From a phage: a stretch of 30,283 nt of DNA. The position numbers and the translations under genes are program-made. Positions within the stretch are counted from its first letter, which is position 1, and each line of letters opens with the position of its first letter. Shown piece after piece: positions 1 to 30,283 of the stretch. The notes beneath the pieces were generated by a model. The model worked only from the letters and a program-made list of their open reading frames with translations, was not told where the DNA came from and did not search any database. The stretch lies in the NCBI GenBank assembly GCA_021534775.1, contig GCA_021534775.1_4809.1, one strand, 5' to 3'.

Positions 1-1628
1 TTCGTCCACAAGGTTCAACGCCGCTGGCTGGCGACCCAGTAAACGATTATGATGCCACAACAAAGCGTTGGGTGGAAAACTTAGTCAACACTGGCACTGT
101 CGGCCCAAGCATGAACGGTGTTATGAACTATGGCGTAGGTGATTTTCACCTTCGAAATGGTCGCTCATACATCCAGCCGTATGAAGTCGTTGCAGATGGT
201 CAACTATTAAACCGTGCCGATTGGCCTGAACTTTGGGCATATGCACAAATGCTTTCTCCCATCGCAGATGCCGATTGGCTTGCTGATAAGTTCAAACGTG
301 CGAAGTATTCTTTGGGCAACGGCACAACCACTTTCCGTGTACCAGACCTGAACGGTGTGCAAACAGGTTCTGTACGGGCGCTGTACGGGCGCGGCGACGG
401 CGGCAACTCGACTGCGAACGGACAAATATTTGAATCCGCTGCACCAAACATAACAGGTTCAGCTGCAGGCGTATCGGCAGGCACTTATGCGCAAATTTTT
501 GGCACAGCCGTCCGAGGTGCTTTTTACACAAACAACGATTTGTATCCTCAAGGCGCTGGAGACACAATACCCGTTGGAAGCGGCGCAGTAGAGGGGCGTT
601 TAAATACAATCAACATTGATGCATCACGCTCAAGTCCAATCTATGGCGCGGCAACAGATGAAATCATGGGCCGTAACTTTGTAGGCGTTTGGGTGATTCG
701 TGCATCGGGTGGATTTGTTGCCGCGAATACGTCTTGGAGTGTTATAAATGGCGATGGCACAAGGCCGCCTGGCGGGACGAGAGTTGAATCAGGGAAAGTA
801 AGCGTTGAATACAAGATTGGAACTGCCATCGAAGCGCAAGGAACGGTTTACACATCAGCAACGATGGGTGGGTCATATTCCACCCAGTTATCAGTAAAAA
901 ACGTCACTGCAGGTAAAGAAAAAGACATCAGCTTGACTGATGACGGTCTATTATGGTCTGACCGATTTGCGGCACGGTACGGAACGTTGATGTCATGGGC
1001 TGAGACGGGCTCAAAGTCAGGCACCTTCTCGATGACGAGACAGGCGCTTGGTCAAAACTATGGTTTCAACAGCCTTATCAGCGGTAGTCAATCTGTTAAT
1101 ACAGGATACGCAACTACTGTTCACCATGGCATGATCCACAACAACAATGGAAGTTTTGCGCAAGCTACGTGGATTGCTTCTGGTGATGATGATGCAAAGT
1201 ATCAAACAAAGATGCAAATCCAGCCTAACGTAGAGGATGTATTCTTTTCAGTATCCGTTCCAGGTTCTGACAGCTTCTTTACTCTTCAAAAGAATGCCAT
1301 CTCTGATGAGAATTTGAAGCATGACATACAACCAGGAACGGTTGAAAAAGCATGGCGCAACCTTTCATCACTGAATTATGTAACGTTCATATACAACAAT
1401 GATGAAAAGGAAAGGATAAGAAGGGGCATTATCGCTCAACAGGCAGAGATTATTGACCCGTTGTATGTTAAGACGATTAAATTCTATCCTAGTGAAGGTG
1501 TCGAAGTTGAACAAAAACAACTTGACACGACACCTATGCTTTTGGATACGATGCACGTGGTGCAGGAGTTGATGAAAAAGGTCGAGTCACTAGAGGCAGA
1601 GATAGCCGCGCTGAAAGCAGCAAAATAA
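1..1628 (+). CDS. Tail fibre protein, 5'-partial, with C-terminal S74-like intramolecular chaperone domain
   Basis: Reading frame is open from nt 3 to the stop at 1626-1628; the ORF-track start at 72 is a GTG, so the true start is upstream of the window. Gly/Ser/Thr/Asn-rich fibre-like segments (GRGDGGNSTANG, GSAAGVSAGTYAQIFG). C-terminal ISDENLKHDIQP...YVTFIYNNDEKERIRRGIIAQQAEIIDP resembles the SDxRLKxNI autocleavage signature of endosialidase/L-shaped tail fibre chaperone domains. Confidence 0.75.
   Translation, partial: RPQGSTPLAGDPVNDYDATTKRWVENLVNTGTVGPSMNGVMNYGVGDFHLRNGRSYIQPYEVVADGQLLNRADWPELWAYAQMLSPIADADWLADKFKRAKYSLGNGTTTFRVPDLNGVQTGSVRALYGRGDGGNSTANGQIFESAAPNITGSAAGVSAGTYAQIFGTAVRGAFYTNNDLYPQGAGDTIPVGSGAVEGRLNTINIDASRSSPIYGAATDEIMGRNFVGVWVIRASGGFVAANTSWSVINGDGTRPPGGTRVESGKVSVEYKIGTAIEAQGTVYTSATMGGSYSTQLSVKNVTAGKEKDISLTDDGLLWSDRFAARYGTLMSWAETGSKSGTFSMTRQALGQNYGFNSLISGSQSVNTGYATTVHHGMIHNNNGSFAQATWIASGDDDAKYQTKMQIQPNVEDVFFSVSVPGSDSFFTLQKNAISDENLKHDIQPGTVEKAWRNLSSLNYVTFIYNNDEKERIRRGIIAQQAEIIDPLYVKTIKFYPSEGVEVEQKQLDTTPMLLDTMHVVQELMKKVESLEAEIAALKAAK
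1302..1628 (+). other. Predicted autocleaved intramolecular chaperone domain of the tail fibre (domain-level annotation)
   Basis: Ser codon of SDENLK at 1302-1304, followed by about 108 aa with a coiled-coil-like tail (VESLEAEIAALKAAK). Confidence 0.5.
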
Positions 1629-1635
1629 TTCACTC

Positions 1636-1664
1636 AAGGCGCTGAAAAGCGCCTTTACTTTATG
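1636..1664 (+). terminator. Putative intrinsic terminator after tail fibre gene
   Basis: Inverted repeat aaggcgc / gcgcctt with a 6-nt loop, followed by a T-rich tract (tactttat). Confidence 0.45.
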
Positions 1665-1709
1665 CGCTATTAAGTTATACTCATTATACGTTAACAAGTG
1701 AGGTGATTT

Positions 1710-1997
1710 ATGAAATTTGAAGATATTGATAAAGCTCAGAAAGCAAAGGCTCTTCCAAAATACTTAATTTGCGGAATCGACCCTGCAGACAAACGCCTTG
1801 TCTTTTTGAAAGCCGTTACAGGCGATGAACATGGCAATGCAGTTGATTGGAGTATCCCGCTCTTTGAGACAAAGGGAGAAGCCGAACAGGCATTGTTAGA
1901 AAGCAAGATGCCTTCGCACTACAAAGTCAGGACTCAAGATGAAATTCCAACCTTGATTTTGGACAACATTAACAGCGGAGAAGGCTCTAATGGATAA
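1710..1997 (+). CDS. Hypothetical protein (95 aa)
   Basis: ORF with strong RBS (gtgaggtga) 5 nt upstream of ATG. Confidence 0.6.
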   Translation: MKFEDIDKAQKAKALPKYLICGIDPADKRLVFLKAVTGDEHGNAVDWSIPLFETKGEAEQALLESKMPSHYKVRTQDEIPTLILDNINSGEGSNG

Positions 1998-2088
1998 AGA
2001 GGCGCGACGCTTTGCATTTTGGGGCACGGTTTGTATTGTCGCCCTGTTTGGAATCGTTTACGCAATCATCCACGCTGCTGCGGCATGA
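1990..2088 (+). CDS. Possible small hydrophobic peptide (32 aa, MDKEARRFAFWGTVCIVALFGIVYAIIHAAAA)
   Basis: Short ORF below the track threshold, start overlapping the stop of the upstream gene; one predicted TM helix. Could be spurious. Confidence 0.25.
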   Translation: MDKEARRFAFWGTVCIVALFGIVYAIIHAAAA

Positions 2089-2091
2089 ATT

Positions 2092-2487
2092 ATGATCATC
2101 GATATTGAAAAGGCTCTCAAGCGCGAATTAACGCCAGGTGCGACTCCTGGTGAGGAAGCCTACTACCGACCGAAAGCGCAGCGCACCAATGAGATTCCGG
2201 TCGTTAAGCGGACAGTGAATAAGAATGGTCAGCGGTCGCGACCGCGCTCTATCCGGTCCGGTGAAAGGCTGAAAACGATTCGCCAGTGTCTACAACGGCT
2301 CGAAATCATGGGTTGTCGCGCTTATATCGACCCTGATGGAAAGGTCATGGTGAGAATTGGCAATAGTACACAACTACAAGACGGATTACCTTGCGGCGAA
2401 TCCAGACCCATAGCAAAGACCGACCGTGTGGCTACTGGCCGCGAGATTGAGGAAAGTTGGTTGGGTGCTTTCTTATTAAAATATTGA
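2092..2487 (+). CDS. Hypothetical protein (131 aa)
   Basis: ORF in the same orientation as the late operon; no recognisable motif. Confidence 0.55.
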   Translation: MIIDIEKALKRELTPGATPGEEAYYRPKAQRTNEIPVVKRTVNKNGQRSRPRSIRSGERLKTIRQCLQRLEIMGCRAYIDPDGKVMVRIGNSTQLQDGLPCGESRPIAKTDRVATGREIEESWLGAFLLKY

Positions 2488-2494
2488 GGTTAAC

Positions 2495-2743
2495 ATGAAT
2501 CAAAATGAATCAGTAGCATTCTTACAATGGCTGGAAGGTGTGGTGGAGTATTACGCTCCAAAAGACCGCTTCACCTTTCAAGGTAAAAGCTTCAAGCGCA
2601 AAGGCCAAGCTCAGAAAGCAGCTCGTAAATACTGGAAAGAAGTTTATTCAGAATTTTTCTCTCAGATGGGTATCATCGGCTCAACGGTATCCGGCGACCC
2701 TGCGCAATTGGTATCGATTGATGAATCCAATCGTCACAATTAA
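2495..2743 (+). CDS. Hypothetical protein (82 aa)
   Basis: ORF with RBS (tgagg) upstream of ATG. Confidence 0.55.
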   Translation: MNQNESVAFLQWLEGVVEYYAPKDRFTFQGKSFKRKGQAQKAARKYWKEVYSEFFSQMGIIGSTVSGDPAQLVSIDESNRHN

Positions 2744-2818
2744 TAAATCGATTTGAATGCCGTGCTATGCGGCTTTATTATAGTTATTGTTAATCACCCA
2801 AATATTAAAGGTAATGAT

Positions 2819-3199
2819 ATGTCAAATAAAAATGATTCTATGAGCCATACTTACACTAAAGGCAGCGGCACTGCTTTTGGTTCCAGCATCAAAATTGACG
2901 CTCCACCTTGCTATTCTGATGGATTGGAAGTTGGCAACCGTGACTTGACTTGGGTTTTACGTCGCCAATCCGATTTAGAAGAGAAGTTGGAAAATATTGC
3001 GCGTTCTCTTGAAAGTCTGCGCGACCAGCTTTTTGGTTGTTCTGAAGATGATTCTAAATCTCCAGAGTATTGTGTTAATCACGGTTTGATTGATAATATG
3101 CTCGCCATAACCGCTCGATCAATTGGTAAAACTGTGTCCATTGAGTCGTTGATCAGCCAGATTGCGGACGGCTTTGGTGATGCCCATAAGAGTGAATAG
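2819..3199 (+). CDS. Hypothetical protein (126 aa; ORF-track start 2753 is probably too far upstream)
   Basis: Internal in-frame ATG at 2819 preceded by aaagg; the N-terminal 22 codons of the track ORF are hydrophobic read-through of the intergenic region. Confidence 0.5.
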   Translation: MSNKNDSMSHTYTKGSGTAFGSSIKIDAPPCYSDGLEVGNRDLTWVLRRQSDLEEKLENIARSLESLRDQLFGCSEDDSKSPEYCVNHGLIDNMLAITARSIGKTVSIESLISQIADGFGDAHKSE

Positions 3200-3229
3200 T
3201 GGGTGGATGTTGCTTTAACCGTGAATCGT

Positions 3230-3256
3230 GGGTCGCTTAGGGCGGCCCTTTATTTT
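3230..3256 (+). terminator. Intrinsic terminator ending the plus-strand late operon
   Basis: Stem gggtcgc / gcggccc (one G-U pair), 5-nt loop, then tttatttt. Confidence 0.55.
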
Positions 3257-3842
3257 GCCTGCCGCGCAGGAGTGTACTGCAAATTTCCTGTGGGTACAAA
3301 ATAGTACGGTACTGTCTAGGACTTTTTCTTTGAAAAGTTAGTGGACCAAATGTGTCGTATTTTTGATTAGTGTACCGCAAATTCCATCAAGTAGCAAAAC
3401 GCACCAAAAGACCCATGCCATAAAAACCACACGAACGCAATAATCAATCGACGTTACAGTTTCCAGCGTTACAATTCGAAAGCGAATGATTCGACGCATA
3501 ATAATATGAAGCATAATGATTCGAAAGCGAGTGATTGCGTGTAGGATAATATCGGTGGGGATTATTCTAGATGCATGTAATTTCGCATGCGTACTATTTT
3601 CGGACGAAGGGTCGGCATATTCCTCGTTTTAGTTCGGAACGAAGGGAAAGTTTTGCGCCTTTATAAAACAACGACTTACGCGACCCGCCTTAACGGTCCG
3701 ATATAGGTGTCTATATAAAACAAGGACTTACGCGATGTTCTCCATTTAACGTAATACCTGTTATGCGAACTAAGGCGCATCTCGACGAAGATTATGCGAC
3801 GACGAAGGGAAGGATAAAGGAGTTTTCGCGGAGAAGCGCATC
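3257..3842. repeat. Repeat-rich non-coding region between convergent terminators
   Basis: No ORF of 60 aa or more on either strand. Direct repeats of gacgaaggg at 3603, 3638 and 3801; attcgaaagcga(a/g)tgatt twice (about 3474 and 3520); GTAC-containing motifs gtactgcaaattt (3274) and gtaccgcaaatt (3372). Confidence 0.6.
3662..3735. repeat. Pair of 22-bp direct repeats TATAAAACAA(C/G)GACTTACGCGA
   Basis: Copies at 3662-3683 and 3714-3735 with one mismatch, 52 bp apart. Confidence 0.7.
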
Positions 3843-3872
3843 GAGATAGGGGCGAAGAAAAGCCGCGACTAA
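3843..3872 (-). terminator. Intrinsic terminator for minus-strand gene 3900-4190
   Basis: On the minus strand: GCCGCG cttagt CGCGGC followed by ttttcttcg. Confidence 0.55.
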
Positions 3873-3899
3873 GCGCGGCCTATTAGTAACGGAAGGATA

Positions 3900-4190
3900 T
3901 TATAAGGAGACAATTTTAAAATAAGTTACTTCGCCGCCGAGTTGCGGTACAGCGAGATATTCGCCGCCGATTTCGGTAATCGTATAGACGAAGCCGTTAA
4001 TCGTTACGCGGGATGATACGATGTCCTCGTCGCGATACTTGTAAAGGTCGAGGAAGTTGATCGGCTCATAAATAGGTTCGATAGTTGCGTCTACGTTAGA
4101 GAGATAAACGCTCTCTAAGGTTTCGCCAAATACGTTAGAGTTTTCGGAAGTCTCGACGCGAGCGGAACGGATAGCGGCTAAAGTAATCAT
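3900..4190 (-). CDS. Small acidic protein (96 aa), hypothetical
   Basis: ORF with RBS aggag 7 nt upstream of ATG in the conserved context ccaactaggagattattATG; about 14 Asp/Glu versus 6 Lys/Arg. Confidence 0.65.
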   Translation of the reverse strand: MITLAAIRSARVETSENSNVFGETLESVYLSNVDATIEPIYEPINFLDLYKYRDEDIVSSRVTINGFVYTITEIGGEYLAVPQLGGEVTYFKIVSL

Positions 4191-4214
4191 AATAATCTCC
4201 TAGTTGGTCGGGCG

Positions 4215-4235
4215 GGTAGCGACCTATTCGCTACC
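4215..4235 (-). promoter_or_regulatory. 5'UTR stem-loop with conserved AAUAGGU loop (copy 1)
   Basis: Arms ggtagcg / cgctacc around a 7-nt loop, between the promoter and RBS of gene 3900-4190. Confidence 0.5.
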
Positions 4236-4257
4236 TCATCCCCTCTCGATATAAAAC

Positions 4258-4286
4258 ATTATAGTCTTAGTGTACGAAGAAGTAAA
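4258..4286 (-). promoter_or_regulatory. Sigma70-like promoter for gene 3900-4190
   Basis: Minus strand reads TTTACT, 17-nt spacer, TATAAT. Confidence 0.55.
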
Positions 4287-4297
4287 GCACTTTTTCG

Positions 4298-4600
4298 TTA
4301 TTCTGCAATAAAATATTTATAAGCCTTATCGCCTTCTACGTCGATATACTCGACGATAATTAACGCTTCGCCGCGCGGCGTAACCGTCTCGATAAGGGTA
4401 ACGGCTTCGTCGTCGGTCTTCGCGAAGCGGATGGCGCTACGTTCGGCGTACTTAATATCGTCGAAGGAAAGGCCGATGAAGGCGACCGCGCGGACCTTAA
4501 TGGCGCTAGATTCTAGTTCCGCGTTAACGGCGGCGATAAGAGAGCGAACGGTTAAGCGGTCTTCGTCGTAAGTAAGGATGGAAGAGATTAAAGTAGTCAT
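4298..4600 (-). CDS. Small acidic protein (100 aa), hypothetical; ORF-track start 4657 rejected
   Basis: Internal ATG (MTTLISS) preceded by gggag 7 nt upstream; the promoter -10 overlaps the track ATG at 4657, so the transcript starts downstream of it. Confidence 0.6.
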   Translation of the reverse strand: MTTLISSILTYDEDRLTVRSLIAAVNAELESSAIKVRAVAFIGLSFDDIKYAERSAIRFAKTDDEAVTLIETVTPRGEALIIVEYIDVEGDKAYKYFIAE

Positions 4601-4656
4601 AATAAAGCTCCCGATGCTAGTAGAAGAAAGGGCCATCGCCCGTCTCGATATAAACA

Positions 4657-4684
4657 AGTATACGCGAGTGTACGAAGAAGTAAA
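4657..4684 (-). promoter_or_regulatory. Sigma70-like promoter for gene 4298-4600
   Basis: Minus strand reads TTTACT, 16-nt spacer, TATACT; the upstream part (ctttacttcttcgtacact) is nearly identical to the promoter at 4258-4286. Confidence 0.5.
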
Positions 4685-4728
4685 GAAAAAAGATAAAATA
4701 ATTTATCGCATTTTTATCGAAAAAGTGC

Positions 4729-4756
4729 TTTACTTTTTTCTACACTATATTATAAT
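4729..4756 (+). promoter_or_regulatory. Sigma70-like promoter for gene 4825-5139
   Basis: TTTACT, 16-nt spacer, TATAAT. Confidence 0.55.
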
Positions 4757-4779
4757 GTACTCATATCGGGACGGGATGA

Positions 4780-4800
4780 GTTAACGAATAGGTCGTTAAC
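4780..4800 (+). promoter_or_regulatory. 5'UTR stem-loop with conserved AAUAGGU loop (copy 2)
   Basis: Arms gttaacg / cgttaac around the same 7-nt loop aataggt; the stem sequence differs from copy 1 but stays complementary. Confidence 0.5.
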
Positions 4801-4824
4801 GCCTCTCCCAACTAGGAGTTTATT

Positions 4825-5139
4825 ATGGCTATCGTTACCCGCTTTACCCTCGAAAACGCAACCGCCGAAGTCCAGGGCGTTACGCTTACTTACGGCGAAA
4901 TTCTCGCGAAATTCTCCGGCGTTCGCTTAGGCGAAGAAATTAACGACGCGACGGTAATCGAGCAACTCGCTGCTTCTCGCTTAGAGCGCGACGAAAACGG
5001 ATTCTTCGAAGTCGATGCGGAATTAAATTTATGCGGTAAAACGGCGTTTATTAACGAGTTCGAACTCGCCGTTTTAGTTAATTACGATAGCAAAGCTTAC
5101 GCCTTCGCCCTCGAATTAATCGAAGACGACGAAGAGTAA
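4825..5139 (+). CDS. Small strongly acidic protein (104 aa), hypothetical
   Basis: RBS in the context ccaactaggagtttattATG; about 22 Asp/Glu versus 7 Lys/Arg; C-terminus ELIEDDEE. Confidence 0.7.
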   Translation: MAIVTRFTLENATAEVQGVTLTYGEILAKFSGVRLGEEINDATVIEQLAASRLERDENGFFEVDAELNLCGKTAFINEFELAVLVNYDSKAYAFALELIEDDEE

Positions 5140-5219
5140 GAGAGGATTTTTAGAGCGTCGTGCGCGGCGCTTTAATAAAATTCTTTCGCGCCTAGCGCCC
5201 TAACAAATAGGAGTTTATT

Positions 5220-5846
5220 ATGGTTAGCTTAAATCGCTTTTCTACTAGCGGCGACGTTATCGCAACTAAGACCGCCGACCTCGTTGCATTCTATAATGCA
5301 AATTCCGGCTCAAAACCGATTAAGAAGTTTGCGGACCGCCGGACCGCCGAGACTCGCGTAATCGCGTTAATCGAGTCCTTAAACGCGCTCGATGAGCCGT
5401 CCAACGAATCGCCCATCCCCGACGCGAAGCCGCGCGAGGAAGTGTCCAGCGATGTAAAAACGCATAAGGCGCGTGCGGTCGTTAAAAAGGCCGAGCCGAC
5501 GCAGGAAGAACTCGACGCGATGACCGACGAAGAGTATGAAGCCTTCGTTAAGAGCGGTTTAAACGATAGTGCAAATTGCGTAGTGCAAAATGGAACTCCT
5601 TCCCATCGCCGTTCGAATAGCGAAGGCATTGCAAAAAGTTGGGATAATAAGGAAGTGGCGCAAAAGCGTCTTACCCGTAACGGCGTTATGGTCGAGGGTG
5701 TAGGCGAGTTCAAATCGGTCCGCGTAGCGTTCGCCGCGCTGGGCTTACCGGATAGCAAGCACATTCGCTTCCGCATGAAGCTTAAAGAAGCTGGACGCTT
5801 GAACTTCGAGTTCGGCAACAAGTCCTATACCTTCCAGATTATCTAA
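5220..5846 (+). CDS. Hypothetical protein (208 aa)
   Basis: Same RBS context aataggagtttattATG; contains two tandem ATAGTGCAAA motif copies at 5566-5591. Confidence 0.55.
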   Translation: MVSLNRFSTSGDVIATKTADLVAFYNANSGSKPIKKFADRRTAETRVIALIESLNALDEPSNESPIPDAKPREEVSSDVKTHKARAVVKKAEPTQEELDAMTDEEYEAFVKSGLNDSANCVVQNGTPSHRRSNSEGIAKSWDNKEVAQKRLTRNGVMVEGVGEFKSVRVAFAALGLPDSKHIRFRMKLKEAGRLNFEFGNKSYTFQII

Positions 5847-5852
5847 TCGAAT

Positions 5853-5876
5853 GGCGGCCCTTCGGGGTCGCTTTTC
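5853..5876 (+). terminator. Intrinsic terminator with UUCG tetraloop
   Basis: gcggccc ttcg gggtcgc followed by tttt. Confidence 0.6.
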
Positions 5877-5896
5877 ATAGTGCAAATTGGTGGCTT

Positions 5897-6160
5897 ATGA
5901 ATACGCTCATTCTCATCGCTACGTTGTCCATCGGAAGTGGTCGCACCTTATCCCTTTACGACCATAGTGCAAATTGTGCTTATCCTACGCGAGTTGCGGC
6001 AATAGTTAATAGTGCAAATCGAATGCTATTCGAGACTTGTTGGCGGGTCGATAACGAGAAAGGGCGCATCGTCTTAGGTTATAGTGCGAATCTGCTGGTG
6101 GAGTCGTTCGATTGGACGGTTGAAGGTCGTAAATTGTTACGTAAAGTGACTAAAAGATGA
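5897..6160 (+). CDS. Questionable ORF (87 aa)
   Basis: Short RBS spacing (ggtgg, 3 nt). Three in-frame motif copies translate as HSAN, NSAN and YSAN, so the frame may be a by-product of the DNA motif array. Confidence 0.3.
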   Translation: MNTLILIATLSIGSGRTLSLYDHSANCAYPTRVAAIVNSANRMLFETCWRVDNEKGRIVLGYSANLLVESFDWTVEGRKLLRKVTKR

Positions 6161-6274
6161 CTTATAATAATACACTTTCTAACGCGTTTATGGTTGTAAC
6201 CTTCCCCGTCGTATTACCGATGGCCCTAGAAGTGGAGAAAATGTGTTCCAGGGCCGTTTTATAGTGCAAATTGG

Positions 6275-6763
6275 CTAGTGGCGGGAGAATTGCTCACCTT
6301 CTTTGGCCGCCTCTCCAAAATCCTTGTAGAAATCGTCCATGGAACGGCCCATTTTACTATTGCCGTTTTCATCAATCATCGTGATGCCGTAGATGATATT
6401 CAGTTCACGAATAGCATTAAGCTTGGCTGACGCCGCGACTTCTGGATCACGCACAAGCTTGACCAAATTGTGAATTGCACCTTTTACGCTCCACAAATCC
6501 TTGAGTGGCATCTCTTCCATACGCTTTTTGAAGCGCATCTTGTAGTATGGATTGCGTTGCGTGCAAAGGATTCGCTGGCCAGTGTAGTTATCCGTTGCAA
6601 CTTCCATTCCAAATACTAGTGCAAAAGCTGCGCGCATGTCATGACCCTGAATAACAAGGTCAATGAACTCATCGAATAAAGCCTGATTGTGCTCTGCGAA
6701 TCGCGGGTCTTCAAAGTCTTCAGGCATCGCTACATAATCTTGACTCATAGTGCAAAATCCCAT
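6275..6763 (-). CDS. Hypothetical protein (162 aa; start may be 6748)
   Basis: Minus-strand ORF. Both candidate ATGs are created by the motif (the reverse complement of CAT in cATAGTGCAAAT). Confidence 0.55.
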   Translation of the reverse strand: MGFCTMSQDYVAMPEDFEDPRFAEHNQALFDEFIDLVIQGHDMRAAFALVFGMEVATDNYTGQRILCTQRNPYYKMRFKKRMEEMPLKDLWSVKGAIHNLVKLVRDPEVAASAKLNAIRELNIIYGITMIDENGNSKMGRSMDDFYKDFGEAAKEGEQFSRH

Positions 6764-6783
6764 AGTGCAAATTAATAGTGTGA

Positions 6784-6812
6784 ATTATACAATGGATGAA
6801 CATTATATTCAA
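6784..6812 (-). promoter_or_regulatory. Sigma70-like promoter for gene 6275-6763
   Basis: Minus strand reads TTGAAT, 17-nt spacer, TATAAT; the -10 and 5'UTR overlap the three tandem motif copies. Confidence 0.5.
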
Positions 6813-6976
6813 GTGCAGATTGATGTTCATTATGGCTATAAACGTACACAAATCATAATGCTGCGTGGATTGCGGACCGTGGTGCGTGGTGTACTGTTTG
6901 ATACGTATAAAAGAAATCCATCCCTTTCGCCGCTTGTTATGCAAATCAATGACTTAGCCGCTGCTGGCTGGTTGAA

Positions 6977-7341
6977 GCGTATCATGACGTATCATCCGTA
7001 TTGCCGCAAGTCTTTGTTTTTACTTATATCTTACGGATGATACGTTAAATATATAAATTAACATAAGTATGAGGATATGAAAAAAATTAATATAAATGTT
7101 TTTAAAATGGAGTTAATTAATTTTTCGAATTCTATATATAACGATGCTCAGTTTTATCCGTATCATCCGTAAGATTAATGTACAAGCCAGGCGCGGCAAG
7201 GGCTGTACACTCTTACGGATAGAAAACCATGACGTATCATGACGTAAGGGTGTACCACTTTTGAAAATAGGAATCCAGGAACGGCGCGGCCTGCGGCCAT
7301 GATACGCTTAATTTTTAACCGTATTTTAGGCGTATCAAATG
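6977..7341. repeat. Cluster of direct and inverted repeats flanking an AT-rich core
   Basis: Perfect 15-bp inverted repeat cttacggatgatacg (7030-7044) / cgtatcatccgtaag (7159-7173) around an AT-rich segment of about 110 bp. Further copies at 6987-7000 and 7212-7249; GC-rich islets ccaggcgcggcaagggctg and ccaggaacggcgcggcctgcggcc. Confidence 0.65.
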
Positions 7342-7606
7342 TGTTCAAAACCACGTTTCACGACCCAAGAAAATCCAATCCATAGATAGAATCTAACAAA
7401 CACCACGGACCAATAGCCATACACTATTAAAATATTAACAATCCTGTTTATATATATTTCTAAATATTTCCGCACAATTAATAAATAAAACATCACCTCA
7501 TAATTATTCCATCGCAAAACACGACCCAAACGACAAAAGGCCGCATAAAGCGACCCATTGCACACATTCCATTCTTCGAAACACGTAAACGAGTGTTCTT
7601 TATCCG

Positions 7607-8140
7607 CTACAATTTAGGCATAAATCCTTTGTCAGTCCGCCTTTTTATCTCTCCCTCTATCATTTTATTTGTGACTCTATAACCAATCCTTTCCAATTCC
7701 AGCAACACTTCCTTTTGGTATTTCTTTATTTTCACAATATCAACTGTGTCCCTCCAATAAGAAAATACCTTTTGAATTATTTTTTCATCCATTTTATATC
7801 TTGCAGTCGTCCTGTATTTCATTTTAAATATAGAGTTGATTGCGTCAGTCTTCAACCACTCGCCTCTCAACTCAGGGTGATCATCCCAAAGAGCTATGGC
7901 AAACTCTTGCGGGCTTTTACATCTTTTTCTAAGCTCAATTATATAGTCGACCGTTTTCGTTTTATTATCCAACCTTTCGCGGCAAACTGTGCACTCTTCC
8001 TTGAGCAGCCAGTCAACCTTGTTACTTCGCGACGTTGATTCACCATCCCTTCTGTACCTACCGCAAATGCTTATGCCTTCATTATCCAAGAAGTAATGCA
8101 AGTCTTTAGAGTATTTCGCTTTACGCCAAAAGCCGCCCAT
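7607..8140 (-). CDS. Hypothetical protein (177 aa), AT-rich composition
   Basis: Strong RBS aaggaggg; TGATG stop/start overlap with the upstream gene; Cys pairs (CGRY...CTVC) suggest possible zinc binding. Confidence 0.55.
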   Translation of the reverse strand: MGGFWRKAKYSKDLHYFLDNEGISICGRYRRDGESTSRSNKVDWLLKEECTVCRERLDNKTKTVDYIIELRKRCKSPQEFAIALWDDHPELRGEWLKTDAINSIFKMKYRTTARYKMDEKIIQKVFSYWRDTVDIVKIKKYQKEVLLELERIGYRVTNKMIEGEIKRRTDKGFMPKL

Positions 8141-8559
8141 CACCCCTCCTTAACGACCCGATAAGCAACAATCTTTGCACCAGTCGGGCTTGTGACTTTA
8201 TCCCATGTCAAACTATCCGAAGGAACGGCCTCTTTTGATTTATAACCGTTGAGTAATTCAAACTCAACCATCTTCCCAGGCACCGGATTTTCGCCGCCAA
8301 ACCACACGGTCCACGCATCCTCCTTAATCGGTACATTGCACTCCTTGTATTTCTCAACAGCCTCGCTAAAAAGCTTTATAACATCTTCAGCGGCTTTGAT
8401 GCGCTCGCGGTATTGCTCAATCTCTTTTGTTAGCGACTCATTAAGCTTGAGCAGTGATTCATAGTCCTCATATTCAACGTAGCCGCCTTCATCGTCCTTT
8501 ACAACTTCGCAGGTGCAAGCGTGCTGCGTGCAATAATCAACATCATAACGTTGTGTCAT
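8140..8559 (-). CDS. Hypothetical protein with a C-terminal GG-x-NPVPGK domain
   Basis: ORF with internal start MTQRYD overlapping the upstream stop; C-terminal about 55 aa paralogous to the C-terminus of 9714-10223. Confidence 0.6.
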   Translation of the reverse strand: MTQRYDVDYCTQHACTCEVVKDDEGGYVEYEDYESLLKLNESLTKEIEQYRERIKAAEDVIKLFSEAVEKYKECNVPIKEDAWTVWFGGENPVPGKMVEFELLNGYKSKEAVPSDSLTWDKVTSPTGAKIVAYRVVKEG

Positions 8560-9047
8560 TTTAAGCTCCAAGTATTTAACAGGGTGTTTCGTAAGTTCTG
8601 CACTTCTATCTTAAGCAGGTCAATTTGCAAGTCACGATGGGCCAGTTCAGCGGCGATGTCTGACTTGCTATAAAGTCCTTCATGCGTCATGGCATAGATG
8701 TGCCGCGTATAATAGCCGCCCTCGTCGAGTTGCTCGATGTCACGTTGCCCGACTGCGTATTGGTTATCGGTCGACGGCGCTTGGTCCTGGATTTTGATCG
8801 CTGCCACTTCCTTTAATGAATCGCGTGATGCGGGTCTGTTCTCTTCAAACATCTTTCCATCACCAATTTGCTTGCACCAAAGCGAATCGCCGATTGCGTA
8901 TCCCCACTGGCCGCGCCAATCGTTCCATGCAGGCTTCCCCTCATACGCCCAGATGGTTCCGTTAGAGTCACGCGCAACAAATCTTGCACGAGCGTCTATT
9001 TCGTATTCTTTACCTTCAAAATTGATGCGCTGCGTTTTGTTAGTCAT
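8556..9047 (-). CDS. Hypothetical protein (163 aa)
   Basis: ORF; start and stop overlaps with neighbours. Confidence 0.6.
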   Translation of the reverse strand: MTNKTQRINFEGKEYEIDARARFVARDSNGTIWAYEGKPAWNDWRGQWGYAIGDSLWCKQIGDGKMFEENRPASRDSLKEVAAIKIQDQAPSTDNQYAVGQRDIEQLDEGGYYTRHIYAMTHEGLYSKSDIAAELAHRDLQIDLLKIEVQNLRNTLLNTWSLK

Positions 9048-9376
9048 GATGCATCCTTAGTTGGATAGAATTTAGGGTTGTTCTTATAGAACGCCTTGAG
9101 CCATGCCTTTGCTTCGGCAATGCTGCTGAACTCTTCCTTGGAGAGTCCGGTGCGGTCCTCGCCTGCGACCTTGAAATGGATGCGCACCTTGAGCCGAAGG
9201 TTGGTTGCTCTCGCGTAGTGGCCTTCATAGCCGTCATGGTTAAGACTTACTATCTCGGCAAGTATCTCGCAGTCTTCTTTATTGGGATTGCCGCTGTAAC
9301 AAATCGGCCAGCCGCGACGTTGGAATGATCTGTATTGACCTGTTGGCTCAGGGTCCACGTACCATTTCAATTTCAT
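9044..9376 (-). CDS. Hypothetical protein (110 aa)
   Basis: ORF; ATGA overlap with upstream gene. Confidence 0.6.
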   Translation of the reverse strand: MKLKWYVDPEPTGQYRSFQRRGWPICYSGNPNKEDCEILAEIVSLNHDGYEGHYARATNLRLKVRIHFKVAGEDRTGLSKEEFSSIAEAKAWLKAFYKNNPKFYPTKDAS

Positions 9377-9714
9377 TTAACCTTCTCCAATTGGAATCTT
9401 GTTTCTGGAAAGCCTGCAACAAACATGTCACGGCCCTCGACATCACGCTTCACGAACCAGCGCATTCCGCTGACTACCGTGAAGACAATTTGCCTTCCAT
9501 CAATAATAAGTCCTTTTGCCTCATAAAGCAAATAGGTCTGACCGACCTTGAAGCTCGACAGCTCTTTGCTTGTGCTGGTGCACTTGAGCCGCCACTGGGT
9601 GAGATTGGATTCGCTCGCCTCGATGTCAACAACCTTACCGCGCAGCGGCGATGTGCGCTGAAGCTCTTGCATTTGCTCGTCGAACGTTAGCTCACGGCCT
9701 TCTTGCTCTTCCAT
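9373..9714 (-). CDS. Hypothetical protein (113 aa)
   Basis: ORF; overlap with neighbours. Confidence 0.6.
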   Translation of the reverse strand: MEEQEGRELTFDEQMQELQRTSPLRGKVVDIEASESNLTQWRLKCTSTSKELSSFKVGQTYLLYEAKGLIIDGRQIVFTVVSGMRWFVKRDVEGRDMFVAGFPETRFQLEKVK

Positions 9715-10223
9715 TATTCCTCCACGACTTTGTATTTGATGACATCGCCGTCGCGGTGGCGCTCAATCTTCTCCCAGCGCAATTCATTTGATGCAATCGG
9801 CTTTGTTGCTGTAGCGCCGTCGCGCAACATGTAAAGCACCTTCTTACCTGGGACTGGATTCAAGTCTCCACCATCCCAATCAATCCAACCGTCACTCGCC
9901 ATTGGCTTATCCTTCAAATGATCATACTTCTCACCGATGTGGGCGATTGGATGTTTGCTTTTGTAAAAGAATGCCAACGCGACGTCGTAGCACGGGTGAC
10001 TATGGGAAAGACAAACATCATCACACCAAAGCTCCATGGTGCGCGACTTAAGCGTCATCATATTAGTATACCACTCGATGGTGTAGTGGTCGTTAAGGTT
10101 GCCGACGATATAGAAGTTGCGACAAAACACCATATCGTTTTCCGACTTCTCGCGGCTATAACTTCTGATTGCGCCAGCCTTCACAGCCATTTCCAATACT
10201 GCTTCGAGTTGTTCGATTTTCAT
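9714..10223 (-). CDS. Hypothetical protein with a C-terminal GG-x-NPVPGK domain (paralogue of 8140-8559)
   Basis: C-terminus WDGGDLNPVPGKKVLYMLRDG...SNELRWEKI...IKYKVVEE aligns with WFGGENPVPGKMVEFELLNG...SDSLTWDKV...IVAYRVVKE. Confidence 0.6.
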   Translation of the reverse strand: MKIEQLEAVLEMAVKAGAIRSYSREKSENDMVFCRNFYIVGNLNDHYTIEWYTNMMTLKSRTMELWCDDVCLSHSHPCYDVALAFFYKSKHPIAHIGEKYDHLKDKPMASDGWIDWDGGDLNPVPGKKVLYMLRDGATATKPIASNELRWEKIERHRDGDVIKYKVVEE

Positions 10224-10239
10224 TGTTGCTTTCCCCTAT

Positions 10240-10404
10240 TTATTTGATGGATGTTGTGTAAGAATATACTTTCTTGCGTCGCTTTGCCTTGTACAAACAA
10301 CGGTCGCCGCTGCGATTGTAAATGTTAAGCCAGGTGCGTTTACTAATCTTATACGGTACATGCGGCTTAATGAATAACAAACGGGCCTTAAGATTTGATG
10401 TCAT
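10240..10404 (-). CDS. Small basic protein (54 aa, MTSNLKARLLF...KRRKKVYSYTTSIK)
   Basis: Hand-translated ORF below the track threshold; its ATG overlaps the stop of 10401-10706 (ATGA). Confidence 0.4.
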   Translation of the reverse strand: MTSNLKARLLFIKPHVPYKISKRTWLNIYNRSGDRCLYKAKRRKKVYSYTTSIK

Positions 10405-10706
10405 AACTTACCTCCAAACGTTGCAACACGGATTCCGCAACGTTCAAATGTTAACATAGGGTTAAGGCCGTCGGCGCAAGTAATGAATAAATCATCAACA
10501 ACAAGCTCATACCCTCCGACGTAAAGTATAAACTTATCATCGGTGTTATTTAATAAAAGGATTGCGGCGATGCCGCCTTGATTATTACTAAATCCTATTG
10601 CATTCTCTCCGCTGACTTGCGCCTCGTTAAACTCTTTAATTGCACCACAGTTAACGGCTTCTTGCAAAACGTTCAAAATCTTTTTCTTCATCGCTTCGGT
10701 ACTCAT
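10401..10706 (-). CDS. Hypothetical protein (101 aa)
   Basis: ORF in operon context. Confidence 0.6.
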   Translation of the reverse strand: MSTEAMKKKILNVLQEAVNCGAIKEFNEAQVSGENAIGFSNNQGGIAAILLLNNTDDKFILYVGGYELVVDDLFITCADGLNPMLTFERCGIRVATFGGKL

Positions 10707-10708
10707 AA

Positions 10709-11005
10709 TTAAATCCCCTTAAACATAAAGCCGCTGATGATGGATTGATAATAGGTGATGCCGCGTATCTCTACAACCTTGCACCGATGGGCTTGGCCCT
10801 TGTATTCTATCCACCATACCTCCATGTCAGGCAAATTGTGGCGACAAGTCAACCAGCCATGAAACAGCTCGTATGCCTCACCGATTTTGAACGGCTTAAG
10901 CACGCCGTAAGAGTCATTCCTCAATACGCAGACAACATCTTGGCTGTCTTTGTATACAGCATCATGAAACAATCCGCTTCTGCCAAACCTTTCGTCGCAA
11001 CTCAT
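10709..11005 (-). CDS. Hypothetical protein (98 aa; ORF-track N-terminal extension rejected)
   Basis: Strong RBS aaggagaggtga before the internal ATG (MSCDERF); the upstream 23 codons of the track ORF lie in a terminator/promoter element. Confidence 0.6.
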   Translation of the reverse strand: MSCDERFGRSGLFHDAVYKDSQDVVCVLRNDSYGVLKPFKIGEAYELFHGWLTCRHNLPDMEVWWIEYKGQAHRCKVVEIRGITYYQSIISGFMFKGI

Positions 11006-11033
11006 AATCACCTCTCCTTTGCTTGATGAACTA

Positions 11034-11061
11034 AGTATAATACAGGCAAATAAAAAGGCAA
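11034..11061 (-). promoter_or_regulatory. Sigma70-like promoter (TTGCCT, 16 nt, TATACT)
   Basis: Read on the minus strand; abuts the terminator hairpin. Confidence 0.5.
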
Positions 11062-11081
11062 GCATATAGCTCACCTTTTTG
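11053..11081 (-). terminator. Intrinsic terminator hairpin overlapping the promoter -35
   Basis: Minus-strand RNA: aaaaa GGUGAGC uauau GCUUGCC uuuuu (stem includes G-U pairs). Confidence 0.4.
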
Positions 11082-11083
11082 AA

Positions 11084-11344
11084 TTAAATATTCTTCGCCT
11101 CTTCGTGGAGGCCGACCGACCTTAGTTTGCGTCGCAAGTAAGCTTTCTTCTCGCTCTCCCGCCCGGCTGGAGTAACGCGCCATCGTAATGTGTTCTCCAG
11201 ATTCTTGCGTCTGTTGTGCTCGTCGAGTAGCTCTACCAATGCCTTTGCATCGTCGAGTGTTAACGCCACGGGCCGCGACCCATTAACGGCTTGTCGAAGC
11301 TTCCGCGCGGCAACGGCCAACTTATTCATCGGACCCTTGTTCAC
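11084..11344 (-). CDS. Hypothetical basic protein (86 aa)
   Basis: ORF; ATGA overlap with upstream gene. Confidence 0.6.
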   Translation of the reverse strand: MNKGPMNKLAVAARKLRQAVNGSRPVALTLDDAKALVELLDEHNRRKNLENTLRWRVTPAGRESEKKAYLRRKLRSVGLHEEAKNI

Positions 11345-11724
11345 GGCAACTCCTTATTCATCGGCGTTATGGATAAAACTTTTACTTCTGCAATACGCTT
11401 GTTATGTTCGCGCTTAATTTGTAGAATCTGAGATTGTATGCGCGATATTATGTGCGGTGTAATTCCCTCTTTTACATTTAGCCAGACAGAAATTTGAATT
11501 GAGTCAATGTCTGTTATCAATGTTGTTGTCGACCCAGAGTCGCATCGCTCTCCATAACTTAATTGGCGGTGATAAGATGACGTCTTGAATGCAATAAGTA
11601 ACATCCTCTGTTCAAGTTCGCTTTCGCTCTTAGGATTCTTATCACAGTTAATCATGTGCTGCACGAACTCTTCGTGTGGAAGGTGCATCACATCGTGGCA
11701 ATAAGGGCAACGCTTCATTCTCAT
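11341..11724 (-). CDS. Hypothetical protein with N-terminal Cys/His cluster (CPYCH...H...H...C)
   Basis: ORF; possible zinc-finger-like N-terminus. Confidence 0.6.
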   Translation of the reverse strand: MRMKRCPYCHDVMHLPHEEFVQHMINCDKNPKSESELEQRMLLIAFKTSSYHRQLSYGERCDSGSTTTLITDIDSIQISVWLNVKEGITPHIISRIQSQILQIKREHNKRIAEVKVLSITPMNKELP

Positions 11725-11939
11725 TTTGCATACTCCATAGCATATTGCTGCAGCTTAAATGCAGCCTTTTGTAATTGTTTACGACGCTCATTCAATTCTT
11801 TCCATTCTTCTTCAGGACAATTTAGAGAGTAGGCCTTGTTTGCAATCTTGATTAGTGATAAATGCGTTTGTTGAAAGCGCGACACCATACGCAACTCGTT
11901 GCGCTTGTTGAAAGACAGCTTACCCAGCGCGGCATTCAT
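11721..11939 (-). CDS. Hypothetical protein (72 aa; start at internal ATG)
   Basis: RBS gaggtg 6 nt upstream of ATG; ATGA overlap with the stop of 11936-12253. Confidence 0.55.
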   Translation of the reverse strand: MNAALGKLSFNKRNELRMVSRFQQTHLSLIKIANKAYSLNCPEEEWKELNERRKQLQKAAFKLQQYAMEYAK

Positions 11940-12253
11940 AATCGCACCTCGACACACGATTCACTAGCCTCGAAGCTCCAGCCTTCCAGACCGACTTCGC
12001 CGCAACAGCGCACCTTTGCCCATCCAGTCATGAGCCATTGGCGATACTTTTCGAAGTATGTCGGTTTTTCTGAATAACAATGGACAAGGCCGTCATCGTC
12101 AATGGCAACGTAACGCGTCCAAGGCGCAACGGGTACAACTACGTCGCAGTGGTCCTCTGGCCAAGGCTTGATGTGTACAGCTGTGTTCAAGTCTACGTTT
12201 AACACGCTTCCTAACCGCTCATCTTGTTCCTGGTCGATGCCTAAGTAAATCAT
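11936..12253 (-). CDS. Hypothetical protein (105 aa; ORF-track N-terminal extension rejected)
   Basis: Strong RBS aagtgaggtga before the internal ATG (MIYLGID); upstream codons lie in a terminator/promoter element. Confidence 0.6.
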   Translation of the reverse strand: MIYLGIDQEQDERLGSVLNVDLNTAVHIKPWPEDHCDVVVPVAPWTRYVAIDDDGLVHCYSEKPTYFEKYRQWLMTGWAKVRCCGEVGLEGWSFEASESCVEVRL

Positions 12254-12284
12254 AATCACCTCACTTGTTCGTCTTGATGAAAAG

Positions 12285-12313
12285 AGTATAAGTATTGATA
12301 AAAGAAAAGGCAA
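12285..12313 (-). promoter_or_regulatory. Sigma70-like promoter (TTGCCT, 17 nt, TATACT)
   Basis: Near-duplicate of the element at 11034-11061. Confidence 0.5.
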
Positions 12314-12334
12314 GCATTTAGCTCACCTTTTTGA
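12306..12334 (-). terminator. Intrinsic terminator hairpin overlapping the promoter -35
   Basis: Minus-strand RNA: aaaaa GGUGAGC uaaau GCUUGCC uuuucuuuu. Confidence 0.4.
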
Positions 12335-12337
12335 TAT

Positions 12338-12532
12338 TCATTTCTGCTTTATGTATTCATCAACTATGTCGATGATGTAACGATGTTCAACAAGCCACTC
12401 AAGCATGCTTTCCGGTCTTACGTCGCCGTTTGGAACGCTTCCATAAAGCGTGCAACTGGCATAACAATCCATGAAGTTCTTTATTGCAGCGGCCTTATCA
12501 AGAGTTTTCTGTATGTCTAGTTTAACACTCAT
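12338..12532 (-). CDS. Hypothetical protein (64 aa)
   Basis: ORF with RBS aaaggtga. Confidence 0.55.
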   Translation of the reverse strand: MSVKLDIQKTLDKAAAIKNFMDCYASCTLYGSVPNGDVRPESMLEWLVEHRYIIDIVDEYIKQK

Positions 12533-12550
12533 AAATCACCTTTTTGACAT

Positions 12551-12883
12551 TCATTTTACATAGTGGAGTAGGTCAATCTCTATCTCGTGCCTTGTCCTTG
12601 TTATCTTTGTATCACCCGTCCGGTGAGAGAATCGATAGATGGTCAACTCTCCGTCGCTGCCTGCATCAAACCTCATGCTTGCAAGGCGACAAGCATATAT
12701 TGCATTAAGCTTATTGCCATAAGACAAAAGGTTGAATGTCAAAACGGTATCGCCCATCCTCACATTCTCTTTTATGCACTTCTTTAAGAAGTAATAGGCT
12801 TCGGCAAAGGCGTTGTGTCTTTTCCAGATGTCTTTTACTGATCCGCGTCTGTGCGCGGCGAGTATCTGATCACGGGTCATCAC
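12551..12883 (-). CDS. Hypothetical protein (110 aa)
   Basis: ORF in operon context. Confidence 0.6.
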   Translation of the reverse strand: MMTRDQILAAHRRGSVKDIWKRHNAFAEAYYFLKKCIKENVRMGDTVLTFNLLSYGNKLNAIYACRLASMRFDAGSDGELTIYRFSHRTGDTKITRTRHEIEIDLLHYVK

Positions 12884-13116
12884 TGCACCTCTGTTATTCC
12901 GGTAATTCTAACGATGACTGTGTCATCCAAATTGAACTGCTGCCGCGCGACGCGTTTGATGTCGTCCTTAAGGTCAGCAATCAACTCCCTTGTTAACACT
13001 GTACGCTCTGAAACGTCATATTGAACGTCAAAGGTATACTCGCCATAGAATACCGCGCCATTCGGAAGTTGCACGACATAGAATGCCATATACATAGCGT
13101 TGATATAATCTTCCAT
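12880..13116 (-). CDS. Hypothetical protein (78 aa; start at internal ATG)
   Basis: RBS ggag before MEDYINA; TAATG overlap with the upstream stop. The track start at 13230 would overlap the upstream gene by 115 nt. Confidence 0.5.
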   Translation of the reverse strand: MEDYINAMYMAFYVVQLPNGAVFYGEYTFDVQYDVSERTVLTRELIADLKDDIKRVARQQFNLDDTVIVRITGITEVQ

Positions 13117-13463
13117 TATACATTCTCCACTGGTCGACGAATGAGTTTGCGTAATCCTTCGGGCCATACCTTCTTGATCACAGCTTTCGCTGGGCTGGAT
13201 GAAAGCTTCTTCAGTTTCAATAGAACACACCCCTCATCATCGTTCGGCTGCACCTGGATAACGACGCGCGCTTGTCGGTCTATGACCATGACATCGCCAA
13301 TGCGAATGTCTTTTACCAACACACCCATCTCCTTCGTGCCGGATACGCCATTGATGTGATCAAAACCTTTTCGCAGCGGCTTCATTCTTTCTTCTCCTGC
13401 CATTTCTCTGACACGTTTCTTGATCTCTGCGCCAAACAACACTTCGTCTTTAACATGAGCCAT
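13116..13463 (-). CDS. Hypothetical protein (115 aa; start at internal ATG)
   Basis: Internal ATG 10 nt downstream of the upstream gene's stop; the track start at 13541 would overlap by 90 nt. Confidence 0.5.
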   Translation of the reverse strand: MAHVKDEVLFGAEIKKRVREMAGEERMKPLRKGFDHINGVSGTKEMGVLVKDIRIGDVMVIDRQARVVIQVQPNDDEGCVLLKLKKLSSSPAKAVIKKVWPEGLRKLIRRPVENV

Positions 13464-13941
13464 GGTCGAGTACCTTATAGAATTTAGTGGTGAATCGCTC
13501 GTCGCCATAGTAGCGATACTTGCCGCCGCCTGTGTTATCAAACCTTACCCATTGAATTAAAGTCTGGTCAGCGTCGTGCGACACGTGAATCACTCGGCCA
13601 TTGACAGGAATTGCGCCCTCTTCCGCGTCCTTGCTTATGATTGAGTCGCCGTTCTTGATGTCAAATATGTCAATTGGCTTAAGGCGCGGCTTTTTATTAA
13701 CATAATTTTGAATAGGAACTTTTATGCAACGTGATTGATGGTGAATAGGTCTTGTTGCACCCTTGACGTTGCGCTTCAACAATTCATCAATGGCATAGTC
13801 AACATCATAACTTTTAAACTCATTTATGATAAAGTTTCTTACCTTTACACGAAGGTTGACGTCTGCCTCTGCACGTCTCAATGCGTGTAAAATTTCTTCA
13901 CACTCTTCTTTGTTTAACATTAAAGGGCGATGGATGATCAT
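13450..13941 (-). CDS. Hypothetical protein (163 aa)
   Basis: ORF in operon context. Confidence 0.6.
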   Translation of the reverse strand: MIIHRPLMLNKEECEEILHALRRAEADVNLRVKVRNFIINEFKSYDVDYAIDELLKRNVKGATRPIHHQSRCIKVPIQNYVNKKPRLKPIDIFDIKNGDSIISKDAEEGAIPVNGRVIHVSHDADQTLIQWVRFDNTGGGKYRYYGDERFTTKFYKVLDHGSC

Positions 13942-13943
13942 AA

Positions 13944-14099
13944 TTAACCTCTGATTTGTGACACAAAACGTTTATAATGTTCTTTGGCCAGGACGCGTGC
14001 GCGCTCTTTCGTGTGGCCGCTGGCTTCAAGTACGCGGCGAAGCTGCTTGATTGCGTCTGCCTTACTGATTTTGTTATTGCTAAATTGATATTTATTCAT
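13944..14099 (-). CDS. Small basic protein (51 aa, MNKYQFSNNKISKADAIKQLRRVLEASGHTKERARVLAKEHYKRFVSQIRG)
   Basis: Hand-translated ORF below the track threshold; ATGA overlap with the stop of 14096-14319; fills an otherwise unexplained 150-bp gap. Confidence 0.45.
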   Translation of the reverse strand: MNKYQFSNNKISKADAIKQLRRVLEASGHTKERARVLAKEHYKRFVSQIRG

Positions 14100-14319
14100 G
14101 CTTCACAAGCCGCCTTGATTTGACGTGGAGTTACGATGACGACTTCACCAACCAGTGACTTGTCATCTTCTTTTACCGTATCGATTCTTACACGGTAATG
14201 ATTGCGACCGCGTGAATCAGTAAGGTATTGGTCCAGCTCAAGGATGGTGCCTGCGCGCATATTCTGTCCTGACATCCAACGGATACGGTCGCCAGCCTTA
14301 AGGGTTTTCTTGCTCATTT
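14096..14319 (-). CDS. Hypothetical protein (73 aa; start at internal ATG)
   Basis: Internal ATG (MSKKTLKAGDRIRW); the track start at 14482 would overlap gene 14325-14603 entirely. Confidence 0.5.
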
Positions 14320-14324
14320 TCAAC

Positions 14325-14603
14325 TCACTTATAATATTTAAACATAGCCGCGCAAAAGTCTTGCATGGCATTCTTAATTTGCTTCTTGAACAACGGATCA
14401 TGCATCGTATCAACATTCGTCTTAATCCGAACGTGACCGATAACATCAAACGCAGTTGCTGGCATCGGCTCATAGATTTCATGATCGTTCAAGATTATAT
14501 CTAGCTTTGACTCAGAAATCACGGGATAATTCTTGCCAGCAGTAAATTGGTCATCAATAGATGATGTGCACTTGACAAAGAATACTTTGTATGTAGTAAT
14601 CAT
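14325..14603 (-). CDS. Hypothetical protein (92 aa)
   Basis: RBS aagga 7 nt upstream of ATG. Confidence 0.55.
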   Translation of the reverse strand: MITTYKVFFVKCTSSIDDQFTAGKNYPVISESKLDIILNDHEIYEPMPATAFDVIGHVRIKTNVDTMHDPLFKKQIKNAMQDFCAAMFKYYK

Positions 14604-14809
14604 AGAGAATCCTTCGGGCCGCAGTAGCGCCCGTCCAGGTAGCGGTCATATTGGATTAAAGCGAATGTTTTTAGCGAAAGGTTACGGCGCTTAAACAGAT
14701 GACCAGTTTCTGGATTCTGCTCGTGCGCCGTTGGATAAAGGCGTGAAAGGTAGTGGATGAGGACTTGTAAAGCCCTACGTTGATTTGTTATTCTCCCCTG
14801 TGTATTCAT
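14600..14809 (-). CDS. Possible hypothetical protein (69 aa)
   Basis: Stop overlaps the next ATG (ATGA), but there is no clear RBS and it overlaps 14775-14999 by 35 nt. Confidence 0.35.
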   Translation of the reverse strand: MNTQGRITNQRRALQVLIHYLSRLYPTAHEQNPETGHLFKRRNLSLKTFALIQYDRYLDGRYCGPKDSL

Positions 14810-14999
14810 GGCTGAATCTACCCTCTGTCAATATCCGGTCATGGATGACTATACCAGTGCAGCGCAGGCGGTTGGCATTGCTTCGCGCCTTTGCTGCTTG
14901 ATGAGGATTGAACAAGCCAAACAAACTAGCCTTAAAAGCAAACTGGTAATATTTGATTAAGGTACTAAGTGCCAACTCAATCCTGTCTAAATTAATCAT
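14775..14999 (-). CDS. Hypothetical protein (74 aa)
   Basis: Strong RBS gaggtga. Confidence 0.6.
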   Translation of the reverse strand: MINLDRIELALSTLIKYYQFAFKASLFGLFNPHQAAKARSNANRLRCTGIVIHDRILTEGRFSHEYTGENNKST

Positions 15000-15038
15000 A
15001 ATATCACCTCGTCAGAAAAGCAAATATTTTGATGATAA

Positions 15039-15686
15039 TTATCCTGTGGCCTGCATACTGCGTACATACTTCTGCTCTAATGAATAGATGAAGTCGGCGA
15101 CAGTCAATCCCTTCGTGTGCCATTCATACATGGTGAAGCCTGTATTCAGGAAATAGCCGCGCACCTTGTCCATCGCTTCAGCTTCCTCCATTGAAGCCAT
15201 CAGCGCGGCGACGTTGTCATAAGAAGGCACAAATCCCTTCTTGCGTAGCGCATTGCGCAAATCTTTAGTTCTGAATCCAATCTTGCAAGGGTCATCACGG
15301 CCCGTGGATGATGCAACCTTCGGTAGCGCAAGGAACTCTTTAAGGAACATTGCAATGTTCAAGTCTCCTGCGTCATCAAGCTTCTGGATTCGGTTGCGAC
15401 CGCGCCCCTTGAATTCACTCGCACGAGGGTGAGCGCCAAAACAGTGCGCCCCTTCCAGTTTAGGGTCAATGATCATTACATCTTTACCAATGCGCAGCTC
15501 TACGTAGTAAAGATAAGACTCATCGACAAGCTTTGTACGTTTGCAAGTGATTGAGTCCTTATCATAGCCAAAGCCACGCAACACTGTTGAAATCATCCGG
15601 TTCATTTCTTCGCCGTGAACATCACTTTCTTTGTTCAGTTCACCAAGATGTTGAAAGAATTTAGCGATGTTGATTGCTTTATTCAT
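15039..15686 (-). CDS. Hypothetical protein (215 aa)
   Basis: ORF; start overlaps the stop of the helicase-like gene. Confidence 0.65.
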   Translation of the reverse strand: MNKAINIAKFFQHLGELNKESDVHGEEMNRMISTVLRGFGYDKDSITCKRTKLVDESYLYYVELRIGKDVMIIDPKLEGAHCFGAHPRASEFKGRGRNRIQKLDDAGDLNIAMFLKEFLALPKVASSTGRDDPCKIGFRTKDLRNALRKKGFVPSYDNVAALMASMEEAEAMDKVRGYFLNTGFTMYEWHTKGLTVADFIYSLEQKYVRSMQATG

Positions 15687-17356
15687 CAGAATTCATCCTT
15701 ATCTCTTCCTAAAGAACGTTTGCGTTCAATAACCTTCTTCAAGAATTCAATATCTTCAGGGTCAGACTCATCGCGGATAAGATACGCTAAGATGGTCATT
15801 AAATCAGAAATGTATTCTCCTGCTTCATTCTTAATCAGCGGCGTAAAGTAACCGCGCTGGTTGCGATAGGTCGCAGGCTCAAAGCCAAGCTTTGACATGT
15901 GCGGCGCAAGGGTACGAGAGAAAGGCGACTTGCCGCACTTCGCTCTGAATCCCATAGCGATAGCACCACTGGTGATGTGCCAGCGTCCGCTGTGATGTCG
16001 GTCATAAGGCGCGGTGATGACGACTTCAACAAGGTCGTTGTCAACCATCTCATCACGGATAACGCCGCGCGCACGTTCCATTTCGTTCTTGCTGAACTCA
16101 GTAAGCATGCGAGATGTTTCACCAACAAACGCGTTATAGCCTGCTTCGCCGTGCTTCTCCATCCATGCAGCGCACTCAGCCATCAACTGCCAAACGTCTT
16201 CTTTCAAAGTAGAAAGGTCAGCTTGGAAGTCTTTCGACCAGTTCGGTTGCCCGTCCTTGTCAGCGAGTTGGCCAACAAATATGGGATACACACGACGGTT
16301 GCCCGTGTCATCACGCTGCATGCCTGCGTATTCGTTGCCGTCCATGATAGCAATCCACTGGCGTGGTTTTACCTGCGTATCTTCAAATTTGAAGTCCAGG
16401 TCATCTTCCGTCTTAGTCAGGAATGCTTTCATGTTTTCGATGTCGGCCTTTTTAAAGCCTGTCATCTCGCCAACGTTCGCTATGATTGAGCGGCCCGTAA
16501 TAGCTCGCAAGAACGGGTTGAAGTTCTGCGCGGCTAAGTTCAACGGAATCGGTGTTGCGTGGCGGTCGTTCATAATAGCTTCGCAAAGCAGCTTGCTAAA
16601 ATAACTCTTCCCTGCGTTCTGGCCGCCGATGAGCGCGATGGAGATTGGCGCTTGACAGCCAGGGTTGGTCAGGCGATTATAGAGCGATAGCCAAAAATAC
16701 ACACCGATTTGTCGGTTTAACTCTGTATCGAACGGTCGGAATAGCTCGATAAGGTATTTCTCAATGCGCGCAGTACCGTCCCATTCAGGCAGCTTCTTGT
16801 AGAAGAAGTCCATCAGGTCGTCGCGCTGATAACGCATGGCCCATTCCTTATAGGATTGAGCGACCTGACGTGAGTTTGGGTTGGACAGCCCTGCTGCGTC
16901 GACAGCGGCAACTATCTCTGTGACTTCCAAGGTACGGTCAGTGAATGTTTCGCCGCGATGGTCGACTAAGCGCCCACGAAAAGTATCTTTGTGAGGGAAT
17001 GGAACAACGCCACTTCCCTTATCAAACAACGCGTCGAAAACCGCATAACGGTTCATGTCACTCGTCCGGTCTGCTTGTAGAACGAAGTCATCTTTGGTCG
17101 GCTTGTAGTGAGGGAACTTGATTACCTGAAGTGAGGCGAGCAAGCGTGCTCTTTCAACCAAGTCTTCTTCACCGTAGCATTCCATGCGCTCTGAATCTTT
17201 TTCAACGGCTTTATGTTGAAGGCTGATTTTAGCTCTGGTGCCTTGTTGCTCTGCTGCCTGCATTTCTTCCGAAACGCCTGCATCTTGAATTTCGTCAAAG
17301 ATTGCACCAAATTCATCACCTGTATCCTCTGGAAGATTGTCATTATTAATTGACAT
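15686..17356 (-). CDS. P-loop NTPase, likely primase-associated (VirE/D5-like) replicative helicase
   Basis: 556-aa ORF with Walker A GGQNAGKS and a hydrophobic stretch ending in acidic residues (SIIANVGEM); lies directly downstream of the primase-like gene. Confidence 0.7.
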   Translation of the reverse strand: MSINNDNLPEDTGDEFGAIFDEIQDAGVSEEMQAAEQQGTRAKISLQHKAVEKDSERMECYGEEDLVERARLLASLQVIKFPHYKPTKDDFVLQADRTSDMNRYAVFDALFDKGSGVVPFPHKDTFRGRLVDHRGETFTDRTLEVTEIVAAVDAAGLSNPNSRQVAQSYKEWAMRYQRDDLMDFFYKKLPEWDGTARIEKYLIELFRPFDTELNRQIGVYFWLSLYNRLTNPGCQAPISIALIGGQNAGKSYFSKLLCEAIMNDRHATPIPLNLAAQNFNPFLRAITGRSIIANVGEMTGFKKADIENMKAFLTKTEDDLDFKFEDTQVKPRQWIAIMDGNEYAGMQRDDTGNRRVYPIFVGQLADKDGQPNWSKDFQADLSTLKEDVWQLMAECAAWMEKHGEAGYNAFVGETSRMLTEFSKNEMERARGVIRDEMVDNDLVEVVITAPYDRHHSGRWHITSGAIAMGFRAKCGKSPFSRTLAPHMSKLGFEPATYRNQRGYFTPLIKNEAGEYISDLMTILAYLIRDESDPEDIEFLKKVIERKRSLGRDKDEF

Positions 17357-17422
17357 TTAATCCTCCTGATACGGCTTTGTTATATTGTTGCATGGATATA
17401 TCCTTTCAGGGTGCGGTAAATA

Positions 17423-17442
17423 AACGCCAGAAATCTGGCGTT
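17423..17442 (-). terminator. Stem-loop, possible attenuator or terminator in the minus operon
   Basis: aacgccag aaat ctggcgtt; on the minus strand it is followed by ttattta. Confidence 0.35.
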
Positions 17443-17492
17443 GTATATTAATATAGTAAAACTCAATTTAAAGCAATATAACTGGTGAACTA

Positions 17493-17783
17493 TCAGCAAG
17501 GAAATTGGTTGGCGTATGCCTTTCTCAATTTGTTTACTGATTGAACAGCATGAAGGTATTGGCAATCGGTGAAGATGCGGCGCAAATGATCCATAGAAGA
17601 CAGGTCATCGTTAGTAACCACCAGAATCTCTTCCGAAGGGCAACCAGCTTCTTTGACAATCTCATTGAGATTTGCGCCACTAATTTCTTCAACACGTTTC
17701 ACCTCATCGATACCGTAAACATCAACGGCAACTTCGATGTCGTCATCGCTGATATTTTCACCATAAAGAATTACAATATTCAT
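17493..17783 (-). CDS. Hypothetical protein (96 aa)
   Basis: RBS ggggtgag. Confidence 0.6.
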   Translation of the reverse strand: MNIVILYGENISDDDIEVAVDVYGIDEVKRVEEISGANLNEIVKEAGCPSEEILVVTNDDLSSMDHLRRIFTDCQYLHAVQSVNKLRKAYANQFPC

Positions 17784-17902
17784 TTACTCACCCCTGCCAA
17801 ATAATATGCCATATCCAATACATATAATAGCCCCAGGATGATAACAAGGGAAATGATTAATGTGTATTTCTTTACGGCTTTCATAAGTATCTATACCTAA
17901 AT

Positions 17903-18166
17903 TTACTGTTGAGGATCACCAATGGAGTCTGTCGCATCCCATTCAACGCGTGCTGTGCGCTCTGCTGGTGGGCAACCTTCGCCAGCGTAAAGCTCAACAA
18001 CGCCTTCATGAGAGCAGCACTGGCACTCTACAAGGTCGCCATCTTCCCAGGCACCTTCCTCCGCGTTGCGATGCTGCCGCACCTTGATAACATCGCTCGC
18101 ACAGTTAGGACAAGTCGAGAGATTGCTAGTGACGTTCCAGATGAACTCGTTACGGAAAGCGCCCAT
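17903..18166 (-). CDS. Small Cys4 zinc-ribbon protein (87 aa; start at internal ATG)
   Basis: CPNC...CQCC; RBS agaggtg; the track start at 18247 would overlap the upstream gene. Confidence 0.55.
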   Translation of the reverse strand: MGAFRNEFIWNVTSNLSTCPNCASDVIKVRQHRNAEEGAWEDGDLVECQCCSHEGVVELYAGEGCPPAERTARVEWDATDSIGDPQQ

Positions 18167-18167
18167 G

Positions 18168-18458
18168 CTACACCTCTTGATCTCTTTGCTGTTGAATCGC
18201 GGCTGAAGCTTCGTCAAAATTGACTGGCTCAACGGTGAACGTTGCACTGACCGTAAGGTTTTTAATAGTCAGCAGTGTATTGAATCGTTCGGCCTGAAGA
18301 TTCATAGCGACATGTGTGGACACGTTAAGGATTGCACCAACAACTTCCTCCACTGCGTAGCCTGCAAACAAGGGAAGAATCTGGTTGACAAGCTTAAGCT
18401 CGTTTTCAACACGAAGCTTTTGCGCTTCTTCAACAGTCATCATTTTTGGTTCGTTCAT
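18168..18458 (-). CDS. Hypothetical protein (96 aa)
   Basis: ORF in operon context. Confidence 0.6.
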   Translation of the reverse strand: MNEPKMMTVEEAQKLRVENELKLVNQILPLFAGYAVEEVVGAILNVSTHVAMNLQAERFNTLLTIKNLTVSATFTVEPVNFDEASAAIQQQRDQEV

Positions 18459-18461
18459 CTT

Positions 18462-18608
18462 TTATTCCTTAACAAATTCAGAGTAGTATTGGGCCGCAGC
18501 CGCTTGATGGTGAGCCGTGACGCCTTGAAGGGTCGGAAGCTCTACTGGTTTAGGTTCTAACGACTTTAACAGACCTTCAACCTCGATGTTCAATTCTTCG
18601 CTTTGCAT
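18462..18608 (-). CDS. Small protein (48 aa, MQSEELNIEVEGLLKSLEPK...)
   Basis: Hand-translated ORF; RBS agaggtga 5 nt upstream of ATG; first gene after the promoter at 18638-18665. Confidence 0.45.
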   Translation of the reverse strand: MQSEELNIEVEGLLKSLEPKPVELPTLQGVTAHHQAAAAQYYSEFVKE

Positions 18609-18637
18609 AAATCACCTCTGCTTCAGTTCATAAAATG

Positions 18638-18665
18638 ATTATAGTTGCTATAAAAATAAAAGCAA
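18638..18665 (-). promoter_or_regulatory. Sigma70-like promoter (TTGCTT, 16 nt, TATAAT)
   Basis: Read on the minus strand immediately downstream of the primase-like gene. Confidence 0.5.
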
Positions 18666-18666
18666 A

Positions 18667-19749
18667 CTATTTTATGCCACCTGCACGACGATTTATCATG
18701 TCAAGTTGATTCTCAATATAAGGCATGACGATTGCTTCAACAAAAGCGGTCCAACCTTTCTTGCCTTCCCCTTTCCGGTGACAGTCGTGGGCGCAACCGA
18801 ACACAAACTCATGTTCTGCACCAGGAATAGGGCCACGAAAGTAAGCGCCATACGGGTCTCCGTTGGTGTGCTCTTCACCCCAAGGACAGATTATGCGGCA
18901 CTTGCCTGACATATTTTCAATAACGTCGCCATCAGACCCTTCACCCATCTTGTTGCGCGCTAGAATCTGCTGGGCTATTTTATACCAAACAGCATCGTAC
19001 TTGTATTCATCGACGTCAATTTGAATCTCACGCTTTTGCGGCATGACGACGTGAAAGCCGAATGCCTGACAAATGTCTTCGATGGTGTAGCGCAATGAGT
19101 AGTCTGCATGGACAAGTCGGCAGCGGAACGGGTCACCGTTCTCATCGACATATTTATAGGGGCCGTCATGAGTCACACGCTTGTTGTTGATGCACCCAGG
19201 AACACGGCCCACGCGCGTTACGTCTTTAATCGTGTTGTCGCCGCCCTTCTTGAGTACCATGTTAACGAAAGACCCAAGGAACGCTTTGAACTGAATAAGA
19301 TGGTCAATCGGTTCTTTAAAGAAGTACCAAAGCTGGTGGTTGTTCGGTGACGTCTCGACGATGACAGTTGGCTTCAGTCGCTCGAAAAAGAACTCCAAAT
19401 CTAAATCGCCTTTGGACCCTTTACCGTGACCGATGTCATCAACCATCATCGCCATGCCGTGACCAAAGGCCGACTCTGTACGCCAGTATCGCATCTCACC
19501 CGTCTTTGGGTTGGGAGACTTACGCATTGAACTGATGCAAGCATAGCCGTTTTGGTGCTGCATGAGCGGCTTGCCCAACTTCCAAGGCTTAGGCCAGAAA
19601 CTGCTGTTAATCTTCTTGCCGCGCTCGTCGGTCTGCACCGTTGCTTCAGGCGCAAACACCGTCATGACGCGTTCATCTTCTGGAATGCCTCTTTGGAGTT
19701 CTGTTAAAAACTCTTCGATTATTTTTGCTTCTTCTCTTAAACTAGCCAT
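18667..19749 (-). CDS. Putative DNA primase (archaeo-eukaryotic primase / prim-pol-like) with C-terminal Cys/His cluster
   Basis: MMVDDIGHG (DxD-type motif), SPNNHQLWYF (His motif), RVGRVPGCINNK, and C-terminal CRIICPWGEEH...FGCAHDCH; sits next to the P-loop helicase-like gene. Confidence 0.5.
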   Translation of the reverse strand: MASLREEAKIIEEFLTELQRGIPEDERVMTVFAPEATVQTDERGKKINSSFWPKPWKLGKPLMQHQNGYACISSMRKSPNPKTGEMRYWRTESAFGHGMAMMVDDIGHGKGSKGDLDLEFFFERLKPTVIVETSPNNHQLWYFFKEPIDHLIQFKAFLGSFVNMVLKKGGDNTIKDVTRVGRVPGCINNKRVTHDGPYKYVDENGDPFRCRLVHADYSLRYTIEDICQAFGFHVVMPQKREIQIDVDEYKYDAVWYKIAQQILARNKMGEGSDGDVIENMSGKCRIICPWGEEHTNGDPYGAYFRGPIPGAEHEFVFGCAHDCHRKGEGKKGWTAFVEAIVMPYIENQLDMINRRAGGIK

Positions 19750-19778
19750 CTTTCTTTCCTTCGGTGATCAATACCTGC

Positions 19779-19806
19779 AGTATAATATTGAGTGATACAA
19801 AGTCAA
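19779..19806 (-). promoter_or_regulatory. Sigma70-like promoter for the minus-strand operon (TTGACT, 16 nt, TATACT)
   Basis: Divergent intergenic region; followed by RBS aaggaaag and the ATG at 19749. Confidence 0.55.
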
Positions 19807-19842
19807 CAATATTTACCATTTAGTTCACAATTTCGATTTACT

Positions 19843-19871
19843 TTGCTTTATACTATATCTGCAATTATACT
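19843..19871 (+). promoter_or_regulatory. Sigma70-like promoter for the plus-strand operon (TTGCTT, 17 nt, TATACT)
   Basis: Lies 38 nt upstream of the ATG at 19910. Confidence 0.5.
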
Positions 19872-19909
19872 ATCAGAAAATATTTCCGCACTAACAAAGG
19901 TCGCCTGAA

Positions 19910-20236
19910 ATGAACGAAAAAGATACGAAGCAACGCGAACGTGCAACACACGTCGGCATCGTTGAGTCCTTCCTTAATACCCGAATGAACTCAAGCCTAA
20001 CAATCATGCGATTCTTGGGTCAACCAGACAGAATCAAATTTATTTTTGCCGCAAATCCGGTATCGCTGTACATCCCTGTTGAATCCATGGCATACTTAGT
20101 GCGCGGCGAGCAAGGATGGAAGATACCAAACACAACTGTTTTCTTTAGCCATGTTGATGGTGAGATGTTTGAAAGAAAAGAAGATTGCCATTTTATTCCA
20201 GTCTATCTGGACCTTGAAAGCGTAGTGGAGTTATAA
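19910..20236 (+). CDS. Hypothetical protein (108 aa)
   Basis: ORF; TAATG overlap with the helicase start. Confidence 0.6.
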   Translation: MNEKDTKQRERATHVGIVESFLNTRMNSSLTIMRFLGQPDRIKFIFAANPVSLYIPVESMAYLVRGEQGWKIPNTTVFFSHVDGEMFERKEDCHFIPVYLDLESVVEL

Positions 20237-21420
20237 TGAACATTCCAGAATTTTATGATGAGCCAGCGATTCAGTTTAACGCGCAACAAATTGATGCTAT
20301 CGAAAAGGCCGTTGCATGGTACAAGCGATTGCAGGACGGTAAAACGACGAAGCGCGTGTTTTTCATTGCTGGCTATGCAGGGACTGGTAAAACCTCTATT
20401 GCTCGCGAGATTGTGCGCCGTTGTGTCGGTGAGTATGGCGCTATCTATATTGCGCCGACCGGAAAGGCTGCAAGCCGATTAAAGCAAAAAGGATGTCGTG
20501 GCGCTAAGACACTTCACCAGTTCATCTATAACGTGCGCGGCGTAAATGACGACAATGAGCCAATCTTTTCGAGAAAGTCAAAACTGGACGAAAGGCCGCA
20601 CCTTGTTGTACTCGATGAAGCGTCGATGGTTGGCGAGTGGGACACAGAGCGACTTCTTGATCACCGCATCCCTGTTCTGGCATTAGGCGACATTGGACAA
20701 GTCCCTCCGGTAAAAGCCGCCGCCTACTTTACTGAAGAAGCTGTTGACGTTCTGTTAACAGAAATCATGCGGCAGGGGAAAGAGTCCAACATCATCCGTG
20801 CCTCCTTCTTCGTGCGCCAAGGCAACCGACTTCCTCCGCGTGAATACGATGACGTCAAAGTATTGGCAGAATCGCCGCGCGTTACTGCATTGAAGAAATT
20901 CATGGGCGAAGATGATCAAATTATTTGCTCCTATAATAGCACCAAAGATAAATGGAATTCATTATTACGGCAAGTGAGCGGACGTATAACGCCAATGCCA
21001 GGAATCGGCGAGAAGGTTATTTGCACCTTCAACCAACACGGTCCAGGATTCTGTAATGGCGAGCAAGGGATTGTTATTAGCTATGAGCCAGTGCCGGACT
21101 TTGAAAGGGATGAAGATGAGTCGAATGAAATAATGTATGTCAACTTGCGTTCATTGACTGATGGTAAAGATATAAAGGTAAAGATTAATCCTCTTTCCTT
21201 CTCTACTGATCAGGAAGTGCGCAAAGAAGCGCAACGTGCTGTTGGTGGGATGGACTATGGCTATGTCATCACGGTGCACAAATCGCAAGGCAGCGAGTGG
21301 GACAATGTGTGCGTGCTGGAAGAAATCTTGCGCGGCGTTCCGTACTCCAAGATGATGTACACCGCTATCACCCGTGCTAAGAAGAATCTGACCGTGTACC
21401 GTGATTTGAAAGCGCGTTAA
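20236..21420 (+). CDS. Dda/RecD-like superfamily 1 DNA helicase
   Basis: Walker A GYAGTGKTS, Walker B VVLDEASMV, and C-terminal ITVHKSQGSEWDNV / YTAITRAKKNL motifs. Confidence 0.85.
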   Translation: MNIPEFYDEPAIQFNAQQIDAIEKAVAWYKRLQDGKTTKRVFFIAGYAGTGKTSIAREIVRRCVGEYGAIYIAPTGKAASRLKQKGCRGAKTLHQFIYNVRGVNDDNEPIFSRKSKLDERPHLVVLDEASMVGEWDTERLLDHRIPVLALGDIGQVPPVKAAAYFTEEAVDVLLTEIMRQGKESNIIRASFFVRQGNRLPPREYDDVKVLAESPRVTALKKFMGEDDQIICSYNSTKDKWNSLLRQVSGRITPMPGIGEKVICTFNQHGPGFCNGEQGIVISYEPVPDFERDEDESNEIMYVNLRSLTDGKDIKVKINPLSFSTDQEVRKEAQRAVGGMDYGYVITVHKSQGSEWDNVCVLEEILRGVPYSKMMYTAITRAKKNLTVYRDLKAR

Positions 21421-21579
21421 TGTTGACGTAAATTTACGAAAAATAAAACTGAAAATCAGTTTAATTAAAGTGGCATTGCCGCCATAGTTTTTAGTTGCTA
21501 CTGGCGGCGACTGAAGGCATAATTAAGTTATCCCAAACGGGGAATATAAAATAAACTAATTTATTTAAGGACTGTGAAC

Positions 21580-22419
21580 ATGGCCGAAGCAATCAAAGTA
21601 TTATCCAAAGAAGAAAAACAAGCAGCTGCAGCAGAACGTCGTCGCGTGGCTGAAGAAAAACGCCTGGCTAAAAAGAAAGAAGCCGAAGAAAAACGCCAGA
21701 AGCGTGAGCAGGAAAAACAAGCCAAGCGTGAAGAAGCTGCACTGAAACGCAAGCAGGCCGCTGATGAGAAAGCACAGAAACGTGCTGAAGAAGCAGCGAA
21801 GAAAGCCAAAGAGCGTGCAGAAAAAGCTGCTGCTAAGAAAGCAGAGCGTGAAGCCGCTAAAGCAGCGAAAGAAATCGAAAAGGCAAAGGCTAAAGAAGAA
21901 GCCAAGCGCCTGAAAGCTGAACAAGCTGCTGCTAAGAAAGCAGAGCGTGATCAAGCCCGTGCTGCTGCTAAAGCAGAGAAGGAAAAGGCTAAAGAAGAAG
22001 CGAAAGCCAAACGCAAGGCAGAGCGTGAAGCTGCTAAGATTGCGGCGAAAGAAGCTGCAGAACAGCAGAAAGAACAGCGTAAGCAAGAAGCTGAAGAACG
22101 TCGCAAGGCTATCGCAGAGCGTAAGGCTGCTAAAAAGGCAAACGGTCAGCGTCGTGCAAAAGCTACTCACTTCATCTACACTGGCAACGGCCTGAGCCAG
22201 CCGCAAGAGCATTCCACCCGTGGACGCGTTCTGGCGGCGATCAAAGAAGGCGAAGTTGGCGTGGCGCAGTCTATCGATGAGCTGGGCGAAAAAGTTAAAG
22301 ATCAACTGTTTGGTGCTTCCGTTCGCTCCTACCTGAGCAAGCTGGAAGAGATGGGCCACATCGAGTTTGTCGATGTTGAATCCAACGACGATGCCGAAGA
22401 CGGTGATCAAGCGGAATAA
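21580..22419 (+). CDS. K/E/A-rich charged protein with a globular C-terminal domain (possible winged-helix)
   Basis: About 190 aa of KAEKEAAK-type low-complexity charged helix, then RGRVLAAIKEGEVGVAQSIDELGEKVKDQLFGASVRSYLSKLEEMGHIE; start taken at the ATG with RBS aagga rather than the track GTG at 21574. Confidence 0.65.
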   Translation: MAEAIKVLSKEEKQAAAAERRRVAEEKRLAKKKEAEEKRQKREQEKQAKREEAALKRKQAADEKAQKRAEEAAKKAKERAEKAAAKKAEREAAKAAKEIEKAKAKEEAKRLKAEQAAAKKAERDQARAAAKAEKEKAKEEAKAKRKAEREAAKIAAKEAAEQQKEQRKQEAEERRKAIAERKAAKKANGQRRAKATHFIYTGNGLSQPQEHSTRGRVLAAIKEGEVGVAQSIDELGEKVKDQLFGASVRSYLSKLEEMGHIEFVDVESNDDAEDGDQAE

Positions 22420-22447
22420 CCTGTAGGACGGTTATATAGCGGTAATT

Positions 22448-22475
22448 GACCCACACTTGTTGTGGGTCTTTTTTC
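22448..22475 (+). terminator. Intrinsic terminator
   Basis: gacccacac ttgt tgtgggtc followed by tttttt. Confidence 0.75.
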
Positions 22476-22500
22476 GTCTGTACTAAATAGAAATGACTTG

Positions 22501-22529
22501 TTGCTGTAAAATAATTTAGCTATTATACT
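22501..22529 (+). promoter_or_regulatory. Sigma70-like promoter (TTGCTG, 17 nt, TATACT) for the enzyme operon
   Basis: Lies between the terminator and the ATG at 22560. Confidence 0.5.
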
Positions 22530-22559
22530 TCTCATATCACCCACAAAGGACAAATGAAC

Positions 22560-23549
22560 ATGAAACAACCTGTAATGATTATCGGCGGCGGTTTGGCAGG
22601 ACTTATTACCGCGTGTCACTTCCCGAACTCTATTGTGTACGAAGCAGGGGAGCGAGCGCCACAGCACAAGGCGCTGCTACGCTTTCGCGGCGAAGAAGTA
22701 AGCCGTATTACCGGAATCCCTTTTAAGGCAGTGACAGTTGACAAGGCTGTGTATTTTCGCGGTAACTACTATCACGACCATTGCCCAATCAACCTTGCCA
22801 ATATGTATTCGATGAAGGTCACCAATCAGTTTGGCAGTCGCTCAATCATGAAGCTTAAAGCTGCAACGCGTTATATTGCGCCAGACGACTTCTATGATCA
22901 GCTTGTCGATAAACTGGGGGACCGTATATTCTTTAACACTCCGGTTGACACTCTTTGCGGCTATAGCGAGACGCCAATCATCAACACGTCGCCGCTGCCA
23001 GTTATGATGAAGCTGGCTGGGATTGATCAAAAGCTTGATTTTTCATTTGATAAAGCAAACATTCGTGTTTACCGCTTTAAGATTAAACGTAAGTGTGAGT
23101 TGTATCAGACAATTTACTTCCCTGACTACTCCGTCAGAACTTACCGCGCATCAATCACTGGTGACACACTTATCATCGAAACCATTCCTTTGGTCAGCGT
23201 AAGTGCAGCTGCAGTTGAAGCCGCTGGCGGCATCACTCGTTACCGCGACATGAAGCTTCGCGCAGAAGTCGACGAAGTGTTGACAGCCTTTGGCCTCTCA
23301 TGGAGTGACATTGCTCTTGAAGAAGTTGAAAAGGTCGACCAGAAATATGGCAAGATCGTCGACATTCCGAAGGACTTGCGACACGCCCTACTCCTGCAGC
23401 TGACTATGGATTTGAACGTGTTTAGTGTCGGTCGATTTGCTACCTGGCGCAACATTTTGCTTGATGATGTCGCTCATGACCTTGTTGAAGTTGAAAAACT
23501 CATCAAAGCAAATAACTATCAAAAATTTGCTTATATTGCTAATAAATAA
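22560..23549 (+). CDS. Rossmann-fold FAD/NAD(P)-binding oxidoreductase-like protein
   Basis: N-terminal dinucleotide-binding motif MIIGGGLAGL (GxGxxG); start at ATG 22560 fits the RBS aagga better than the track start at 22554. Confidence 0.65.
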   Translation: MKQPVMIIGGGLAGLITACHFPNSIVYEAGERAPQHKALLRFRGEEVSRITGIPFKAVTVDKAVYFRGNYYHDHCPINLANMYSMKVTNQFGSRSIMKLKAATRYIAPDDFYDQLVDKLGDRIFFNTPVDTLCGYSETPIINTSPLPVMMKLAGIDQKLDFSFDKANIRVYRFKIKRKCELYQTIYFPDYSVRTYRASITGDTLIIETIPLVSVSAAAVEAAGGITRYRDMKLRAEVDEVLTAFGLSWSDIALEEVEKVDQKYGKIVDIPKDLRHALLLQLTMDLNVFSVGRFATWRNILLDDVAHDLVEVEKLIKANNYQKFAYIANK

Positions 23550-23550
23550 T

Positions 23551-23578
23551 TTGCTTTCTGCTTCAATGGGCGTATACT
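23551..23578 (+). promoter_or_regulatory. Sigma70-like promoter (TTGCTT, 16 nt, TATACT) overlapped by an inverted repeat
   Basis: Inverted repeat ctgcttcaatg (23559-23569) / cattgaagcag (23585-23595) brackets the -10. Confidence 0.45.
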
Positions 23579-23614
23579 TTAATCATTGAAGCAGAACTCA
23601 TAGAGGAAACGAAA

Positions 23615-24061
23615 ATGAAACGAATCACTGGAATCGCGCTTGCCGCAACCGCTATTCTCGGCACCATGTATATGGAAGCTACTGAAGCAGCTGTCCGCAC
23701 TTCCGATTCAATCGCTGTGTATGATTGCGAAGCGATGGACGGTAAAACCGCAGCAGCCACTGGCGCAACTATCACGGCTTACATCGGCGTGAACGAGCAA
23801 GAAGGTCTGAATATTCAGATTCAAGGATTCACAGGCAAAGGTGCCAACCGCACTCCTTGGATGCAACGTTTCACTTTCGTTCAGCCTCGTTCAACTGGCG
23901 GCTTTATCAACCTGATTGGTGAAAACCGTTCTGGTGCAGAAATCTTTACATCAATGAGTTCTAATAATGAACCAAAGAAAAGTTTTCAGTTGCTTTATAA
24001 CGCACAATTCGTTTATCATTGCACCTTCTCTGGTGATCAGCAACTAGTAAATTACCGTTAA
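23615..24061 (+). CDS. Putative secreted or periplasmic protein (148 aa)
   Basis: N-terminal signal-peptide-like segment MKRITGIALAATAILG; no lipobox cysteine. Confidence 0.6.
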   Translation: MKRITGIALAATAILGTMYMEATEAAVRTSDSIAVYDCEAMDGKTAAATGATITAYIGVNEQEGLNIQIQGFTGKGANRTPWMQRFTFVQPRSTGGFINLIGENRSGAEIFTSMSSNNEPKKSFQLLYNAQFVYHCTFSGDQQLVNYR

Positions 24062-24074
24062 TAGGATAATTAAA

Positions 24075-24878
24075 ATGAAAGTTGAATTAATTCGATACAC
24101 CCAAGATGCACTTGACCTTCTGCTGGAAACAAAGAACACGCGCATGACTGGTAAGCCTGTCTCTGAGATGACGGAATCAGAGAAGCAAGAGCATTGGCGC
24201 TACATGCTTGACACCATCAAGTCGCCTTTTGACTTTGTGGACTATATCTTTGACATCACCGCTGTATCAAAGAATATGACTCATCAGATGGTACGCACAC
24301 GCACAGGCGCATATCAAGAACGCACCAGCCGCGCTCAGGAATCTTCTGCATTTGATGCGATTCGCCCGAAAGCGTTTGAGTATGACGACCCTGACAGGGT
24401 TATCGGCGAGCGAATCGACGAGCAGCGTTTGAAGTTGGCTAACACCTGGGATGATGCAATGGCAACCATTGATGCCCTATACCAAGAACTTCGCGCGGCT
24501 GGCGCAGAGATTCAGGATGCACGTGCTGTGTTGCCTTCTAATATGCAAACGCATATCATGGCAAAGTTCAACTTGCGCACTCTACAACAAATGGCATCAA
24601 ACCGCTTGTGCACGCGCACTCAAGGCGAATATCAGGAAGTTTTCCGTGCGATGGTAGCGGAAGTCCTCAAGGTGCACCCGTGGGCTAATCCTTTACTACA
24701 GCCGCAATGCATCGGTATGGGTAAGTGCGCATTTCCTCGTCACGGTAAGGCCCATTGCCCATGGTATCGTGGTTGGATGGATACCACTGCACAGCAAGAA
24801 GAGTTGCGCATCCAGTTTTGGAATGCCGCGCCAATCACCAACAATCCAGTTGCTAAAGATGGAGTATCAAAGGGATGA
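24075..24878 (+). CDS. Divergent ThyX-like (flavin-dependent thymidylate synthase family) protein
   Basis: SPFDF...THQMVRTRTGAYQERTSRAQ and ARAVLPSN...NLRTLQQMASNRL match the ThyX signature regions (TPFEH / RHRx7-8S / ARAVLP / NxRxxxxFxxLR as I recall them) but with substitutions at signature positions. Confidence 0.7.
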   Translation: MKVELIRYTQDALDLLLETKNTRMTGKPVSEMTESEKQEHWRYMLDTIKSPFDFVDYIFDITAVSKNMTHQMVRTRTGAYQERTSRAQESSAFDAIRPKAFEYDDPDRVIGERIDEQRLKLANTWDDAMATIDALYQELRAAGAEIQDARAVLPSNMQTHIMAKFNLRTLQQMASNRLCTRTQGEYQEVFRAMVAEVLKVHPWANPLLQPQCIGMGKCAFPRHGKAHCPWYRGWMDTTAQQEELRIQFWNAAPITNNPVAKDGVSKG

Positions 24879-25747
24879 GCATTAAAAACAGTGAAATCTT
24901 AAACGTATTTGACCTTGACGGAACGCTGTTTGATGACCGTTGGCGCTTAGACCGCATCAAGGTGGCAGGACCGCTGTCAGACTACGATGATTATCACTGC
25001 GGCATTGGTTATGATCAGTTCTATCCTAACATTGCATCCGCAGTAGAGGCTGCATCTCTTCGCGGTGAGGCGGTTGAATATTGGACTGCAAGGCCAGAAA
25101 AATACAGACAAGTGACTTTTGAACGTCTGGACAATGTTTTCCCTTTTGATGAATTTACAATCAAGATGAGAGACTCTGGCGACAAACGTCCATCAACTAT
25201 TATGAAGTCTGCATGGCTATCGCACGCATTGCGGCACGGCGATTATCGAATCATCAATGTATTCGACGACCGACAAGACGTACTCGCGCGGATGCAAGAT
25301 GAAGCATTGTATTATAATTCCGTTGCTCAAAATAAAATCGCTTTTACATTTAATCTTTGCAAGGCAGGTGAAGTGGTGCAACAATTAGCAATTGATCCAA
25401 GCGCAACAGGGCAAGAAGAGACTAAGGCTGTGGAAGTTGAACAACCTCCGGCAACCGCTGCTGATATTCTTGATGCGATGGCCGCGACCTTCCGTGAGCG
25501 CAACGCCGTTTATGGCGATAACGCTGTGATGGTAGGTCAGGTTATGCAGGTCCTGTTCCCTAATGGTGTGACGCTGAAAACGCCGGAAGACTACCACATG
25601 TGGCATCTTTTCGAGCTTAAGATTGTCAAGCTTACACGCTTCGCAATCAGCGGCCTGAAGCACGAAGATTCTATACACGACGATGGTGTTTACAGCGCCA
25701 TGTGTGAACGTCTCGTCAACACCCACAATATTAATTTCAATAAATAG
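24875..25747 (+). CDS. HAD-superfamily phosphatase-like domain fused to a C-terminal domain of unknown function
   Basis: Motif I FDLDGTLFD, a Thr in WTARPE, a Lys (MKSAW) and VFDDRQD; C-terminal about 115 aa (RERNAVYGDNAVMVGQV...) is unassigned. ATGA overlap with the ThyX-like gene. Confidence 0.65.
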   Translation: MSIKNSEILNVFDLDGTLFDDRWRLDRIKVAGPLSDYDDYHCGIGYDQFYPNIASAVEAASLRGEAVEYWTARPEKYRQVTFERLDNVFPFDEFTIKMRDSGDKRPSTIMKSAWLSHALRHGDYRIINVFDDRQDVLARMQDEALYYNSVAQNKIAFTFNLCKAGEVVQQLAIDPSATGQEETKAVEVEQPPATAADILDAMAATFRERNAVYGDNAVMVGQVMQVLFPNGVTLKTPEDYHMWHLFELKIVKLTRFAISGLKHEDSIHDDGVYSAMCERLVNTHNINFNK

Positions 25748-25776
25748 TTTACTTGTGCGTTTCGATGAGTTATATT
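25748..25776 (+). promoter_or_regulatory. Sigma70-like promoter (TTTACT, 17 nt, TATATT) overlapped by an inverted repeat
   Basis: Inverted repeat gtttcgatgag (25759-25769) / ctcatcgaaac (25780-25790) brackets the -10. Confidence 0.45.
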
Positions 25777-25812
25777 TATCTCATCGAAACGAAGTCCAAA
25801 AAGGATAAATAA

Positions 25813-26496
25813 ATGAAAAAAGTAATTGTTGTAACTGGCTGCAACTCCGGTCTTGGTAAATCAATTTTTGACACCCTTGGCGCTTACGGTCACGAAGTCG
25901 TCGGAATCGATTTAGACAATGGATATGACATCCGCAATGCTAAACAGATGAAAGAGCTTCTCTCTCAATACGACGTAGAAGGCTTGATCAACTGTGCTGG
26001 CGTCAACTCTAACAACTGGTTTGAAGATGTCAACTACGAAGAGTTCAACCGCGTTATGCACACCAACGCCTTCTCTTTCGTCAACACAACTCAAGCCGCG
26101 CTGAAAAGTCTTATCGACAACAAAGGTTTTGTGATCAACATCGTTTCCAACGCTGCGCATATTCCTATGACGTCCAGCTTGTGTTATAATGCATCCAAGG
26201 CCGCTGCACTGATGATCAGCAAGCAGATGGCCCACGAGCTTACGCCTAAGTACGGCATCACGGTATTCTCTATTAGTCCTAACAAGTTGCGCGGCACTGG
26301 TATGTCTAAGCAGATTGAAGATGCTGTTTGTGCGACTCGCGGCTGGACTCCTGAATACGCCGCTGAATACCAGAAAAAGGCGTTGATGAATGGATTGGAG
26401 ACTGAGCCGCAAGTAATTGCTGACTTCATTCGCCATATCTTAATTACGGGCGCATGGCGCTTTATGTCTGGGACTGATATTCCATTTGGGAAATAA
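25813..26496 (+). CDS. Short-chain dehydrogenase/reductase (SDR) family oxidoreductase
   Basis: TGCNSGLGK (TGxxxGxG), NAG-like INCAGV, catalytic S...YNASK (YxxxK). Confidence 0.85.
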   Translation: MKKVIVVTGCNSGLGKSIFDTLGAYGHEVVGIDLDNGYDIRNAKQMKELLSQYDVEGLINCAGVNSNNWFEDVNYEEFNRVMHTNAFSFVNTTQAALKSLIDNKGFVINIVSNAAHIPMTSSLCYNASKAAALMISKQMAHELTPKYGITVFSISPNKLRGTGMSKQIEDAVCATRGWTPEYAAEYQKKALMNGLETEPQVIADFIRHILITGAWRFMSGTDIPFGK

Positions 26497-26499
26497 ATC

Positions 26500-26667
26500 A
26501 TGACTATCAAAGTTGTTGTAGAAGTGATTGGCGACGTGGCAGAAGTGAAGATTGATCAAGAAGGCGTTGGATTTGAAGTAATAAGAATCGAAAACGCAAA
26601 GGTTAACCACGAGCGCGTCGGTTCCATTGAGACTTATTCCATAGAAGGCAAAGATAAGGGCGAATAA
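26500..26667 (+). CDS. Small protein (55 aa, MTIKVVVEVIGDVAEVKIDQEGVGFEVIRIENAKVNHERVGSIETYSIEGKDKGE)
   Basis: Hand-translated ORF packed between the SDR and the next gene with 3-nt spacers. Confidence 0.4.
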   Translation: MTIKVVVEVIGDVAEVKIDQEGVGFEVIRIENAKVNHERVGSIETYSIEGKDKGE

Positions 26668-26669
26668 CC

Positions 26670-26885
26670 ATGAACAAAGCCTGGATAGCGGTAATCGGTT
26701 TAGTGCTTCTTGTTGTATTAGGATACACAATCAAATTTGAAGTTCCAAATCCTGTTGAGCCTGACAAAAAGATTGTCGTTGAAGTCCCAGGCGCTAAAGG
26801 TGAATTGCCCAAACCTAAATTTGAAGTTGTCACACCAGCTCCTGAAAAGAAACAGGACGAAGACAACACAGTAATTAATCAATAA
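26670..26885 (+). CDS. Small membrane-anchored protein (71 aa)
   Basis: N-terminal TM helix WIAVIGLVLLVVLGY followed by a Pro/Lys/Glu-rich tail. Confidence 0.55.
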   Translation: MNKAWIAVIGLVLLVVLGYTIKFEVPNPVEPDKKIVVEVPGAKGELPKPKFEVVTPAPEKKQDEDNTVINQ

Positions 26886-26905
26886 TATTTAATTAAGGAA
26901 ACAAA

Positions 26906-27457
26906 ATGCCACATTTTAAAATTGAACAAATCGCCCTGTCCATTCCAGATGCTCAACGCGCTCAGGACTTCCTGGCTAAAATCGGCCTGACAGAGTGGTT
27001 CCATGATCATGTTGTTGCTACTGGTCGCGTATTTGAAGCTGATGACTTTAAAGGTCGTCGCGACGATTGCACCAATGAAGCTGACTTGCGCTTCAACTAT
27101 CAGGCTGGCAACGGCACCGATGTCGGCGCTGGTAAGCCTCTTGAGCTTGAAATCCTTGACTACACAATGGGCTGCAACTGGATTAATGAAAACATCGAAT
27201 ATATCGATGCGCACGATAATCAGGTCAGCCACCTTGGCATGCACGTGACTGCCGCTGAACTCGCTGAATGGCGTAAGTTCTTTAGTGAAGAAGGCATTCA
27301 GGTTGCACAGGAAGTTGTAACCGACTCTCACACCAACCCAAATATTGCTGGTCAGCGTCGTTACAACTATGTGATCTTTGATACTCGTGAAATCATCGGT
27401 GTCGACCTTAAGTTCATTGTGCGGTTGAATCAAGACGGTACTCCGTACACTGTATAA
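26906..27457 (+). CDS. VOC (glyoxalase / bleomycin-resistance / dioxygenase) fold protein, tentative
   Basis: RBS aagga; overall pattern including SHLGMHV suggests a metal-binding VOC-type fold, but the assignment is weak. Confidence 0.5.
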   Translation: MPHFKIEQIALSIPDAQRAQDFLAKIGLTEWFHDHVVATGRVFEADDFKGRRDDCTNEADLRFNYQAGNGTDVGAGKPLELEILDYTMGCNWINENIEYIDAHDNQVSHLGMHVTAAELAEWRKFFSEEGIQVAQEVVTDSHTNPNIAGQRRYNYVIFDTREIIGVDLKFIVRLNQDGTPYTV

Positions 27458-27473
27458 AGAATCTTAAATCTGT

Positions 27474-27498
27474 GGCCGTCCTAATGGGCGGCCTTTTT
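27474..27498 (+). terminator. Intrinsic terminator
   Basis: ggccgtcc taat gggcggcc followed by ttttt. Confidence 0.7.
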
Positions 27499-27511
27499 GT
27501 AGGAGGCTAAT

Positions 27512-28054
27512 GTGTTATTTCTCCCTTATGACTTCGAAACAACCGGATTGACCGTGCACCCGAAAGCGCCGCTTGGAATGCAGCCGCGCCCTATTGAATT
27601 TGCAGGCCTGTTGACAGACGGCAAAGAGATTCTTGAAACGTTCGAGTTCATAATTAATCCTGAAATTGTGATTGAAGAAATCATCACAAAGATTACCGGA
27701 TTAACCAATGAAGACCTTGAGTGCAATCCACCATTCATCAACTTCGTCCCGCAGCTAAAAGAAATCTTCAAGAAGACGGATGCAACTATTGCGCACAACC
27801 ATGCGTTCGATAAGAACATTCTTGATTATGCACTACAGCGCGAAGGACTTACGCTTGATGATGTTAATTTTCCAGAAATAAACATATGTACAGTTGAGCA
27901 AACCTTGCCTATTTTTGGCCGAAGAGTTAAGCTTCAAGAGTTGTATGAATTATATTTCGGAAAATATGAACAGAAGCACCGTGCATTAGACGACGTAATA
28001 TTACTGCACAAAGTCTGCCAACAAATTGGCGTATATGACATCTGGAGTAAATAA
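27512..28054 (+). CDS. DnaQ-like DEDDh 3'-5' exonuclease (proofreading subunit-like)
   Basis: GTG start 5 nt after aggagg; Exo I YDFETTG, Exo II AHNHAFD, Exo III HRALDD. Confidence 0.85.
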   Translation: MLFLPYDFETTGLTVHPKAPLGMQPRPIEFAGLLTDGKEILETFEFIINPEIVIEEIITKITGLTNEDLECNPPFINFVPQLKEIFKKTDATIAHNHAFDKNILDYALQREGLTLDDVNFPEINICTVEQTLPIFGRRVKLQELYELYFGKYEQKHRALDDVILLHKVCQQIGVYDIWSK

Positions 28055-30283
28055 TGTTTCCACAATTGAGAGTTCGCAGCGGTTACACGTTCAAAGAAGT
28101 TTATGGACGGCATCCTGAAATTATAGCACGGCTCAAAGAGTTGGGCTGCGAAGTCGCGGCATTAGTTGATAACAATACATGGGGTCACGTTCGCTGGGAA
28201 AAGGAATGCCAGAAAAATGATATTAAGCCTATGTTTGGGATGGAGATTCCAATCATCGACCCTGATGCGGACCCGAAAAAGGGATTCAAACCGAAGGCTT
28301 GGATATTGGCCCTTGACTTAAAATCTTTTTACAACGCTACAACACTTGCAACGCAGCGCGGTGGACTTACCCGTGCAGAGTTCGGGGCGCTCGATGGCGT
28401 CGTTAAATTCTGTGGCGGTGCCGTGGAGCTGCTGCGGCCAGAGGACTACGACTATATAGACGTCAACCCATCATCGTTCCTTTTGGCAAAGCGCCAGGCA
28501 TTGGCTCATCGTAGCGGTGGAAGGCCGCTGGTTTTAACCGGATACAATCACATGCCTTCTCCTGAGCACGTTGACTTCGCTTATGCTTGGGAAGTTCGCG
28601 ACACTGTGAAGCCGCATTGCATCGTTGACGTGGAAGACTTGCGCAAACAGCTTAAAGGCATCTTGACTGAAGATGAGCTCAATCAGGCAACGGCCAATGC
28701 TGTTGACATAGCAAACGGCATAGTCGGACTTGACTTGAAATTGCGTAAGGCACCGATTATTCACCTTGCTGGTGACATGGTAAAGCTTGCTCGCGAGGGG
28801 ATGGAGTACCGTCTAAAAGCAGGTCACATCAAAGAATGGACTCAGGAATATGAGGACCGCTTCAACGAAGAAATTCACCAGATTCAGCTGAAAGATTTCG
28901 ACTCATACTTTCTGGTAGTAGCCGACCTTGTACGATTCGCAAAAACAAAAATGCTTGTCGGTCCTGCGCGCGGCTCATCGGCTGGTTCACTTGTTTGCTA
29001 TTGCCTCGGCATCACGGAAGTGGACCCAATACCGTATAAGCTGCTGTTTGCCCGATTCATCGACGTAAGCCGCGCCGACCTTCCTGACATCGACATCGAC
29101 TTTGAAGATACCAAACGCTATATGGTGTTTGATTATCTTAAAGAGAAATACGGCGAAATGAACGTTGCAAAGCTTGGCAACATCAACACGCTTAAGGCCA
29201 ACTCAGTAATGGCGCAGGTTGGTAAGAAGTTCAACATTGGATACCACGAAACGGCCAACATTAAAAACGCACTGCTTGAATACTCATCCGGTGACGCCCG
29301 TTATGGTCACGGCCTGGAGGATACCTTTGCAACAACGACCACGGGTCAAGAGTTCGTGGCGAAATATCCTGACGCCGCGCGTTGCATGGGTGACCTTGAG
29401 ATTCACCCGTCTCACACAGGTGTTCACGCAGCGGGAATCATTGTGTGTAATGACCCAATCTCTGATTACTGTACTGTAACTGCAGAAGGGATTGCGCAAA
29501 TTGATAAGCCTGACAGCGAATACCTTAACCTTTTGAAGCTTGATGCGTTGGGCCTTCGTACCCTCGGCATCATTTCTGATACTGGCGTGATAGATGCTGA
29601 AACGCTGTACGGAATCAAGCTTGATGATCAAAGCGTCCTTGACATCCTTAACGAAAACAAAATGTCAGGCATCTTCCAGTTTGAAGGTGACGCTGTACGC
29701 TCAGTAACCAACTTTGTGCACGTTGATAACTTTAACAAAATCGATAACCTGACAGCACTTGGTCGACCTGGCCCGTTGTCATCCGGTATGGCCCAGAAAT
29801 ACATCGAACGCGCGGCAGGGCGTGCACCGATTGAGTATGATGTGCCGCAGCTTGAGCCGTACTTAAAAGAGACTTACGGCGTGTTTCTTTACCAAGAGCA
29901 AATCATGGCCGTGGTTAAAGAGATTGGTTCATTTGACTGGGCGAAAACATCCGCTGTACGTAAGGCGATGTCAGGCCGTAAGGGTGAGGAATACTTTAAC
30001 AAGCTTGGCGAAGACTTCGTTGCAGGCGCAATAAATAATGGCGTACCGGAAGCGGATGCAAGAAAGCTTTGGCAGGCGATGGCGACGTTCGGGTCATGGG
30101 GCTTTAACAAGTCACACTCCGTGTCATACGCGGTCGTGACCTACTGGACCTTGTGGCTTAAACGACACTACCCGTTGGAATTTGCCGCTGCTTGCTTACG
30201 CGCTGCTAAGGACGAAGACCAGACGATTGCGATATTACGTGAACTTGCGAAGGAAGGCGTGGATTACGTTCCAATCGACCCTG
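28054..30283 (+). CDS. dnaE: DNA polymerase III alpha (DnaE-type) catalytic subunit, 3'-partial
   Basis: ATG overlaps the exonuclease stop (TAATG) and the frame stays open to the window end. Palm motifs GSSAGSLVCYCLGITEVDP and FARFIDVSRADLPDIDIDFEDTKR; N-terminal PHP region with degenerate His motif (QLRVRSGYTF). Confidence 0.9.
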   Translation, partial: MFPQLRVRSGYTFKEVYGRHPEIIARLKELGCEVAALVDNNTWGHVRWEKECQKNDIKPMFGMEIPIIDPDADPKKGFKPKAWILALDLKSFYNATTLATQRGGLTRAEFGALDGVVKFCGGAVELLRPEDYDYIDVNPSSFLLAKRQALAHRSGGRPLVLTGYNHMPSPEHVDFAYAWEVRDTVKPHCIVDVEDLRKQLKGILTEDELNQATANAVDIANGIVGLDLKLRKAPIIHLAGDMVKLAREGMEYRLKAGHIKEWTQEYEDRFNEEIHQIQLKDFDSYFLVVADLVRFAKTKMLVGPARGSSAGSLVCYCLGITEVDPIPYKLLFARFIDVSRADLPDIDIDFEDTKRYMVFDYLKEKYGEMNVAKLGNINTLKANSVMAQVGKKFNIGYHETANIKNALLEYSSGDARYGHGLEDTFATTTTGQEFVAKYPDAARCMGDLEIHPSHTGVHAAGIIVCNDPISDYCTVTAEGIAQIDKPDSEYLNLLKLDALGLRTLGIISDTGVIDAETLYGIKLDDQSVLDILNENKMSGIFQFEGDAVRSVTNFVHVDNFNKIDNLTALGRPGPLSSGMAQKYIERAAGRAPIEYDVPQLEPYLKETYGVFLYQEQIMAVVKEIGSFDWAKTSAVRKAMSGRKGEEYFNKLGEDFVAGAINNGVPEADARKLWQAMATFGSWGFNKSHSVSYAVVTYWTLWLKRHYPLEFAAACLRAAKDEDQTIAILRELAKEGVDYVPIDP

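What the first reader, a model, noticed from the sequence alone, without database searches (positions are those of the whole stretch)
3257..3842. Repeat-rich 590-bp non-coding region between convergent terminators
The late operon terminator (3230-3256) and the minus-strand terminator (3843-3872) bracket a region with no sizeable ORF but several direct-repeat families, including a 22-bp pair and three gacgaaggg copies. Possible roles are a small RNA, a genome terminus or packaging region, or an origin. I could not fold a convincing tRNA cloverleaf here.
Basis: seen in the sequence. Interest (0 to 1): 0.5.

Follow-up and report, generated by a model that had tools for sequence, protein, structure and literature searches.

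The report
Phage terminal-repeat boundary in conserved spacer
This conserved, gene-free, repeat-rich stretch of an E. coli Wifcevirus phage genome holds one edge of the 3.7-kb terminal repeat, so it marks a physical end of the packaged DNA; this is an ordinary kind of feature, but here the sequences around the cut are laid out clearly.

Summary
Window 3257-3842 lies between convergent terminators. It has no tRNA, no Rfam match, no RNA-structure signal and no conserved ORF. It is much richer in direct repeats than shuffled sequence.

The window is a Wifcevirus (E. coli myophage; WFC, WFH, Mansfield, Bas98-101). In four independently sequenced relatives, the inner edge of the 3.5-3.9 kb direct terminal repeat (DTR) maps to the same nucleotide, window 3406|3407. 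These are WFH, Mansfield, Ro157lw and SP13; the Mansfield and Ro157lw ends come from PhageTerm. WFC maps 82 nt away, at 3324|3325. The other edge maps to 7108|7109 in all five.

So the finding is 150 bp of unique DNA plus the terminal 436 bp of the DTR. Its diversity (0.030-0.044) is 3-5 times lower than at third codon positions of neighbouring genes (0.143), which indicates purifying selection.

My best reading is a cis-acting end-formation or packaging region. The terminus location is well supported. The role of the repeats as protein-binding sites is inferred. The sRNA idea is not supported, and the origin and T5-like injection-stop ideas have no positive support.

Novelty: a new member of a known kind. 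Interest is modest.

The parts
3230..3257 (+). Rho-independent terminator ending the late (tail-fibre) operon
   Evidence: annotated at the homologous place in WFC and WFH.
3257..3406 (.). 'A-out': 150 bp of unique, non-coding DNA just outside the DTR. It holds 5 GTAC sites and the D4 repeat pair.
   Evidence: Boundary mapping. Five GTAC sites against 0.32 expected per 150 bp; only 2 of 1206 windows reach 5. Diversity pi = 0.030, against 0.143 at third codon positions.
3271..3285 (+). D4 repeat copy 1, AGTGTACTGCAAATT (an extended repeat of about 35 nt ends in ...GTACAAAA)
   Evidence: conserved in the 8 genomes compared.
3369..3383 (+). D4 repeat copy 2, AGTGTACCGCAAATT. Its extended form ends 7 nt before the boundary.
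3324..3325 (.). Alternative DTR boundary, as deposited for phage WFC only
   Evidence: The WFC ends were set by inspecting read ends in PacBio or Nextera data.
3406..3407 (.). Consensus inner DTR boundary, i.e. a physical end of virion DNA (...CGCACCA|AAAGACCCATGCC...)
   Evidence: The same nucleotide in WFH, Mansfield, Ro157lw and SP13, although their DTRs are 3701, 3673, 3533 and 3899 bp long.
3407..3464 (.). Terminus-proximal block, the most conserved part of the region (pi 0.021-0.022)
3465..3552 (+). D1: two 45-bp tandem units with a 15-nt sub-period (ATTCGAAAGCGAATG...). Bas100 lacks exactly one unit.
3590..3646 (+). D3: a 22-nt pair (CGTACTATTTTCGGACGAAGGG / CGTTTTAGTTCGGAACGAAGGG) spaced 35 nt apart
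   Evidence: pi 0.028-0.036.
3659..3735 (+). D2: a 25-nt pair (CTWTATAAAACAASGACTTACGCGA) spaced 52 nt apart, about 5 helical turns
   Evidence: The two copies are identical over 22 nt in four relatives; pi 0.028-0.031.
3761..3809 (+). Short repeats: TTATGCGA x2 (3761, 3792), CGACGAAG x2 (3783, 3800) and the third CGAAGGG
   Evidence: Read directly from the sequence.
3853..3881 (-). Rho-independent terminator of the leftward genes inside the DTR
   Evidence: annotated in WFC, WFH and Mansfield.
3407..7108 (.). The direct terminal repeat (3702 bp in this window, by homology)
   Evidence: The two DTR copies are 100% identical in WFC, WFH, Ro157lw and SP13, and their boundaries map here.
6275..6748 (-). 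Small terminase (TerS) gene inside the DTR, about 360 bp from the other boundary
   Evidence: phmmer hit to PDB 7UXE (E217 TerS), E = 6e-34. The start codon was judged from an indel pattern in relatives.
6897..7339 (.). The other boundary region: terminus at 7108|7109, near the centre of an imperfect palindrome and flanked by 8 CGTATCA/TGATACG copies

Best explanation
Window 3257-3842 is the non-coding DNA that carries the inner boundary of the roughly 3.7-kb direct terminal repeat (DTR) of a Wifcevirus. The boundary is at 3406|3407, so one physical end of the packaged chromosome is made inside this block. The left 150 bp are unique sequence. The right 436 bp are the outermost, gene-free tip of the repeat.

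I read the block as a cis-acting DNA element for end formation and packaging. The generic model for fixed-end DTR phages is that the terminase makes sequence-specific staggered nicks at the two repeat boundaries (here 3406|3407 and 7108|7109). 3'-end extension with strand displacement then duplicates the repeat for the two neighbouring genomes in the concatemer. On that model, the invariant terminus-proximal block (3407-3464) and the flanking repeat families (D4 outside; D1, D3 and D2 inside) would be recognition or assembly sites for the proteins that position and process that end.

Shown: the position of the boundary in relatives, the sequence conservation, the repeat content, the absence of genes and RNAs, and TerS encoded in the DTR.

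Inferred: that this particular phage has the same ends, that the cut is made by the terminase, and that the repeats bind packaging proteins.
For: 1. The window is 93-97% identical to Wifcevirus genomes.
2. The DTR copies at the two record ends are 100% identical in WFC, WFH, Ro157lw and SP13. The inner boundary of WFH, Mansfield, Ro157lw and SP13 maps to the same nucleotide, 3406|3407, although their DTRs are 3701, 3673, 3533 and 3899 bp long. The outer boundary maps to 7108|7109 in all five. The ends are therefore set by sequence, not by distance.
3. The Mansfield and Ro157lw ends are PhageTerm calls from reads (PMC6753283; PMC6454146). [quoted passage not shown]
4. Diversity is 0.030 in 3257-3406 and 0.044 in 3407-3842, with 0.022 in the first 58 bp inside the repeat. 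Third codon positions of nine neighbouring genes give 0.143, and the two flanking genes give 0.134 and 0.223. This points to purifying selection on the DNA itself.
5. Repeat content far exceeds shuffles, and the repeat units occur nowhere else in 30 kb.
6. A bona fide TerS is encoded in the DTR.
7. The generic DTR model of staggered nicks plus 3' extension is stated in PMC5557969.
8. The two boundary regions are the most repeat-rich non-coding stretches of the window.
Against: The ends of this particular phage were not measured; the assignment rests on homology.

WFC's deposited boundary is 82 nt away even though its sequence at 3407 is nearly identical. So either the cut site is not unique, as at the right end of N4, or one record is imprecise.

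The two boundaries share no motif beyond chance, which argues against one simple recognition sequence.

The other boundary looks more like a classical terminase site: it has a palindrome, 8 CGTATCA copies, and lies next to terS. This block might therefore be only the passive place where the second nick falls.

D1 is the least conserved part, and one unit is dispensable in Bas100.

The TerS homologue of E217 showed no DNA binding in vitro (PMC9611059).

No protein-DNA interaction was or could be tested here.
Confidence: 0.55

Rival explanations
1. A T5-like control element for DNA entry (an injection-stop signal). The DTR would enter first and express its genes. The repeat-rich block at the inner end of the repeat would pause DNA transfer until a DTR-encoded function releases it.
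For: The anatomy parallels T5 Repeat Region 3: an untranslated, conserved region full of repeats that straddles the end of the 10-kb left terminal repeat and is assigned to the injection-stop signal (bioRxiv 10.1101/866236). Here too a long DTR carries small genes of unknown function, driven by strong sigma-70-like promoters, and ends in a conserved repeat block. Ro157lw was classed as 'T5-like long DTR'.
Against: The hallmark paired DnaA boxes are absent: none matches TTATNCACA, and none matches TTATCCACA with up to 1 mismatch. No large inverted-repeat partner lies elsewhere in the DTR. No Pfam or annotated PHROG function was found for the DTR genes. Which end enters first is unknown; if the 3407 end leads, this block is at the very tip, not at the inner end. 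Two-step transfer has never been reported for these phages.
Confidence: 0.12
2. A replication origin, with the direct repeats acting as iterons for a phage or host initiator.
For: There are several direct-repeat families, including a 15-nt periodic array of about 5 units. The DNA is conserved, non-coding and transcriptionally insulated.
Against: No DnaA box or IHF consensus is present. There is no marked AT-rich unwinding segment: GC is 0.35-0.55 in 60-nt windows, close to the local average. Most families have only two copies. The 15-nt array is the least conserved part, and one 45-bp unit is deleted in Bas100. The cumulative GC-skew maximum is at about 7100-7400, not here. The other boundary region is much more origin-like, with GC about 0.35 and a repeated motif in both orientations.
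Confidence: 0.12
3. An expressed element: a small regulatory RNA or a micro-protein transcribed from weak promoters inside the block.
For: Four weak (9/12) sigma-70-like matches sit in the D1 repeats on the + strand. Some annotators called 31-42 aa ORFs here in Mansfield, SP13 and kaset. ORF 3571-3666 is intact in 17 of 18 relatives. The window has a local hairpin at 3568-3596 with z = -3.6.
Against: There is no tRNA and no Rfam match. Whole-region folding z-scores are +0.22 and +0.33. The hairpin is disrupted in most relatives by GCA->TCG without compensation. Three overlapping frames are all 'intact', each is broken in at least one phage, and the substitutions are mostly non-synonymous. The block is bracketed by convergent terminators, and the strong TTTACT-N16/17-TATAAT promoters of the DTR are all outside it.
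Confidence: 0.06
4. A largely passive spacer: gene-free DNA that only keeps the repeat boundary away from genes, with repeats produced by slippage or recombination and having no function.
For: Repeat copy number varies without obvious harm: Bas100 has lost a D1 unit, and the (GTGGGTC)n tract next to the terminator varies from 1 to 6 copies. No partner protein is known.
Against: Diversity is 3-5 times lower than at synonymous-like sites of the genes on both sides. The D2 and D3 repeat units and the first 58 bp inside the repeat are almost invariant across 18 genomes. The boundary falls on the same nucleotide in four phages.
Confidence: 0.08

Closest known systems
Terminal-repeat boundaries / concatemer-junction processing sites of fixed-end DTR phages (T7/T3 short DTR; T5, SPO1 long DTR; N4)
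   Same: The virion DNA is non-permuted and has exact direct repeats at both ends. The boundaries sit at fixed nucleotides in non-coding DNA, which also carries arrays of short repeats. The generic model is staggered nicks followed by 3' extension (PMC5557969). As in N4, one end is invariant (7108|7109) while the other may have more than one position (3406|3407 and 3324|3325).
   Different: The repeat is 3.5-3.9 kb, intermediate between T7 (160 bp) and T5 (10 kb). There is no sequence similarity to any of those sites. TerS itself is encoded inside the repeat. How long repeats are generated is not known for any phage (stated in PMC6454146, citing Casjens & Gilcrease 2009). The statement that T7 has short-repeat arrays flanking its terminal repeat comes from my own knowledge and was not checked here.
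Phage T5 Repeat Region 3 / injection stop signal (iss)
   Same: It is an untranslated, strongly conserved block full of direct repeats. It straddles the inner end of a long terminal repeat that carries small early-type genes (bioRxiv 10.1101/866236).
   Different: This block has no DnaA boxes, no 131-bp inverted-repeat partner elsewhere in the repeat, and no recognisable A1/A2-type genes. It is about 0.6 kb against about 1.1 kb in T5. Two-step injection is not known for Wifcevirus.
Lambda cosB R-sites, SPP1 pacL/pacR boxes, P1 pac hexamers (TerS-binding repeat arrays next to the terminase cut)
   Same: Repeated short sequence elements lie within a few hundred bp of a sequence-specific end-forming cut (PMC9611059 for SPP1 and P22; the lambda and P1 details are from my own knowledge).
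   Different: Binding is untested. The terS gene is 2.9 kb away, next to the other boundary, and it is that other boundary which has the P1-like hexamer-type array (CGTATCA x8) and a palindrome. The TerS homologue of E217 did not bind DNA in vitro (PMC9611059).

Membership tests
DTR boundary of a fixed-end (non-permuted) DTR phage | Virion DNA carries an exact direct repeat at both ends | tested here: met
   In WFC, WFH, Ro157lw and SP13 the two terminal copies (3784, 3701, 3533 and 3899 bp) are 100% identical. This was tested in relatives that are 93-97% identical to the window, not in the window phage itself.
DTR boundary of a fixed-end (non-permuted) DTR phage | The boundary falls at a fixed, homologous nucleotide in independent isolates | tested here: met
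   Four of five isolates map to 3406|3407, with WFC at 3324|3325. The outer boundary maps to 7108|7109 in five of five.
DTR boundary of a fixed-end (non-permuted) DTR phage | Read-start pile-ups or run-off sequencing at these positions in this phage's own virion DNA | not testable with these tools
   No reads are available. PhageTerm results exist only for Mansfield and Ro157lw.
DTR boundary of a fixed-end (non-permuted) DTR phage | Terminase-dependent nicking or cutting at the boundary | not testable with these tools
   This needs biochemistry or genetics.
TerS-binding repeat array (cosB / pac type) | Repeated sequence elements next to the cut site | tested here: met
   D4 lies 24-136 nt outside the boundary. 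D1, D3 and D2 lie 58-330 nt inside it. The excess over shuffles is shown.
TerS-binding repeat array (cosB / pac type) | Specific binding by the small terminase | not testable with these tools
   TerS is present, but no binding data exist. E217 TerS showed no appreciable DNA binding in vitro.
TerS-binding repeat array (cosB / pac type) | Location next to or within the terminase genes | tested here: not met
   terS (6275-6748) lies 2.4-2.9 kb from this block and only 360 bp from the other boundary.
T5-type injection stop signal | Conserved, untranslated, repeat-rich block straddling the inner end of a long terminal repeat | tested here: met
   compare.
T5-type injection stop signal | Paired DnaA boxes (TTWTNCACA) | tested here: not met
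   No match in 3257-3842.
T5-type injection stop signal | Large inverted-repeat partner elsewhere in the repeat (IRC-spacer-IRD) | tested here: not met
   The only long-range inverted match from this block within the DTR is a 28-nt, 71% match.
T5-type injection stop signal | Two-step DNA transfer | not testable with these tools
   This needs infection experiments.
Structured non-coding RNA / tRNA | Match to a known family, or folding more stable than shuffles, with conserved pairing | tested here: not met
   ARAGORN found nothing and Rfam found nothing in the region. Folding z-scores are +0.22 and +0.33. The one local hairpin is not conserved.
Iteron-type replication origin | Three or more regularly spaced iterons plus an AT-rich unwinding element and host-factor sites | tested here: inconclusive
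   There is a 15-nt periodic array of about 5 degenerate units. However, there is no AT-rich segment, no DnaA or IHF site and no skew inflection here.

The most novel reading that the evidence does not exclude
This block, the palindrome and CGTATCA array at the other boundary, and the one-strand ATAGTGCAAAT array inside the repeat may together form the complete cis-acting signal set for making a long (3.7-kb) terminal repeat. In that reading, this block would be the site-specific second nick and strand-displacement site, possibly with alternative cut positions as in N4. Wifcevirus phages now grow on engineered E. coli K-12 (BASEL Bas98-101). That would make the unsolved question of how long terminal repeats are generated directly testable by deletion and scrambling of defined short elements.
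Probability: 0.25. Interest if true: 0.6.

Novelty: new member of a known kind. Interest (0 to 1): 0.3.

Why it matters
It settles what the unexplained spacer is: one of the two places where the ends of the packaged chromosome are made. This matters for correct genome orientation and annotation of Wifcevirus records, many of which are deposited as 'circular' or opened at arbitrary points.

It also gives a nucleotide-level map of conserved candidate signals at both repeat boundaries. This genus is being considered for therapy and biocontrol and is reported to replicate unusually fast.

How phages generate kilobase-long terminal repeats is still unknown. A compact system in an E. coli host, with short and well-delimited elements, would be a convenient place to study it.

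Tried and rejected
- tRNA and Rfam scans of the whole window, and a permissive Rfam scan of 3150-3950, found nothing. The only hit (NsiR4, E = 0.82) lies on the terminator outside the block.
- RNA folding of both strands gave no signal.
- Small-ORF conservation was tested across 18 genomes and rejected as coding evidence.
- The repeat units were searched elsewhere in the 30-kb window to test the promoter/operator idea; none was found. The D2 units were also read by eye as possible -10 elements, and no consistent -35 was seen (my own reading, not a tool result).
- DnaA-box and IHF consensus scans found nothing in the region.
- I looked for a motif shared by the two DTR boundaries in either orientation; nothing exceeded chance.
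- I looked for more distant relatives through a DTR gene in IMG/VR. Homologues at 36-38% identity exist, but they sit in gene-dense, non-syntenic contexts, so they say nothing about this block.
- Pfam and PHROG searches of the DTR proteins gave no functional names.
- A literature search on the T7 concatemer junction / pacB was swamped by 'PacBio' hits. Casjens & Gilcrease 2009 is not held.
- I did not use the metagenome or genome collection scans. All known relatives are at least 89% identical in this block, and exact-pattern scans would only add more of the same.

Full report
**What is there**

Window 3257-3842 (586 bp) lies between two terminators. The late-operon terminator has its stem at 3230-3248 followed by a T-run (-13.8 kcal/mol). 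The minus-strand terminator has its hairpin at 3860-3881 and a U-tract at 3853-3859 (-12.7 kcal/mol).

The largest ORF is 58 aa. The direct-repeat families are these:
- A 45-bp tandem pair at 3465-3552, with a 15-nt sub-period.
- A 25-nt pair at 3659-3683 / 3711-3735. Its 22-nt core is 21/22 identical.
- A 22-nt pair at 3590-3611 / 3625-3646.
- A 15-nt pair, AGTGTACYGCAAATT, at 3271 / 3369.
- Several 8-nt pairs between 3761 and 3809.

'Three GACGAAGGG' is really two exact copies plus AACGAAGGG. In most relatives the first copy is GGCGAAGGG, so the conserved core is CGAAGGG.

The repeat units occur nowhere else in the 30-kb window. Exact 9-mer repeats cover 109 nt, against 9.7 +/- 13.4 in dinucleotide shuffles; no shuffle out of 200 reached the observed value. 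The region ranks in the top 5% of equal-sized windows.

**Whose genome, and where the ends are**

The window is 93-97% identical to members of the genus Wifcevirus, which are E. coli and Shigella myophages: WFC, WFH, Mansfield, ECML-117 and Bas98-101.

Several records carry the terminal repeat at both ends. I compared the starts and ends of these records. The two copies are 100% identical and measure 3784 bp (WFC), 3701 bp (WFH), 3533 bp (Ro157lw) and 3899 bp (SP13). The Mansfield record annotates a 3673-bp repeat predicted by PhageTerm.

Mapped onto the window, the inner boundary of WFH, Mansfield, Ro157lw and SP13 falls on the same nucleotide, 3406|3407 (...CGCACCA|AAAGACCCATGCC...). WFC's boundary falls at 3324|3325. 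The outer boundary of all five falls at 7108|7109.

The repeats differ in length by up to 366 bp because of internal indels, yet the boundaries are homologous. The ends are therefore defined by sequence, not by distance.

The Mansfield and Ro157lw ends are read-based PhageTerm calls from two laboratories (PMC6753283; PMC6454146). The WFC and WFH ends were set where most reads 'ended abruptly', in PacBio or Nextera data (PMC6563267). Transposase libraries are not reliable for termini (PMC5557969). So the WFC outlier may be imprecise, or it may reflect a second cut site.

The finding thus consists of 150 bp of unique DNA ('A-out') plus the outermost 436 bp of the repeat ('A-in').

**Is the block functional?**

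I aligned 18 genomes over the block, and 8 genomes over 5.5 kb.
- Nucleotide diversity at codon positions 1/2/3 of nine neighbouring genes is 0.057 / 0.047 / 0.143.
- The two genes flanking the block have third-position diversity of 0.134 and 0.223.
- The block itself has 0.030 (A-out) and 0.044 (A-in).
- Within A-in, the first 58 bp inside the repeat have 0.022, D2 has 0.031 and D3 has 0.036.
- D1 (0.075) and 3553-3589 (0.083) are looser.
- Bas100 lacks exactly one 45-bp D1 unit.

The DNA is therefore under purifying selection as strong as on amino-acid-changing sites, and this is not a regional sweep.

**Alternatives involving expression**

- No tRNA was found.
- No Rfam family matched at gathering threshold in the window, nor at E<=5 inside the block.
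- Folding of either strand is no better than shuffles (z = +0.22 and +0.33).
- The one good local hairpin in the window (3568-3596, z = -3.6) is destroyed by GCA->TCG in most relatives without compensation.
- The ORFs on the left are broken in nearly all relatives. On the right, three overlapping frames are all 'intact', each is broken in at least one phage, and the changes are mostly non-synonymous.
- The strong TTTACT-N16/17-TATAAT promoters of the repeat all lie outside the block. Only 9/12 matches occur inside it, generated by the D1 repeat.

**Context**

The repeat carries small genes without Pfam or named PHROG families. It also carries a genuine small terminase at 6275-6748 on the minus strand, matching PDB 7UXE (E217 TerS decamer) with E = 6e-34.

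The other boundary, 7108|7109, lies in an 843-bp AT-rich non-coding stretch, a few nucleotides from the centre of an imperfect palindrome. It is flanked by 8 of the window's 11 CGTATCA copies, in both orientations.

The two boundaries share no motif beyond chance.

A further motif, ATAGTGCAAAT, occurs 9 times. All copies are on one strand and all lie in the terS-proximal part of the repeat. Seven copies are conserved in all genomes compared. It shares AGTG...GCAAATT with the D4 unit just outside boundary A, but a relationship is unproven.

**Mechanism**

For fixed-end DTR phages, the accepted outline is recognition of fixed positions, staggered nicks, and 3' extension that duplicates the repeat. 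DTR sizes range from about 130 bp to more than 10 kb, and N4 has variable right ends (PMC5557969). How long repeats are made is not understood (PMC6454146).

I commit to the reading that this block is the cis-acting region for forming one repeat end. In this reading, a nick at 3406|3407 is paired with a nick on the other strand at 7108|7109. By the geometry of 3' extension, the first nick would be on the window's + strand. The invariant 58-bp block and the flanking repeats would serve as recognition or assembly sites.

The location of the end is well supported, at about 0.9. The protein-binding role of the repeats is an inference, at about 0.45. The other boundary looks more like a classical terminase site, so this block could be the secondary or termination-side element.

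**Rivals**

- A T5-like injection-stop signal. The anatomy matches, but DnaA boxes and the inverted-repeat partner are absent.
- A replication origin. There are no DnaA or IHF sites, no AT-rich element and no skew inflection.
- An expressed RNA or peptide (evidence given above).
- A passive spacer, which is contradicted by the conservation.

**Novelty**

The 3.5-3.9 kb repeat of Wifcevirus is published, and its boundary is already a feature in one GenBank record. What is added here is threefold. First, the boundary is the same nucleotide in four isolates. Second, it lies in a selectively constrained, repeat-structured block. Third, the two boundaries have different, well-delimited sequence architectures.

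This is a new member of a known kind. It is of modest interest, and is useful mainly as a tractable entry point to long-DTR formation.

Noticed in passing
window 6764-7606 (boundary at 7108|7109): The other DTR boundary lies in an 843-bp AT-rich non-coding stretch. It sits about 5-7 nt from the centre of an imperfect palindrome (arms 7018-7044 / 7159-7185, and 7082-7091 / 7116-7125). Eight of the window's 11 CGTATCA copies cluster at 6899-7337 in both orientations, against 3.2 expected in the whole 30 kb. This looks like a classical terminase recognition and cut site next to terS.
   Followed up: partly
window 5293-6772, + strand: The motif (C/T)ATAGTGCAAAT occurs 9 times (up to 1 mismatch). 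All copies are on the + strand and all lie in the terS-proximal part of the DTR; none occurs elsewhere in 30 kb (1.0 expected). Seven copies are invariant or nearly so in the 8 genomes compared. On the minus strand one copy overlaps the terS start codon. The function is unknown: it could be a packaging signal, an operator or a translational operator.
   Followed up: partly
window 3257-3406: Five GTAC sites lie within 150 bp just outside the DTR boundary (0.32 expected; only 2 of 1206 windows reach 5). GTAC is otherwise about 2-fold under-represented in the window (65 sites against about 118 expected from length alone).
   Followed up: partly
window 3226-3234 (homologous position in Mansfield, Bas99, SP13): The heptamer GTGGGTC immediately upstream of the late terminator is a variable microsatellite. 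Counting the copy the window keeps at 3228-3234, there are 6 copies in Mansfield, 2 in Bas99 and 1 in the window; SP13 carries a 7-nt GTGAATC insertion there instead.
   Followed up: no
window 6746-6763, - strand: terS probably starts at the second ATG (6748..6746), giving 157 aa, not at 6763. Five of 8 genomes have a 1-nt indel between the two ATGs, and WFC and Mansfield annotate the shorter form.
   Followed up: partly
window 4188-4300 and 4639-4827: Inside the DTR, the promoter regions of the divergent transcription units are near-duplicates. There is a 65-nt (82%) and a 33-nt (88%) inverted pair, and 19-24-nt direct pairs about 398 nt apart. Each carries a TTTACT-N16/17-TATAAT promoter. 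These intergenic regions are the most conserved DNA measured (pi 0.019-0.021).
   Followed up: no
window 21820-22006: A 99-bp tandem repeat (1.8 copies) lies inside ORF 21574-22419. Its consensus is rich in GCT/GCA and AAA/AAG, so it would encode an alanine/lysine-rich stretch. It is the most repeat-rich spot of the window.
   Followed up: no
SP13 record (L008/L009), homologous to window 3406 and 7108: Compared with the other phages, SP13 has one extra A/T at both junctions between the unique region and the DTR. This could be real homopolymer variation or an end-repair/A-tailing artefact carried into the assembly.
   Followed up: no

What the first reader, a model, noticed from the sequence alone, without database searches (positions are those of the whole stretch)
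4190..4825. Duplicated promoter and 5'UTR module with a covarying hairpin and conserved AAUAGGU loop
The regions upstream of gene 3900-4190 (minus strand) and gene 4825-5139 (plus strand) share a module of about 110 nt: TTTACT / TATAAT promoter, uaucg(a/g)g, a 7-bp stem with loop AAUAGGU, then ccaacuaggag(a/u)uuauuAUG. The stem arms differ between copies (ggtagcg/cgctacc versus gttaacg/cgttaac) but remain perfectly complementary. That covariation argues for selection on RNA structure rather than sequence. The loop resembles the downstream Shine-Dalgarno context (aAUAGGag), which could indicate a binding site for a translational regulator or an RNase processing site.
Basis: seen in the sequence. 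Interest (0 to 1): 0.65.

Follow-up and report, generated by a model that had tools for sequence, protein, structure and literature searches.

The report
Phage early promoter–leader cassette with hairpin
Two early genes in the terminal repeat of this E. coli phage share a duplicated strong promoter and mRNA leader that starts like the phage T7 A1 transcript and folds into a genuinely conserved hairpin; this looks like a generic early-expression cassette shared by several unrelated phages, not a special regulatory switch.

Summary
The window comes from a Wifcevirus, an E. coli myophage. Two divergent small early genes in its direct terminal repeat each carry a ~113-nt promoter and leader module, ~84% identical between copies.

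The hairpin is real:
- Among 12 leader variants from related genomes, 3 of 8 stem pairs change on both sides.
- Two variants are G·U intermediates on the sense strand.
- 47 of 48 cells pair. The apex CGAAUAGGUCG never varies.

- The stem is the tip of a longer hairpin. Its lower helix pairs the purine-rich start of the transcript with a C-rich arm.
- That start, AUCGAGAGGG, sits 7 nt after the −10 box. It matches the annotated start of the phage T7 A1 transcript, whose initial transcribed sequence is reported to favour promoter escape.
- T7 A1 RNA also folds back on itself and shares GCGAAUAG.
- The same promoter, start and fold-back unit occurs at a third promoter here, in Kylevirus, and about 26 times in the terminal repeat of a Rak2-like jumbo phage.

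Best reading: a modular early-expression cassette. A role for the loop as a regulator or RNase site is neither supported nor excluded. No Rfam family matches.

The parts
4188..4300 (-). Module copy A, from the A/T-rich upstream tract to the ATG of gene 3900-4190.
   Evidence: Inverted repeats I1 and I2; alignment.
4258..4286 (-). Promoter PA: −35 TTTACT (4286-4281), 17-nt spacer, −10 TATAAT (4263-4258).
   Evidence: Promoter scan, 10 of 12 matches.
4240..4252 (-). Start box AUAUCGAGAGGGG. The predicted start is A4250 by analogy with T7 A1, or A4252. AUCGAGAGGG matches +1 to +10 of T7 A1.
   Evidence: The start site is inferred, not measured.
4210..4242 (-). Full leader hairpin A. The outer helix is GGG.UG / CG.CCC and the inner stem is 8 bp.
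   Evidence: RNAfold gives −19.5 kcal/mol, z −3.3.
4215..4235 (-). Apical hairpin A: GGUAGCGA-AUAGG-UCGCUACC.
   Evidence: Covariance model hit at E 2.5e-8; covariation count.
4188..4202 (-). Ribosome-binding site of gene A: UAGGAGAUUAUUAUG, with AGGAG at 4201-4197 and the ATG at 4190-4188.
   Evidence: Sequence. The region is unpaired in the fold of the leader alone.
3900..4190 (-). Gene A. It encodes a 96-aa acidic protein of unknown function.
3850..3879 (-). Terminator-like hairpin GCCGCG-CUUAGU-CGCGGC followed by UUUUCUU, after gene A.
   Evidence: Sequence. A terminator is annotated at the matching place in phage Mansfield.
4715..4827 (+). Module copy B, up to the ATG of gene 4825-5139.
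4729..4756 (+). Promoter PB: TTTACT (4729-4734), 16-nt spacer, TATAAT (4751-4756).
4763..4775 (+). Start box AUAUCGGGACGGG. The predicted start is A4763 or A4765.
   Evidence: The start site is inferred.
4768..4809 (+). Full leader hairpin B. The outer helix is GGGA.GGG / CUC.UCCC and the inner stem is 8 bp.
   Evidence: RNAfold gives −17.1 kcal/mol, z −2.4.
4780..4800 (+). Apical hairpin B: GUUAACGA-AUAGG-UCGUUAAC.
   Evidence: Covariance model hit at E 5.9e-8; covariation count.
4825..5139 (+). Gene B. It encodes a 104-aa acidic protein, homologous to gp6 of Pantoea phage Kyle.
4601..4690 (-). Third promoter and leader (P3) for gene 4298-4600. It has TTTACT (4684-4679), TATACT (4662-4657), the start box AUAUCGAGACGGG (4651-4639) and its own fold-back hairpin GAGAcGGGC-GAUG-GCCCUUUC (4646-4626). 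It has no AUAGG apex.

Best explanation
This is a modular early-expression cassette used by host RNA polymerase on the phage's terminal repeat. Each unit has four parts:
- an A/T-rich upstream tract and a near-consensus sigma-70 promoter;
- a T7 A1-type, purine-rich initial transcribed sequence, AUCG(A/G)GA(G/C)GGG;
- a downstream C-rich arm that folds back on that G-rich start, so the 5' end of the mRNA is locked in a stem-loop (copies A and B extend it with an 8-bp apical stem capped by GAAUAGGUC);
- a short unpaired linker with a strong Shine-Dalgarno sequence.

The start box most likely acts at the DNA/polymerase level, promoting fast promoter escape. The hairpin acts in cis on the RNA. 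It probably sequesters the Shine-Dalgarno-like, hybrid-prone G tract. It may also form a 5'-proximal obstacle to 5'-end-dependent decay, while the ribosome-binding site stays open.

The whole cassette (promoter, leader and gene) was duplicated in inverted orientation. It has since been recombined onto different genes.

Shown: the duplication; the promoter-like motifs; sequence identity with the T7 A1 start; RNA-level covariation; and recurrence of the architecture in other phages.
Inferred: the start site, the promoter-escape role in this phage, and what the hairpin does.
For: - Genome context: the window is a Wifcevirus. The cluster lies inside the direct terminal repeat annotated for phage Mansfield.
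- Promoters: three TTTACT / TATA(A/C)T promoters with the same start box.
- T7 A1 link: the annotated T7 A1 start is the A of ATCGAGAGGGACACGGCGAATAGCCATCCC. It shares 10 of 10 start nucleotides, a 7-nt discriminator and the octamer GCGAATAG.
- Published function of that start: the A1 initial transcribed sequence supports facile escape in three promoter contexts, and purine-rich starts favour escape (PMC12464699).
- T7 A1 fold: its RNA folds into a three-tier hairpin from +2, at −15.9 kcal/mol and z −5.0. The inner helix covaries in phages 13a and 3A_8767.
- Wifcevirus stem variants: G-C vs U-A; G-C vs A-U vs G·U; and U-A vs A-U vs U·G.
- Covariation count: 47 of 48 cells pair, and 3 of 8 pairs change on both sides. 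Slid controls fall to 17-52% paired.
- Outer helix: the 3' arm changes sequence and register but still pairs with the fixed G-rich start. An example is the TH35-type CCCGUC opposite GACGGG.
- Other genera: P3, Kyle and PA1 leaders carry different hairpins at the same position.
- Jumbo phage: in the Asteriusvirus terminal repeat, 26 of 31 promoter units fold at −8 kcal/mol or lower within 40 nt of the start. Only 18% of random windows do so. Mean z is −3.0.
- Unrelated viral contigs show the same start plus fold-back.
- Conservation: the non-coding module is 84% identical, while the paralogous proteins share about 32% or less.
- Modularity: the B module precedes three different genes in different genomes.
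Against: - No transcription start, RNA structure or expression data exist for any Wifcevirus.
- If the start is as in T7 A1, copy A in this window leaves about 8 unpaired 5' nucleotides and copy B leaves 3-5. That is more than the 2-4 or fewer I recall (from memory) as needed for classical 5'-terminal protection.
- Some promoters of the same family in Kylevirus, and at window 25748, have short leaders with no hairpin. The hairpin is therefore not obligatory.
- In silico, scrambling the arms did not consistently reduce accessibility of the Shine-Dalgarno sequence.
- With 45 nt of coding sequence added, the predicted equilibrium probability of the local stem ranges from 0 to 1.
- One genome (kaset) carries an A·A mismatch in the stem.
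- The invariant 11-nt apex, and the recurrence of GAAUAG in four lineages, are not explained by a purely structural role.
Confidence: 0.6

Rival explanations
1. The apical hairpin, with its invariant CGAAUAGGUCG apex, is a sequence-specific binding site. A phage or host protein (a translational repressor or an endoribonuclease) would bind it to co-regulate genes A and B after infection.
For: - The apex is the longest invariant block of the leader across 12 variants, while the lower stem varies.
- GAAUAG recurs at hairpin tips in T7 A1, Kylevirus g6 leaders and at least 6 Asteriusvirus units.
- There are exactly two copies per terminal repeat, on the two divergent transcripts.
Against: - At 84% background identity, 11 invariant nucleotides between two paralogs is expected about 15% of the time.
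- The loop register differs between lineages: GAAUA in T7, AUAGG here, UAG in Asteriusvirus.
- Most Asteriusvirus units, and P3 here, have other loops.
- The hairpin ends 4-8 nt upstream of the Shine-Dalgarno sequence and does not occlude it.
- The loop has no GGA, so it is not a CsrA-type site.
- No candidate RNA-binding protein was identified among the terminal-repeat genes.
Confidence: 0.2
2. A nut/put-like element. The leader hairpin modifies RNA polymerase, directly or through a phage factor, so that it reads through downstream terminators in the two divergent early transcripts.
For: - The layout resembles lambda nutL/nutR: divergent early transcripts each carry a hairpin with the same loop.
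- A terminator-like hairpin lies within the B operon at about 5853-5875.
Against: - The leaders contain no boxA-like sequence.
- The pentaloop AUAGG does not fit the GNRNA pattern.
- Gene A is a monocistronic unit that ends at its own terminator, with only non-coding terminal-repeat DNA beyond it.
- The same architecture precedes dozens of single genes in Asteriusvirus, each with its own promoter.
Confidence: 0.07
3. A DNA-level element. The 7-8 bp inverted repeat would be an operator for a dimeric repressor or roadblock, or a cruciform, located at about +17 to +37.
For: It is a perfect inverted repeat just downstream of a strong promoter, in both copies.
Against: - Symmetric compensatory changes between two sites in the same genome are not expected for a protein operator.
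- Both one-sided variants are G·U on the sense RNA. On the other strand, or as DNA, they would be A·C mismatches.
- The orientation relative to the promoter and the Shine-Dalgarno sequence is conserved.
Confidence: 0.03
4. No function. The hairpin would be a passenger of a recent duplication, and the compensatory pattern would be chance or gene conversion.
For: - Only a few independent stem states exist, and the genomes are closely related.
- Shuffle controls on related sequences can overstate significance (caveat).
Against: - Chance retention of all pairs after four substitutions occurs in about 0.2-0.6% of simulations.
- There is an independent third covarying pair plus two wobble intermediates.
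- Non-homologous hairpins occupy the same position in P3, Kyle, PA1, T7 A1 and Asteriusvirus.
- The non-coding module is far better conserved than the adjacent proteins.
Confidence: 0.08

Closest known systems
Phage T7 early promoter A1 with its initial transcribed sequence
   Same: - It is a strong sigma-70 early promoter near the genome end.
- The discriminator is 7 nt, and the first 10 transcribed nucleotides (AUCGAGAGGG) match copy A.
- The G run pairs with a downstream C run.
- An inner hairpin carries GCGAAUAG at its tip.
   Different: - The T7 hexamers are TTGACT/GATACT.
- The T7 inner helix is only 3 bp with the loop GAAUA. Here it is 8 bp with AUAGG, in a different register.
- The T7 A1 leader is about 430 nt long and contains promoters A2 and A3. 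From memory, it is removed from gene 0.3 mRNA by RNase III.
- Here the hairpin lies 4-8 nt upstream of the Shine-Dalgarno sequence, in a leader of about 60 nt.
Early promoter units in the terminal repeat of Rak2-like jumbo phages (Asteriusvirus: 121Q, PBECO4, vB_Ec-M-J)
   Same: - A 25-nt piece, TATAATGTTTTATATCGAGAGGGGA, is identical.
- The order of parts is the same: promoter, start box, G-rich/C-rich fold-back, Shine-Dalgarno sequence, small gene.
- The location is also a direct terminal repeat.
- A frequent apex is GAAUAGUUC, one nucleotide from GAAUAGGUC.
   Different: - The jumbo-phage hairpin is a single 8-9 bp stem with a 3-5 nt loop and has no apical extension.
- The −35 is TTGCAA/TTGACA.
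- There are about 30 units per repeat, against 3 here.
- The one paper on this group that I checked mentions RpoD-like promoters with UP elements but no hairpin (PMC5259590).
5'-terminal stabilising stem-loops of E. coli and phage mRNAs (ompA 5'UTR hairpin, T7 gene 10 leader); cited from general knowledge
   Same: - A stable hairpin sits at or near the 5' end of a highly expressed mRNA.
- It is followed by an unstructured ribosome-binding site.
- The T7 gene 10 leader also pairs a G-rich 5' end with a C-rich arm.
   Different: - The number of unpaired 5' nucleotides here is unknown. It is predicted at 3-8, which may be too many for protection.
- No half-life data exist.
Lambda nut boxB and HK022 put RNAs; cited from general knowledge
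   Same: Divergent early transcripts carry paralogous leader hairpins. The paralog covariation supports the structure.
   Different: - There is no boxA, and the loop is not of the GNRA type.
- There is no long operon to antiterminate on the A side.
- The class also occurs before dozens of single genes.

Membership tests
Sigma-70 early promoter of the T7 A1 type (promoter plus A1 initial transcribed sequence) | −35 and −10 hexamers at 16-18 nt spacing | tested here: met
   TTTACT, 16 or 17 nt, then TATAAT. Copies A and B score 10 of 12 and P3 scores 9 of 12.
Sigma-70 early promoter of the T7 A1 type (promoter plus A1 initial transcribed sequence) | Transcript begins AUCGAGAGGG about 7 nt after the −10 box | tested here: met
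   Copy A matches 10 of 10 with a 7-nt spacer. P3 matches 9 of 10. Copy B matches 8 of 10 with an 8-nt spacer. The comparison is with the annotated T7 start at position 498.
Sigma-70 early promoter of the T7 A1 type (promoter plus A1 initial transcribed sequence) | Transcription actually starts there, early in infection, by host RNA polymerase | not testable with these tools
   I found no transcript mapping for Wifcevirus.
Structured cis-acting RNA hairpin (conserved secondary structure) | Base pairs are maintained through compensatory changes in homologous sequences | tested here: met
   3 of 8 pairs change on both sides and 97.9% of cells pair. Between 4 and 6 of 500 shuffles reach the observed values. 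Slid controls give 17-52% paired. There are 12 leader variants.
Any described RNA family (Rfam 15) | Match to a curated covariance model | tested here: not met
   No hit at gathering thresholds over the whole window. Only two irrelevant hits appear at E up to 10 in 4150-4870.
5'-terminal protective stem-loop (ompA type) | The hairpin begins within about 2-4 nt of the 5' end | tested here: inconclusive
   With a T7 A1-like start, copy B has 3-5 unpaired nucleotides and copy A has about 8. Some variants pair from +2 or +3. The true 5' end is unknown.
5'-terminal protective stem-loop (ompA type) | Lengthens mRNA half-life | not testable with these tools
   This needs decay measurements.
Intrinsic terminator or attenuator | G+C-rich hairpin followed by a U tract | tested here: not met
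   The hairpins are followed by CGCCCGACCAAC and GCCUCUCCCAAC. The terminator scan did not list them.
Lambda-type nut site | boxA upstream of a boxB hairpin with a GNRA-like pentaloop | tested here: not met
   The 60-nt leaders contain no boxA-like sequence, and the loop is AUAGG.
Translational operator hairpin (T4 gene 43 / MS2 type) | The hairpin contains or abuts the Shine-Dalgarno sequence or start codon and is bound by a repressor | tested here: inconclusive
   The hairpin ends 8 nt (A) or 4 nt (B) before AGGAG. The ribosome-binding site is unpaired in the leader fold. Binding cannot be tested.
CsrA binding site | GGA in a hairpin loop | tested here: not met
   The loop is AAUAGGU, which contains AGGU and no GGA. 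Only the Shine-Dalgarno sequence contains AGGA.
RNase III processing site | About two helical turns of near-continuous double-stranded RNA | tested here: inconclusive
   At most 13-15 bp, with bulges and an internal loop. Cleavage was not tested.

The most novel reading that the evidence does not exclude
The start box plus fold-back hairpin with a GAAUAG-type apex may be one conserved functional unit. It would have spread horizontally or evolved convergently among unrelated enterobacterial phages: T7-like phages, Wifcevirus, Kylevirus and Rak2-like jumbo phages. Under this reading, the apex is recognised by a host factor (RNA polymerase itself, a ribonuclease or another RNA-binding protein). 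That recognition would give the first transcripts of an infection a kinetic or stability advantage. It would be a previously undescribed property of the much-used T7 A1 transcript.
Probability: 0.12. Interest if true: 0.7.

Novelty: new variant of a known kind. Interest (0 to 1): 0.4.

Why it matters
These are probably among the first genes expressed by a phage group reported to replicate exceptionally fast. Their function and control are unstudied.

The analysis links their control region to the best-studied E. coli promoter, T7 A1. It also shows that a fixed purine-rich transcript start is regularly accompanied by a covarying fold-back arm, in several unrelated phages and up to about 30 times per genome. 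I found no description of this pairing in the papers searched.

It gives simple testable predictions about promoter escape, early mRNA stability and the design of strong expression cassettes.

It also warns annotators about two things:
- An ORF called across the divergent promoter region is probably spurious.
- These cassettes act as recombination joints that move leaders between genes.

Tried and rejected
1. My first scan of viral contigs used a pattern that was off by one in the stem. It returned only chance matches, so the scan was wasted.
2. A narrow covariance model of the apical hairpin found only the two known copies. It found nothing in the Kyle, PA1, Asteriusvirus or T7 loci. The apical hairpin as such is specific to Wifcevirus.
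3. RNAfold of leader plus coding sequence suggested a long-range alternative pairing between the 5' arm of the stem and codons 4-8. The leader-CDS interaction energy is no better than in codon-shuffled controls (fractions 0.08-0.85), so I rejected this as chance.
4. I tested in silico whether the hairpin insulates the ribosome-binding site by scrambling either arm. Only copy B showed any loss of Shine-Dalgarno accessibility, so the result is not convincing.
5. The GAUGAG box looks like a hammerhead core (CUGAUGA). There is no GAAA element and no Rfam hit, so I rejected it.
6. GGUAGCG in copy A resembles the core of the ops element as I recall it. Copy B (GUUAACG) does not resemble it, and the 3' end of ops as I recall it is missing. 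I rejected this by eye.
7. AUG-AGG-UAG and AUG-AGU-UAA in the leaders could be two-codon mini-ORFs. The AUG is absent in EC150 and kaset and is GUG in ECO71P1, so this is not a conserved feature.
8. Genes A and B of this window are not detectably similar to each other. A paralog of gene A does sit behind the B module in other genomes.
9. Pfam and PHROGs give no function for any terminal-repeat protein.
10. Searches on Wifcevirus, Rak2-like promoters and the T7 A1 start sequence found no description of the hairpins.
Full report
**1. What is there**

The window is from a Wifcevirus, an E. coli/Shigella myophage of about 68 kb. Megablast of 3000-9000 gives 29 records at 90-99% identity, including WFC, WFH, ECML-117, FEC19, vB_Eco4M-7 and Bas98-101.

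The finding lies in the direct terminal repeat.
- In phage Mansfield, a 3,673-bp repeat predicted by PhageTerm covers the whole homologous cluster.
- Records that include both repeat copies hold the module four times instead of twice.
- By comparison with those records, the repeat spans roughly window 3.3-3.4 kb to 7.1 kb.

**2.

- The upstream regions of gene 3900-4190 (−) and gene 4825-5139 (+) form an inverted repeat of about 113 nt at about 84% identity.
- Each copy carries TTTACT, 16 or 17 nt, then TATAAT.
- Next comes AUAUCG(A/G)GA(G/C)GGG, then GAUGAG.
- The stem is GGUAGCG/CGCUACC in one copy and GUUAACG/CGUUAAC in the other, around AAUAGGU.
- It is followed by CCAACUAGGAG(A/U)UUAUUAUG.
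- RNAfold closes the flanking A·U, giving 8 bp and the pentaloop AUAGG.
- RNAfold adds an outer helix between the G run of the start box and a C-rich segment after the stem. The full hairpin is therefore 4242-4210 (−) and 4768-4809 (+). Energies are −19.5 and −17.1 kcal/mol, with z −3.3 and −2.4.
- A third promoter of the same kind, with the same start box but its own hairpin (GAGAcGGGC-GAUG-GCCCUUUC), drives gene 4298-4600 (−).

**3. Is the hairpin selected as RNA?**

I collected the module from 18 loci of related genomes and found 12 distinct leader variants.

| Stem pair | States observed |
|---|---|
| 2 | G-C (A type), U-A (B type) |
| 3 | U-A, A-U (EC150, with a bulged C), U·G (vB_Eco4M-7), A·A (kaset, the only mismatch) |
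| 5 | G-C, A-U, G·U (ECML-117, RCIP0319) |

- On the six distinct hairpins, 47 of 48 cells pair and 3 of 8 pairs change on both sides.
- Only 4-6 of 500 shuffles reach the observed values. Sliding the partner columns drops pairing to 17-52%.
- Four random substitutions keep all Watson-Crick pairs in about 0.2-0.6% of simulations.
- Both one-sided variants are G·U on the sense strand. This favours RNA over a DNA operator or cruciform.
- The outer helix shows the same logic. Its 3' arm differs in sequence and register between variants (CCGCCC, CCUCCC, CCUCUCCC, CCCGUC) but always pairs with the nearly fixed 5' G-rich box.
- The apex CGAAUAGGUCG is invariant and is the longest invariant block of the leader. 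The next block is UAGGAG at the Shine-Dalgarno sequence.
- A covariance model of the apical hairpin finds exactly the two copies (E about 1e-8) and nothing else.
- Rfam has no match.

**4. The wider context changes the interpretation**

A 25-nt piece of copy A, TATAATGTTTTATATCGAGAGGGGA, is identical in Rak2-like jumbo phages.

In the 21.5-kb terminal repeat of Asteriusvirus vB_Ec-M-J, most of the roughly 50 small genes are preceded by the same kind of unit. The unit runs:
- promoter, then (U/C)AUC(G/A)AG;
- a G-rich arm, a short loop and a C-rich arm;
- a Shine-Dalgarno sequence and the start codon.

Of 31 promoter matches there, 26 fold at −8 kcal/mol or lower within 40 nt of the start. Only 18% of random windows do so, and mean z is −3.0. 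The stems clearly covary, and a frequent apex is GAAUAGUUC.

Kylevirus (Pantoea phages Kyle and PA1) has the same promoter family.
- Orthologous leaders carry different hairpins at the same position: GAAGGGG/CCUCUUC versus GAAAGC/GCUUUC.
- The leader of the homolog of gene B carries CGG-AAUAGA-CCG.
- Other leaders are short and unstructured.

**5. The link to T7 A1**

I checked a recollection against the T7 record.
- The annotated A1 start (position 498) is the A of ATCGAGAGGGACACGGCGAATAGCCATCCC.
- Copy A therefore shares the first 10 transcribed nucleotides, the 7-nt spacer from the −10 box, and the octamer GCGAAUAG at the hairpin tip.
- T7 A1 RNA folds into a three-tier hairpin from +2, at −15.9 kcal/mol and z −5.0.
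- Its inner helix covaries in relatives: GGC·GCC becomes GGU·ACC in 13a and 3A_8767. ATCGAGAGG is invariant, even in Vi06, where the downstream sequence diverges.
- A scan for TATAAT, 6-8 nt, then ATCGAGAGGG in viral contigs found further unrelated examples with an immediate fold-back, such as GAGAGGGA-UUAC-UCCCUCUC.

**6. Mechanism**

For the start box there is experimental precedent. The A1 initial transcribed sequence supports facile promoter escape from T7 A1, a PRM-consensus promoter and T5 N25. Purine-rich starts favour escape. A1 has a 7-bp discriminator and escapes at +8 (PMC12464699). I infer that the conserved box acts at the polymerase level.

The recurring feature across all lineages is that a downstream arm evolves to pair with this fixed G-rich RNA. 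I therefore think the hairpin's basic job is to sequester that Shine-Dalgarno-like, hybrid-prone tract. A second likely job is to give the mRNA a structured 5' end. That end could be an obstacle to 5'-end-dependent decay, or to backtracking and R-loop formation. The ribosome-binding site stays single-stranded. These last steps are inference.

Caveats:
- The number of unpaired 5' nucleotides is predicted at 3-8 here.
- Family members without a hairpin exist.
- The in-silico test of the insulator idea was unconvincing.
- Equilibrium folds that include coding sequence are ambiguous.

**7. Evolution of the cassette**

- Gene A has a paralog (32% identity, E 1e-5) that sits behind the B module in ECO71P1-type genomes.
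- Gene B of this window is homologous to Kyle gp6.
- In ECML-117, vB_Eco4M-7 and RCIP0319, the B leader is joined directly to the homolog of gene 5220. That gene carries the same ribosome-binding block in this window (family D10).

Whole promoter-leader-gene cassettes were therefore duplicated in inverted orientation. The leaders are much better conserved than the proteins and serve as recombination joints. The three small proteins are acidic (pI 4.1-4.6) and have no known function.

**8. Rivals**

The apex is invariant, and GAAUAG recurs in four lineages. Against it: the loop register differs between lineages, most class members have other loops, and the hairpin does not occlude the ribosome-binding site. 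I give it about 0.2.
- Antitermination of the nut/put type, a DNA operator, and absence of function are each unlikely. Reasons are in the rival entries.

**9. Verdict**

The element is a new variant of a known kind: a T7 A1-like early promoter and leader cassette with a 5' fold-back. Its distinctive, covarying apical extension is specific to Wifcevirus.

Interest is moderate. This is not a new kind of regulator. However, the cross-phage coupling of the A1-type start with a covarying fold-back was not described in the papers I searched, and it is easy to test.

Noticed in passing
window 5293-6772 (+): The motif ATAGTGCAAAT occurs 9 times (at most 1 mismatch), all on the + strand. It lies in and between genes of the right half of the terminal repeat. 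Chance predicts 1.0 copies, and no shuffle reached 9. It could be a binding site or a promoter element for a later transcription class.
   Followed up: partly
window 25748-25816 (+) and 1654-1712 (+): Further promoters of the same TTTACT / TATAxT family lie outside the terminal repeat. The one at 25748 has the short unstructured leader AUCGAAACGAAG..., as in two Kylevirus early genes.
   Followed up: partly
window 4578-4784 (+): A 68-aa ORF lies across the divergent promoters P3 and PB. A shorter form is annotated as a hypothetical protein in Bas101 and kaset. It is probably not a gene.
   Followed up: no
window 4809-4845 and 5204-5240 (+); L128, L135, L137: The ribosome-binding block CAA(C/A)TAGGAGTTTATTATGG is repeated before gene 5220. 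In ECML-117, vB_Eco4M-7 and RCIP0319, gene B is missing and the B leader is fused to the homolog of gene 5220. This suggests deletion by recombination between the repeated blocks.
   Followed up: partly
L138 511-795 (−) and equivalents in L139, L140, L141, L125, L136: In several Wifcevirus genomes the B module drives a different gene. That gene is a paralog of gene A (32% identity, E 1e-5). Whole cassettes were duplicated and later exchanged.
   Followed up: yes
window 3465-3552, 3659-3735, 7018-7185: Direct repeats (43 nt twice, 25 nt twice) and a 27-nt inverted repeat lie near the two borders of the terminal repeat (D6, D17, I3). They may relate to genome-end formation.
   Followed up: no
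L155, L158, L160, L163, L165, L167, L168, L170, L172 (IMG/VR contigs): A group of uncharacterised viral contigs carries TATAAT-taagatt-ATCGAGAGGG, followed at once by a 13-14 bp hairpin and a run of seven U. This looks like a terminated transcript of about 40 nt, or an attenuator, with an A1-type start.
   Followed up: no
L143 247-275 and 371-410 (T7 promoters A2, A3): T7 A2 and A3 transcripts also contain self-complementary segments soon after the annotated start: GCUAG-GUAACA-CUAGC and CAGUG-AGUCACCA-CACUG (read by eye, not folded). The fold-back habit may not be limited to A1-type starts.
   Followed up: no
window 3900-4190, 4298-4600, 4825-5139: The three small proteins driven by these promoters are strongly acidic (pI 4.1-4.6) and match no Pfam or PHROG family. 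This is reminiscent of early anti-defence DNA mimics such as T7 Ocr, which is driven by A1-A3. That idea was not tested.
   Followed up: no

What the first reader, a model, noticed from the sequence alone, without database searches (positions are those of the whole stretch)
3900..5139. Three promoter-proximal small acidic proteins: candidate DNA-mimic or anti-defence early genes
Genes 3900-4190, 4298-4600 and 4825-5139 each have their own sigma70-like promoter, are about 100 aa, and are strongly acidic (roughly net -8, -7 and -15 by my count). They lie just past a repeat-rich non-coding region that follows the late operon. That layout resembles a genome-end early region with Ocr-like small acidic anti-restriction proteins. 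This is inference from composition and position only.
Basis: inference. Interest (0 to 1): 0.55.

Follow-up and report, generated by a model that had tools for sequence, protein, structure and literature searches.

The report
Acidic early genes in terminal repeat
Three small acidic proteins of unknown function, each with its own strong host-type promoter, sit inside the terminal repeat of an E. coli Wifcevirus phage; they are good but unproven candidates for the unexplained restriction resistance of these phages, and they are not relatives of Ocr.

Summary
The ORFs are 3900-4190(-), 4298-4600(-) and 4825-5139(+). They encode 96, 100 and 104 aa with net charge -8, -7 and -15. Each has a strong Shine-Dalgarno site and its own sigma70-like promoter.

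New findings:
- The window is a Wifcevirus, an E. coli myovirus. All three genes lie inside its ~3.8-kb direct terminal repeat (window ~3325-7108), so the genome-end guess is right.
- The three promoters share a 17-nt box, TTTACTTnTTCGTACAC. It occurs nowhere else in a complete 68.7-kb genome and is kept in three distant metagenomic relatives.
- A and B are in 29/29 Wifcevirus records and recur as an adjacent, always-acidic pair in those relatives.
- C fills a swappable slot: this gene in 11 records, a 94-aa paralogue of A in 12, nothing in 6.
- C is the most acidic protein of the proteome (1/111). A and B rank 7 and 12.
- None has a Pfam or PDB sequence match, and only sub-threshold PHROG matches. 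A confident model of A (pLDDT 90) has no structural neighbour among solved structures.

Membership of Ocr or ArdA is therefore rejected. An anti-defence or host-takeover role remains plausible, and published data show these phages resist restriction without a known mechanism, but it is untested.

The parts
3325..7108 (.). Direct terminal repeat (DTR) of the phage genome, collapsed to one copy in this window. It contains genes A, B, C, D, E and a TerS-like gene.
   Evidence: WFC record positions 1-3784 equal 68689-72472 at 100% identity and map to window 7108-3325. Mansfield carries a PhageTerm-annotated DTR of 3673 bp, which maps to window ~3406-7108.
3900..4190 (-). Gene A: 96 aa, net charge -8, pI 4.23.
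   Evidence: ORF and charge. Present in 29/29 Wifcevirus records. dN/dS 0.13-0.38. AF2 model has pLDDT 90.4 and a mixed alpha/beta fold with no PDB neighbour. Distant homologues P0041, P0042 and one in L101.
4197..4201 (-). Shine-Dalgarno AGGAG of gene A.
   Evidence: Upstream sequence.
4191..4257 (-). 5' UTR of A with a stable hairpin (stem GGUAGCG/CGCUACC, loop AAUAGGU).
   Evidence: Fold of -19.9 kcal/mol, z = -2.0. It is 82% identical to the 5' UTR of C, with two compensatory stem changes (I1).
4258..4286 (-). Promoter P_A: TTTACT-17 nt-TATAAT, inside the box TTTACTTCTTCGTACAC.
3860..3881 (-). Intrinsic terminator after gene A (GCCGCG-CTTAGT-CGCGGC followed by TTTTCTT).
   Evidence: Sequence. 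The homologous site is annotated as a terminator in WFC and Mansfield.
4298..4600 (-). Gene B: 100 aa, net charge -7, pI 4.55.
   Evidence: Present in 29/29 records. dN/dS 0.08-0.30. Distant homologues of 122-125 aa with net charge -14 to -21 lie next to A-like genes in L009, L011 and L101.
4657..4684 (-). Promoter P_B: TTTACT-16 nt-TATACT, with the same 17-nt box.
4729..4756 (+). Promoter P_C: TTTACT-16 nt-TATAAT, divergent from P_B. It drives C-D (and possibly E).
   Evidence: The intergenic region is 97% conserved in 7 phages. It is fused directly to D where C is absent.
4757..4824 (+). 5' UTR of C with a hairpin (GUUAACG/CGUUAAC, the same loop as in A) and SD AGGAG.
   Evidence: -19.9 kcal/mol, z = -1.96; I1.
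4825..5139 (+). Gene C (allele C1): 104 aa, net charge -15, pI 4.07. It is an accessory cassette in a promoter-proximal slot.
   Evidence: Most acidic of 111 proteins. Present in 11/29 records. Replaced by C2, a paralogue of A, in 12 records. Absent in 6 records, 4 of which were inspected directly. AF2 model unusable at pLDDT 45.
5220..5846 (+). Gene D: 208 aa, basic (pI 8.9), downstream of C in the same transcription unit. Context only, not part of the claim.
   Evidence: PHROG 4730, unknown function. dN/dS 0.02-0.12. Detected by MS in phage preparations (PMC7048862).
3200..3899 (.). Repeat-rich non-coding region holding the inner DTR boundary (~3325-3406) and the late-operon terminator (3230-3248).

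Best explanation
**What they are.** A, B and C are probable immediate-early genes of a Wifcevirus. They lie in the ~3.8-kb direct terminal repeat, so a copy sits at each end of the virion DNA.

**How they are expressed.** Each mRNA begins with a 5' hairpin and carries a strong Shine-Dalgarno site.

**What the products do (inferred, not shown).**
- They are small, soluble, acidic, non-enzymatic globular proteins.
- I infer that they act stoichiometrically by binding host proteins in the first minutes of infection.
- The most likely targets are DNA-binding defence or repair nucleases (restriction enzymes, RecBCD) or nucleoid/transcription proteins.
- A and B form a conserved core pair.
- C occupies a swap-in/swap-out slot directly behind the rightward early promoter. 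It is the best candidate for a charge-based (DNA-competitive) inhibitor.

**What they are not.** They are three unrelated, uncharacterised families (A/C2, B, C1), not members of Ocr, ArdA or any other known anti-restriction family.

**Shown versus inferred.** Shown here: position, promoters, conservation, composition, lack of homology. Inferred: early timing and the host-protein-binding or anti-defence function.
For: **Position.** The genes lie within the DTR.

**Promoters.**
- Three sites match the consensus at 9-10 of 12 positions.
- They share the box TTTACTTnTTCGTACAC. At up to 1 mismatch it occurs exactly three times in the complete Bas101 genome, all at A, B and C.
- The box is conserved in L009, L011 and L101, whose proteins are only 26-38% identical.
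- No phage RNA polymerase is annotated, so early transcription must use the host enzyme.

**Leaders.** The 5' UTRs carry hairpins with compensatory changes between A and C.

**Real, constrained genes.** dN/dS is 0.08-0.38. A and B are in 29/29 records.

**Conserved acidity.** The A family ranges from -8 to -13, the B family from -7 to -21 and C1 from -15 to -16 across lineages. The neighbouring E-like protein flips sign, from +5 to -5.

**C.** It is the most acidic of 111 proteins.

**Conflict-type evolution.**
- The C slot holds C1, C2 or nothing, behind an invariant promoter and UTR.
- Gene A is a mosaic. Codons 1-23 and the flanks are 96-100% identical to WFC, while codons 24-96 have saturated dS.

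**Not virion proteins.** A and B were not detected by MS in two Wifcevirus preparations (PMC7048862).

[quoted passage not shown] Yet the genome keeps 15 EcoRI, 7 EcoRV and 7 EcoKI sites.
Against: - No expression-timing data exist for any Wifcevirus.
- No homology or fold links any of the three to a known inhibitor.
- A (14.6% D+E) and B (18%) are only moderately acidic, ranking 7 and 12 of 111. Several other small proteins of the phage are as acidic.
- The four BASEL isolates carry different A and C alleles (A1/C1, A2/C1, A1/C2) but are reported with essentially the same defence-resistance profile. The alleles therefore do not visibly determine sensitivity to the tested systems.
- Resistance to type II enzymes is more usually due to DNA modification than to a protein inhibitor (own knowledge).
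- The conserved promoter spacer hints at extra regulation that I cannot explain.
Confidence: 0.4

Rival explanations
1. Strict version of the first reader's idea. One or more of A, B and C is a double-stranded-DNA mimic of the Ocr/ArdA type that blocks type I (and other) restriction enzymes by occupying their DNA-binding groove.
For: - C has 21% D+E, net charge -15 and pI 4.07, with an acidic C-terminal tail (DDEE), and is the most acidic protein of the proteome.
- Like T7 gene 0.3, the genes sit at the genome end behind strong host promoters.
- The phage resists EcoKI and other RM systems without a known mechanism (PMC11990801).
- Ocr needs far fewer than its 34 acidic residues for activity (PMC3439906).
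Against: - No sequence match to any Pfam family or PDB chain.
- The confident model of A is a compact alpha/beta domain unlike any solved DNA mimic.
- Charge density is one third to one half that of Ocr (-0.07 to -0.14 against -0.24 per residue).
- C is missing from 18 of 29 genomes. Two BASEL isolates that lack C1 (Bas99 and Bas100, which carry C2) are just as RM-resistant.
- The model of C is unusable (pLDDT 45), so its surface could not be examined.
Confidence: 0.12
2. Host-takeover proteins rather than anti-defence proteins. On this view they inhibit or redirect host RNA polymerase, the replication, division or nucleoid proteins, supporting the very short infection cycle. Acidity would then reflect binding to basic surfaces of those proteins.
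For: - The position and promoter evidence is the same as for the best explanation.
- A and B are core genes, kept as a pair in four lineages. That fits a housekeeping takeover role better than a strain-specific counter-defence.
- Wifceviruses are reported to complete development in about 10 min or less (PMC7048862; PMC11990801).
- Terminal-repeat-encoded takeover modules are known in T5 and SPO1 (own knowledge).
Against: - Nothing links them to a specific host target.
- Mosaic alleles of A and the swappable C slot are more typical of arms-race loci than of takeover functions aimed at conserved host machinery.
Confidence: 0.3
3. Phage-internal role. On this view they are acidic partners, chaperones or regulators of phage proteins encoded next to them: the basic D protein, the TerS-like protein, or an early-to-middle transcription switch acting at the conserved promoter box.
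For: - D (pI 8.9) and E are basic and co-located, and a TerS-like gene lies in the same repeat.
- The conserved promoter spacer and the upstream CGAAAAAGTG motif suggest a dedicated regulator.
- A and B always travel with D, E and the TerS-like gene in the relatives.
Against: - Acidic proteins are poor candidates for DNA-binding regulators.
- C can be absent or replaced without loss of D, E or the TerS-like gene.
- There is no evidence of any interaction.
Confidence: 0.15
4. The ORFs are not functional genes, and the acidity is a by-product of composition.
For: None beyond the lack of annotation ('hypothetical protein' in all records).
Against: - Strong SD sites and dedicated conserved promoters.
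- dN/dS well below 1.
- Homologues at 26-38% identity keep length, synteny and charge.
- A confident fold prediction for A.
Confidence: 0.02

Closest known systems
T7 Ocr (gp0.3), the archetypal phage DNA-mimic anti-restriction protein
   Same: - Small (116 aa) and acidic.
- Encoded at the genome end that enters first.
- Transcribed by host RNA polymerase from strong early promoters.
- The phage resists type I restriction.
   Different: - No sequence similarity.
- Ocr is an all-helical elongated dimer with 34 acidic and 6 basic residues, net -28 (PMC3439906). A is a compact alpha/beta domain with no PDB neighbour.
- A, B and C carry -8, -7 and -15.
- Anti-restriction activity is untested here.
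Pre-early/first-step-transfer genes in the terminal repeat of phage T5, and the host-takeover module in the terminal redundancy of Bacillus phage SPO1
   Same: - Clusters of small, mostly orphan genes inside a long direct terminal repeat.
- Each or most behind strong host-type promoters.
- Acting first in infection against host functions and defences.
   Different: - The repeat here is much shorter (3.8 kb against ~10-13 kb) and holds only about 6-7 genes.
- No homologous proteins.
- Two-step DNA transfer or early timing has not been shown for Wifcevirus.
Small acidic nuclease inhibitors of linear-genome phages: T7 gp5.9 and lambda Gam (RecBCD inhibitors), T4 Arn (own knowledge)
   Same: Small, acidic, early proteins that protect incoming linear DNA by competing with DNA for a host nuclease or DNA-binding protein. 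This is a plausible need for a phage with exposed terminal repeats.
   Different: - No sequence match to any PDB chain.
- No fold match for A.
- Target unknown.
Uncharacterised protein A0A513QBN4 of Shigella phage MK-13 (Agtrevirus, Ackermannviridae)
   Same: It is the only non-Wifcevirus structural neighbour of the A model in BFVD: TM 0.61-0.62, probability 0.99, 93 aa.
   Different: - 17% identity and Foldseek E = 0.12.
- Function also unknown.
- Its genomic context was not examined.

Membership tests
Ocr (T7 gp0.3) family | Sequence homology to gp0.3 (Pfam Ocr model or PDB chains of Ocr). | tested here: not met
   No Pfam hit for B or C, and only a sub-threshold unrelated hit for A. phmmer against all PDB chains at E <= 10 gives nothing relevant. 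Family profiles A5 and A6 also give nothing.
Ocr (T7 gp0.3) family | All-helical, elongated, bent-DNA-shaped dimer fold. | tested here: not met
Ocr (T7 gp0.3) family | Extreme charge: 34 acidic and 6 basic residues in 116 aa (-0.24 per residue). | tested here: not met
   A -0.083, B -0.070, C -0.144 per residue. Ocr figures from PMC3439906.
Ocr (T7 gp0.3) family | Inhibition of type I restriction-modification enzymes. | not testable with these tools
   Needs plating or binding assays.
ArdA anti-restriction family | Sequence homology to ArdA (Pfam model or PDB chain). | tested here: not met
   No hit.
DNA-mimic proteins (functional class, not a homology family) | Small size, high D+E content and low pI. 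| tested here: inconclusive
   C: 21% D+E, pI 4.07, rank 1/111. B: 18%, pI 4.55. A: 14.6%, pI 4.23. Met for C, borderline for B, weak for A. Acidity is conserved in distant homologues.
DNA-mimic proteins (functional class, not a homology family) | Surface carboxylates arranged like the phosphates of B-DNA, and competitive binding to a DNA-binding protein. | not testable with these tools
Terminal-repeat-encoded early gene module (T5 pre-early / SPO1 host-takeover type) | Genes located inside a long direct terminal repeat. | tested here: met
   WFC's 3784-bp repeat, 100% identical at both ends, maps to window 3325-7108. PhageTerm annotation in Mansfield.
Terminal-repeat-encoded early gene module (T5 pre-early / SPO1 host-takeover type) | Individual strong host-RNA-polymerase promoters in front of small orphan genes. 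| tested here: met
   Three sigma70-type sites with a shared box unique in the genome and conserved in relatives. No phage RNA polymerase is annotated. Promoter activity itself was not measured.
Terminal-repeat-encoded early gene module (T5 pre-early / SPO1 host-takeover type) | Expression in the first minutes of infection. | not testable with these tools
   No transcriptome or time-course for any Wifcevirus was found in the literature searches.

The most novel reading that the evidence does not exclude
The conserved A-B pair is a new, fold-novel two-protein anti-restriction/anti-nuclease module, with C1/C2 as exchangeable add-ons. Expressed from the terminal repeat immediately on DNA entry, it would account for the unexplained insensitivity of Wifcevirus phages to type I, II and III restriction and other defences. 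The conserved promoter box would be the operator of a dedicated early-gene switch.
Probability: 0.15. Interest if true: 0.7.

Novelty: new member of a known kind. Interest (0 to 1): 0.4.

Why it matters
The BASEL study reports that Wifcevirus phages resist every tested restriction and defence system except EcoP1_I, with no known genome-protection mechanism. Development is also reported complete within about 10 minutes, one study putting adsorption to progeny release at only 3-5 minutes.

This analysis narrows the search for the cause to a handful of genes. These genes are physically at the genome ends, have a private promoter class, are conserved as an acidic pair across distant relatives, and include a swappable slot. 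That makes the question directly testable with three deletions or three expression plasmids.

If any of them is an inhibitor, it would be a new family, because A has no structural neighbour among solved proteins.

If none is, the result is an ordinary set of orphan early genes.

Tried and rejected
1. **Paralogy of A, B and C.** BLASTP, hhalign on shallow profiles and on enriched profiles give no significant link. Only C2, the alternative cassette in Mansfield-type phages, is clearly a paralogue of A (E 1e-5; shuffle z 8-11). C1-C2 is marginal (z 3.4, 8/1000 shuffles). I treat the three as separate families.

2. **Word-indexed protein searches.** A, B and C found only Wifcevirus proteins at >= 65% identity.

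3. **Exhaustive HMMER with the A profile.** Over 1.84 billion representatives it found just two distant clusters.

4. **IMG/VR scans.** The A and B profiles found only Wifcevirus contigs.

5. **Metagenome scan for the 17-nt promoter box.** It returned mostly chance hits. Only L060, L062, L119 (Wifcevirus) and L101 (a new relative) were real.

6. **Structure prediction of C.** The model from 4 sequences failed (pLDDT 45), so no fold search of C was done.

7. **Fold libraries.** afdb50 was unavailable.

8. **Rfam.** No RNA family in 3000-7700.

9. **Virion component or structural role.** Rejected as unlikely. The promoters are host-type and sit in the terminal repeat, and A and B were not seen in MS of phage preparations.

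10. **The longer 119-aa form of B (TTG at 4657).** Rejected, because it starts inside its own -10 hexamer and homologues are 100 aa.
Full report
**What the window is.** A 3-kb stretch around the finding matches 29 phage records at 90-98% identity, all Wifcevirus (E. coli/Shigella myoviruses of 66-72 kb). The best match is Bas101 at 97.8%. In every record the three genes are 'hypothetical protein'.

**The observation.**
- The ORFs are at the stated coordinates. A is 3900-4190 and B is 4298-4600, both on the minus strand. C is 4825-5139 on the plus strand.
- Lengths are 96, 100 and 104 aa. Net charges are -8, -7 and -15. pI values are 4.23, 4.55 and 4.07.
- Each start codon follows an AGGAG or GGGAG by 5-6 nt.
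- A consensus scan finds three promoters:
  - TTTACT-17-TATAAT for A (4286-4258, minus strand).
  - TTTACT-16-TATACT for B (4684-4657, minus strand).
  - TTTACT-16-TATAAT for C (4729-4756, plus strand).
- The region 3200-3899 is non-coding and repetitive. It follows the tail-fibre operon and its terminator.

**The promoters form a class of their own.**
- The three share a 17-nt box, TTTACTTCTTCGTACAC in P_A and P_B. P_C differs at three positions and fits the degenerate search pattern with 1 mismatch.
- In the complete 68.7-kb Bas101 genome the box occurs three times at up to 1 mismatch, all at these genes.
- It is retained, with an upstream CGAAAAAGTG motif and a TATCG(A/G)GA start region, in three metagenomic relatives whose proteins are only 26-38% identical.
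- The B-C intergenic region is 97% identical across seven phages.
- The 5' UTRs of A and C are 82% identical over 65 nt. They fold into the same hairpin with two compensatory stem changes. B and the distant relatives carry different hairpins at the same place.
- No phage RNA polymerase is annotated.
- I infer host-polymerase early promoters with stabilising 5' hairpins.
- The conserved spacer is unusual for sigma70 promoters and suggests an overlapping operator. I could not explain it.

**Position: inside the direct terminal repeat.**
- WFC's record carries 3784 bp identical at both ends. These map to window 7108-3325.
- Mansfield has a PhageTerm-annotated 3673-bp repeat covering the same genes.
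- The repeat holds A, B, C, a basic 208-aa protein D, an 87-aa protein E and a TerS-like gene.
Timing has not been measured for any Wifcevirus.

**Are they genes, and how unusual is the charge?**
- dN/dS against six relatives is 0.13-0.38 for A and 0.08-0.30 for B. For D and E it is 0.02-0.12.
- Among the 111 annotated Bas101 proteins, C ranks first for negative charge per residue and for pI. A ranks 7th (3rd by pI) and B ranks 12th.
- Only C is exceptional within the proteome.

**Distribution.**
- A and B are in 29/29 records.
- C is in 11 records.
- Twelve records carry a different 94-aa gene, C2 (net charge -12), at the same site.
- Six records match neither cassette; in the four inspected directly the same promoter and UTR are fused directly to D.
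- C2 is a paralogue of A: 32% identity, E 1e-5, shuffle z 8-11.
- C1 against C2 is marginal (z 3.4). B is unrelated to either. Profile-profile tests add nothing.
- Gene A itself is a mosaic. Against WFC, codons 1-23 differ by 1 nt and the flanks are 96-97% identical. Codons 24-96 have saturated synonymous divergence, and the proteins are 66% identical.

**Distant relatives.**
- Word-indexed searches found only Wifcevirus proteins.
- An exhaustive HMMER search with the A profile found two further clusters, P0041 and P0042.
- Their contigs (L009, L011) and a third (L101) show the same neighbourhood: TerS-like gene, E-like gene, D-like gene, divergent promoter, an A-like gene, then a B-like gene of 122-125 aa.
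- Gene order is A then B in these relatives, and B then A in Wifcevirus.
- Every member is acidic. The A family runs from -8 to -13, the B family from -7 to -21 and C1 from -15 to -16.
- The neighbouring E-like protein changes sign, from +5 to -5.
- Negative charge is thus a conserved property of A and B, and they behave as a pair.

**Comparison with known families.**
- No Pfam hit reaches threshold, and PHROG matches are only sub-threshold (E 0.05-0.09).
- No PDB chain matches by sequence or by family profile.
- A model of A built from ten sequences, including the distant homologues, is confident (pLDDT 90.4, pTM 0.79). It is a compact domain of three short helices and seven strands.
- In BFVD, apart from its own orthologue, the only neighbour is an uncharacterised Agtrevirus protein (TM 0.61).
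- The model of C failed (pLDDT 45).
- Ocr has 34 acidic and 6 basic residues in 116 aa (PMC3439906), about two to three times the charge density seen here.
- Membership of Ocr or ArdA is rejected. 'Works like a DNA mimic' remains open, mainly for C.

**Biological context.**
[quoted passage not shown] EcoP1_I is the exception (PMC11990801).
- The Bas101 genome still has 15 EcoRI, 7 EcoRV and 7 EcoKI sites, about two-fold depleted. GATC is 2.5-fold depleted.
- Something active is therefore needed, either a protein inhibitor or a DNA modification.
- Against a simple allele-phenotype link: Bas98 (A2, C1), Bas99 and Bas100 (A1, C2) and Bas101 (A1, C1) are described with the same profile.
- Mass spectrometry of two Wifcevirus preparations detected D but not A or B (PMC7048862). 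This argues against a virion role.

**Verdict.**
- These are real, probably immediate-early genes in the terminal repeat. They have a private promoter class and encode orphan acidic proteins.
- A and B form a conserved core pair. C is an exchangeable cassette and the only compositionally strong DNA-mimic candidate.
- My estimates:

| Explanation | Probability |
|---|---|
| Binding and neutralisation of host DNA-binding defence or repair proteins | ~0.4 |
| General host takeover | ~0.3 |
| Strict Ocr-type mimicry | ~0.12 |
| Phage-internal role | ~0.15 |

- The kind of thing (terminal-repeat early module of small orphan proteins) is well known. The families are new and uncharacterised, and A's fold has no solved relative.
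- Interest is moderate. It rests on the link to an explicitly unexplained restriction-resistance phenotype that three deletions could test.

Noticed in passing
window 5566-6785: The motif ATAGTGCAAAT (core of TTTnATAGTGCAAATTGG) occurs six times: at the 3' end of D, just upstream of and inside E, and at both ends of the TerS-like gene (6275-6763). It could be a protein-binding array, for example for packaging recognition or for regulating E and TerS.
   Followed up: no
window 6897-7340: Many direct and inverted copies of CGTATCAT(C/G)/TGATACG straddle the outer boundary of the terminal repeat (~7108). They are candidate terminase or replication recognition sites.
   Followed up: no
window 4258-4300, 4657-4700, 4715-4756; L009, L011, L101: The early promoters have a conserved spacer (TTCGTACAC) and a conserved upstream CGAAAAAGTG motif in four lineages. 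Neither is expected for a plain sigma70 promoter. This suggests an operator for a dedicated regulator, possibly the basic protein D.
   Followed up: partly
window 3900-4190 compared with L002:3700-3990: Gene A is a recombination mosaic. The first 23 codons and both flanks are nearly identical to WFC, while codons 24-96 are saturated at synonymous sites. Two old alleles are circulating in otherwise 95%-identical genomes.
   Followed up: yes
window 4578-4784 (+): A 68-aa ORF, annotated in Bas101 as Bas101_0097 (171 nt), lies entirely on the divergent P_B/P_C promoter region. It is probably not a gene.
   Followed up: no
window 5220-5846 (+): Protein D is 208 aa and basic, belongs to PHROG 4730 (unknown function) and is under strong constraint (dN/dS 0.02-0.12). 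It is conserved in all relatives and was detected by mass spectrometry in a vB_Eco4M-7 preparation (as vB_Eco4M-7_19).
   Followed up: partly
window 6275-6763 (-): A 162-aa protein annotated in Mansfield as the terminase small subunit (HHpred to Sf6 TerS) is encoded inside the terminal repeat. Here it gives only a weak PHROG TerS match (E 0.099).
   Followed up: no
Bas101 whole genome (L021 + L022): GATC is strongly depleted (113 observed, 277 expected). EcoRI and EcoRV sites are about two-fold depleted but still present (15 and 7).
   Followed up: partly
BFVD entry A0A513QBN4 (Shigella phage MK-13, Agtrevirus): This uncharacterised 93-aa protein shares the predicted fold of A (TM 0.61, probability 0.99, 17% identity). 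It may be a remote relative in an unrelated phage family.
   Followed up: no
L009 1346-1957: The distant relative carrying the A-like/B-like pair also encodes a Macro-domain protein (weak Pfam hit) among its small early-region genes. This is a domain often tied to ADP-ribosylation conflicts.
   Followed up: no

What the first reader, a model, noticed from the sequence alone, without database searches (positions are those of the whole stretch)
5566..6812. Dense same-orientation array of ATAGTGCAAAT, with three tandem copies over a promoter
At least 11 copies of an 11-mer occur within 1.2 kb, all on the same strand. A given 10-mer is expected far less than once in 30 kb by chance. Three tandem copies at 13-15 bp spacing overlap the -10 and 5'UTR of the minus-strand promoter for gene 6275-6763, which is an operator-like arrangement. 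Other copies sit beside terminators (5877, 6261) or inside ORFs. The array spans the point where plus- and minus-strand transcription converge. Candidate roles are regulator binding sites, a packaging site, or origin iterons. The motif contains CAT and TAG, so it creates start codons on the minus strand and fixes the reading frame on the plus strand.
Basis: seen in the sequence. Interest (0 to 1): 0.65.

Follow-up and report, generated by a model that had tools for sequence, protein, structure and literature searches.

The report
Repeat array beside phage terminase gene
A dozen same-direction copies of an 11-base motif lie inside the long terminal repeat of an E. coli phage, over and beside its small-terminase gene and 0.3-1.8 kb from the physical genome end; they are most likely docking sites for the DNA-packaging enzyme, whose DNA target in this phage family is unknown.

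Summary
Eleven copies (0-2 mismatches) of ATAGTGCAAAT lie at 5566-6785, all on the + strand. In the 98.6%-identical phage vB_EcoM_WFC, every copy with 0-1 mismatch in the 72 kb genome lies in the direct terminal repeat (DTR).

The window is a Wifcevirus. The DTR boundary B1 maps to window 7108|7109, so the array lies 324-1806 bp from a physical genome end.

Gene 6275-6763(-) is the small terminase TerS (E=1.5e-45 to the phage E217 TerS decamer, PDB 7UXE).

The same asymmetric motif, RATTTGCACTAY, is the top repeated word in five more distant relatives (TerS 43-69% identical, including Pantoea phage Kyle). It is always on the TerS-sense strand and always runs from terS to the 3' end of the convergent gene. 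Copies sit at different codons in different lineages, so selection acts on the DNA.

Best reading, inferred and not shown: a multi-copy terminase recognition (pac/cosB-like) array, which in Wifcevirus also overlaps the terS promoter. Binding by another protein, or a polar signal read from the genome end, is not excluded.

I found no published description. In several relatives the motif is interleaved with co-oriented clusters of Chi sites.

The parts
6775..6785 (+). Motif copy (ATAGTGTGAAT, 2 mismatches). First of the tandem triplet; overlaps the end of the -10 hexamer and the transcription start of the terS promoter.
   Evidence: conserved in 7/7 Wifcevirus genomes
6762..6772 (+). Motif copy (exact). 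Second of the triplet, in the terS 5'UTR; supplies the upstream in-frame ATG at 6763.
6747..6757 (+). Motif copy (1 mismatch). Third of the triplet; contains the terS start codon annotated in relatives (6746-6748).
6616..6626 (+). Motif copy (CTAGTGCAAAA) inside terS, encoding the FAL of the peptide AFALVFG.
6261..6271 (+). Motif copy (exact) just past the terS stop codon, next to the terminator between the convergent genes. Followed by the near-Chi sequence GCTAGTGG.
6081..6091 (+). Motif copy (1 mismatch) inside the 87-aa ORF. An exact Chi site follows 2 bp later.
6009..6019 (+). Motif copy (exact) inside the 87-aa ORF (encodes N-S-A-N).
5964..5974 (+). Motif copy (exact) inside the 87-aa ORF (encodes S-A-N-C).
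5877..5887 (+). Motif copy (exact) between the terminator of the 208-aa gene and the ribosome-binding site of the 87-aa ORF.
5566..5590 (+). Tandem pair of motif copies (5566 exact; 5580 with 2 mismatches; 14 bp apart) in the linker region of the 208-aa gene. Absent from 2 of 7 Wifcevirus genomes.
5293..5303 (+). Weak outlying copy (ATAATGCAAAT), not conserved within the genus.
6275..6763 (-). Small terminase subunit gene (terS), E217 type. The start annotated in relatives is at 6748.
   Evidence: A profile of 7 homologs hits PDB 7UXE (phage E217 small terminase decamer), E=1.5e-45, over residues 4-152. Annotated as terminase small subunit in phage Mansfield. AF2 model is all-helical plus a C-terminal beta hairpin.
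6784..6812 (-). Sigma-70-like promoter of terS (TTGAAT-17-TATAAT).
   Evidence: 10 of 12 matches; sequence
7108..7109 (.). B1, the terS-proximal boundary of the direct terminal repeat and a physical end of virion DNA. Base 7108 is the first base of the repeat.
   Evidence: Position 1 of WFC, Mansfield (PhageTerm) and WFH all map here. The Kyle record starts at the homologous place.
3407..7108 (.). Direct terminal repeat as delimited by the Mansfield PhageTerm boundary. The WFC record's repeat would extend to about 3325.
5220..5846 (+). 208-aa gene (vB_Eco4M-7 gp19) convergent with terS. Its 3' end marks the far edge of the conserved part of the array. A possible DNA-binding protein.
   Evidence: detected by mass spectrometry of phage preparations (PMC7048862)
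6094..6101 (+). Exact Chi site (GCTGGTGG), in the orientation active for RecBCD entering at B1.

Best explanation
The array is a multi-copy, one-orientation set of binding sites for the phage's DNA-packaging machinery. The most likely binder is the decameric small terminase (TerS), encoded under and beside the array. On this reading it is the pac/cosB-type recognition region that marks the terS-proximal end of the terminal repeat. TerS rings bound to RATTTGCACTAY copies over about 1-1.5 kb would tell the large terminase where it is and which way it faces, so that the cut is made at B1, 324 bp from the first copy. This could act at initiation (as in lambda, where the end next to the TerS sites is packaged first) or at termination (as in T7, where the motor crosses the array just before the terminal cut). 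In Wifcevirus and L005 the first three to five copies cover the terS promoter, 5'UTR and start codon, so the same binding would also throttle terS expression.

Shown: the location in the terminal repeat, the identity of TerS, and the conservation, polarity and turnover of the motif. Inferred: that TerS is the binder, and that binding directs cutting.
For: 1) All copies lie inside the 3.7 kb terminal repeat, 324-1806 bp from B1, and nowhere else in a 72 kb genome.
2) The gene under the array is a true TerS: E=1.5e-45 to E217 TerS, PDB 7UXE. terL lies about 9 kb away with no adjacent terS. From general knowledge, pac sites commonly lie in or next to terS (P22, SPP1, P1, T4).
3) The same motif is the top-ranked repeated 9-mer (tied with a Chi-like word in Kyle) near terS in L005, L006, L007, Kyle and L261, whose TerS is 69, 51, 47, 43 and 51% identical. 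There are 59 copies on the TerS-sense strand and none on the other strand, always from about -110 to +1000/1500 of the terS start.
4) Copies inside terS sit at different codons in different lineages. The array is therefore maintained by selection on DNA, not inherited as protein-coding sequence.
5) The nine core copies vary less than their surroundings within the genus: 3.1% against 9.9% of columns, p=0.025.
6) The review PMC9611059 reports that E217 TerS overexpression lowers infectivity, which fits a need for autoregulation. It also reports that no DNA binding was seen in vitro, so the cognate site of this TerS family is still unknown.
Against: No binding data exist. E217 TerS showed no appreciable DNA binding in vitro.

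The motif is unchanged across TerS proteins only 43% identical, and the helix I would guess to be the recognition helix (residues about 43-51) is not conserved among motif-bearing lineages. It is absent from relatives with 30-41% identical TerS: MyoSmar, Pbunavirus, PCSE1 and tabernarius.

A second repeat family is lineage-specific and flanks the B1 cut directly: TGATACG/TACGGAT in Wifcevirus and GGTTATT in Kyle. It is an equally natural candidate for the terminase site.

The copies are irregularly spaced over more than 1 kb, which is unlike the compact pac and cosB sites known.

Chi sites in this region are oriented for RecBCD entering at B1. By analogy with lambda (PMC12315714), that marks the end that terminase does not occlude.
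Confidence: 0.4

Rival explanations
1. The copies are binding sites for a different sequence-specific DNA-binding protein, phage-encoded or host, that regulates or coats the genes of the terminal repeat. It could be a repressor or roadblock that shuts off the convergent terS and gp19 units. One candidate is the 208-aa gp19 encoded inside the array.
Against: Kyle keeps 14 copies but none at its terS promoter, so promoter control is not the conserved role. The sites are asymmetric and all in one orientation regardless of gene direction, which is unusual for operators. The conserved modules of gp19 are nearly unchanged in Pbunavirus and present in MyoSmar, and both lack the motif. All fold matches for gp19 are below significance. 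No known E. coli factor consensus fits; a DnaA box matches only 7 of 9 positions, with a mismatch at position 9.
Confidence: 0.2
2. The motif is a polar signal read by a machine that travels along the DNA from, or towards, the B1 end, rather than a static docking site. One version is a cosQ-like slow-down-and-cut signal for the translocating terminase. Another is an element that works with Chi in processing the entering genome end by RecBCD and RecA.
For: The orientation is strictly single, 59 copies to 0, irrespective of gene direction. The array has the same extent and the same strand as clusters of Chi sites in the terminal repeats of relatives: Kyle 9, L006 7, MyoSmar 4, L007 2 and WFC 1, with 0 exact sites in the opposite orientation in these repeats. 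The L261 contig has 7 against 1. In the window an exact Chi follows copy 6081 and near-Chi sequences follow copies 5877 and 6261. Terminally clustered, oriented Chi sites are a documented phage strategy (PMC12315714).
Against: No known translocase reads this sequence. E. coli Chi is GCTGGTGG and the motif does not resemble it. L005 has 11 motif copies and no Chi, while MyoSmar has Chi and no motif, so the two are separable. The tandem copies at 12-15 bp spacing look more like cooperative protein binding.
Confidence: 0.15
3. The copies are iterons of a replication origin located in the terminal repeat.
For: They are direct repeats of one short motif. An AT-rich stretch lies about 250 bp away at B1. 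The cumulative GC skew turns at about 7000.
Against: Spacings are irregular, from 13 to 355 bp, with no helical phasing. Most copies lie inside coding sequence. No initiator gene is adjacent; the nearest annotated primase is about 10 kb upstream. The GC-skew turn coincides with the genome end and with the switch in gene orientation, which explains it without an origin. The motif is not a DnaA box.
Confidence: 0.05
4. The array has no function of its own. It is a by-product of local duplications or of recurring S-A-N / F-A-L codons.
For: Several copies are in frame as Ser-Ala-Asn in the two + strand ORFs. Some copies are homologous between Wifcevirus and L005.
Against: Copies also occur in intergenic DNA and, in L006, in an interval where no gene was called. 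They sit at non-homologous positions in different lineages. About 15 sense-strand GCACTA lie in about 2.4 kb of terS genes against about 0.6 expected, with 0 antisense. The five bases upstream of GCACTA are conserved as well.
Confidence: 0.03

Closest known systems
Lambda cosB (the R3/R2/R1 sites bound by gpNu1) next to cosN
   Same: Repeated short TerS-binding elements lie just inside the genome end. The terS gene is the first gene and reads inward from that end. The sites position the large subunit for a cut a fixed distance away.
   Different: cosB is compact (about 120 bp, three sites plus an IHF site) and lies before Nu1. Here 10-14 copies spread over 1-1.5 kb, run through terS and beyond, and all share one orientation. 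The ends are a 3.7 kb direct repeat, not cohesive ends. Binding is unproven.
pac sites of SPP1 (pacL/pacR boxes) and P1 (hexamer repeats flanking the cut), and the pac sites inside terS of P22 and Sf6
   Same: Multiple copies of a short box recognised by an oligomeric TerS. They are located in or next to the terS gene and, in SPP1, overlap its promoter region.
   Different: Those phages package by the headful mechanism and have permuted genomes. Their boxes flank the cut within about 100-250 bp. Here the repeats that flank the cut directly belong to another family (TGATACG/TACGGAT). (Comparison made from general knowledge, not tested here.)
Small terminase of Pseudomonas phage E217 (Pbunavirus), PDB 7UXE
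   Same: The protein encoded at 6275-6763(-) is a clear homolog (E=1.5e-45). In both phages terS lies far from terL.
   Different: No DNA site is known for E217 TerS, and it did not bind DNA in vitro. Pbunavirus JG024 lacks the GCACTA array, and its terS-gp19 interval is only about 170 bp.
Terminally clustered, oriented Chi sites of phages P1 and LLS (Smith laboratory; PMC12315714)
   Same: A short asymmetric motif is repeated many times near a genome end, all in one orientation relative to that end. True Chi clusters co-occur with the array in Kyle, L006, L007 and L261.
   Different: The motif is not Chi and has no known reader. It is confined to about 1.5 kb.
Plasmid and phage origin iterons
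   Same: Direct repeats of one short motif, some in tandem.
   Different: Spacing is irregular, most copies are in coding sequence, and there is no adjacent initiator gene.

Membership tests
Terminase (TerS) recognition site, pac/cosB type | Lies at or near the packaging cut / physical genome end | tested here: met
   The first copy is 324 bp and the last 1806 bp from B1. B1 is position 1 of the WFC and WFH records and of the PhageTerm-annotated Mansfield record. The termini come from database records, not from reads analysed here.
Terminase (TerS) recognition site, pac/cosB type | Lies in or next to the terS gene | tested here: met
   The array starts on the terS promoter and start codon and runs through and past terS. 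TerS identity rests on E=1.5e-45 to PDB 7UXE.
Terminase (TerS) recognition site, pac/cosB type | Several copies of a short recognition box | tested here: met
   11-12 copies in the window and 7-14 in each of five relatives. Consensus RATTTGCACTAY.
Terminase (TerS) recognition site, pac/cosB type | The site changes together with TerS among relatives | tested here: inconclusive
   The motif is present where TerS is 43-100% identical and absent where it is 30-41% identical. It barely changes within the first group, even though the putative recognition helix does.
Terminase (TerS) recognition site, pac/cosB type | Specifically bound by TerS and required for packaging | not testable with these tools
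   Needs EMSA or footprinting and mutant genomes. E217 TerS did not bind the DNA tested in vitro (PMC9611059).
Operator of a transcriptional regulator | Overlaps the regulated promoter in all members | tested here: not met
   Met in the window and in L005. Kyle has no copy upstream of +120 of terS.
Operator of a transcriptional regulator | Dyad symmetry or paired half-sites | tested here: not met
   The 11-12 bp motif is asymmetric. All 59 copies are in one orientation.
Replication-origin iterons | Regularly spaced repeats in non-coding DNA beside an AT-rich region and an initiator gene | tested here: not met
   Spacings run from 13 to 355 bp. Seven of the 12 copies lie wholly or partly in ORFs. 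The AT-rich stretch is about 250 bp away. No initiator gene is adjacent.
DnaA boxes | Match to TTATNCACA | tested here: not met
   The best register, ATTTGCACT, gives 7 of 9 matches, with T instead of the conserved A at position 9 (sequence inspection; the consensus is from general knowledge).
Polar translocase signals (Chi, KOPS type) | Single orientation relative to a DNA end or axis | tested here: met
   59 copies to 0 in six lineages, on the same strand as the Chi clusters.
Polar translocase signals (Chi, KOPS type) | A known motor that recognises the sequence | not testable with these tools
   No resemblance to GCTGGTGG or GGGNAGGG. No literature hit for the motif.
E217-type small terminase (the protein of 6275-6763) | Sequence homology over the whole fold to a solved small terminase shown to be functional by genetics | tested here: met
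   hmmsearch of the 7-sequence profile against the PDB hits 7UXE with E=1.5e-45 over residues 4-152. tblastn finds 359 phage records.

The most novel reading that the evidence does not exclude
The array is not a docking site but a new kind of polar end-processing signal. It would be a multi-copy 11-mer, co-oriented and interleaved with Chi, read from the terS-proximal genome end either by the terminase motor as it approaches its terminal cut or by a factor that modulates RecBCD/RecA. It would define which end of a long-terminal-repeat genome is cut, protected and recombined.
Probability: 0.12. Interest if true: 0.8.

Novelty: new variant of a known kind. Interest (0 to 1): 0.6.

Why it matters
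The E217/Pbunavirus-Wifcevirus type of small terminase has a solved decamer structure but no known DNA target; it did not bind DNA in vitro. How phages with long exact terminal repeats choose their cut sites is also poorly understood.

This array gives a concrete and cheap test: a conserved 11-12 bp word, present 7-14 times next to terS in six lineages and placed 0.3-1.8 kb from a mapped end. An in vitro assembly and rebooting system already exists for vB_Eco4M-7, the phage this window most resembles (PMC11074155). Synonymous or neutral knock-outs of the copies are therefore feasible.

Pbunavirus relatives are widely used in therapy, and Wifcevirus phages are reported to replicate unusually fast. 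Knowing their packaging signals matters for engineering them and for judging transduction risk.

The co-oriented Chi clusters add members to the recently described class of phages that appear to rely on host RecBCD-Chi.

Tried and rejected
1) Pfam on the seven ORFs of the region gave nothing usable. PHROGs gave only families of unknown function.
2) A literature search for the motif returned only unrelated primers. The Wifcevirus and vB_Eco4M-7 papers do not mention it. The E217 terminase paper (PMC10026623) is not held.
3) I scanned viral contigs and genome contigs for three tandem TGCACTA. This returned only unrelated micro- and minisatellites, with no TerS homolog among 210 loci. The pattern was badly chosen, because the window's own triplet has one degenerate copy.
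4) TerS-based scans found few new relatives: only close ones in viral contigs, and five near-identical ones plus one distant one (L261) in metagenome contigs.
5) Sigma-70, extended -10 and sigma-54 readings of the motif do not fit (hexamer and spacing mismatches; sequence inspection). A promoter reading is also unlikely because, past terS, rightward transcripts would run antisense to the 87-aa ORF and the 208-aa gene.
6) A DnaA-box reading was rejected (7 of 9 matches, wrong base at position 9).
7) I considered linking the array to the right repeat boundary B2 through the element AATTTGCGGTACACTAATCA. The ATTTGCA resemblance holds only in Wifcevirus. Kyle and L261 have ATTTCACA and ATATTCACG, and the conserved core is GTACACT(A/G)ATCA. 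I do not use it as evidence.
8) gp19 as the specific binder: profile searches against the PDB and Pfam, and two fold searches, gave only sub-threshold DNA-binding-like matches.
9) I looked for analogous arrays in relatives that lack the motif. MyoSmar has three copies of a 20-bp unit with a palindromic core, and PCSE1 has AATATCGCC six times upstream of terS. Neither shares the architecture.
Full report
WHAT IS THERE

A search for ATAGTGCAAAT with up to one mismatch finds 9 matches in the 30,283-bp window. All are on the + strand and all lie between 5293 and 6772. Dinucleotide shuffles give 1.0 +/- 0.97, and none of 100 reached 9. The exact 9-mer TAGTGCAAA occurs 9 times, + strand only, at 5567-6771. 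Allowing two mismatches adds 5580, 6616 and 6775. That makes 11 copies in 5566-6785 plus a weak one at 5293.

The three copies at 6747, 6762 and 6775 are 15 and 13 bp apart. They begin at the last bases of the -10 hexamer of a good sigma-70-like promoter (TTGAAT-17-TATAAT, 6784-6812, minus strand). They run through the 5'UTR into the start codon of ORF 6275-6763(-).

WHERE THE WINDOW COMES FROM

The region is 95-98.6% identical to Escherichia phages of the genus Wifcevirus: vB_EcoM_WFC, Mansfield, vB_Eco4M-7 and the BASEL phages Bas98-101. These are roughly 68-kb myoviruses.

In WFC the first 3784 bp are repeated exactly at the right end of the record. In Mansfield a 3673-bp direct terminal repeat (DTR) is annotated from PhageTerm. 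The original paper reports a terminal repeat of about 3.7 kb (PMC6563267).

Position 1 of WFC, WFH and Mansfield all map to window 7108. I call this boundary B1. The other boundary, B2, maps to window 3407 (Mansfield) or 3325 (WFC).

In record coordinates the motif copies lie at 324-1806, entirely inside the DTR. In the whole 72,472-bp WFC record there is no other copy with 0-1 mismatch.

THE GENE UNDER THE ARRAY

Pfam finds nothing in ORF 6275-6763(-). A profile of seven homologs matches the small terminase of Pseudomonas phage E217 (PDB 7UXE, a decamer) with E=1.5e-45 over residues 4-152. The Mansfield annotators reached the same assignment.

A review of small terminases (PMC9611059) makes three relevant points:
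- E217 terS lies about 58 kb from terL.
- Overexpressing TerS lowers infectivity.
- E217 TerS showed no appreciable DNA binding in vitro.

In WFC, terL is at 9377-10804 with no terS beside it. So this is the phage's TerS. It is the first gene inward from the B1 end, and its DNA target is unknown.

RELATIVES

Homologs of this TerS occur on three public contigs: L005 (69% identical), L006 (51%) and L007 (47%). Further homologs are in Pantoea phage Kyle (43%) and on metagenome contig L261 (51%).

In each, an unbiased search for repeated 9-mers around terS returns the same word first (tied in Kyle with a Chi-like word). The count of GCACTA on the TerS-sense strand between -150 and +1600 of the terS start is:
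- window: 10
- L005: 10
- L006: 9
- L007: 7
- Kyle: 14
- L261: 9

There are none on the other strand. The five bases upstream of GCACTA are also conserved, giving RATTTGCACTAY.

The array always runs from about the terS start to the 3' end of the convergent gp19-like gene. Some copies are positionally homologous between the window and L005. Copies inside terS, however, sit at different codons in different lineages:
- window: +141
- L006: +36, +294, +455
- L007: +51, +441, +470
- Kyle: +120, +225, +446, +466, +476

This shows turnover under selection on the DNA. In L006 the motif-rich interval contains no called gene at all.

Within the genus, the nine copies from 5877 to 6785 vary less than their surroundings: 3 of 98 columns against 84 of 852, p=0.025. 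The pair at 5566/5580 is missing in two of seven genomes.

The motif is absent around terS in Serratia phage MyoSmar, Pbunavirus JG024, Salmonella phage PCSE1 and Pseudomonas phage tabernarius, whose TerS is 30-41% identical.

WHAT IT MOST LIKELY DOES

The firm facts are these:
- an asymmetric 11-12 bp word,
- 7-14 copies,
- strictly one orientation,
- confined to about 1-1.5 kb that begins about 0.3 kb from a physical genome end,
- centred on terS,
- maintained for as long as TerS has diverged to 43% identity.

The simplest mechanism consistent with all of them is a recognition array for the packaging enzyme. This is inference, resting on the established tendency of pac and cosB sites to lie in or beside terS. 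TerS rings would bind the copies and position and orient the large subunit for the cut at B1.

The layout resembles lambda: end, then TerS sites, then terS reading inward. The data do not say whether the array acts at initiation or at termination, when a motor coming from the right would cross it just before B1.

In Wifcevirus and L005 the first copies cover the terS promoter and start codon. The same binding would then limit TerS synthesis, in line with the reported harm of excess TerS. Kyle has no copy at its promoter, so this is a lineage-specific extra and not the core function.

I put this explanation at about 0.4.

WHY NOT HIGHER

First, nothing shows binding, and the only biochemical datum for this TerS family is negative.

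Second, B1 itself sits in an AT-rich stretch flanked on both sides by a different repeat family. TGATACG has 8 of its 11 window copies at 6899-7331, and TACGGAT has 5 of 5 at 6994-7214. L005, L006 and L007 have related repeats at similar offsets, whereas Kyle has GGTTATT there instead. A family that flanks the cut and changes between lineages is what one would expect of a terminase site. The GCACTA array may therefore belong to another protein.

Third, the motif hardly changes while the TerS helix I would guess to be the recognition helix does.

RIVALS

(a) Another DNA-binding protein, acting as a regulator or roadblock for the convergent genes of the DTR (about 0.2). The 208-aa gp19 encoded in the array is a candidate.
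- Its AF2 model is confident (pLDDT 84.5).
- It has two small modules joined by a disordered linker.
- Its only structural neighbours are sub-threshold DNA-binding folds.
- It was seen by mass spectrometry in phage preparations (PMC7048862).
- Against it: its modules are almost unchanged in Pbunavirus, and it is present in MyoSmar away from terS. Both phages lack the motif.

(b) A polar signal read from the end (about 0.15). See the Chi observation below.

(c) Origin iterons (about 0.05). Spacing, coding location and the lack of an initiator gene all argue against.

(d) No function (about 0.03). Turnover and flank conservation argue against.

THE CHI OBSERVATION

While looking at L006 I noticed CCACCAGC, the complement of E. 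coli Chi, seven times on the TerS-sense strand.

The count of exact Chi sites in that orientation within the terminal repeats is: Kyle 9 (all in the first 2 kb), L006 7, MyoSmar 4 (within 340 bp), L007 2, WFC 1 and L005 0. There are no exact sites in the opposite orientation. L261 has 7 against 1. In the window the single exact site is at 6094-6101, two bases after motif copy 6081.

The strand carrying GCTGGTGG ends 3' at B1. This is the orientation active for RecBCD entering at B1, by the rule restated in PMC12315714.

That paper and its predecessor describe terminally clustered, oriented Chi sites in phage P1 and in lambdoid phages that lack recombination genes. The Chi clusters here are thus new members of a known kind.

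Chi and the motif share region and strand, which keeps the polar-signal rival alive. They are separable, however: L005 has the motif without Chi, and MyoSmar has Chi without the motif.

COMPARISON WITH KNOWN SYSTEMS AND NOVELTY

The array works most like cosB or pac boxes. It differs in copy number, in its spread over more than 1 kb, in its strict polarity, and in sitting inside a long exact terminal repeat.

I do not file it as a proven pac site, because binding and requirement are untested and covariation with TerS is inconclusive. It fails the tests for a classical operator, for iterons and for DnaA boxes.

I found no description of the motif in the literature held here. I rate it a new variant of a known kind, with interest 0.6. 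It turns an open question, what this structurally solved but DNA-silent TerS family recognises, into a simple gel-shift and genome-rebooting experiment.

Noticed in passing
window 6094-6101 (+); L006 323-4348; Kyle record 255-1972; L008 (MyoSmar) 4653-4993; L261: Chi sites (GCTGGTGG) cluster in the terminal repeats of relatives: Kyle 9, L006 7, MyoSmar 4, L007 2, WFC/window 1, L005 0 (L261: 7 against 1). All lie on the strand that ends 3' at the terS-proximal genome end, which is the orientation active for RecBCD entering there. There are no exact sites in the opposite orientation. This resembles the terminal Chi clusters reported for P1 and phage LLS (PMC12315714).
   Followed up: partly
window 6899-7331 (both strands), around the terminal-repeat boundary at 7108|7109: A second repeat family flanks the physical end on both sides, within and next to an AT-rich stretch. 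TGATACG has 8 of its 11 window copies here, and TACGGAT/ATCCGTA has 5 of 5. L005, L006 and L007 have related repeats at similar offsets; Kyle has GGTTATT instead. It may be the true terminase cut-site signal or an origin.
   Followed up: partly
window 3364-3383 (-) and 3272-3285 (-); Mansfield 3696-3715; Kyle about 3628-3648; L261 +3049: A conserved element, AATTTGCGGTACACTAATCA (core GTACACT(A/G)ATCA), lies about 25 nt outside the right boundary of the terminal repeat in both Mansfield (PhageTerm) and Kyle. The repeat in the WFC record ends 81 bp further on (3784, where the Mansfield boundary would fall at about 3703), so one of the two published boundaries is probably imprecise.
   Followed up: partly
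window 5220-5846 (+): The 208-aa protein (vB_Eco4M-7 gp19) belongs to a large uncharacterised family: 832 clusters at 50% identity. It has two confidently modelled small modules joined by a disordered charged linker. Only weak similarity to SAP/Rho-N, NUMOD and winged-helix DNA-binding folds was found. It was detected by mass spectrometry in phage preparations. Its gene is convergent with terS in most relatives.
   Followed up: partly
window 5897-6160 (+): The 87-aa ORF between terS and gp19 has a signal-peptide-like N-terminus and conserved Cys and Trp residues. Homologs exist in L005 and L007. Its three motif copies all read x-Ser-Ala-Asn in frame. In L006 no gene is called in the equivalent motif-rich interval, so the ORF may be overprinted on a cis-acting region.
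   Followed up: partly
window 6746-6763 (-): The tandem motif copies create two in-frame ATG codons for terS, at 6763 and 6748. Database records annotate the downstream one (157 aa), which has a GGGA Shine-Dalgarno-like sequence in front of it.
   Followed up: no
window about 4655-4700 and about 4255-4300 (-): Two near-identical promoter-like units, CTTTACTTCTTCGTACACT...TATAAT, precede the two minus-strand ORFs 4298-4657 and 3900-4190 inside the terminal repeat. L007 has a similar unit.
   Followed up: no
L008 (Serratia phage MyoSmar) 4525-4645: Three copies of a 20-bp unit, AAAAAATAAGCATGCTTTGTA, with a perfect 10-bp palindrome (AAGCATGCTT), lie just downstream of terS. This is a different, operator-like repeat in a relative that lacks the GCACTA motif.
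   Followed up: no
public assemblies: Many public contigs carrying terS or gp19 are only 3.2-4.4 kb long, about the size of the terminal repeat. This is what one expects if the double-coverage repeat assembles separately from the rest of the genome.
   Followed up: no
window about 7000: Cumulative GC skew peaks at about 6500-7000 and the skew changes sign there. This coincides with the genome end and with the switch in gene orientation.
   Followed up: no

What the first reader, a model, noticed from the sequence alone, without database searches (positions are those of the whole stretch)
6977..7341. Perfect 15-bp inverted repeats flanking an AT-rich core
cttacggatgatacg (7030-7044) and its exact reverse complement (7159-7173) bracket about 110 bp of very AT-rich sequence, with further copies or half-copies at 6987-7000, 7212-7220 and 7228-7249 and adjacent GC-rich islets. 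The region lies at the 3' end of the long minus-strand operon. This architecture (an AT-rich unwinding-like element between repeated protein-site-like sequences) is compatible with a replication origin, a recombination or insertion scar, or a miniature inverted-repeat element.
Basis: seen in the sequence. Interest (0 to 1): 0.45.

Follow-up and report, generated by a model that had tools for sequence, protein, structure and literature searches.

The report
Origin-like repeats around phage genome end
The inverted repeats belong to a roughly 550-base, nearly palindromic set of short protein-binding repeats around an AT-rich core; it looks like a replication origin of a known type, and in related phages the physical end of the packaged DNA lies in that core, next to the small terminase gene.

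Summary
The perfect inverted repeat is 17 bp (7028-7044 / 7159-7175) around a 114-bp core of 17.5% GC, and it is the innermost pair of nested repeats spanning about 6870-7412.

The window is a Wifcevirus-type E. coli myophage. Five related GenBank records start at the base matching window 7108, the boundary of a 3.7-3.8 kb direct terminal repeat. That is 7 bp from the dyad centre and 345 bp upstream of the small terminase gene (6275-6763, minus strand).

The repeat units and a box across the cut (AAAATGGAGTTAATT) are conserved while their flanks diverge. The same layout, with different motifs, lies upstream of terS in Kylevirus, Myosmarvirus, Pbunavirus and two integrated elements.

Two results point to a replication origin:
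- Each phage carries a second, paralogous copy upstream of a head gene.
- The phage encodes a full-length structural homologue of SaPI1 Rep1, an initiator-helicase that binds iterons on both sides of an AT-rich centre just downstream of rep.

Best reading: a Rep-type iteron origin whose AT-rich centre also carries the terminase cut and packaging start. A transposon or insertion scar is rejected. No binding or replication was tested.

The parts
7028..7044 (-). Left arm of the 17-bp perfect inverted repeat: the innermost repeat unit on the terminal-repeat side, ATCTTACGGATGATACG.
   Evidence: 15 of 17 columns are invariant across the related genomes; G7039A is present in most relatives.
7045..7158 (.). 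AT-rich core, 114 bp at 17.5% GC: the presumed unwinding region, which contains the genome end.
   Evidence: An equivalent AT trough lies 320-550 nt upstream of terS in every lineage surveyed.
7104..7118 (.). Conserved box AAAATGGAGTTAATT spanning the mapped genome end (cut between 7108 and 7109).
   Evidence: The records for WFC, WFH, Ro157lw, SP13 and Mansfield all begin at the base matching window 7108. 14 of 15 columns are invariant while the flanks score 0.81 and 0.73. The box is kept in the distant relative L020 and occurs once in the whole WFC genome.
7150..7175 (+). Right array, TTTTATCCGTATCATCCGTAAGAT, which includes the right arm of the inverted repeat (7159-7175).
   Evidence: 7154-7175 has identity 0.97 while both flanks fall to 0.73 and 0.70. 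In the second clade it is a tandem CGTATCATCCGTATCATCCGTAAG.
6975..7000 (+). Outer left array, AAGCGTATCATGACGTATCATCCGTA: tandem units with a 10- and 9-bp period. It forms a 14-bp perfect inverted repeat with 7032-7045.
   Evidence: D7, D10, I7, I12. 23 of 26 columns are invariant.
7001..7011 (+). ATTGCCGCAAG box. Its inverted partner GCGGCAA lies at 7192-7198, giving a centre near 7100.
   Evidence: Read directly. CGTATTGCCGC-type boxes recur beside the left array in L020, L022, L021 and site C.
7178..7207 (.). GC-rich hairpin-like islet, TGTACAAGCCAGGCGCGGCAAGGGCTGTACA.
   Evidence: Related CCAG(T)CGCGGC islets occur in Mansfield, L022 and MyoSmar.
7210..7224 (-). Inverted unit ATCTTACGGATAGAA, which pairs with 7164-7174.
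   Evidence: (D17, I22). A TACGGATAG unit sits at the equivalent place in Mansfield.
7228..7249 (+). Array CATGACGTATCATGACGTAAGG, two units with a 10-bp period.
   Evidence: (D7).
7298..7338 (.). Outer units CATGATACGCTT (minus orientation, a 12-bp perfect inverted repeat with 6975-6986) and TTAGGCGTATCAA (plus orientation).
   Evidence: (I12, I16).
6871..6892 (.). Outermost inverted-repeat arm, GGACCGTGGTGCGTGGTGT. Its partner is 7400-7412.
   Evidence: I10; CCGTGGTG occurs only at these two places.
7400..7412 (.). Partner of the outermost inverted repeat.
   Evidence: (I10).
6275..6763 (-). Small terminase subunit gene (terS), E217 type.
   Evidence: Matches PDB 7UXE 'Small terminase' at E = 6e-34. 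The review PMC9611059 identifies 7UXE as E217 TerS.
6784..6829 (-). Two overlapping sigma-70-like promoters reading into terS.
   Evidence: 10 of 12 matches each. Consensus matches only.
3325..7108 (.). The direct terminal repeat as it appears in this collapsed or permuted sequence (3,784 bp by the WFC record).
   Evidence: Mansfield's PhageTerm repeat is 3,673 bp, and its far boundary falls about 80 nt away, near window 3407.
15686..17356 (-). Rep1-like initiator-helicase (VapE-like SF3 ATPase plus a C-terminal winged helix): the candidate binder of the repeats.
   Evidence: Pfam VapE-like domain at 1.6e-28. PDB 7PDS at E = 4e-11 and, by profile, 1.1e-24. Model pLDDT 86.6. Foldseek top six hits are all 7PDS, E about 3e-16 over about 480 columns.
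18667..19749 (-). RepB-type primase gene upstream of the rep-like gene, giving the order pri then rep.
   Evidence: Pfam RepB_primase at 4.5e-36.

Best explanation
The flagged inverted repeat is the innermost pair of an iteron-type replication origin (site A, about 6870-7412). Short 9-10-bp units (core CGTATCAT / ATCCGTAAG) sit on both sides of a 114-bp AT-rich centre in opposite orientations.

Proposed mechanism (inferred): the phage's Rep1-like self-loading initiator-helicase binds the units through its C-terminal winged helix, melts the AT-rich centre and loads on either side, with the RepB-type primase as partner.

The same AT-rich centre is also where the packaged genome begins. The terminase cuts between 7108 and 7109, inside the conserved box AAAATGGAGTTAATT. 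This makes the left end of the virion DNA and the boundary of the 3.7-3.8 kb direct terminal repeat, 345 bp upstream of terS. The element is therefore a combined origin and packaging-start region inside a conserved rep - site - terS cassette.

Shown:
- The repeats, their symmetry and their conservation.
- Where related records place the genome end.
- The homologies of TerS and Rep.
- The paralogous second site.

Inferred:
- That Rep binds the units and melts the core.
- That the terminase cut depends on the box or on the opened core.

My separate estimates: 0.85 that the genome end or packaging cut lies in this core, and 0.65 that the repeats are Rep iterons. The confidence given here (0.55) is for the composite reading.
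For: Genome end:
- WFC, WFH, Ro157lw and SP13 carry the repeat at both ends and start at the same homologous base, window 7108.
- That base is 7 bp from the dyad centre of the 17-bp inverted repeat.
- Pantoea phage Kyle starts 6 bp from the centre of its own 34-nt inverted repeat, inside an 11-nt palindrome.
- The MyoSmar PhageTerm boundary lies 387 nt upstream of its terS, at the edge of the AT-rich stretch between 26-nt inverted-repeat arms.
- In Pbunavirus JG024, 36 of 161 long reads start at 59,376 +/- 5 (PMC10913387). That is the edge of the AT trough about 600 nt upstream of terS.

Conservation:
- The right-arm island and the cut box are nearly invariant while their flanks diverge.
- The same layout appears in relatives whose TerS is 47-69% identical.
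- An AT trough with lineage-specific repeated 7-mers is found upstream of terS in every lineage surveyed.

Origin reading:
- The Rep-like protein is a full-length structural homologue of SaPI1 Rep1.
- PMC9371898 describes SaPI origins as 6-12 iterons immediately downstream of rep, with an AT-rich centre, at least two iterons on each side in opposite directions, and pri upstream of rep.
- The rep-like gene ends immediately upstream of site A in Pbunavirus, MyoSmar, L050 and L056.
- In two integrated elements the order is rep, then a 640-660-bp iteron gap, then terS.
- A paralogous second site (site C) lies upstream of the DUF2213 head gene. Local alignment of site A to site C scores 85 in Wifcevirus, 133 in JG024 and 143 in Kyle within one genome, and 85 for MyoSmar site A against site C of the related phage MTx. 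Shuffles score about 25 +/- 3.5 and cross-lineage controls score 24-34. This implies one lineage-specific factor acting at both sites.
Against: - No binding, melting, replication or cleavage was tested. Every functional step is inferred.
- In this phage the site is 8.3 kb from the rep-like gene but only 345 bp from terS, so here it stays linked to terS, not to rep.
- The units are 9-10 bp rather than the 5-6 nt of SaPI iterons, and the array is much longer.
- The second site carries no known genome end, so any link between the repeats and cutting is not simple.
- In MyoSmar the end lies 57 nt from the centre of the large inverted repeat, and in JG024 at the edge of the core. The dyad-centre rule holds only for Wifcevirus and Kyle.
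- Some record starts may have been copied from earlier records rather than determined independently.
- The far boundary of the terminal repeat differs by about 80 nt between WFC and Mansfield.
- E217 TerS showed no DNA binding in vitro (PMC9611059), which says little either way.
Confidence: 0.55

Rival explanations
1. A pure packaging site. The repeat arrays are binding sites for the small terminase ring on both sides of the cleavage point, as in SPP1 pacL/pacC/pacR, P1 pac or lambda cosB, and the element has no role in starting replication.
For: - The genome end lies at or near the centre of the arrays.
- terS is the immediate neighbour in every lineage, and it stays adjacent where the rep-like gene does not.
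- The 9-10-bp tandem spacing would suit successive subunits of a ring.
- The packaging series of JG024 starts here.
Against: - A paralogous array with the same motifs, order and AT-rich core is kept in four lineages upstream of a head gene, where no genome end has been reported. A terminase-only site gives no reason for this.
- The layout and its position downstream of rep match the published Rep/iteron origin, and a Rep1 homologue is encoded.
- The one element unique to site A is the cut box, not the arrays.
Confidence: 0.25
2. A transcriptional control region. The arrays bind a phage regulator of late promoters, and the AT-rich cores are promoters or UP-like elements for terS and for the head-gene operon.
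For: - Both sites lie upstream of late-type genes, terS and the DUF2213 gene with the major capsid gene.
- The JG024 paper predicted a sigma-70 promoter at 13,050-13,100, inside the core of site C, and noted AT-rich boxes and intergenic motifs of unknown function (PMC3008698).
- Promoter-like hexamers overlap the cut site, TTAACT-16-TATATT at 7116-7089 on the minus strand.
Against: - Promoter-like hits in 6500-7800 are no more frequent than in shuffles, 7 against 5.5 +/- 2.6.
- The best promoters for terS (6829-6784) and for WFC_00026 lie outside the arrays.
- More than ten motif copies spread over about 400 bp around a 100-bp AT-rich core is unusual for an operator.
- This reading does not explain why the genome end lies in the core.
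Confidence: 0.08
3. A miniature inverted-repeat transposable element or an insertion or recombination scar.
For: Only the superficial form: terminal-looking inverted repeats around an AT-rich segment.
Against: - The segment is present in all 17 related genomes aligned, with no empty site.
- There are no target-site duplications.
- The arms belong to larger arrays that are conserved across genera with different sequences.
- There is no copy in 5,426 complete E. coli genomes.
Confidence: 0.01

Closest known systems
SaPI replication origin with its Rep initiator-helicase (Staphylococcus aureus pathogenicity islands; PMC9371898)
   Same: - The encoded Rep1-like protein has an N-terminal domain, an SF3 ATPase and a C-terminal winged helix. 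Foldseek gives E about 3e-16 over nearly the full length.
- Multiple short iterons lie on both sides of a central AT-rich region in opposite orientation.
- A primase gene lies upstream of rep.
- In Pbunavirus, MyoSmar, L050, L056 and two integrated elements the site lies immediately downstream of rep.
   Different: - The units are 9-10 bp, not 5-6 nt.
- The element spans about 550 bp with nested symmetry.
- In this phage it lies 8.3 kb from rep.
- A second paralogous copy exists in the same genome.
- The AT-rich centre carries the physical genome end.
- Binding and melting are untested.
Phage P4 ori plus crr, bound by the alpha primase-helicase (from my own knowledge; not checked here)
   Same: An SF3 primase-helicase with a C-terminal winged-helix origin-binding domain, and two separated cis sites carrying the same short repeats in direct and inverted orientation.
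   Different: P4 is a small satellite replicon whose cos site lies elsewhere. Whether the second site here is needed in cis for replication is unknown.
Terminase recognition sites with repeats on both sides of the cut: SPP1 pacL/pacC/pacR, P1 pac, lambda cosB (the review PMC9611059, covers SPP1 only; the rest is my own knowledge)
   Same: The cleavage point is flanked by repeated protein-binding motifs, lies just upstream of terS, and sits in AT-rich, probably bent DNA.
   Different: In those systems the repeats bind TerS or are methylation sites, and there is one copy per genome. They serve headful or cos packaging, whereas this phage has a 3.7-kb direct terminal repeat. TerS binding is untested here.
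T7 concatemer junction (from my own knowledge)
   Same: A phage with direct terminal repeats, short repeat arrays next to the repeat boundaries, and origin-associated elements (phiOL, phiOR) near the ends that are implicated in concatemer processing.
   Different: T7 has a 160-bp repeat, heptamer direct-repeat arrays, its own RNA polymerase and no Rep/iteron origin at the boundary.
Putative pac site of Pbunavirus JG024 at 59,376 (PMC10913387)
   Same: It is the homologous position: the AT-rich core between repeat arrays, downstream of the VapE-like gene and upstream of the homologous terS.
   Different: JG024 is reported as circularly permuted with headful packaging, its motifs are different (GTAATTTGG), and the paper does not describe the architecture.

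Membership tests
Rep/iteron origin of the SaPI type | A Rep-family self-loading initiator-helicase (SF3 ATPase plus a C-terminal winged helix) is encoded by the same element. | tested here: met
   Window ORF 15686-17356 (minus strand): Pfam VapE-like domain 1.6e-28; PDB 7PDS 4e-11 and, by profile, 1.1e-24; AlphaFold pLDDT 86.6 with winged-helix topology at 436-504; Foldseek top hits 7PDS at about 3e-16.
Rep/iteron origin of the SaPI type | Six to twelve short iterons, with at least two on each side of a central AT-rich region pointing in opposite directions. | tested here: met
   At least 10 unit copies between 6975 and 7338 on both strands. The innermost units are inverted around a 114-bp core of 17.5% GC. 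The units are longer (9-10 bp) than in SaPIs.
Rep/iteron origin of the SaPI type | [quoted passage not shown] | tested here: not met
   In the window the site is 8.3 kb downstream of the rep-like gene, with about 20 small ORFs between them. The feature is met in Pbunavirus, MyoSmar, L050, L056 and two integrated elements.
Rep/iteron origin of the SaPI type | Rep binds the iterons specifically, melts the AT-rich region, and replication starts there. | not testable with these tools
   This needs gel-shift and permanganate footprinting assays, marker-frequency sequencing or plasmid replication assays.
Terminase cleavage or packaging-start site (pac, cos or terminal-repeat boundary) | The physical end of virion DNA, or the start of the packaging series, maps to the site. 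| tested here: met
   Shown through related records, not through reads of this phage: Mansfield PhageTerm; WFC, WFH, Ro157lw and SP13; Kyle; MyoSmar; JG024 read starts.
Terminase cleavage or packaging-start site (pac, cos or terminal-repeat boundary) | Close linkage to the small terminase gene. | tested here: met
   terS begins 345 bp from the cut. The AT-rich core lies 320-550 nt upstream of terS in every lineage surveyed.
Terminase cleavage or packaging-start site (pac, cos or terminal-repeat boundary) | The recognition sequence is unique in the genome. | tested here: inconclusive
   The cut box AAAATGGAGTTAATT occurs once in the WFC genome, but the repeat arrays occur a second time at WFC 15,940-16,250.
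Terminase cleavage or packaging-start site (pac, cos or terminal-repeat boundary) | TerS binds the site and TerL cuts it. | not testable with these tools
   E217 TerS showed no DNA binding in vitro, according to PMC9611059. The homologous site was not tried there, as far as the review says.
Miniature inverted-repeat transposable element | Presence/absence polymorphism, multiple copies in the host or phage, and target-site duplication. | tested here: not met
   Present in all relatives. No match in E. coli genomes. No flanking duplication is visible.

The most novel reading that the evidence does not exclude
The genome end is defined by the origin itself. Rep opens the AT-rich centre of site A, and this opened or replicating structure, together with the cut box, is what the terminase cuts. 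Replication launched from site A through the adjacent 3.7 kb would supply the second copy of the terminal repeat. This would be a replication-coupled route to long direct terminal repeats. The rep - origin/packaging site - terS cassette would then move as one specificity module between phages and integrated elements. The second site would be an ordinary origin, or a cis partner like P4 crr, that lacks the cut box.
Probability: 0.2. Interest if true: 0.8.

Novelty: new variant of a known kind. Interest (0 to 1): 0.55.

Why it matters
- Packaging recognition in the Pbunavirus/Wifcevirus group is unresolved. The solved E217 TerS did not bind DNA in vitro, and a T4-like mechanism without a pac site has been suggested (PMC9611059). 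This work gives a concrete, conserved candidate site to test with TerS and with Rep.
- It gives candidate replication origins for a phage group widely used in therapy, for which my literature searches found none described.
- The genome end sitting in the centre of a Rep-type origin, inside a conserved rep - site - terS cassette also found in integrated elements, suggests a physical link between starting replication and forming genome ends. That link could be tested directly.
- For genome engineering and rebooting of these phages, it matters where the ends and the cis-acting sites lie.

Tried and rejected
- **Promoters and terminators.** Promoter-like hits are not above chance. Only the terS promoters and the operon terminator are convincing, and both lie outside the arrays.
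- **Known RNA families.** An Rfam scan of 6600-7700 at E <= 1 found nothing.
- **Copies in the host.** A megablast of the region against complete E. coli genomes found no match, which argues against a mobile element.
- **Same motif at the other terminal-repeat boundary.** It is absent near window 3325. That boundary sits midway between two direct repeats, AGTGTACYGCAAATT, and Mansfield's boundary is about 80 nt away, so it remains uncertain.
- **ECO71P1 record end as a terminus.** Rejected: the start and end of the record overlap by about 50 nt, an assembly artefact.
- **Logan contig ends as termini.** Rejected: the contigs run 40-170 nt past the core.
- **Host-factor sites, by eye.** TTATCCGTA resembles a DnaA box but differs in the critical CACA, and TATCATCCGTAAG does not fit the IHF consensus. 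Both were dropped.
- **The 31-codon ORF across the cut (7078-7173, annotated in Bas100).** Its start codon is lost in most relatives, so it is unlikely to be a gene.
- **Single-sequence AlphaFold of the Rep-like protein.** It failed at pLDDT 34 and was redone with an alignment.
- **Transcription start sites of Pbunavirus 14-1.** The supplement of PMC10914365 is not held.
- **Pfam and PHROGs on terS.** Neither names it; the PDB sequence search did.

Full report
**What is in the sequence**

The reported arms are exact, and the perfect match is 17 bp: 7028-7044 and 7159-7175. None of 300 dinucleotide-preserving shuffles of the flagged region reached 15 bp. The 114 bp between the arms is 17.5% GC, against 45.9% for the window.

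The arms are built from a short unit (CGTATCAT, continuing as CCGTAAG or GACGTA). The unit recurs on both strands, often as tandem copies 9-10 bp apart:
- plus strand: 6978, 6988, 7159 (with a half unit at 7150), 7233, 7243, 7331
- minus strand: 7037, 7214, 7299, 6900

CGTATCAT occurs 7 times in the window against 0.9 expected, with 6 copies in 6978-7306. All five ATCCGTA heptamers of the 30-kb window lie here.

The pair is the inner part of a larger imperfect palindrome. 6860-7108 aligns with the reverse complement of 7109-7420 at z = 6.0 against shuffles, while the direct-orientation control scores at chance. Further nested pairs are TTGCCGC/GCGGCAA (7002/7192), 6975-6986/7298-7309 and 6880-6892/7400-7412.

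The whole 6764-7606 stretch is non-coding. It lies between the terminator of the long minus-strand operon (7556-7538) and the promoters of the next gene.

**What the window is, and where the genome ends**

The window is a Wifcevirus-type E. coli myophage: 29 related records, closest to vB_Eco4M-7n and WFC.

[quoted passage not shown] Its first base aligns to window 7108 on the minus strand. WFC, WFH, Ro157lw and SP13 carry the repeat at both ends and begin at the same homologous base. The junction in the window reads AAAAT|GGAGTTAATT.

The left end of the virion DNA therefore lies inside the AT-rich core, 7 bp from the dyad centre of the 17-bp inverted repeat. The terminal repeat corresponds to window 3325-7108.

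The ORF 6275-6763 (minus strand), 345 bp from the cut, is the small terminase. It matches PDB 7UXE at E = 6e-34, and 7UXE is E217 TerS.

**Conservation**

In the 17 related genomes aligned:
- The right-arm island 7154-7175 has identity 0.97, while its flanks fall to 0.73 and 0.70.
- The 15-bp box across the cut has identity 0.99, while its flanks are 0.81 and 0.73.
- The left arm carries G7039A in most relatives, so the perfect repeat is particular to a few genomes.
- A second clade replaces everything to the right of the island but keeps a tandem CGTATCATCCGTATCATCCGTAAG.

A contig whose TerS is 69% identical keeps the units, their order and orientation, and the cut box. Contigs with 47-54% identical TerS keep the layout (direct units, inverted units, about 110 bp of AT-rich core, direct units) with altered unit cores.

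A survey of E217-type terS loci found a sharp AT trough 320-550 nt upstream of terS in every lineage, flanked by lineage-specific repeated 7-mers.

Genome ends in other genera agree:
- Pantoea phage Kyle begins 6 bp from the centre of a 34-nt inverted repeat and inside an 11-nt palindrome.
- The MyoSmar PhageTerm boundary is 387 nt upstream of terS, at the edge of the AT-rich stretch between 26-nt inverted-repeat arms, though 57 nt from their centre. The record of its relative MTx starts at about the same distance upstream of terS.
- In the Pbunavirus JG024, 36 of 161 long reads start at 59,376 +/- 5. That is the edge of the AT trough upstream of terS.

**The unexpected second site**

A scan of the whole WFC genome showed that the same units are not unique to the genome end. 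A second cluster lies at WFC 15,940-16,250, in the 420-bp gap upstream of the DUF2213 head gene and outside the window. It has the same order of elements: TTGCCGC box, direct units, spacer, inverted units, an 85-bp AT-rich core, direct units, a GCGCGGC islet, an inverted unit, direct units. It lacks the cut box, which occurs once in the genome.

The equivalent gap exists in JG024, Kyle and MTx. Local alignment of site A against this second site scores:

| Comparison | Score |
|---|---|
| Wifcevirus, same genome | 85 |
| JG024, same genome | 133 |
| Kyle, same genome | 143 |
| MyoSmar site A vs MTx site C (related phages) | 85 |
| Shuffles | about 25 +/- 3.5 |
| Cross-lineage controls | 24-34 |

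. The two sites therefore evolve in concert within each lineage and share nothing between lineages. This is the signature of one lineage-specific DNA-binding factor acting at both sites.

**Which factor?**

The window encodes a VapE-like protein (15686-17356, minus strand). It matches PDB 7PDS, SaPI1 Rep1, at E = 4e-11, and 1.1e-24 by profile. A model built from 40 homologues (pLDDT 86.6) has a C-terminal winged-helix topology. Its six best PDB matches are all chains of 7PDS, at E about 3e-16 over nearly the full length.

The paper describing that structure summarises SaPI origins as follows (PMC9371898):
- 6-12 short iterons immediately downstream of rep
- an AT-rich region at the centre
- at least two iterons on each side pointing in opposite directions
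- a primase gene upstream of rep

Site A has this layout. A RepB-type primase gene lies upstream of the rep-like gene. In Pbunavirus, MyoSmar and two other lineages the rep-like gene ends immediately upstream of site A.

Two integrated elements, in Cupriavidus and Caballeronia, have the order integrase ... rep, then a 640-660-bp gap with their own iterons in both orientations, then an E217-type terS. So rep - site - terS is a conserved cassette. In Wifcevirus and Kyle, extra genes have been inserted between rep and the site, which stayed beside terS.

**Interpretation**

The most economical reading is a composite. The repeats are Rep iterons and the core is the unwinding element of an origin. 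The same core, marked by a box unique to site A, is where the terminase makes the cut that forms the left genome end and the terminal-repeat boundary. The second site is then a further origin or a cis partner, as crr is for P4 ori (my own knowledge).

My estimates:

| Reading | Probability |
|---|---|
| The genome end lies in this core | about 0.85 |
| The repeats are Rep iterons | about 0.65 |
| The composite reading | about 0.55 |
| Pure terminase site, with TerS reading the arrays | about 0.25 |
| Transcriptional control region | about 0.08 |
| Transposon or insertion scar | about 0.01 |

- The pure terminase site explains the position of the end and the linkage to terS, but not the conserved second copy.
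- The transcriptional reading fits earlier notes on JG024 intergenic motifs but not the genome end or the size of the arrays.
- The transposon or scar reading is excluded.

Nothing here tests binding, melting, replication or cleavage.

**Novelty**

Both ingredients are known kinds: Rep/iteron origins, and terminase sites next to terS. My literature searches found no description of these sites in Wifcevirus or its relatives. They found only a 'putative packaging site' coordinate in JG024 and unexplained intergenic motifs. I know of no described precedent, apart from loose parallels in T7, for three features: the genome end sitting in the centre of the origin, the paralogous second site, and the cassette shared with integrated elements. 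I therefore rate this a new variant of a known kind, of moderate interest.

Noticed in passing
Outside the window: WFC MK373777 15,928-16,348 (L030); also JG024 12,859-13,369 (L040), Kyle 17,571-18,085 (L060), MTx (L036 about 1,980-2,500): A paralogous copy of the whole repeat-and-AT-core element lies in the non-coding gap upstream of the DUF2213 head gene in four lineages. It evolves in concert with the element at the genome end and lacks the cut box.
   Followed up: yes
window 3271-3285 and 3369-3383, around 3324|3325: The far boundary of the terminal repeat (by the WFC record) lies midway between two direct repeats, AGTGTACYGCAAATT, 98 bp apart. None of the CGTATCAT units are there. Mansfield's PhageTerm boundary is about 80 nt away, near window 3407, so this end is not settled.
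   Followed up: partly
window 6746-6771: The box CATAGTGCAAA occurs twice, overlapping the terS start. Similar ATAGTGCA(G/A)AT boxes recur between the site and terS in L020, L021, L022 and L023. Their function is unknown; they may be an operator or a 5' UTR element.
   Followed up: no
window 7078-7173 (+): A 31-codon ORF with a good ribosome-binding site crosses the genome end and is annotated in Bas100 (Bas100_0090). Its start codon is lost in most relatives, so it is probably not a gene.
   Followed up: partly
window 3465-3552: An imperfect tandem repeat of about 43-45 nt (72% identity) lies inside the terminal repeat, close to its far boundary.
   Followed up: no
L061 (Cupriavidus contig) 2501-5354 and L062 (Caballeronia GCA_023631105.1) 3-5359: Integrated elements with an integrase carry rep (VapE-like), then an iteron gap, then an E217-type terS. 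They look like satellites or prophages that share this phage group's replication and packaging cassette.
   Followed up: partly
L024 2245-2610 (MyoSmar gp007) and L029 506-1087 (JG024 PJG24_078): ORFs annotated as hypothetical proteins lie across the repeat-and-AT-core element in these records. They are probably not real genes.
   Followed up: no
L019 / L028 (ECO71P1, OP172789): The two ends of this record overlap by about 50 nt inside the AT-rich core. This is an assembly overlap, not a mapped terminus.
   Followed up: yes
window 19750-19909: A 160-bp divergent intergenic region lies between the RepB-type primase operon and the RecD-like helicase operon. It is another place where an origin or early promoters could lie.
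   Followed up: no
window 7607-15686 (-): About 8 kb of small ORFs of unknown function separates the rep-like gene from the site in Wifcevirus. In Pbunavirus and MyoSmar the two are adjacent, so this block looks like an insertion of accessory early genes.
   Followed up: partly

What the first reader, a model, noticed from the sequence alone, without database searches (positions are those of the whole stretch)
7607..8140. AT-rich gene at the distal end of the minus operon, beside the inverted-repeat region
Codon composition of 7607-8140 is markedly more AT-rich than its neighbours, which suggests more recent acquisition. The protein has Cys pairs but no motif I can assign. It is translationally coupled to the upstream gene (TGATG), so it is expressed as part of the operon. 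A free-standing nuclease is one possibility, but I see no clear HNH or GIY-YIG motif.
Basis: partly seen in the sequence, partly recalled or inferred. Interest (0 to 1): 0.4.

Follow-up and report, generated by a model that had tools for sequence, protein, structure and literature searches.

The report
Polymorphic zinc-binding early gene, not nuclease
The AT-rich gene is a real gene found in every Wifcevirus phage: an uncharacterised small zinc-binding phage protein with a genus-specific basic helical tail, present as three very different interchangeable versions, with no sign of being a nuclease or a recent import.

Summary
The window is a Wifcevirus-type E. coli phage contig. Positions 7607-8140 (minus strand) encode a 177-aa protein with GC 0.39, against 0.46-0.51 in its neighbours. 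Its ATG overlaps the upstream stop (TGATG) behind an AGGAGG. A conserved terminator hairpin follows, and the terminal-repeat boundary lies about 500 bp downstream.

The interpretation mostly fails. A homologue occupies the same slot in all 29 Wifcevirus records, and it is equally AT-rich in each (0.38-0.41). There are three deeply diverged allele classes (about 85%, 39% and 28% identity). DNA homology to relatives breaks within a few bases of the CDS borders. Within each class dN/dS is 0.08-0.20.

The AT-richness sits in the C-terminal domain in every class and increases towards the terminal-repeat boundary. It therefore looks positional or compositional, not a mark of recent arrival.

Residues 1-57 match PHROG 2358 (function unknown). 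His15, Cys26, Cys50 and Cys53 are invariant in 114 homologues. Most homologues are 60-80-aa stand-alone early proteins of Pbunavirus, lambdoid and Mu-like phages. The basic helical C-domain has no homologue outside the genus.

No family library, solved-structure sequence or fold search gave a nuclease or any other significant match.

Best reading: a non-enzymatic zinc-stabilised binding protein. Its function is unknown. Modest interest.

The parts
7607..8140 (-). Coding sequence of the 177-aa protein (stop codon 7607-7609). It is a class-1 allele of the polymorphic Wifcevirus gene.
   Evidence: ORF list and sequence. Homologue in 29 of 29 Wifcevirus records. dN/dS is 0.11-0.20 within class 1. 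phrog_2358 match at E = 1.5e-14.
7970..8140 (-). N-terminal domain, residues 1-57. This is the putative His-Cys3 zinc module shared with stand-alone small phage proteins. GC is 0.47.
   Evidence: Profile hits to 60-80-aa proteins cover only profile positions ~1-70. H15, C26, C50 and C53 are invariant in 114 sequences. The AF2 domain model has pLDDT 73, with beta strands followed by a helix from residue 51. GC.
8096..8098 (-). Codon for His15, putative zinc ligand.
   Evidence: Invariant in alignments A1-A4. Codon 'cat' read.
8063..8065 (-). Codon for Cys26, putative zinc ligand, in the SxCG motif.
   Evidence: Invariant. Codon 'tgc' read.
7982..7993 (-). Codons for Cys50-x-x-Cys53, the putative zinc knuckle at the start of the long basic helix.
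   Evidence: Invariant. Helix 51-71/73 in both models.
7610..7969 (-). C-terminal basic helical domain, residues 58-177. It is restricted to Wifcevirus and is the AT-rich part of the gene (GC 0.355).
   Evidence: AF2 pLDDT is mostly 80-94 from about residue 90, in five or six helices. No hit to this part outside Wifcevirus among 1.84 billion representatives. Net charge +10. GC. Residues conserved across all classes include F105, K106, Y109, T111, R114, M117, E148 and R151.
8138..8151 (-). Translation-initiation and coupling signals: AAGGAGG at 8151-8145, and the TGATG overlap of the upstream stop (8142-8140) with the start (8140-8138).
   Evidence: Sequence. The same one-base overlap is annotated in eight relatives.
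8136..8172 (-). Conserved ~35-nt junction: the 3' end of the upstream gene plus the ribosome-binding site and start codon. DNA homology to phages carrying other alleles stops here, so it is the upstream recombination border.
   Evidence: blastn segments end at 8136 in WFC, Eco4M-7, CWP003, Mansfield, Bas99 and FEC19, at 90-100% identity.
7528..7556 (-). Intrinsic-terminator-like hairpin (GGTCGC/GCGGCC stem) with a T-run, about 50 nt after the stop. It marks the end of the operon.
   Evidence: Terminator scan. Conserved in six relatives. In RCIP0319 a G-to-A change turns the G-U pair into an A-U pair.
7595..7608 (-). Downstream recombination border. Homology to class-2 phages resumes within about 5 nt of the stop codon and runs at 94.6-98.4% identity down to about 5200.

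Best explanation
What it is. The gene encodes the Wifcevirus long form of a widespread, uncharacterised small phage protein family (PHROG 2358).

Shown:
- It is a real gene under purifying selection.
- It is the last cistron of the primase-containing minus-strand operon, translationally coupled to its neighbour and followed by a conserved terminator.
- It sits about 500 bp from the direct-terminal-repeat boundary.
- It occupies a fixed slot in every Wifcevirus, as three deeply diverged alleles exchanged by recombination whose breakpoints fall at the CDS borders.

Inferred:
- Residues 1-57 fold as a beta-hairpin plus helix held by one zinc ion, through His15, Cys26, Cys50 and Cys53.
- The basic helix that starts at the CxxC, together with the basic genus-specific helical domain (residues 58-177, net charge +10), forms a binding surface.
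- The protein acts by binding, not by catalysis. The most likely target is a nucleic acid or nucleoprotein. The role would be regulatory or host takeover in the early/middle phase.
- The allele classes would then represent alternative specificities.
- The AT-richness reflects the Lys/Ile/Arg(AGR)-rich C-domain and the AT-rich trough around the terminal-repeat boundary. It does not reflect recent import.
For: Real gene.
- dN/dS is 0.08-0.20 within each class.
- It is present in 29 of 29 records.

Operon end.
- TGATG overlap and AGGAGG.
- Conserved hairpin.
- In Bas99 the homologue closes the gene string that starts at the primase.
- The PhageTerm-predicted end of phage Mansfield aligns to window ~7108. 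WFC has a ~3.7-kb terminal repeat (PMC6563267).

Cassette behaviour.
- Homology breaks at 8136 and 7608. Identity to WFC is 98.4% in the downstream flank but only 38% at protein level in the gene.
- Allele class is decoupled from the lineage of the adjacent terS-like gene.

Zinc module.
- H15, C26, C50 and C53 are the only invariant residues in 114 homologues. W5 is nearly invariant.
- The family match to phrog_2358 is significant.
- The domain occurs alone, duplicated, or fused at either end of other proteins.

Binding rather than catalysis.
- No other conserved polar catalytic residues are seen.
- pI is 8.9-9.6 in all alleles, with the charge lying after the CxxC.
- 78% of the small homologues carry at least +3 net charge in the 15 residues after the CxxC.
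- No enzyme family or enzyme fold was hit.

Accessory role.
- Homologues lie in the nin and exo-xis regions of lambdoid prophages, in Mu-like early regions and in a Pbunavirus early-type operon.
- None has a constant neighbour. The commonest neighbour cluster occurs in 10 of 38 distinct neighbourhoods.

Composition.
- The C-domain has GC 0.31-0.38 and the N-domain 0.40-0.50, in all three classes.
Against: - No experiment and no annotated homologue exists, so the function is inferred from anatomy alone.
- Zinc binding was not verified. Model coordinates could not be inspected, and the N-domain model has only moderate confidence (pLDDT 73; below 50 in the full-length model).
- A basic charge is weak evidence for nucleic-acid binding.
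- The helical domain gave no HTH-specific or other specific structural match.
- Deep allelic polymorphism fits an arms race with a host protein at least as well as it fits nucleic-acid binding.
- The adjacent non-coding DNA does not co-vary with allele class. Classes 1 and 2 share it, and RCIP0319 (class 1) has a different version. There are therefore no evident cognate sites next door.
Confidence: 0.4

Rival explanations
1. It is an anti-defence or host-factor inhibitor. The zinc module is a scaffold and the variable helical domain binds and blocks a polymorphic host protein, such as a defence-system component or part of the transcription/replication machinery. The three alleles would be kept by frequency-dependent selection in an arms race.
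For: - Three alleles at 28-39% identity sit in one slot and are shuffled independently of the flanks.
- The gene is small, non-enzymatic, early-region and accessory.
- Stand-alone homologues lie in the nin, exo-xis and Mu early accessory regions, which from general knowledge hold many host-modulating genes. One lies about 2 kb from a Lar-like restriction-alleviation gene.
- Wifceviruses show considerable resistance to restriction in K-12 (PMC11990801).
Against: - There is no similarity to any known anti-defence protein. PADLOC holds defence models only, so its silence says little here.
- The gene is the last cistron of a long operon, not at a leading end.
- Within classes selection is purifying (dN/dS 0.08-0.20) with no sign of positive selection at the whole-gene level.
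- Neighbouring early genes are also mosaic, so the polymorphism may be regional and not target-driven.
Confidence: 0.3
2. It is a nuclease. Either it is a degenerate HNH-type (beta-beta-alpha-metal) free-standing homing endonuclease, or it is a terminase-associated cutter acting at the nearby terminal-repeat boundary, by analogy with HK97 gp74.
For: - The N-domain has a hairpin-plus-helix topology with a His and a CxxC.
- The gene lies about 500 bp from the terminal-repeat boundary and about 850 bp upstream of the terS-like gene.
- One distant homologue gave a faint HNH_5 hit, E = 0.12.
Against: - No HNH or GIY-YIG hit in any of the 17 family members, even at E <= 10.
- Only one His is invariant, and there is no conserved Asn or second His.
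- No nuclease appears among significant fold matches.
- The gene is present in 29 of 29 genomes, not sporadically.
- Stand-alone homologues are not next to terminase genes, and in Pbunavirus 14-1 the homologue (ORF85) lies among small hypothetical genes with no annotated terminase in the stretch examined.
Confidence: 0.04
3. It is a recently acquired foreign gene (a moron) whose AT-rich composition betrays an AT-rich donor.
For: - GC is 0.39 against 0.46 for the window, with AGR and AAA codon bias.
- Homology borders are sharp.
- It has its own terminator.
Against: - The slot is filled in every Wifcevirus, and the low GC is shared by all three alleles even though their DNA no longer aligns.
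- The N-domain has genome-typical GC.
- There is no promoter of its own. The gene is coupled to the upstream cistron.
- No full-length homologue was found outside Wifcevirus-sized contigs among 5.8 billion clusters, so no donor is visible.
Confidence: 0.06
4. The C-terminal domain arose inside the lineage by extension of an ancestral ~65-aa zinc protein into the AT-rich DNA next to the genome terminus. This is a de novo or read-through origin and would explain both its composition and its lack of relatives.
For: - Stand-alone 60-80-aa forms predominate elsewhere, including Pbunavirus, a distant relative of Wifcevirus (PMC11990801).
- The C-domain has no homologue outside the genus.
- Its GC (0.31-0.38) matches the adjacent non-coding DNA (0.35-0.39).
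Against: - The domain is confidently predicted as a folded helical bundle and keeps conserved residues across alleles at 28% identity, so any such origin is ancient.
- Orthology with 14-1 ORF85 could not be shown. There is no synteny and tblastn found nothing.
- A lost or unsampled donor cannot be excluded.
- This is a statement about origin, not function, so it is compatible with the best explanation.
Confidence: 0.15

Closest known systems
PHROG 2358 (phage protein family, function unknown), for example Pseudomonas phage 14-1 ORF85 (69 aa) and 60-80-aa proteins of lambdoid and Mu-like prophages
   Same: - The N-terminal ~57 residues match. hmmscan gives E = 1.5e-14 for the window protein and 1e-12 to 1e-20 for the small proteins.
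- All share the motif G-W-x-x-P...K-x-H-Y-F...S-L-C-G-K-W...D-C-x-x-C, with invariant H, C, C, C.
- All are early-region accessory genes, often coupled to the upstream cistron.
   Different: - The window protein carries a 120-residue basic helical C-terminal domain found only in Wifcevirus.
- The class-1 allele departs from family consensus at near-invariant positions: G4 to F, P8 to A, K13 to D, W29 to Y.
Class-1 alleles in Escherichia phages vB_EcoM-Ro157lw, EC150, TH32 and RCIP0319 (annotated 'hypothetical protein')
   Same: Same length, same slot and same one-base overlap. Protein identity is 83-87%. The nearest database cluster is 89% identical.
   Different: dS is 0.44-1.0 against these phages. 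That is higher than for the adjacent terS-like gene in the same pairs (0.28-0.33).
Small zinc-finger phage regulators: P2 Ogr / P4 Delta (bind RNA polymerase) and Mu Com (binds mom mRNA). Comparison drawn from general knowledge.
   Same: Size class, a single structural zinc site, a basic character, and action by binding rather than catalysis. This is what the protein may work like.
   Different: No sequence similarity, and no Pfam hit including Ogr_Delta. The ligand pattern is H-x10-C-x23-C-x2-C, not C4. Those proteins lack the helical C-domain.
HNH / GIY-YIG free-standing homing endonucleases, and the HK97 gp74-type HNH packaging factor
   Same: A small gene with Cys/His residues, located near the terminase gene and the genome end.
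   Different: No motif, no family hit and no fold hit. The gene is universally present rather than sporadic.
Gene-sized mosaic modules of phage genomes, such as modular exchange in lambdoid phages and the shuffled early cassettes of T4-type phages (general knowledge)
   Same: Very different alleles are exchanged between near-identical genomes. Breakpoints fall at gene borders and at a short conserved junction, 8136-8172.
   Different: Here all the alleles are homologous to one another, so this is one gene family kept in one slot rather than unrelated genes replacing each other.

Membership tests
PHROG 2358 | Significant match to the family profile | tested here: met
   E = 1.5e-14, 55 bits, residues 5-155 against profile positions 11-142 of 146. 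Distant stand-alone homologues hit the same profile at 1e-12 to 1e-20.
PHROG 2358 | Conserved H...C...CxxC signature and the G-W motif | tested here: met
   H15, C26, C50 and C53 are invariant in 114 sequences. W5 is present in 96%.
Structural zinc-binding module (zinc-ribbon / treble-clef-like) | Four Cys/His ligands, conserved and brought together in the fold; metal bound | tested here: inconclusive
HNH endonuclease | Match to HNH profiles; catalytic His plus Asn plus a second His/Asn on a beta-beta-alpha-metal core | tested here: not met
GIY-YIG endonuclease | GIY and YIG motifs with conserved Arg and Glu; profile match | tested here: not met
   No profile hit. No such motifs among the conserved columns.
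Free-standing homing endonuclease gene / mobile insertion | Sporadic presence or absence between otherwise collinear relatives | tested here: not met
   The same 29 Wifcevirus records match the flanks and the protein.
Recently acquired moron | Atypical composition limited to this genome or lineage; own promoter and terminator; patchy distribution | tested here: not met
   All alleles share the low GC. The gene is coupled to the upstream cistron. It is present throughout the genus. Only the terminator criterion is met.
Kunitz/BPTI fold | Similarity to the Kunitz family as a whole | tested here: not met
DUF1492 (PF07374) | Score above the Pfam gathering threshold | tested here: not met
   Only class-3 alleles hit, at 13.5-17.8 bits against a cutoff of 21.5, and only on the first ~60 profile positions. 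The window protein does not hit.
Known anti-phage defence proteins (PADLOC) | Profile match | tested here: not met
   No hit for any of the three alleles.

The most novel reading that the evidence does not exclude
The His-Cys3 module of PHROG 2358 is a previously undescribed zinc-binding domain. It has no Pfam or NCBIfam model and no solved relative. Phages as different as Pbunavirus, Wifcevirus, lambdoid and Mu-like elements would use it as a portable targeting module against a host factor. In Wifcevirus it gained a lineage-born, AT-rich helical effector domain, and the three ancient alleles are kept by balancing selection in an arms race with host immunity.
Probability: 0.2. Interest if true: 0.55.

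Novelty: new member of a known kind. Interest (0 to 1): 0.3.

Why it matters
As it stands this is one more hypothetical early phage gene, so its direct importance is modest. Three points make it usable.

1. It defines a compact, widespread His-Cys3 domain that no curated domain library covers. Homologues are easy to reach experimentally, for example in the BASEL phages Bas98-101, in phage 14-1 and in E. coli prophages.
2. The Wifcevirus locus is a clean natural allele-swap experiment. Three versions at 28-39% identity sit in genomes whose flanks are up to 98% identical. That design is well suited to mapping a specificity determinant, whether for host range, defence evasion or regulation.
3. 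It is a caution for composition-based inference. Here AT-richness follows a protein domain and the proximity of the genome terminus, not the age of the gene.

Tried and rejected
- afdb50 Foldseek was not available on the machine.
- DUF1492. The hits are below threshold and occur in class 3 only.
- Gene fission or fusion. The genes downstream of the stand-alone homologues in 14-1 and in a lambdoid prophage are not related to the C-domain.
- Synteny with Pbunavirus. tblastn of thirteen 14-1 proteins against the window found nothing, so orthology with ORF85 is unproven.
- Conserved partner gene. Among 38 distinct neighbourhoods from 91 viral loci, no neighbour cluster occurs in more than 10. The commonest neighbours are themselves of unknown function.
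- Second copy in the window. None found.
- Known RNA in or beside the gene. No Rfam match in 6600-8300.
- Coding potential of the downstream ORFs 7335-7565 and 7175-7354. Relatives show single-base indels and a 21-nt deletion, so the region is treated as non-coding.
- Co-variation of allele class with the adjacent non-coding DNA, as a hint of cognate binding sites. Not seen.
- Literature. Nothing on this gene or on PHROG 2358.
- The first attempt to seed a viral-contig scan with the 114-sequence alignment failed because it had no conserved stretch.

Full report
**Identity of the window**

The region 6200-9400 matches 29 records of Escherichia/Shigella phages of the genus Wifcevirus at 90-97% identity over the parts that align. 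The exact protein is on record from a 30,283-bp E. coli-labelled contig. In the well-annotated relative Bas99, the homologue of the gene under study (Bas99_0089) is the last gene of a long same-strand string that begins with a DNA primase and contains about 30 small hypothetical genes.

Phage Mansfield's PhageTerm-predicted left physical end aligns to window position ~7108. Its 3,673-bp direct terminal repeat runs from there towards lower window coordinates, across a terS-like gene at 6275-6763. WFC was reported with a terminal repeat of about 3.7 kb (PMC6563267). The gene is therefore the last unique gene before the right terminal repeat.

**Checking the observation**

- The ORF is 7607-8143(-) from a GTG. 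The ATG at 8140, four bases after AGGAGG (8150-8145), is the start. All homologues begin MG.
- The upstream stop TGA (8142-8140) shares its A with the ATG, giving TGATG. Eight annotated relatives keep this one-base overlap.
- GC is 0.391, against 0.458-0.506 for the five genes upstream and 0.459 for the window.
- That is third lowest of 61 ORFs (z = -1.6). Only 4.2% of equal-sized windows are as AT-rich.
- Whole-gene GC3 is ordinary (rank 21 of 61), but codon choice is not. Arg is AGR in 13 of 17 codons against 19% upstream. Lys is AAA in 17 of 23 against 35% upstream.
- GC falls along the gene: 0.455, 0.393, 0.326 by thirds.
- There is one CxxC plus two single Cys, not several pairs.
- Inverted repeats and CGTATCAT octamers lie at ~6975-7340.

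**Distribution among relatives**

tblastn finds a homologue at the same position in the same 29 records. They fall into three classes:
- about 83-87% identity: Ro157lw, EC150, TH32, RCIP0319;
- about 38-40% identity, 177 aa: WFC, Eco4M-7, F13, SP13, Bas100, TH35, CWP003 and others;
- about 26-28% identity, 149 aa: ECML-117, FEC19, WFH, Mansfield, Bas98, Bas99, Bas101 and others.

So there is no presence/absence polymorphism.

DNA homology to phages with other alleles stops at 8136 on one side. On the other side it resumes at 7608 for class 2, with the downstream flank at 94.6-98.4% identity. For the class-3 phages Bas99 and FEC19 it resumes at ~7171-7175.

The adjacent terS-like gene splits the phages into two lineages, with dS <= 0.14 within each and 0.27-0.42 between them. 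All three allele classes occur with one of those lineages at dS <= 0.07. The alleles are therefore shuffled by recombination.

Within each class dN/dS is 0.08-0.20. Every allele is a functional gene under purifying selection.

**Composition revisited**

All alleles have GC 0.38-0.41, while the 1.5 kb upstream has 0.48-0.50. Splitting each allele four residues after the CxxC gives:
- an N-terminal part with genome-typical GC (0.40-0.50);
- a C-terminal part at 0.31-0.38, with GC3 of 0.37-0.46.

This holds in all three classes. The adjacent non-coding DNA is 0.35-0.39.

The classes' DNA no longer aligns, so a foreign signature would have decayed. A persistent positional or functional bias explains the data better. 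It could come from the Lys/Ile/Arg-rich domain and from the AT-rich trough centred on the terminal-repeat boundary. This last step is an inference.

**Anatomy of the protein**

Across the three classes the invariant residues include W5, H15, Y16, F17, S24, C26, G27, C50 and C53, plus a set in the C-terminal half: F105, K106, Y109, T111, R114, M117, E148 and R151. C74 is not conserved.

An exhaustive HMMER profile search of 1.84 billion representatives returned:
- the three Wifcevirus classes;
- 33 further proteins, nearly all 60-110 aa, that match only profile positions ~1-70. One of them, the 959-aa repeat protein P0022, I judge to be a likely false positive.

Nothing outside the genus matches the C-terminal 120 residues.

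A profile search with these small proteins recovered 152 unannotated homologues. In a 114-sequence alignment, H15, C26, C50 and C53 are the only invariant columns. This is strong evidence for a His-Cys3 metal site, although metal binding itself is inferred.

The window protein and the small proteins all hit PHROG 2358, which has no known function.

The domain occurs in several arrangements: alone, in tandem (P0042), at the C-terminus of longer proteins (P0054, P0068, P0098, P0110), and at the N-terminus in Wifcevirus.

All alleles are basic (pI 8.9-9.6), and the charge lies after the CxxC. In the window protein the part after the CxxC has net charge +10. In 78% of the small homologues the 15 residues after the CxxC carry at least +3.

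**Structure**

- AlphaFold2 on the 17-sequence family alignment gave a mean pLDDT of 69.5. The C-domain is a confident helical bundle (80-94) and the N-terminus is poorly defined.
- A model of residues 1-72 from the 114-sequence alignment reached pLDDT 73. It shows short strands followed by a long helix beginning at residue 51.
- Foldseek against BFVD found nothing at E <= 0.001.
- AFDB was unavailable.
- No nuclease or other enzyme fold appears.
- Pfam, NCBIfam, PADLOC and PDB sequence searches are empty, apart from sub-threshold noise.
- A curious profile hit to two BPTI variants did not extend to another Kunitz domain and is dismissed.

**Context of the stand-alone homologues**

- About 250 Pbunavirus genomes carry a copy of roughly 56-69 aa. 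Pbunavirus is a distant relative of Wifcevirus (PMC11990801). An example is ORF85 of phage 14-1, in a string of small genes.
- In enterobacterial prophages the gene lies in three kinds of place: between lambda-P-like replication genes and the terminase genes (a nin-like region); beside an Ead/Ea22-like gene near the integrase (an exo-xis-like region); or after a Q-like antiterminator and an RNase T-like exonuclease. It usually overlaps the upstream gene by four bases.
- Among 91 viral-contig loci, 38 distinct neighbourhoods share no constant neighbour. The commonest cluster occurs in 10 of 38, and the commonest neighbours are themselves of unknown function.

The module therefore behaves as a free-standing accessory early gene.

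**End of the operon**

A hairpin (GGTCGC/GCGGCC) with a T-run lies at 7556-7528. It is conserved in six relatives, and in RCIP0319 a change converts the G-U pair to an A-U pair.

The 430 bp between this hairpin and the terminal-repeat boundary shows single-base indels between relatives and is probably non-coding. It exists in at least three versions that do not track the gene's allele class. This argues against cognate binding sites next to the gene.

**Interpretation**

Shown:
- a real, universally present, highly polymorphic last cistron of the early/middle operon;
- a conserved H/C/C/C signature shared with a large family of small phage proteins;
- a genus-restricted basic helical domain;
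- no nuclease features.

Inferred: a zinc-stabilised binding protein that acts non-catalytically. I give nucleic-acid or nucleoprotein binding in a regulatory or host-takeover role a confidence of 0.4. The chief rival, at 0.3, is a protein-protein inhibitor of a host or defence factor, with the three alleles maintained by an arms race. Nuclease (0.04) and recent foreign acquisition (0.06) are disfavoured. The idea that the C-domain was born within the lineage from AT-rich terminal DNA is compatible with either functional reading and remains speculative (0.15).

**Novelty and verdict**

The sequence is 83-89% identical to proteins already deposited as 'hypothetical', and the family is catalogued as PHROG 2358. 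It is a new member of a known but functionally unknown kind.

Interest is modest (0.3). What is useful is the definition of an uncurated His-Cys3 domain and a natural three-allele swap system in phages that can now be grown on E. coli K-12 derivatives.

Noticed in passing
window 6975-7340 (non-coding, GC 0.35-0.39): There are at least six copies of the octamer CGTATCAT / ATGATACG in both orientations. There are also a 27-nt inverted repeat (7018-7044 / 7159-7185) and an AT-rich palindrome (7082-7125). Together they bracket position ~7108, which aligns with the PhageTerm-predicted physical end of phage Mansfield. They are candidate terminase or terminal-repeat-boundary recognition sites.
   Followed up: partly
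window 7109-7606 and the matching parts of L004, L018, L019, L002, L005, L008: The ~500 bp between the gene and the terminal-repeat boundary is itself mosaic. RCIP0319 carries a different sequence from ~7525 to ~7190, EC150 has a 21-nt deletion, and class-3 phages carry an unrelated 410-590-bp segment with small annotated ORFs. The coding (minus) strand here is strongly G+T-rich, with GC skew down to -0.36.
   Followed up: partly
window 8140-8571(-) and 9714-10223(-): These two genes of the same operon share a ~60-aa C-terminal module (W..W.GG.NPVPGK...Y+VV; phrog_9174, phrog_11995 and phrog_16943, all of unknown function). The genes between them are mosaic among relatives.
   Followed up: no
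window 6275-6763(-): The mechanical ORF starts at 6763, but all relatives start at MSQDYVAM, which corresponds to window 6748. Phage Mansfield annotates this gene as a terminase small subunit on HHpred evidence, whereas PHROGs calls it unknown (phrog_4783).
   Followed up: partly
window 21574-22419(+): An extreme AT skew (+0.54) marks a 281-aa ORF made largely of Ala/Glu/Lys/Arg low-complexity repeats (...AKKAEREAAKAAKE...), ending in a globular C-terminal ~80 residues. It looks like a highly charged coiled-coil-like protein of unknown role.
   Followed up: no
window 11006-11083(-): There is a ~78-nt gap in the operon with a sigma-70-like match (11061-11034). It corresponds in position to an intergenic gap in WFC that holds an annotated terminator. 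The last transcription unit may therefore start here and run about 3.5 kb to the terminator at 7538.
   Followed up: no
PDB search with alignment A4: The family consensus (HYF..SLCGKW.Y.G....N..S.DDC) resembles the BPTI core sequence (RYFYNAKAGLCQTFVYGG.RAKRNNFKSAEDC) at E = 0.005. The resemblance is specific to BPTI and not to Kunitz domains in general, so it was judged to be chance.
   Followed up: yes

What the first reader, a model, noticed from the sequence alone, without database searches (positions are those of the whole stretch)
15686..30283. Replication module built from DnaE-type polymerase, separate DnaQ-like exonuclease, primase-like protein, P-loop helicase and Dda-like helicase
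The polymerase is bacterial replicase-like (DnaE palm motifs, degenerate PHP His motif) with a separately encoded DEDDh exonuclease joined by a TAATG overlap. Priming appears to be supplied by an AEP/prim-pol-like protein and a VirE/D5-like P-loop NTPase rather than a DnaG/DnaB pair. The primase-like assignment is the weakest element here.
Basis: partly seen in the sequence, partly recalled or inferred. Interest (0 to 1): 0.4.

Follow-up and report, generated by a model that had tools for sequence, protein, structure and literature searches.

The report
Known Wifcevirus phage DNA replication genes

Summary
All five elements are real and lie at the stated coordinates:
- a VapE/D5-type P-loop helicase (15686-17356, -);
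- a RepB'-type archaeo-eukaryotic primase (AEP) (18667-19749, -);
- a Dda/RecD-like SF1B helicase (20236-21420, +);
- a 180-aa DEDDh exonuclease (27512-28054, +);
- a DnaE-type polymerase (28054 to the window end, 743 of about 965 codons), joined to the exonuclease by a TAATG overlap.

The polymerase keeps the three catalytic aspartates, but its PHP N-terminal His motif reads QLRVR.

The window is 96% identical in DNA to Wifcevirus phages (Bas98, vB_EcoM_WFC), whose GenBank records already name these genes. A 2020 paper lists the same replication genes for this genus. A 2025 paper describes the same module in the related Pbunavirus phages, which share the gene order.

Small additions from this work:
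- the polymerase and exonuclease have no recognisable clamp-binding motif;
- the exonuclease lacks epsilon's C-terminal tail;
- the primase carries a C-terminal Cys/His domain instead of RepB's helix bundle.

Verdict: confirmed, interpretation supported, already known, low interest.

The parts
15686..17356 (-). VapE/D5-type SF3 P-loop helicase (556 aa). It is the probable hexameric replicative or origin-opening helicase. GenBank records label it 'DNA primase'.
   Evidence: PF05272 at E 1.6e-28 and phrog_4630 at E 4e-254. Walker A GGQNAGKS at 244-251 and RRVYP at 354-358. PDB 7pds ('Similar to D. nodosus vapE', six chains) at E 4e-11. 45% identical to Pbunavirus LMA2 ORF74.
18667..19749 (-). 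RepB'-type AEP primase (360 aa). The AEP catalytic domain spans about residues 25-235. A C-terminal Cys/His (C288, H294, C319, H321) putative zinc domain spans about residues 250-360.
19750..19909 (.). AT-rich divergent intergenic region between the leftward (primase/helicase) and rightward (Dda to polymerase) gene sets. It is a candidate site for divergent early promoters. A role as origin is speculation.
   Evidence: Sequence. A sigma-70-like TTGACT-16-TATACT on the minus strand at 19806-19779. Cumulative GC-skew minimum at about 20 kb. No iteron-like repeats found.
19910..20236 (+). 108-aa ORF of unknown function whose stop overlaps the Dda-like helicase start (TAATG).
   Evidence: No Pfam or PHROG hit. 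Annotated as hypothetical in Bas98.
20236..21420 (+). Dda/RecD-like SF1B helicase (394 aa).
   Evidence: AAA_30 1.3e-22 and UvrD_C_2 6.2e-13. phrog_325 'Dda-like helicase' 1.8e-99. RecD2 TIGR01448 1.5e-34, below its cut-off. Motifs GYAGTGKT 46-53, DEAS 127-130 and HKSQG 348-352.
24075..24878 (+). Flavin-dependent thymidylate synthase ThyX (dTMP supply for replication).
   Evidence: PF02511 at E 1.6e-29. Same position in Bas98 and LMA2.
24875..25747 (+). Protein with an N-terminal HAD phosphatase domain of the PNKP type (290 aa). Its C-terminal half is unassigned.
   Evidence: PF25109 at E 1.1e-8. phrog_4889 at E 8e-118. No PDB sequence hit.
27474..27498 (+). Terminator-like GC hairpin plus T-run. 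It is followed directly by the AGGAGG ribosome-binding site of the exonuclease gene.
27512..28054 (+). DnaQ/epsilon-like DEDDh 3'-5' exonuclease (180 aa, GTG start). It is the probable proofreading subunit.
   Evidence: RNase_T at E 9.6e-22. phrog_192 'DNA polymerase exonuclease subunit' 2.3e-37. D7, E9, D100, H156, D161. 56% identical to LMA2 ORF56, which also overlaps its polymerase gene.
28054..30283 (+). DnaE-type C-family DNA polymerase, first 743 codons. The gene runs off the window. The orthologue in Bas98 is 965 aa.
   Evidence: PF07733 1.9e-63 and PF17657 6.8e-38. 33% identical to E. coli DnaE with D345/D347/D497 conserved. 100% identical in protein to vB_EcoM_WFC. Best PDB hits are Taq, E. 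coli and M. tuberculosis Pol III alpha at 1e-79 to 1e-85.

Best explanation
The window comes from a virulent E. coli myophage of the genus Wifcevirus. The interval holds that phage's own replication genes, arranged as two divergent early or middle gene sets around 19750-19909.

Likely mechanism (the gene identities are shown; the steps are inferred from homology):
1. The VapE/D5-type SF3 helicase assembles as a hexamer, opens the phage DNA and unwinds it.
2. The separately encoded RepB'-type AEP primase lays down primers. These may be DNA primers, as for RepB' and PrimPols.
3. The DnaE-type polymerase extends them. Its PHP domain has lost the His ligands, so proofreading is supplied in trans by the co-translated 180-aa DEDDh exonuclease.
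4. The Dda-like SF1B helicase acts as an accessory motor, for example in obstacle removal or recombination-dependent restart.
5. ThyX supplies dTMP.

An SNF2-type translocase, a MazG-like pyrophosphatase and an ATP-dependent ligase lie just beyond the window end in the complete relative and complete the set.
For: Identity of the element:
- 96.2% nucleotide identity over 100% of 15686-30283 to Escherichia phage HermannAdler_Bas98.
- 28 records cover at least 80% of the query.
- The DnaE fragment is 100% identical in protein to vB_EcoM_WFC.

Gene identities.

Conserved order:
- Pbunavirus LMA2 has the same order, at 41-63% protein identity: helicase, primase, then divergently Dda, TolA-like, ORF65, ThyX, phosphatase, exonuclease, polymerase, small ORF and SNF2.
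- A 40-kb Ralstonia phage has a gene cassette of the same order and sizes: a 179-aa gene, the polymerase (44% identical), a small ORF and a 516-aa gene.

PHP degeneracy goes with a separate exonuclease:
- The Wifcevirus, Pbunavirus and Ralstonia phage polymerases read RVR or RIK where Gordonia phage Flapper has HTH.
- Flapper has no adjacent exonuclease gene.

No other polymerase, DnaB, DnaG, clamp or SSB is annotated in the complete Bas98 genome.

Published descriptions agree:
- PMC7048862 lists the same replication genes for Wifcevirus vB_Eco4M-7.
- PMC12390725 describes the same roles for Pbunavirus Banzai.
Against: No biochemical data exist for any of these proteins in this phage group. 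The 2025 paper itself says the interactions 'remain obscure'.

The exonuclease lacks the C-terminal segment by which E. coli epsilon binds alpha (180 aa against 243 aa). In E. coli the nuclease occupies the first 185 residues and the tether is the last 57 (abstract of PMC2528190). The physical coupling is therefore unproven.

No canonical clamp-binding motif is present, so the source of processivity is unknown.

RepB' in RSF1010 primes only at specific ssi sites, so general lagging-strand priming by this primase is an assumption.

'Absence' of DnaB, DnaG and SSB elsewhere in the genome rests on annotation, and roughly two thirds of the genes are 'hypothetical'.
Confidence: 0.85

Rival explanations
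1. RSF1010-like strand-displacement replication. The RepB'-type primase primes only at one or a few specific single-strand initiation sites. The helicase unwinds, and the DnaE-type polymerase copies each strand continuously. There is no phage-driven Okazaki-fragment synthesis.
For: The primase belongs to the RepB' family by profile, fold and the ETSPxNYQxW motif. By my own knowledge of RSF1010 (Geibel et al. 2009), RepB' primes site-specifically at ssiA/ssiB and replication proceeds by strand displacement. No clamp, clamp loader or clamp-binding motif was found.
Against: The C-terminal domain differs from RepB's helix bundle: it is a Cys/His domain. The genome relative encodes an ATP-dependent DNA ligase, which fits discontinuous synthesis. 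No ssi-like long hairpins stood out in the repeat scan of 15000-30283, but the rest of the genome was not scanned.
Confidence: 0.15
2. The exonuclease is not a polymerase subunit. It would be an independent nuclease, for example one that degrades host nucleic acid or a signalling nucleotide, and merely lies next to the polymerase gene.
For: It lacks epsilon's alpha-binding tail and clamp motif. It falls below every NCBIfam epsilon equivalog cut-off. Start/stop overlaps are common in this genome.
Against: A gene of the same size lies directly upstream of the polymerase gene in three phage lineages. It is a confirmed 56%-identical exonuclease in LMA2. In these lineages the polymerase has lost the N-terminal His ligands of the PHP domain. 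The best family matches are PolC-internal and epsilon-type proofreading domains.
Confidence: 0.08
3. The DnaE homologue is a specialised, DnaE2-like error-prone polymerase, and the host Pol III replicates the phage.
For: One GenBank record labels the Pbunavirus orthologue 'dnaE2: error-prone DNA polymerase' (H28). The protein is short, with no recognisable OB or tau-binding region.
Against: It scores 496 bits on the DnaE1 model against 331 on the DnaE2 model. It is paired with a proofreading-type exonuclease. It is the only polymerase annotated in the genome, and it is co-conserved with a helicase and a primase.
Confidence: 0.04

Closest known systems
Replication gene block of Wifcevirus phages (vB_EcoM_WFC NC_048195, HermannAdler_Bas98 PQ850608, vB_Eco4M-7 MN176217)
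   Same: 94-96% nucleotide identity across the whole interval among the records listed. The genes, order and overlaps match. The records already annotate them as DNA polymerase (III alpha), DNA polymerase exonuclease subunit, DNA primase (twice), Dda-like/RecD-like helicase and thymidylate synthase. PMC7048862 lists the same replication genes.
   Different: Nothing of substance. One amino-acid difference from Bas98 in 743 polymerase residues.
Replication module of Pbunavirus (PB1-like) Pseudomonas phages, e.g. LMA2 and Banzai
   Same: Same gene order and orthologous proteins: polymerase 63%, exonuclease 56%, helicase 45%, ORF65 41% and primase 64% identity. PMC12390725 gives the same functional reading: alpha and epsilon homologues, a primase, a SaPI-like self-loading helicase, a Dda-like helicase and an SNF2-like translocase.
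   Different: Different host. The Wifcevirus block has extra genes between the phosphatase and the exonuclease (SDR, glyoxalase-like) and a 215-aa ORF coupled to the helicase. LMA2 has other small ORFs.
E. coli DNA polymerase III core (alpha DnaE + epsilon DnaQ)
   Same: C-family palm and fingers with the three catalytic aspartates. A PHP domain that no longer has a full metal site. Proofreading by a separate DEDDh exonuclease.
   Different: Only 33% (alpha) and 24% (epsilon) identity. The phage alpha is about 965 aa, with no match to the tau-binding end and no QADMF or QVELEF clamp motifs. The phage epsilon stops at 180 aa, without the QTSMAF clamp motif or the alpha-binding tail. No theta, clamp or clamp loader is present.
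RSF1010 RepB' primase and cyanophage S-2L PrimPol (PrimPol-PV1 supergroup of AEPs)
   Different: 14-19% identity. The C-terminal partner domain is a Cys/His putative zinc module rather than RepB's helix bundle or S-2L's PriCT-2. The helicase is a separate gene 1.3 kb away, not fused as in S-2L PrimPol.
Self-loading SF3 Rep helicases of staphylococcal pathogenicity islands (PDB 7pds), VapE/D5 family
   Same: The P-loop core aligns at E 4e-11. It has Walker A and the RR motif of the VapE family.
   Different: The N-terminal 190 and C-terminal 150 residues have no recognisable family. Origin recognition is untested.

Membership tests
Genus Wifcevirus (phage taxon) | High nucleotide identity and collinearity with the type phage vB_EcoM_WFC | tested here: met
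   96.1% identity over 98% of 14.6 kb to WFC and 96.2% over 100% to Bas98. A tail-fibre gene lies at 72-1628 in the same window.
C-family DNA polymerase, DnaE type | Palm (DNA_pol3_alpha) and finger domains above Pfam gathering scores | tested here: met
   214.9 bits against a cut-off of 23.9, and 130.1 bits against 22.
C-family DNA polymerase, DnaE type | Three catalytic aspartates of the palm (E. coli D401, D403, D555) | tested here: met
   D345, D347 and D497 align to them.
C-family DNA polymerase, DnaE type | NCBIfam superfamily model TIGR00594 above its cut-off; DnaE rather than PolC | tested here: met
   475 bits against a cut-off of 434 on the full-length Bas98 orthologue. The PolC models reach only 41-45 bits.
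Bacterial DnaE1 (replicase orthologue group) | Equivalog score (NF004226 cut-off 1002) | tested here: not met
   496 bits. It is a divergent phage lineage, not a bacterial DnaE1 orthologue.
Bacterial DnaE1 (replicase orthologue group) | Beta-clamp-binding motif (QxxLF / QLxLxL type) | tested here: not met
   A regex scan finds QADMF and QVELEF in E. coli alpha. It finds nothing in the Bas98, LMA2 or Ralstonia phage polymerases.
Bacterial DnaE1 (replicase orthologue group) | C-terminal OB fold and tau-binding domain | tested here: inconclusive
   This region lies outside the window. In Bas98 the last 224 residues have no Pfam hit at E<=10. Only about 167 residues follow the region alignable to E. 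coli 872, which is too short for both domains.
PHP domain with active metal site | N-terminal HxH metal ligands | tested here: not met
   QLRVRS in the window, against LHTHS in Gordonia phage Flapper and HLRVHS in E. coli. The Pfam PHP hit is only marginal (27.1 against 26.4). No PDB sequence hit for residues 1-250. The other ligand positions were not resolved.
DnaQ/epsilon DEDDh exonuclease | Exo I (DxE), Exo II (NxxFD) and Exo III-epsilon (Hx4D) residues | tested here: met
   D7/E9, D100 and H156/D161. RNase_T at 78.7 bits against a cut-off of 24.
DnaQ/epsilon DEDDh exonuclease | C-terminal alpha-binding segment and clamp motif of E. coli-type epsilon | tested here: not met
   The protein ends at residue 180, 19 residues after Exo III. 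There is no QTSMAF-like motif. All epsilon equivalog cut-offs are missed.
Archaeo-eukaryotic primase superfamily, RepB' family | AEP catalytic fold | tested here: met
   [not shown]
Archaeo-eukaryotic primase superfamily, RepB' family | Pfam RepB_primase domain and family signature motifs | tested here: met
   124.9 bits against a cut-off of 24.3. ETSPNNHQLWY aligns to RepB' ETSPKNYQAWV. D104/D105, D171/D176 and Y69 are invariant in 22 homologues.
Archaeo-eukaryotic primase superfamily, RepB' family | RepB'-type C-terminal helix-bundle domain | tested here: not met
   [not shown]
Archaeo-eukaryotic primase superfamily, RepB' family | Primer synthesis activity | not testable with these tools
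   Needs biochemistry.
VapE/D5-type SF3 helicase | VapE-like P-loop domain with Walker A and arginine motif | tested here: met
   PF05272 at 100.1 bits against a cut-off of 25. GGQNAGKS at 244-251 and RRVYP at 354-358. 7pds at E 4e-11.
VapE/D5-type SF3 helicase | Hexamer formation, unwinding, self-loading at an origin | not testable with these tools
   Inferred from SaPI Rep proteins, as cited in PMC12390725.
Dda/RecD-like SF1B helicase | AAA_30 + UvrD_C_2 architecture with motifs I, II and V/VI | tested here: met
   GYAGTGKT, DEAS and HKSQG. phrog_325 at 1.8e-99. The RecD2 and RecD equivalog cut-offs are not reached, so it is family level only.

The most novel reading that the evidence does not exclude
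The Wifcevirus/Pbunavirus machinery could be a stripped-down C-family replisome that works without a sliding clamp. It would consist of:
- an alpha with no clamp motif and no tau-binding end;
- an epsilon with no tether, bound through a new interface;
- a RepB'-type AEP primase whose Cys/His C-terminal module plays the template-reading role that the zinc-binding domain plays in DnaG-type primases, possibly making DNA rather than RNA primers.

Such a minimal Pol III-like core might contribute to the very short latent period reported for Wifcevirus phages (PMC11990801).
Probability: 0.15. Interest if true: 0.45.

Novelty: already known. Interest (0 to 1): 0.1.

Why it matters
It matters little as a discovery. 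The genes, their names and their arrangement are already in GenBank and in at least two papers.

The block has some practical value:
- It is a compact, apparently self-sufficient C-family replication set from phages used or considered for therapy (Pbunavirus) and for O157 detection (Wifcevirus).
- It would be a convenient system for asking how a DnaE-type polymerase works without an encoded clamp, clamp loader or tau, and with an untethered proofreader.

None of these proteins has been characterised biochemically, according to the papers read here.

Tried and rejected
- Direct sequence search of the primase against PDB gave only E 0.39-0.75 to RepB'. A 22-sequence profile gave E 0.09. Sequence alone would not have settled the fold; the structure model did.
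- PDB sequence search of the polymerase N-terminal 250 residues found nothing at E<=10. The state of the PHP ligands beyond the N-terminal motif could not be read.
- Pfam at E<=10 found nothing on four pieces: the primase C-terminal domain, the helicase N-terminal part, the helicase C-terminal part, and the Bas98 polymerase C-terminal 224 residues.
- I looked for iterons or an origin in 19750-19909 and elsewhere in 15000-30283. Only the coding repeats of the TolA-like gene appeared. A candidate promoter-box motif, CTGCARTWATAMTAT, occurs once, no more than chance.
- No tRNA and no Rfam family in the window.
- Promoter and terminator scans are at shuffle level overall (24 against 21, and 22 against 16). 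Only the strongest hairpins are mentioned.
- PDB sequence searches of the 331-aa Rossmann-like protein and the phosphatase-like protein gave nothing useful.
- A bacterial or prophage origin was considered and rejected. All close matches are virulent phage genomes, and a tail-fibre gene is in the window.
Full report
**What is there**

The interval 15686-30283 contains nineteen ORFs arranged as two divergent sets around an AT-rich 160-bp spacer at 19750-19909.

Leftward set:
- a RepB_primase-domain protein (18667-19749; PF16793, E 4.5e-36);
- several small ORFs;
- a VapE-like P-loop protein (15686-17356; PF05272, E 1.6e-28);
- a coupled 215-aa ORF (15039-15686).

Rightward set:
- a 108-aa ORF;
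- a Dda/RecD-like SF1B helicase (20236-21420; AAA_30, UvrD_C_2);
- a K/A/E-rich 'TolA-like' protein;
- a 331-aa protein with a dinucleotide-binding motif;
- a protein with a signal-peptide-like N-terminus;
- ThyX (24075-24878);
- a HAD-phosphatase protein;
- a short-chain dehydrogenase;
- two tiny ORFs;
- a glyoxalase-like protein;
- a terminator-like hairpin;
- a 180-aa RNase_T-family exonuclease (27512-28054);
- the first 743 codons of a DnaE-type polymerase (28054 to the window end), overlapping the exonuclease by TAATG.

PHROG names for the five key proteins are 'DNA primase', 'DNA primase', 'Dda-like helicase', 'DNA polymerase exonuclease subunit' and 'DNA polymerase'.

- The exonuclease carries the full DEDDh set (D7, E9, D100, H156, D161). 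These align with E. coli epsilon.
- The polymerase is 33% identical to E. coli DnaE over palm, thumb and fingers. It keeps the three catalytic aspartates (D345, D347, D497 = D401, D403, D555).
- It passes the TIGR00594 superfamily cut-off.
- It scores far better on DnaE1 models than on DnaE2 or PolC models, and reaches no equivalog cut-off.
- Its N-terminus is only marginally recognisable as PHP (27.1 bits against 26.4).
- It reads QLRVRS where a PHP-intact phage DnaE (Gordonia phage Flapper) reads LHTHS and E. coli reads HLRVHS. The 'degenerate PHP His motif' is therefore real. It is shared by the Pbunavirus and Ralstonia phage orthologues. In all three lineages a gene of about 180 aa lies directly upstream of the polymerase gene (a confirmed exonuclease orthologue in LMA2), whereas Flapper has none.

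**The primase**

- A 22-sequence alignment gave an AlphaFold model with mean pLDDT 84.9.
- A profile search aligned ETSPGNYQLWY to RepB' ETSPKNYQAWV.
- Invariant residues include D104-D105 (the acidic motif), D171/D176 with R179/R182, and Y69. Y69 may correspond to the steric-gate tyrosine described for S-2L PrimPol (PMC8065100). That correspondence is inferred, not tested.

The AEP reading stands.

**The P-loop protein**

- It has Walker A (244-251) and the RR motif typical of VapE proteins.
- It matches PDB 7pds at E 4e-11, a chain named 'Similar to D. nodosus vapE' deposited as six chains.
- A 2025 paper on the Pbunavirus Banzai calls its orthologue a homologue of the self-loading hexameric helicases of staphylococcal islands and the leading candidate for the initiator (PMC12390725).

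It is better described as the replicative or initiator helicase than as part of priming, despite the GenBank label 'DNA primase'.

**Where the window comes from**

- Megablast of the interval finds 36 phage records. In 28 of them a single match covers at least 80% of the query, and 29 are 90-99% identical.
- Nearly all are Escherichia phages of the genus Wifcevirus.
- The best is HermannAdler_Bas98 (96.2% over 100%).
- The polymerase fragment is 100% identical in protein to vB_EcoM_WFC and differs at one residue from Bas98.
- The Bas98 record already annotates every one of the five genes.
- The complete Bas98 genome has no annotated DnaB, DnaG, clamp, clamp loader or SSB. Beyond the window end it has a 140-aa ORF, an SNF2-type protein, a MazG-like pyrophosphatase and an ATP-dependent ligase.
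- Necel et al. [quoted passage not shown]
- Humolli et al. 2025 note that Wifcevirus phages are distant relatives of Pbunavirus (PMC11990801).
- Pbunavirus LMA2 shows the same gene order with 41-63% identical proteins.
- DnaE homologues occur in 1386 phage records, so a phage-borne C-family polymerase is itself common.

**How it most likely works**

The gene identities are shown; the steps below are inferred from the families.
1. The SF3 helicase opens and unwinds the DNA.
2. The AEP primase primes. RepB' and PrimPols use dNTPs (my own knowledge for RepB'; for S-2L), so DNA primers are possible.
3. The DnaE-type polymerase extends.
4. The DEDDh protein proofreads in place of the dead PHP site.
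5. Dda-like and SNF2-type motors assist.
6. ThyX and MazG condition the nucleotide pool.
7. The ligase seals nicks.

**Open points I could document**

- The exonuclease ends at residue 180. It therefore lacks the 57-residue tail that tethers E. coli epsilon to alpha (PMC2528190 abstract).
- A motif scan recovers the known clamp-binding peptides of E. coli alpha and epsilon. It finds none in the polymerases or exonucleases of three phage lineages.
- The polymerase C-terminal region, which lies outside the window, has no Pfam match and is too short to hold both an OB fold and a tau-binding domain.

How the exonuclease binds, and what gives processivity, are unknown.

**Rivals**

- An RSF1010-like strand-displacement mode with site-specific priming cannot be excluded (confidence 0.15).
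- An exonuclease unrelated to the polymerase is disfavoured by the conserved adjacency and the family scores (0.08).
- A DnaE2-like specialised polymerase is disfavoured for the same reasons (0.04).

**Verdict**

The feature is the already annotated, already published replication block of a known phage genus, conserved in the well-known PB1-like phages. Novelty: already known. Interest: low (0.1).

The most novel reading still open is a clamp-independent minimal Pol III-like replisome with a zinc-module AEP primase. I give it about 15%, and it would be of moderate interest.

Noticed in passing
window 21574-22419 (+): 281-aa K/A/E-rich 'TolA-like' protein with roughly 99-nt internal repeats and a non-repetitive C-terminal 90 residues. 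It belongs to PHROG 4765 (unknown function). Its orthologue was detected by mass spectrometry in vB_Eco4M-7 virion preparations (PMC7048862), although it sits among replication genes.
   Followed up: partly
window 26906-27457 (+): 183-aa glyoxalase/VOC-like protein (Pfam only E 0.003, below the cut-off). It lies between the dehydrogenase and the exonuclease. Its orthologue was also found by MS in virion preparations, with about 50% coverage (PMC7048862).
   Followed up: partly
window 22554-23549 (+): 331-aa protein with an N-terminal IIGGGLAGL dinucleotide-binding motif. It has no Pfam, NCBIfam or PDB sequence match. It is 41% identical to Pbunavirus LMA2 ORF65 at the same position, and one GenBank record calls it UDP-galactopyranose mutase. 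Function unknown.
   Followed up: partly
[not shown]
   Followed up: partly
window 27512-30283 and L001:15835-19274, L004:13441-17102, L006:2454-5754: There is no QxxLF or QLxLxL clamp-binding motif in the polymerase or exonuclease of Wifcevirus, Pbunavirus or a Ralstonia phage. The E. coli alpha and epsilon controls are found. No clamp or clamp loader is annotated in Bas98.
   Followed up: yes
window 15039-15686 (-): 215-aa ORF whose ATG overlaps the stop of the VapE-type helicase gene (TGATG). It has no Pfam or PHROG family. Pbunavirus LMA2 has a terminator at the corresponding place.
   Followed up: no
window 17903-18247 (-): Small ORF with a CPNC...CQCC cysteine pattern (zinc-ribbon-like), between the helicase and primase genes. 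Bas98 annotates a shorter version. No family hit.
   Followed up: no
window 19750-19909: AT-rich divergent spacer where the coding strand switches and cumulative GC skew reaches its minimum. It has sigma-70-like boxes on both strands. No iterons were found, so an origin role is only a guess.
   Followed up: partly
L001:19261-21203 (Bas98; just beyond the window end): A 140-aa ORF overlaps the polymerase stop and is followed by an SNF2-family protein (PF00176 1.8e-21). In LMA2 the two genes after the polymerase carry the same 'DNA helicase' annotations (138 aa and 538 aa). In a 40-kb Ralstonia phage the unannotated neighbours have matching order and sizes (144 aa and 516 aa). The small ORF has no family hit but is labelled 'DNA helicase'.
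   Followed up: partly
window 23615-24061 (+): 148-aa protein with a signal-peptide-like N-terminus (MKRITGIALAATAILG...), embedded among nucleotide-metabolism genes. No family hit.
   Followed up: no
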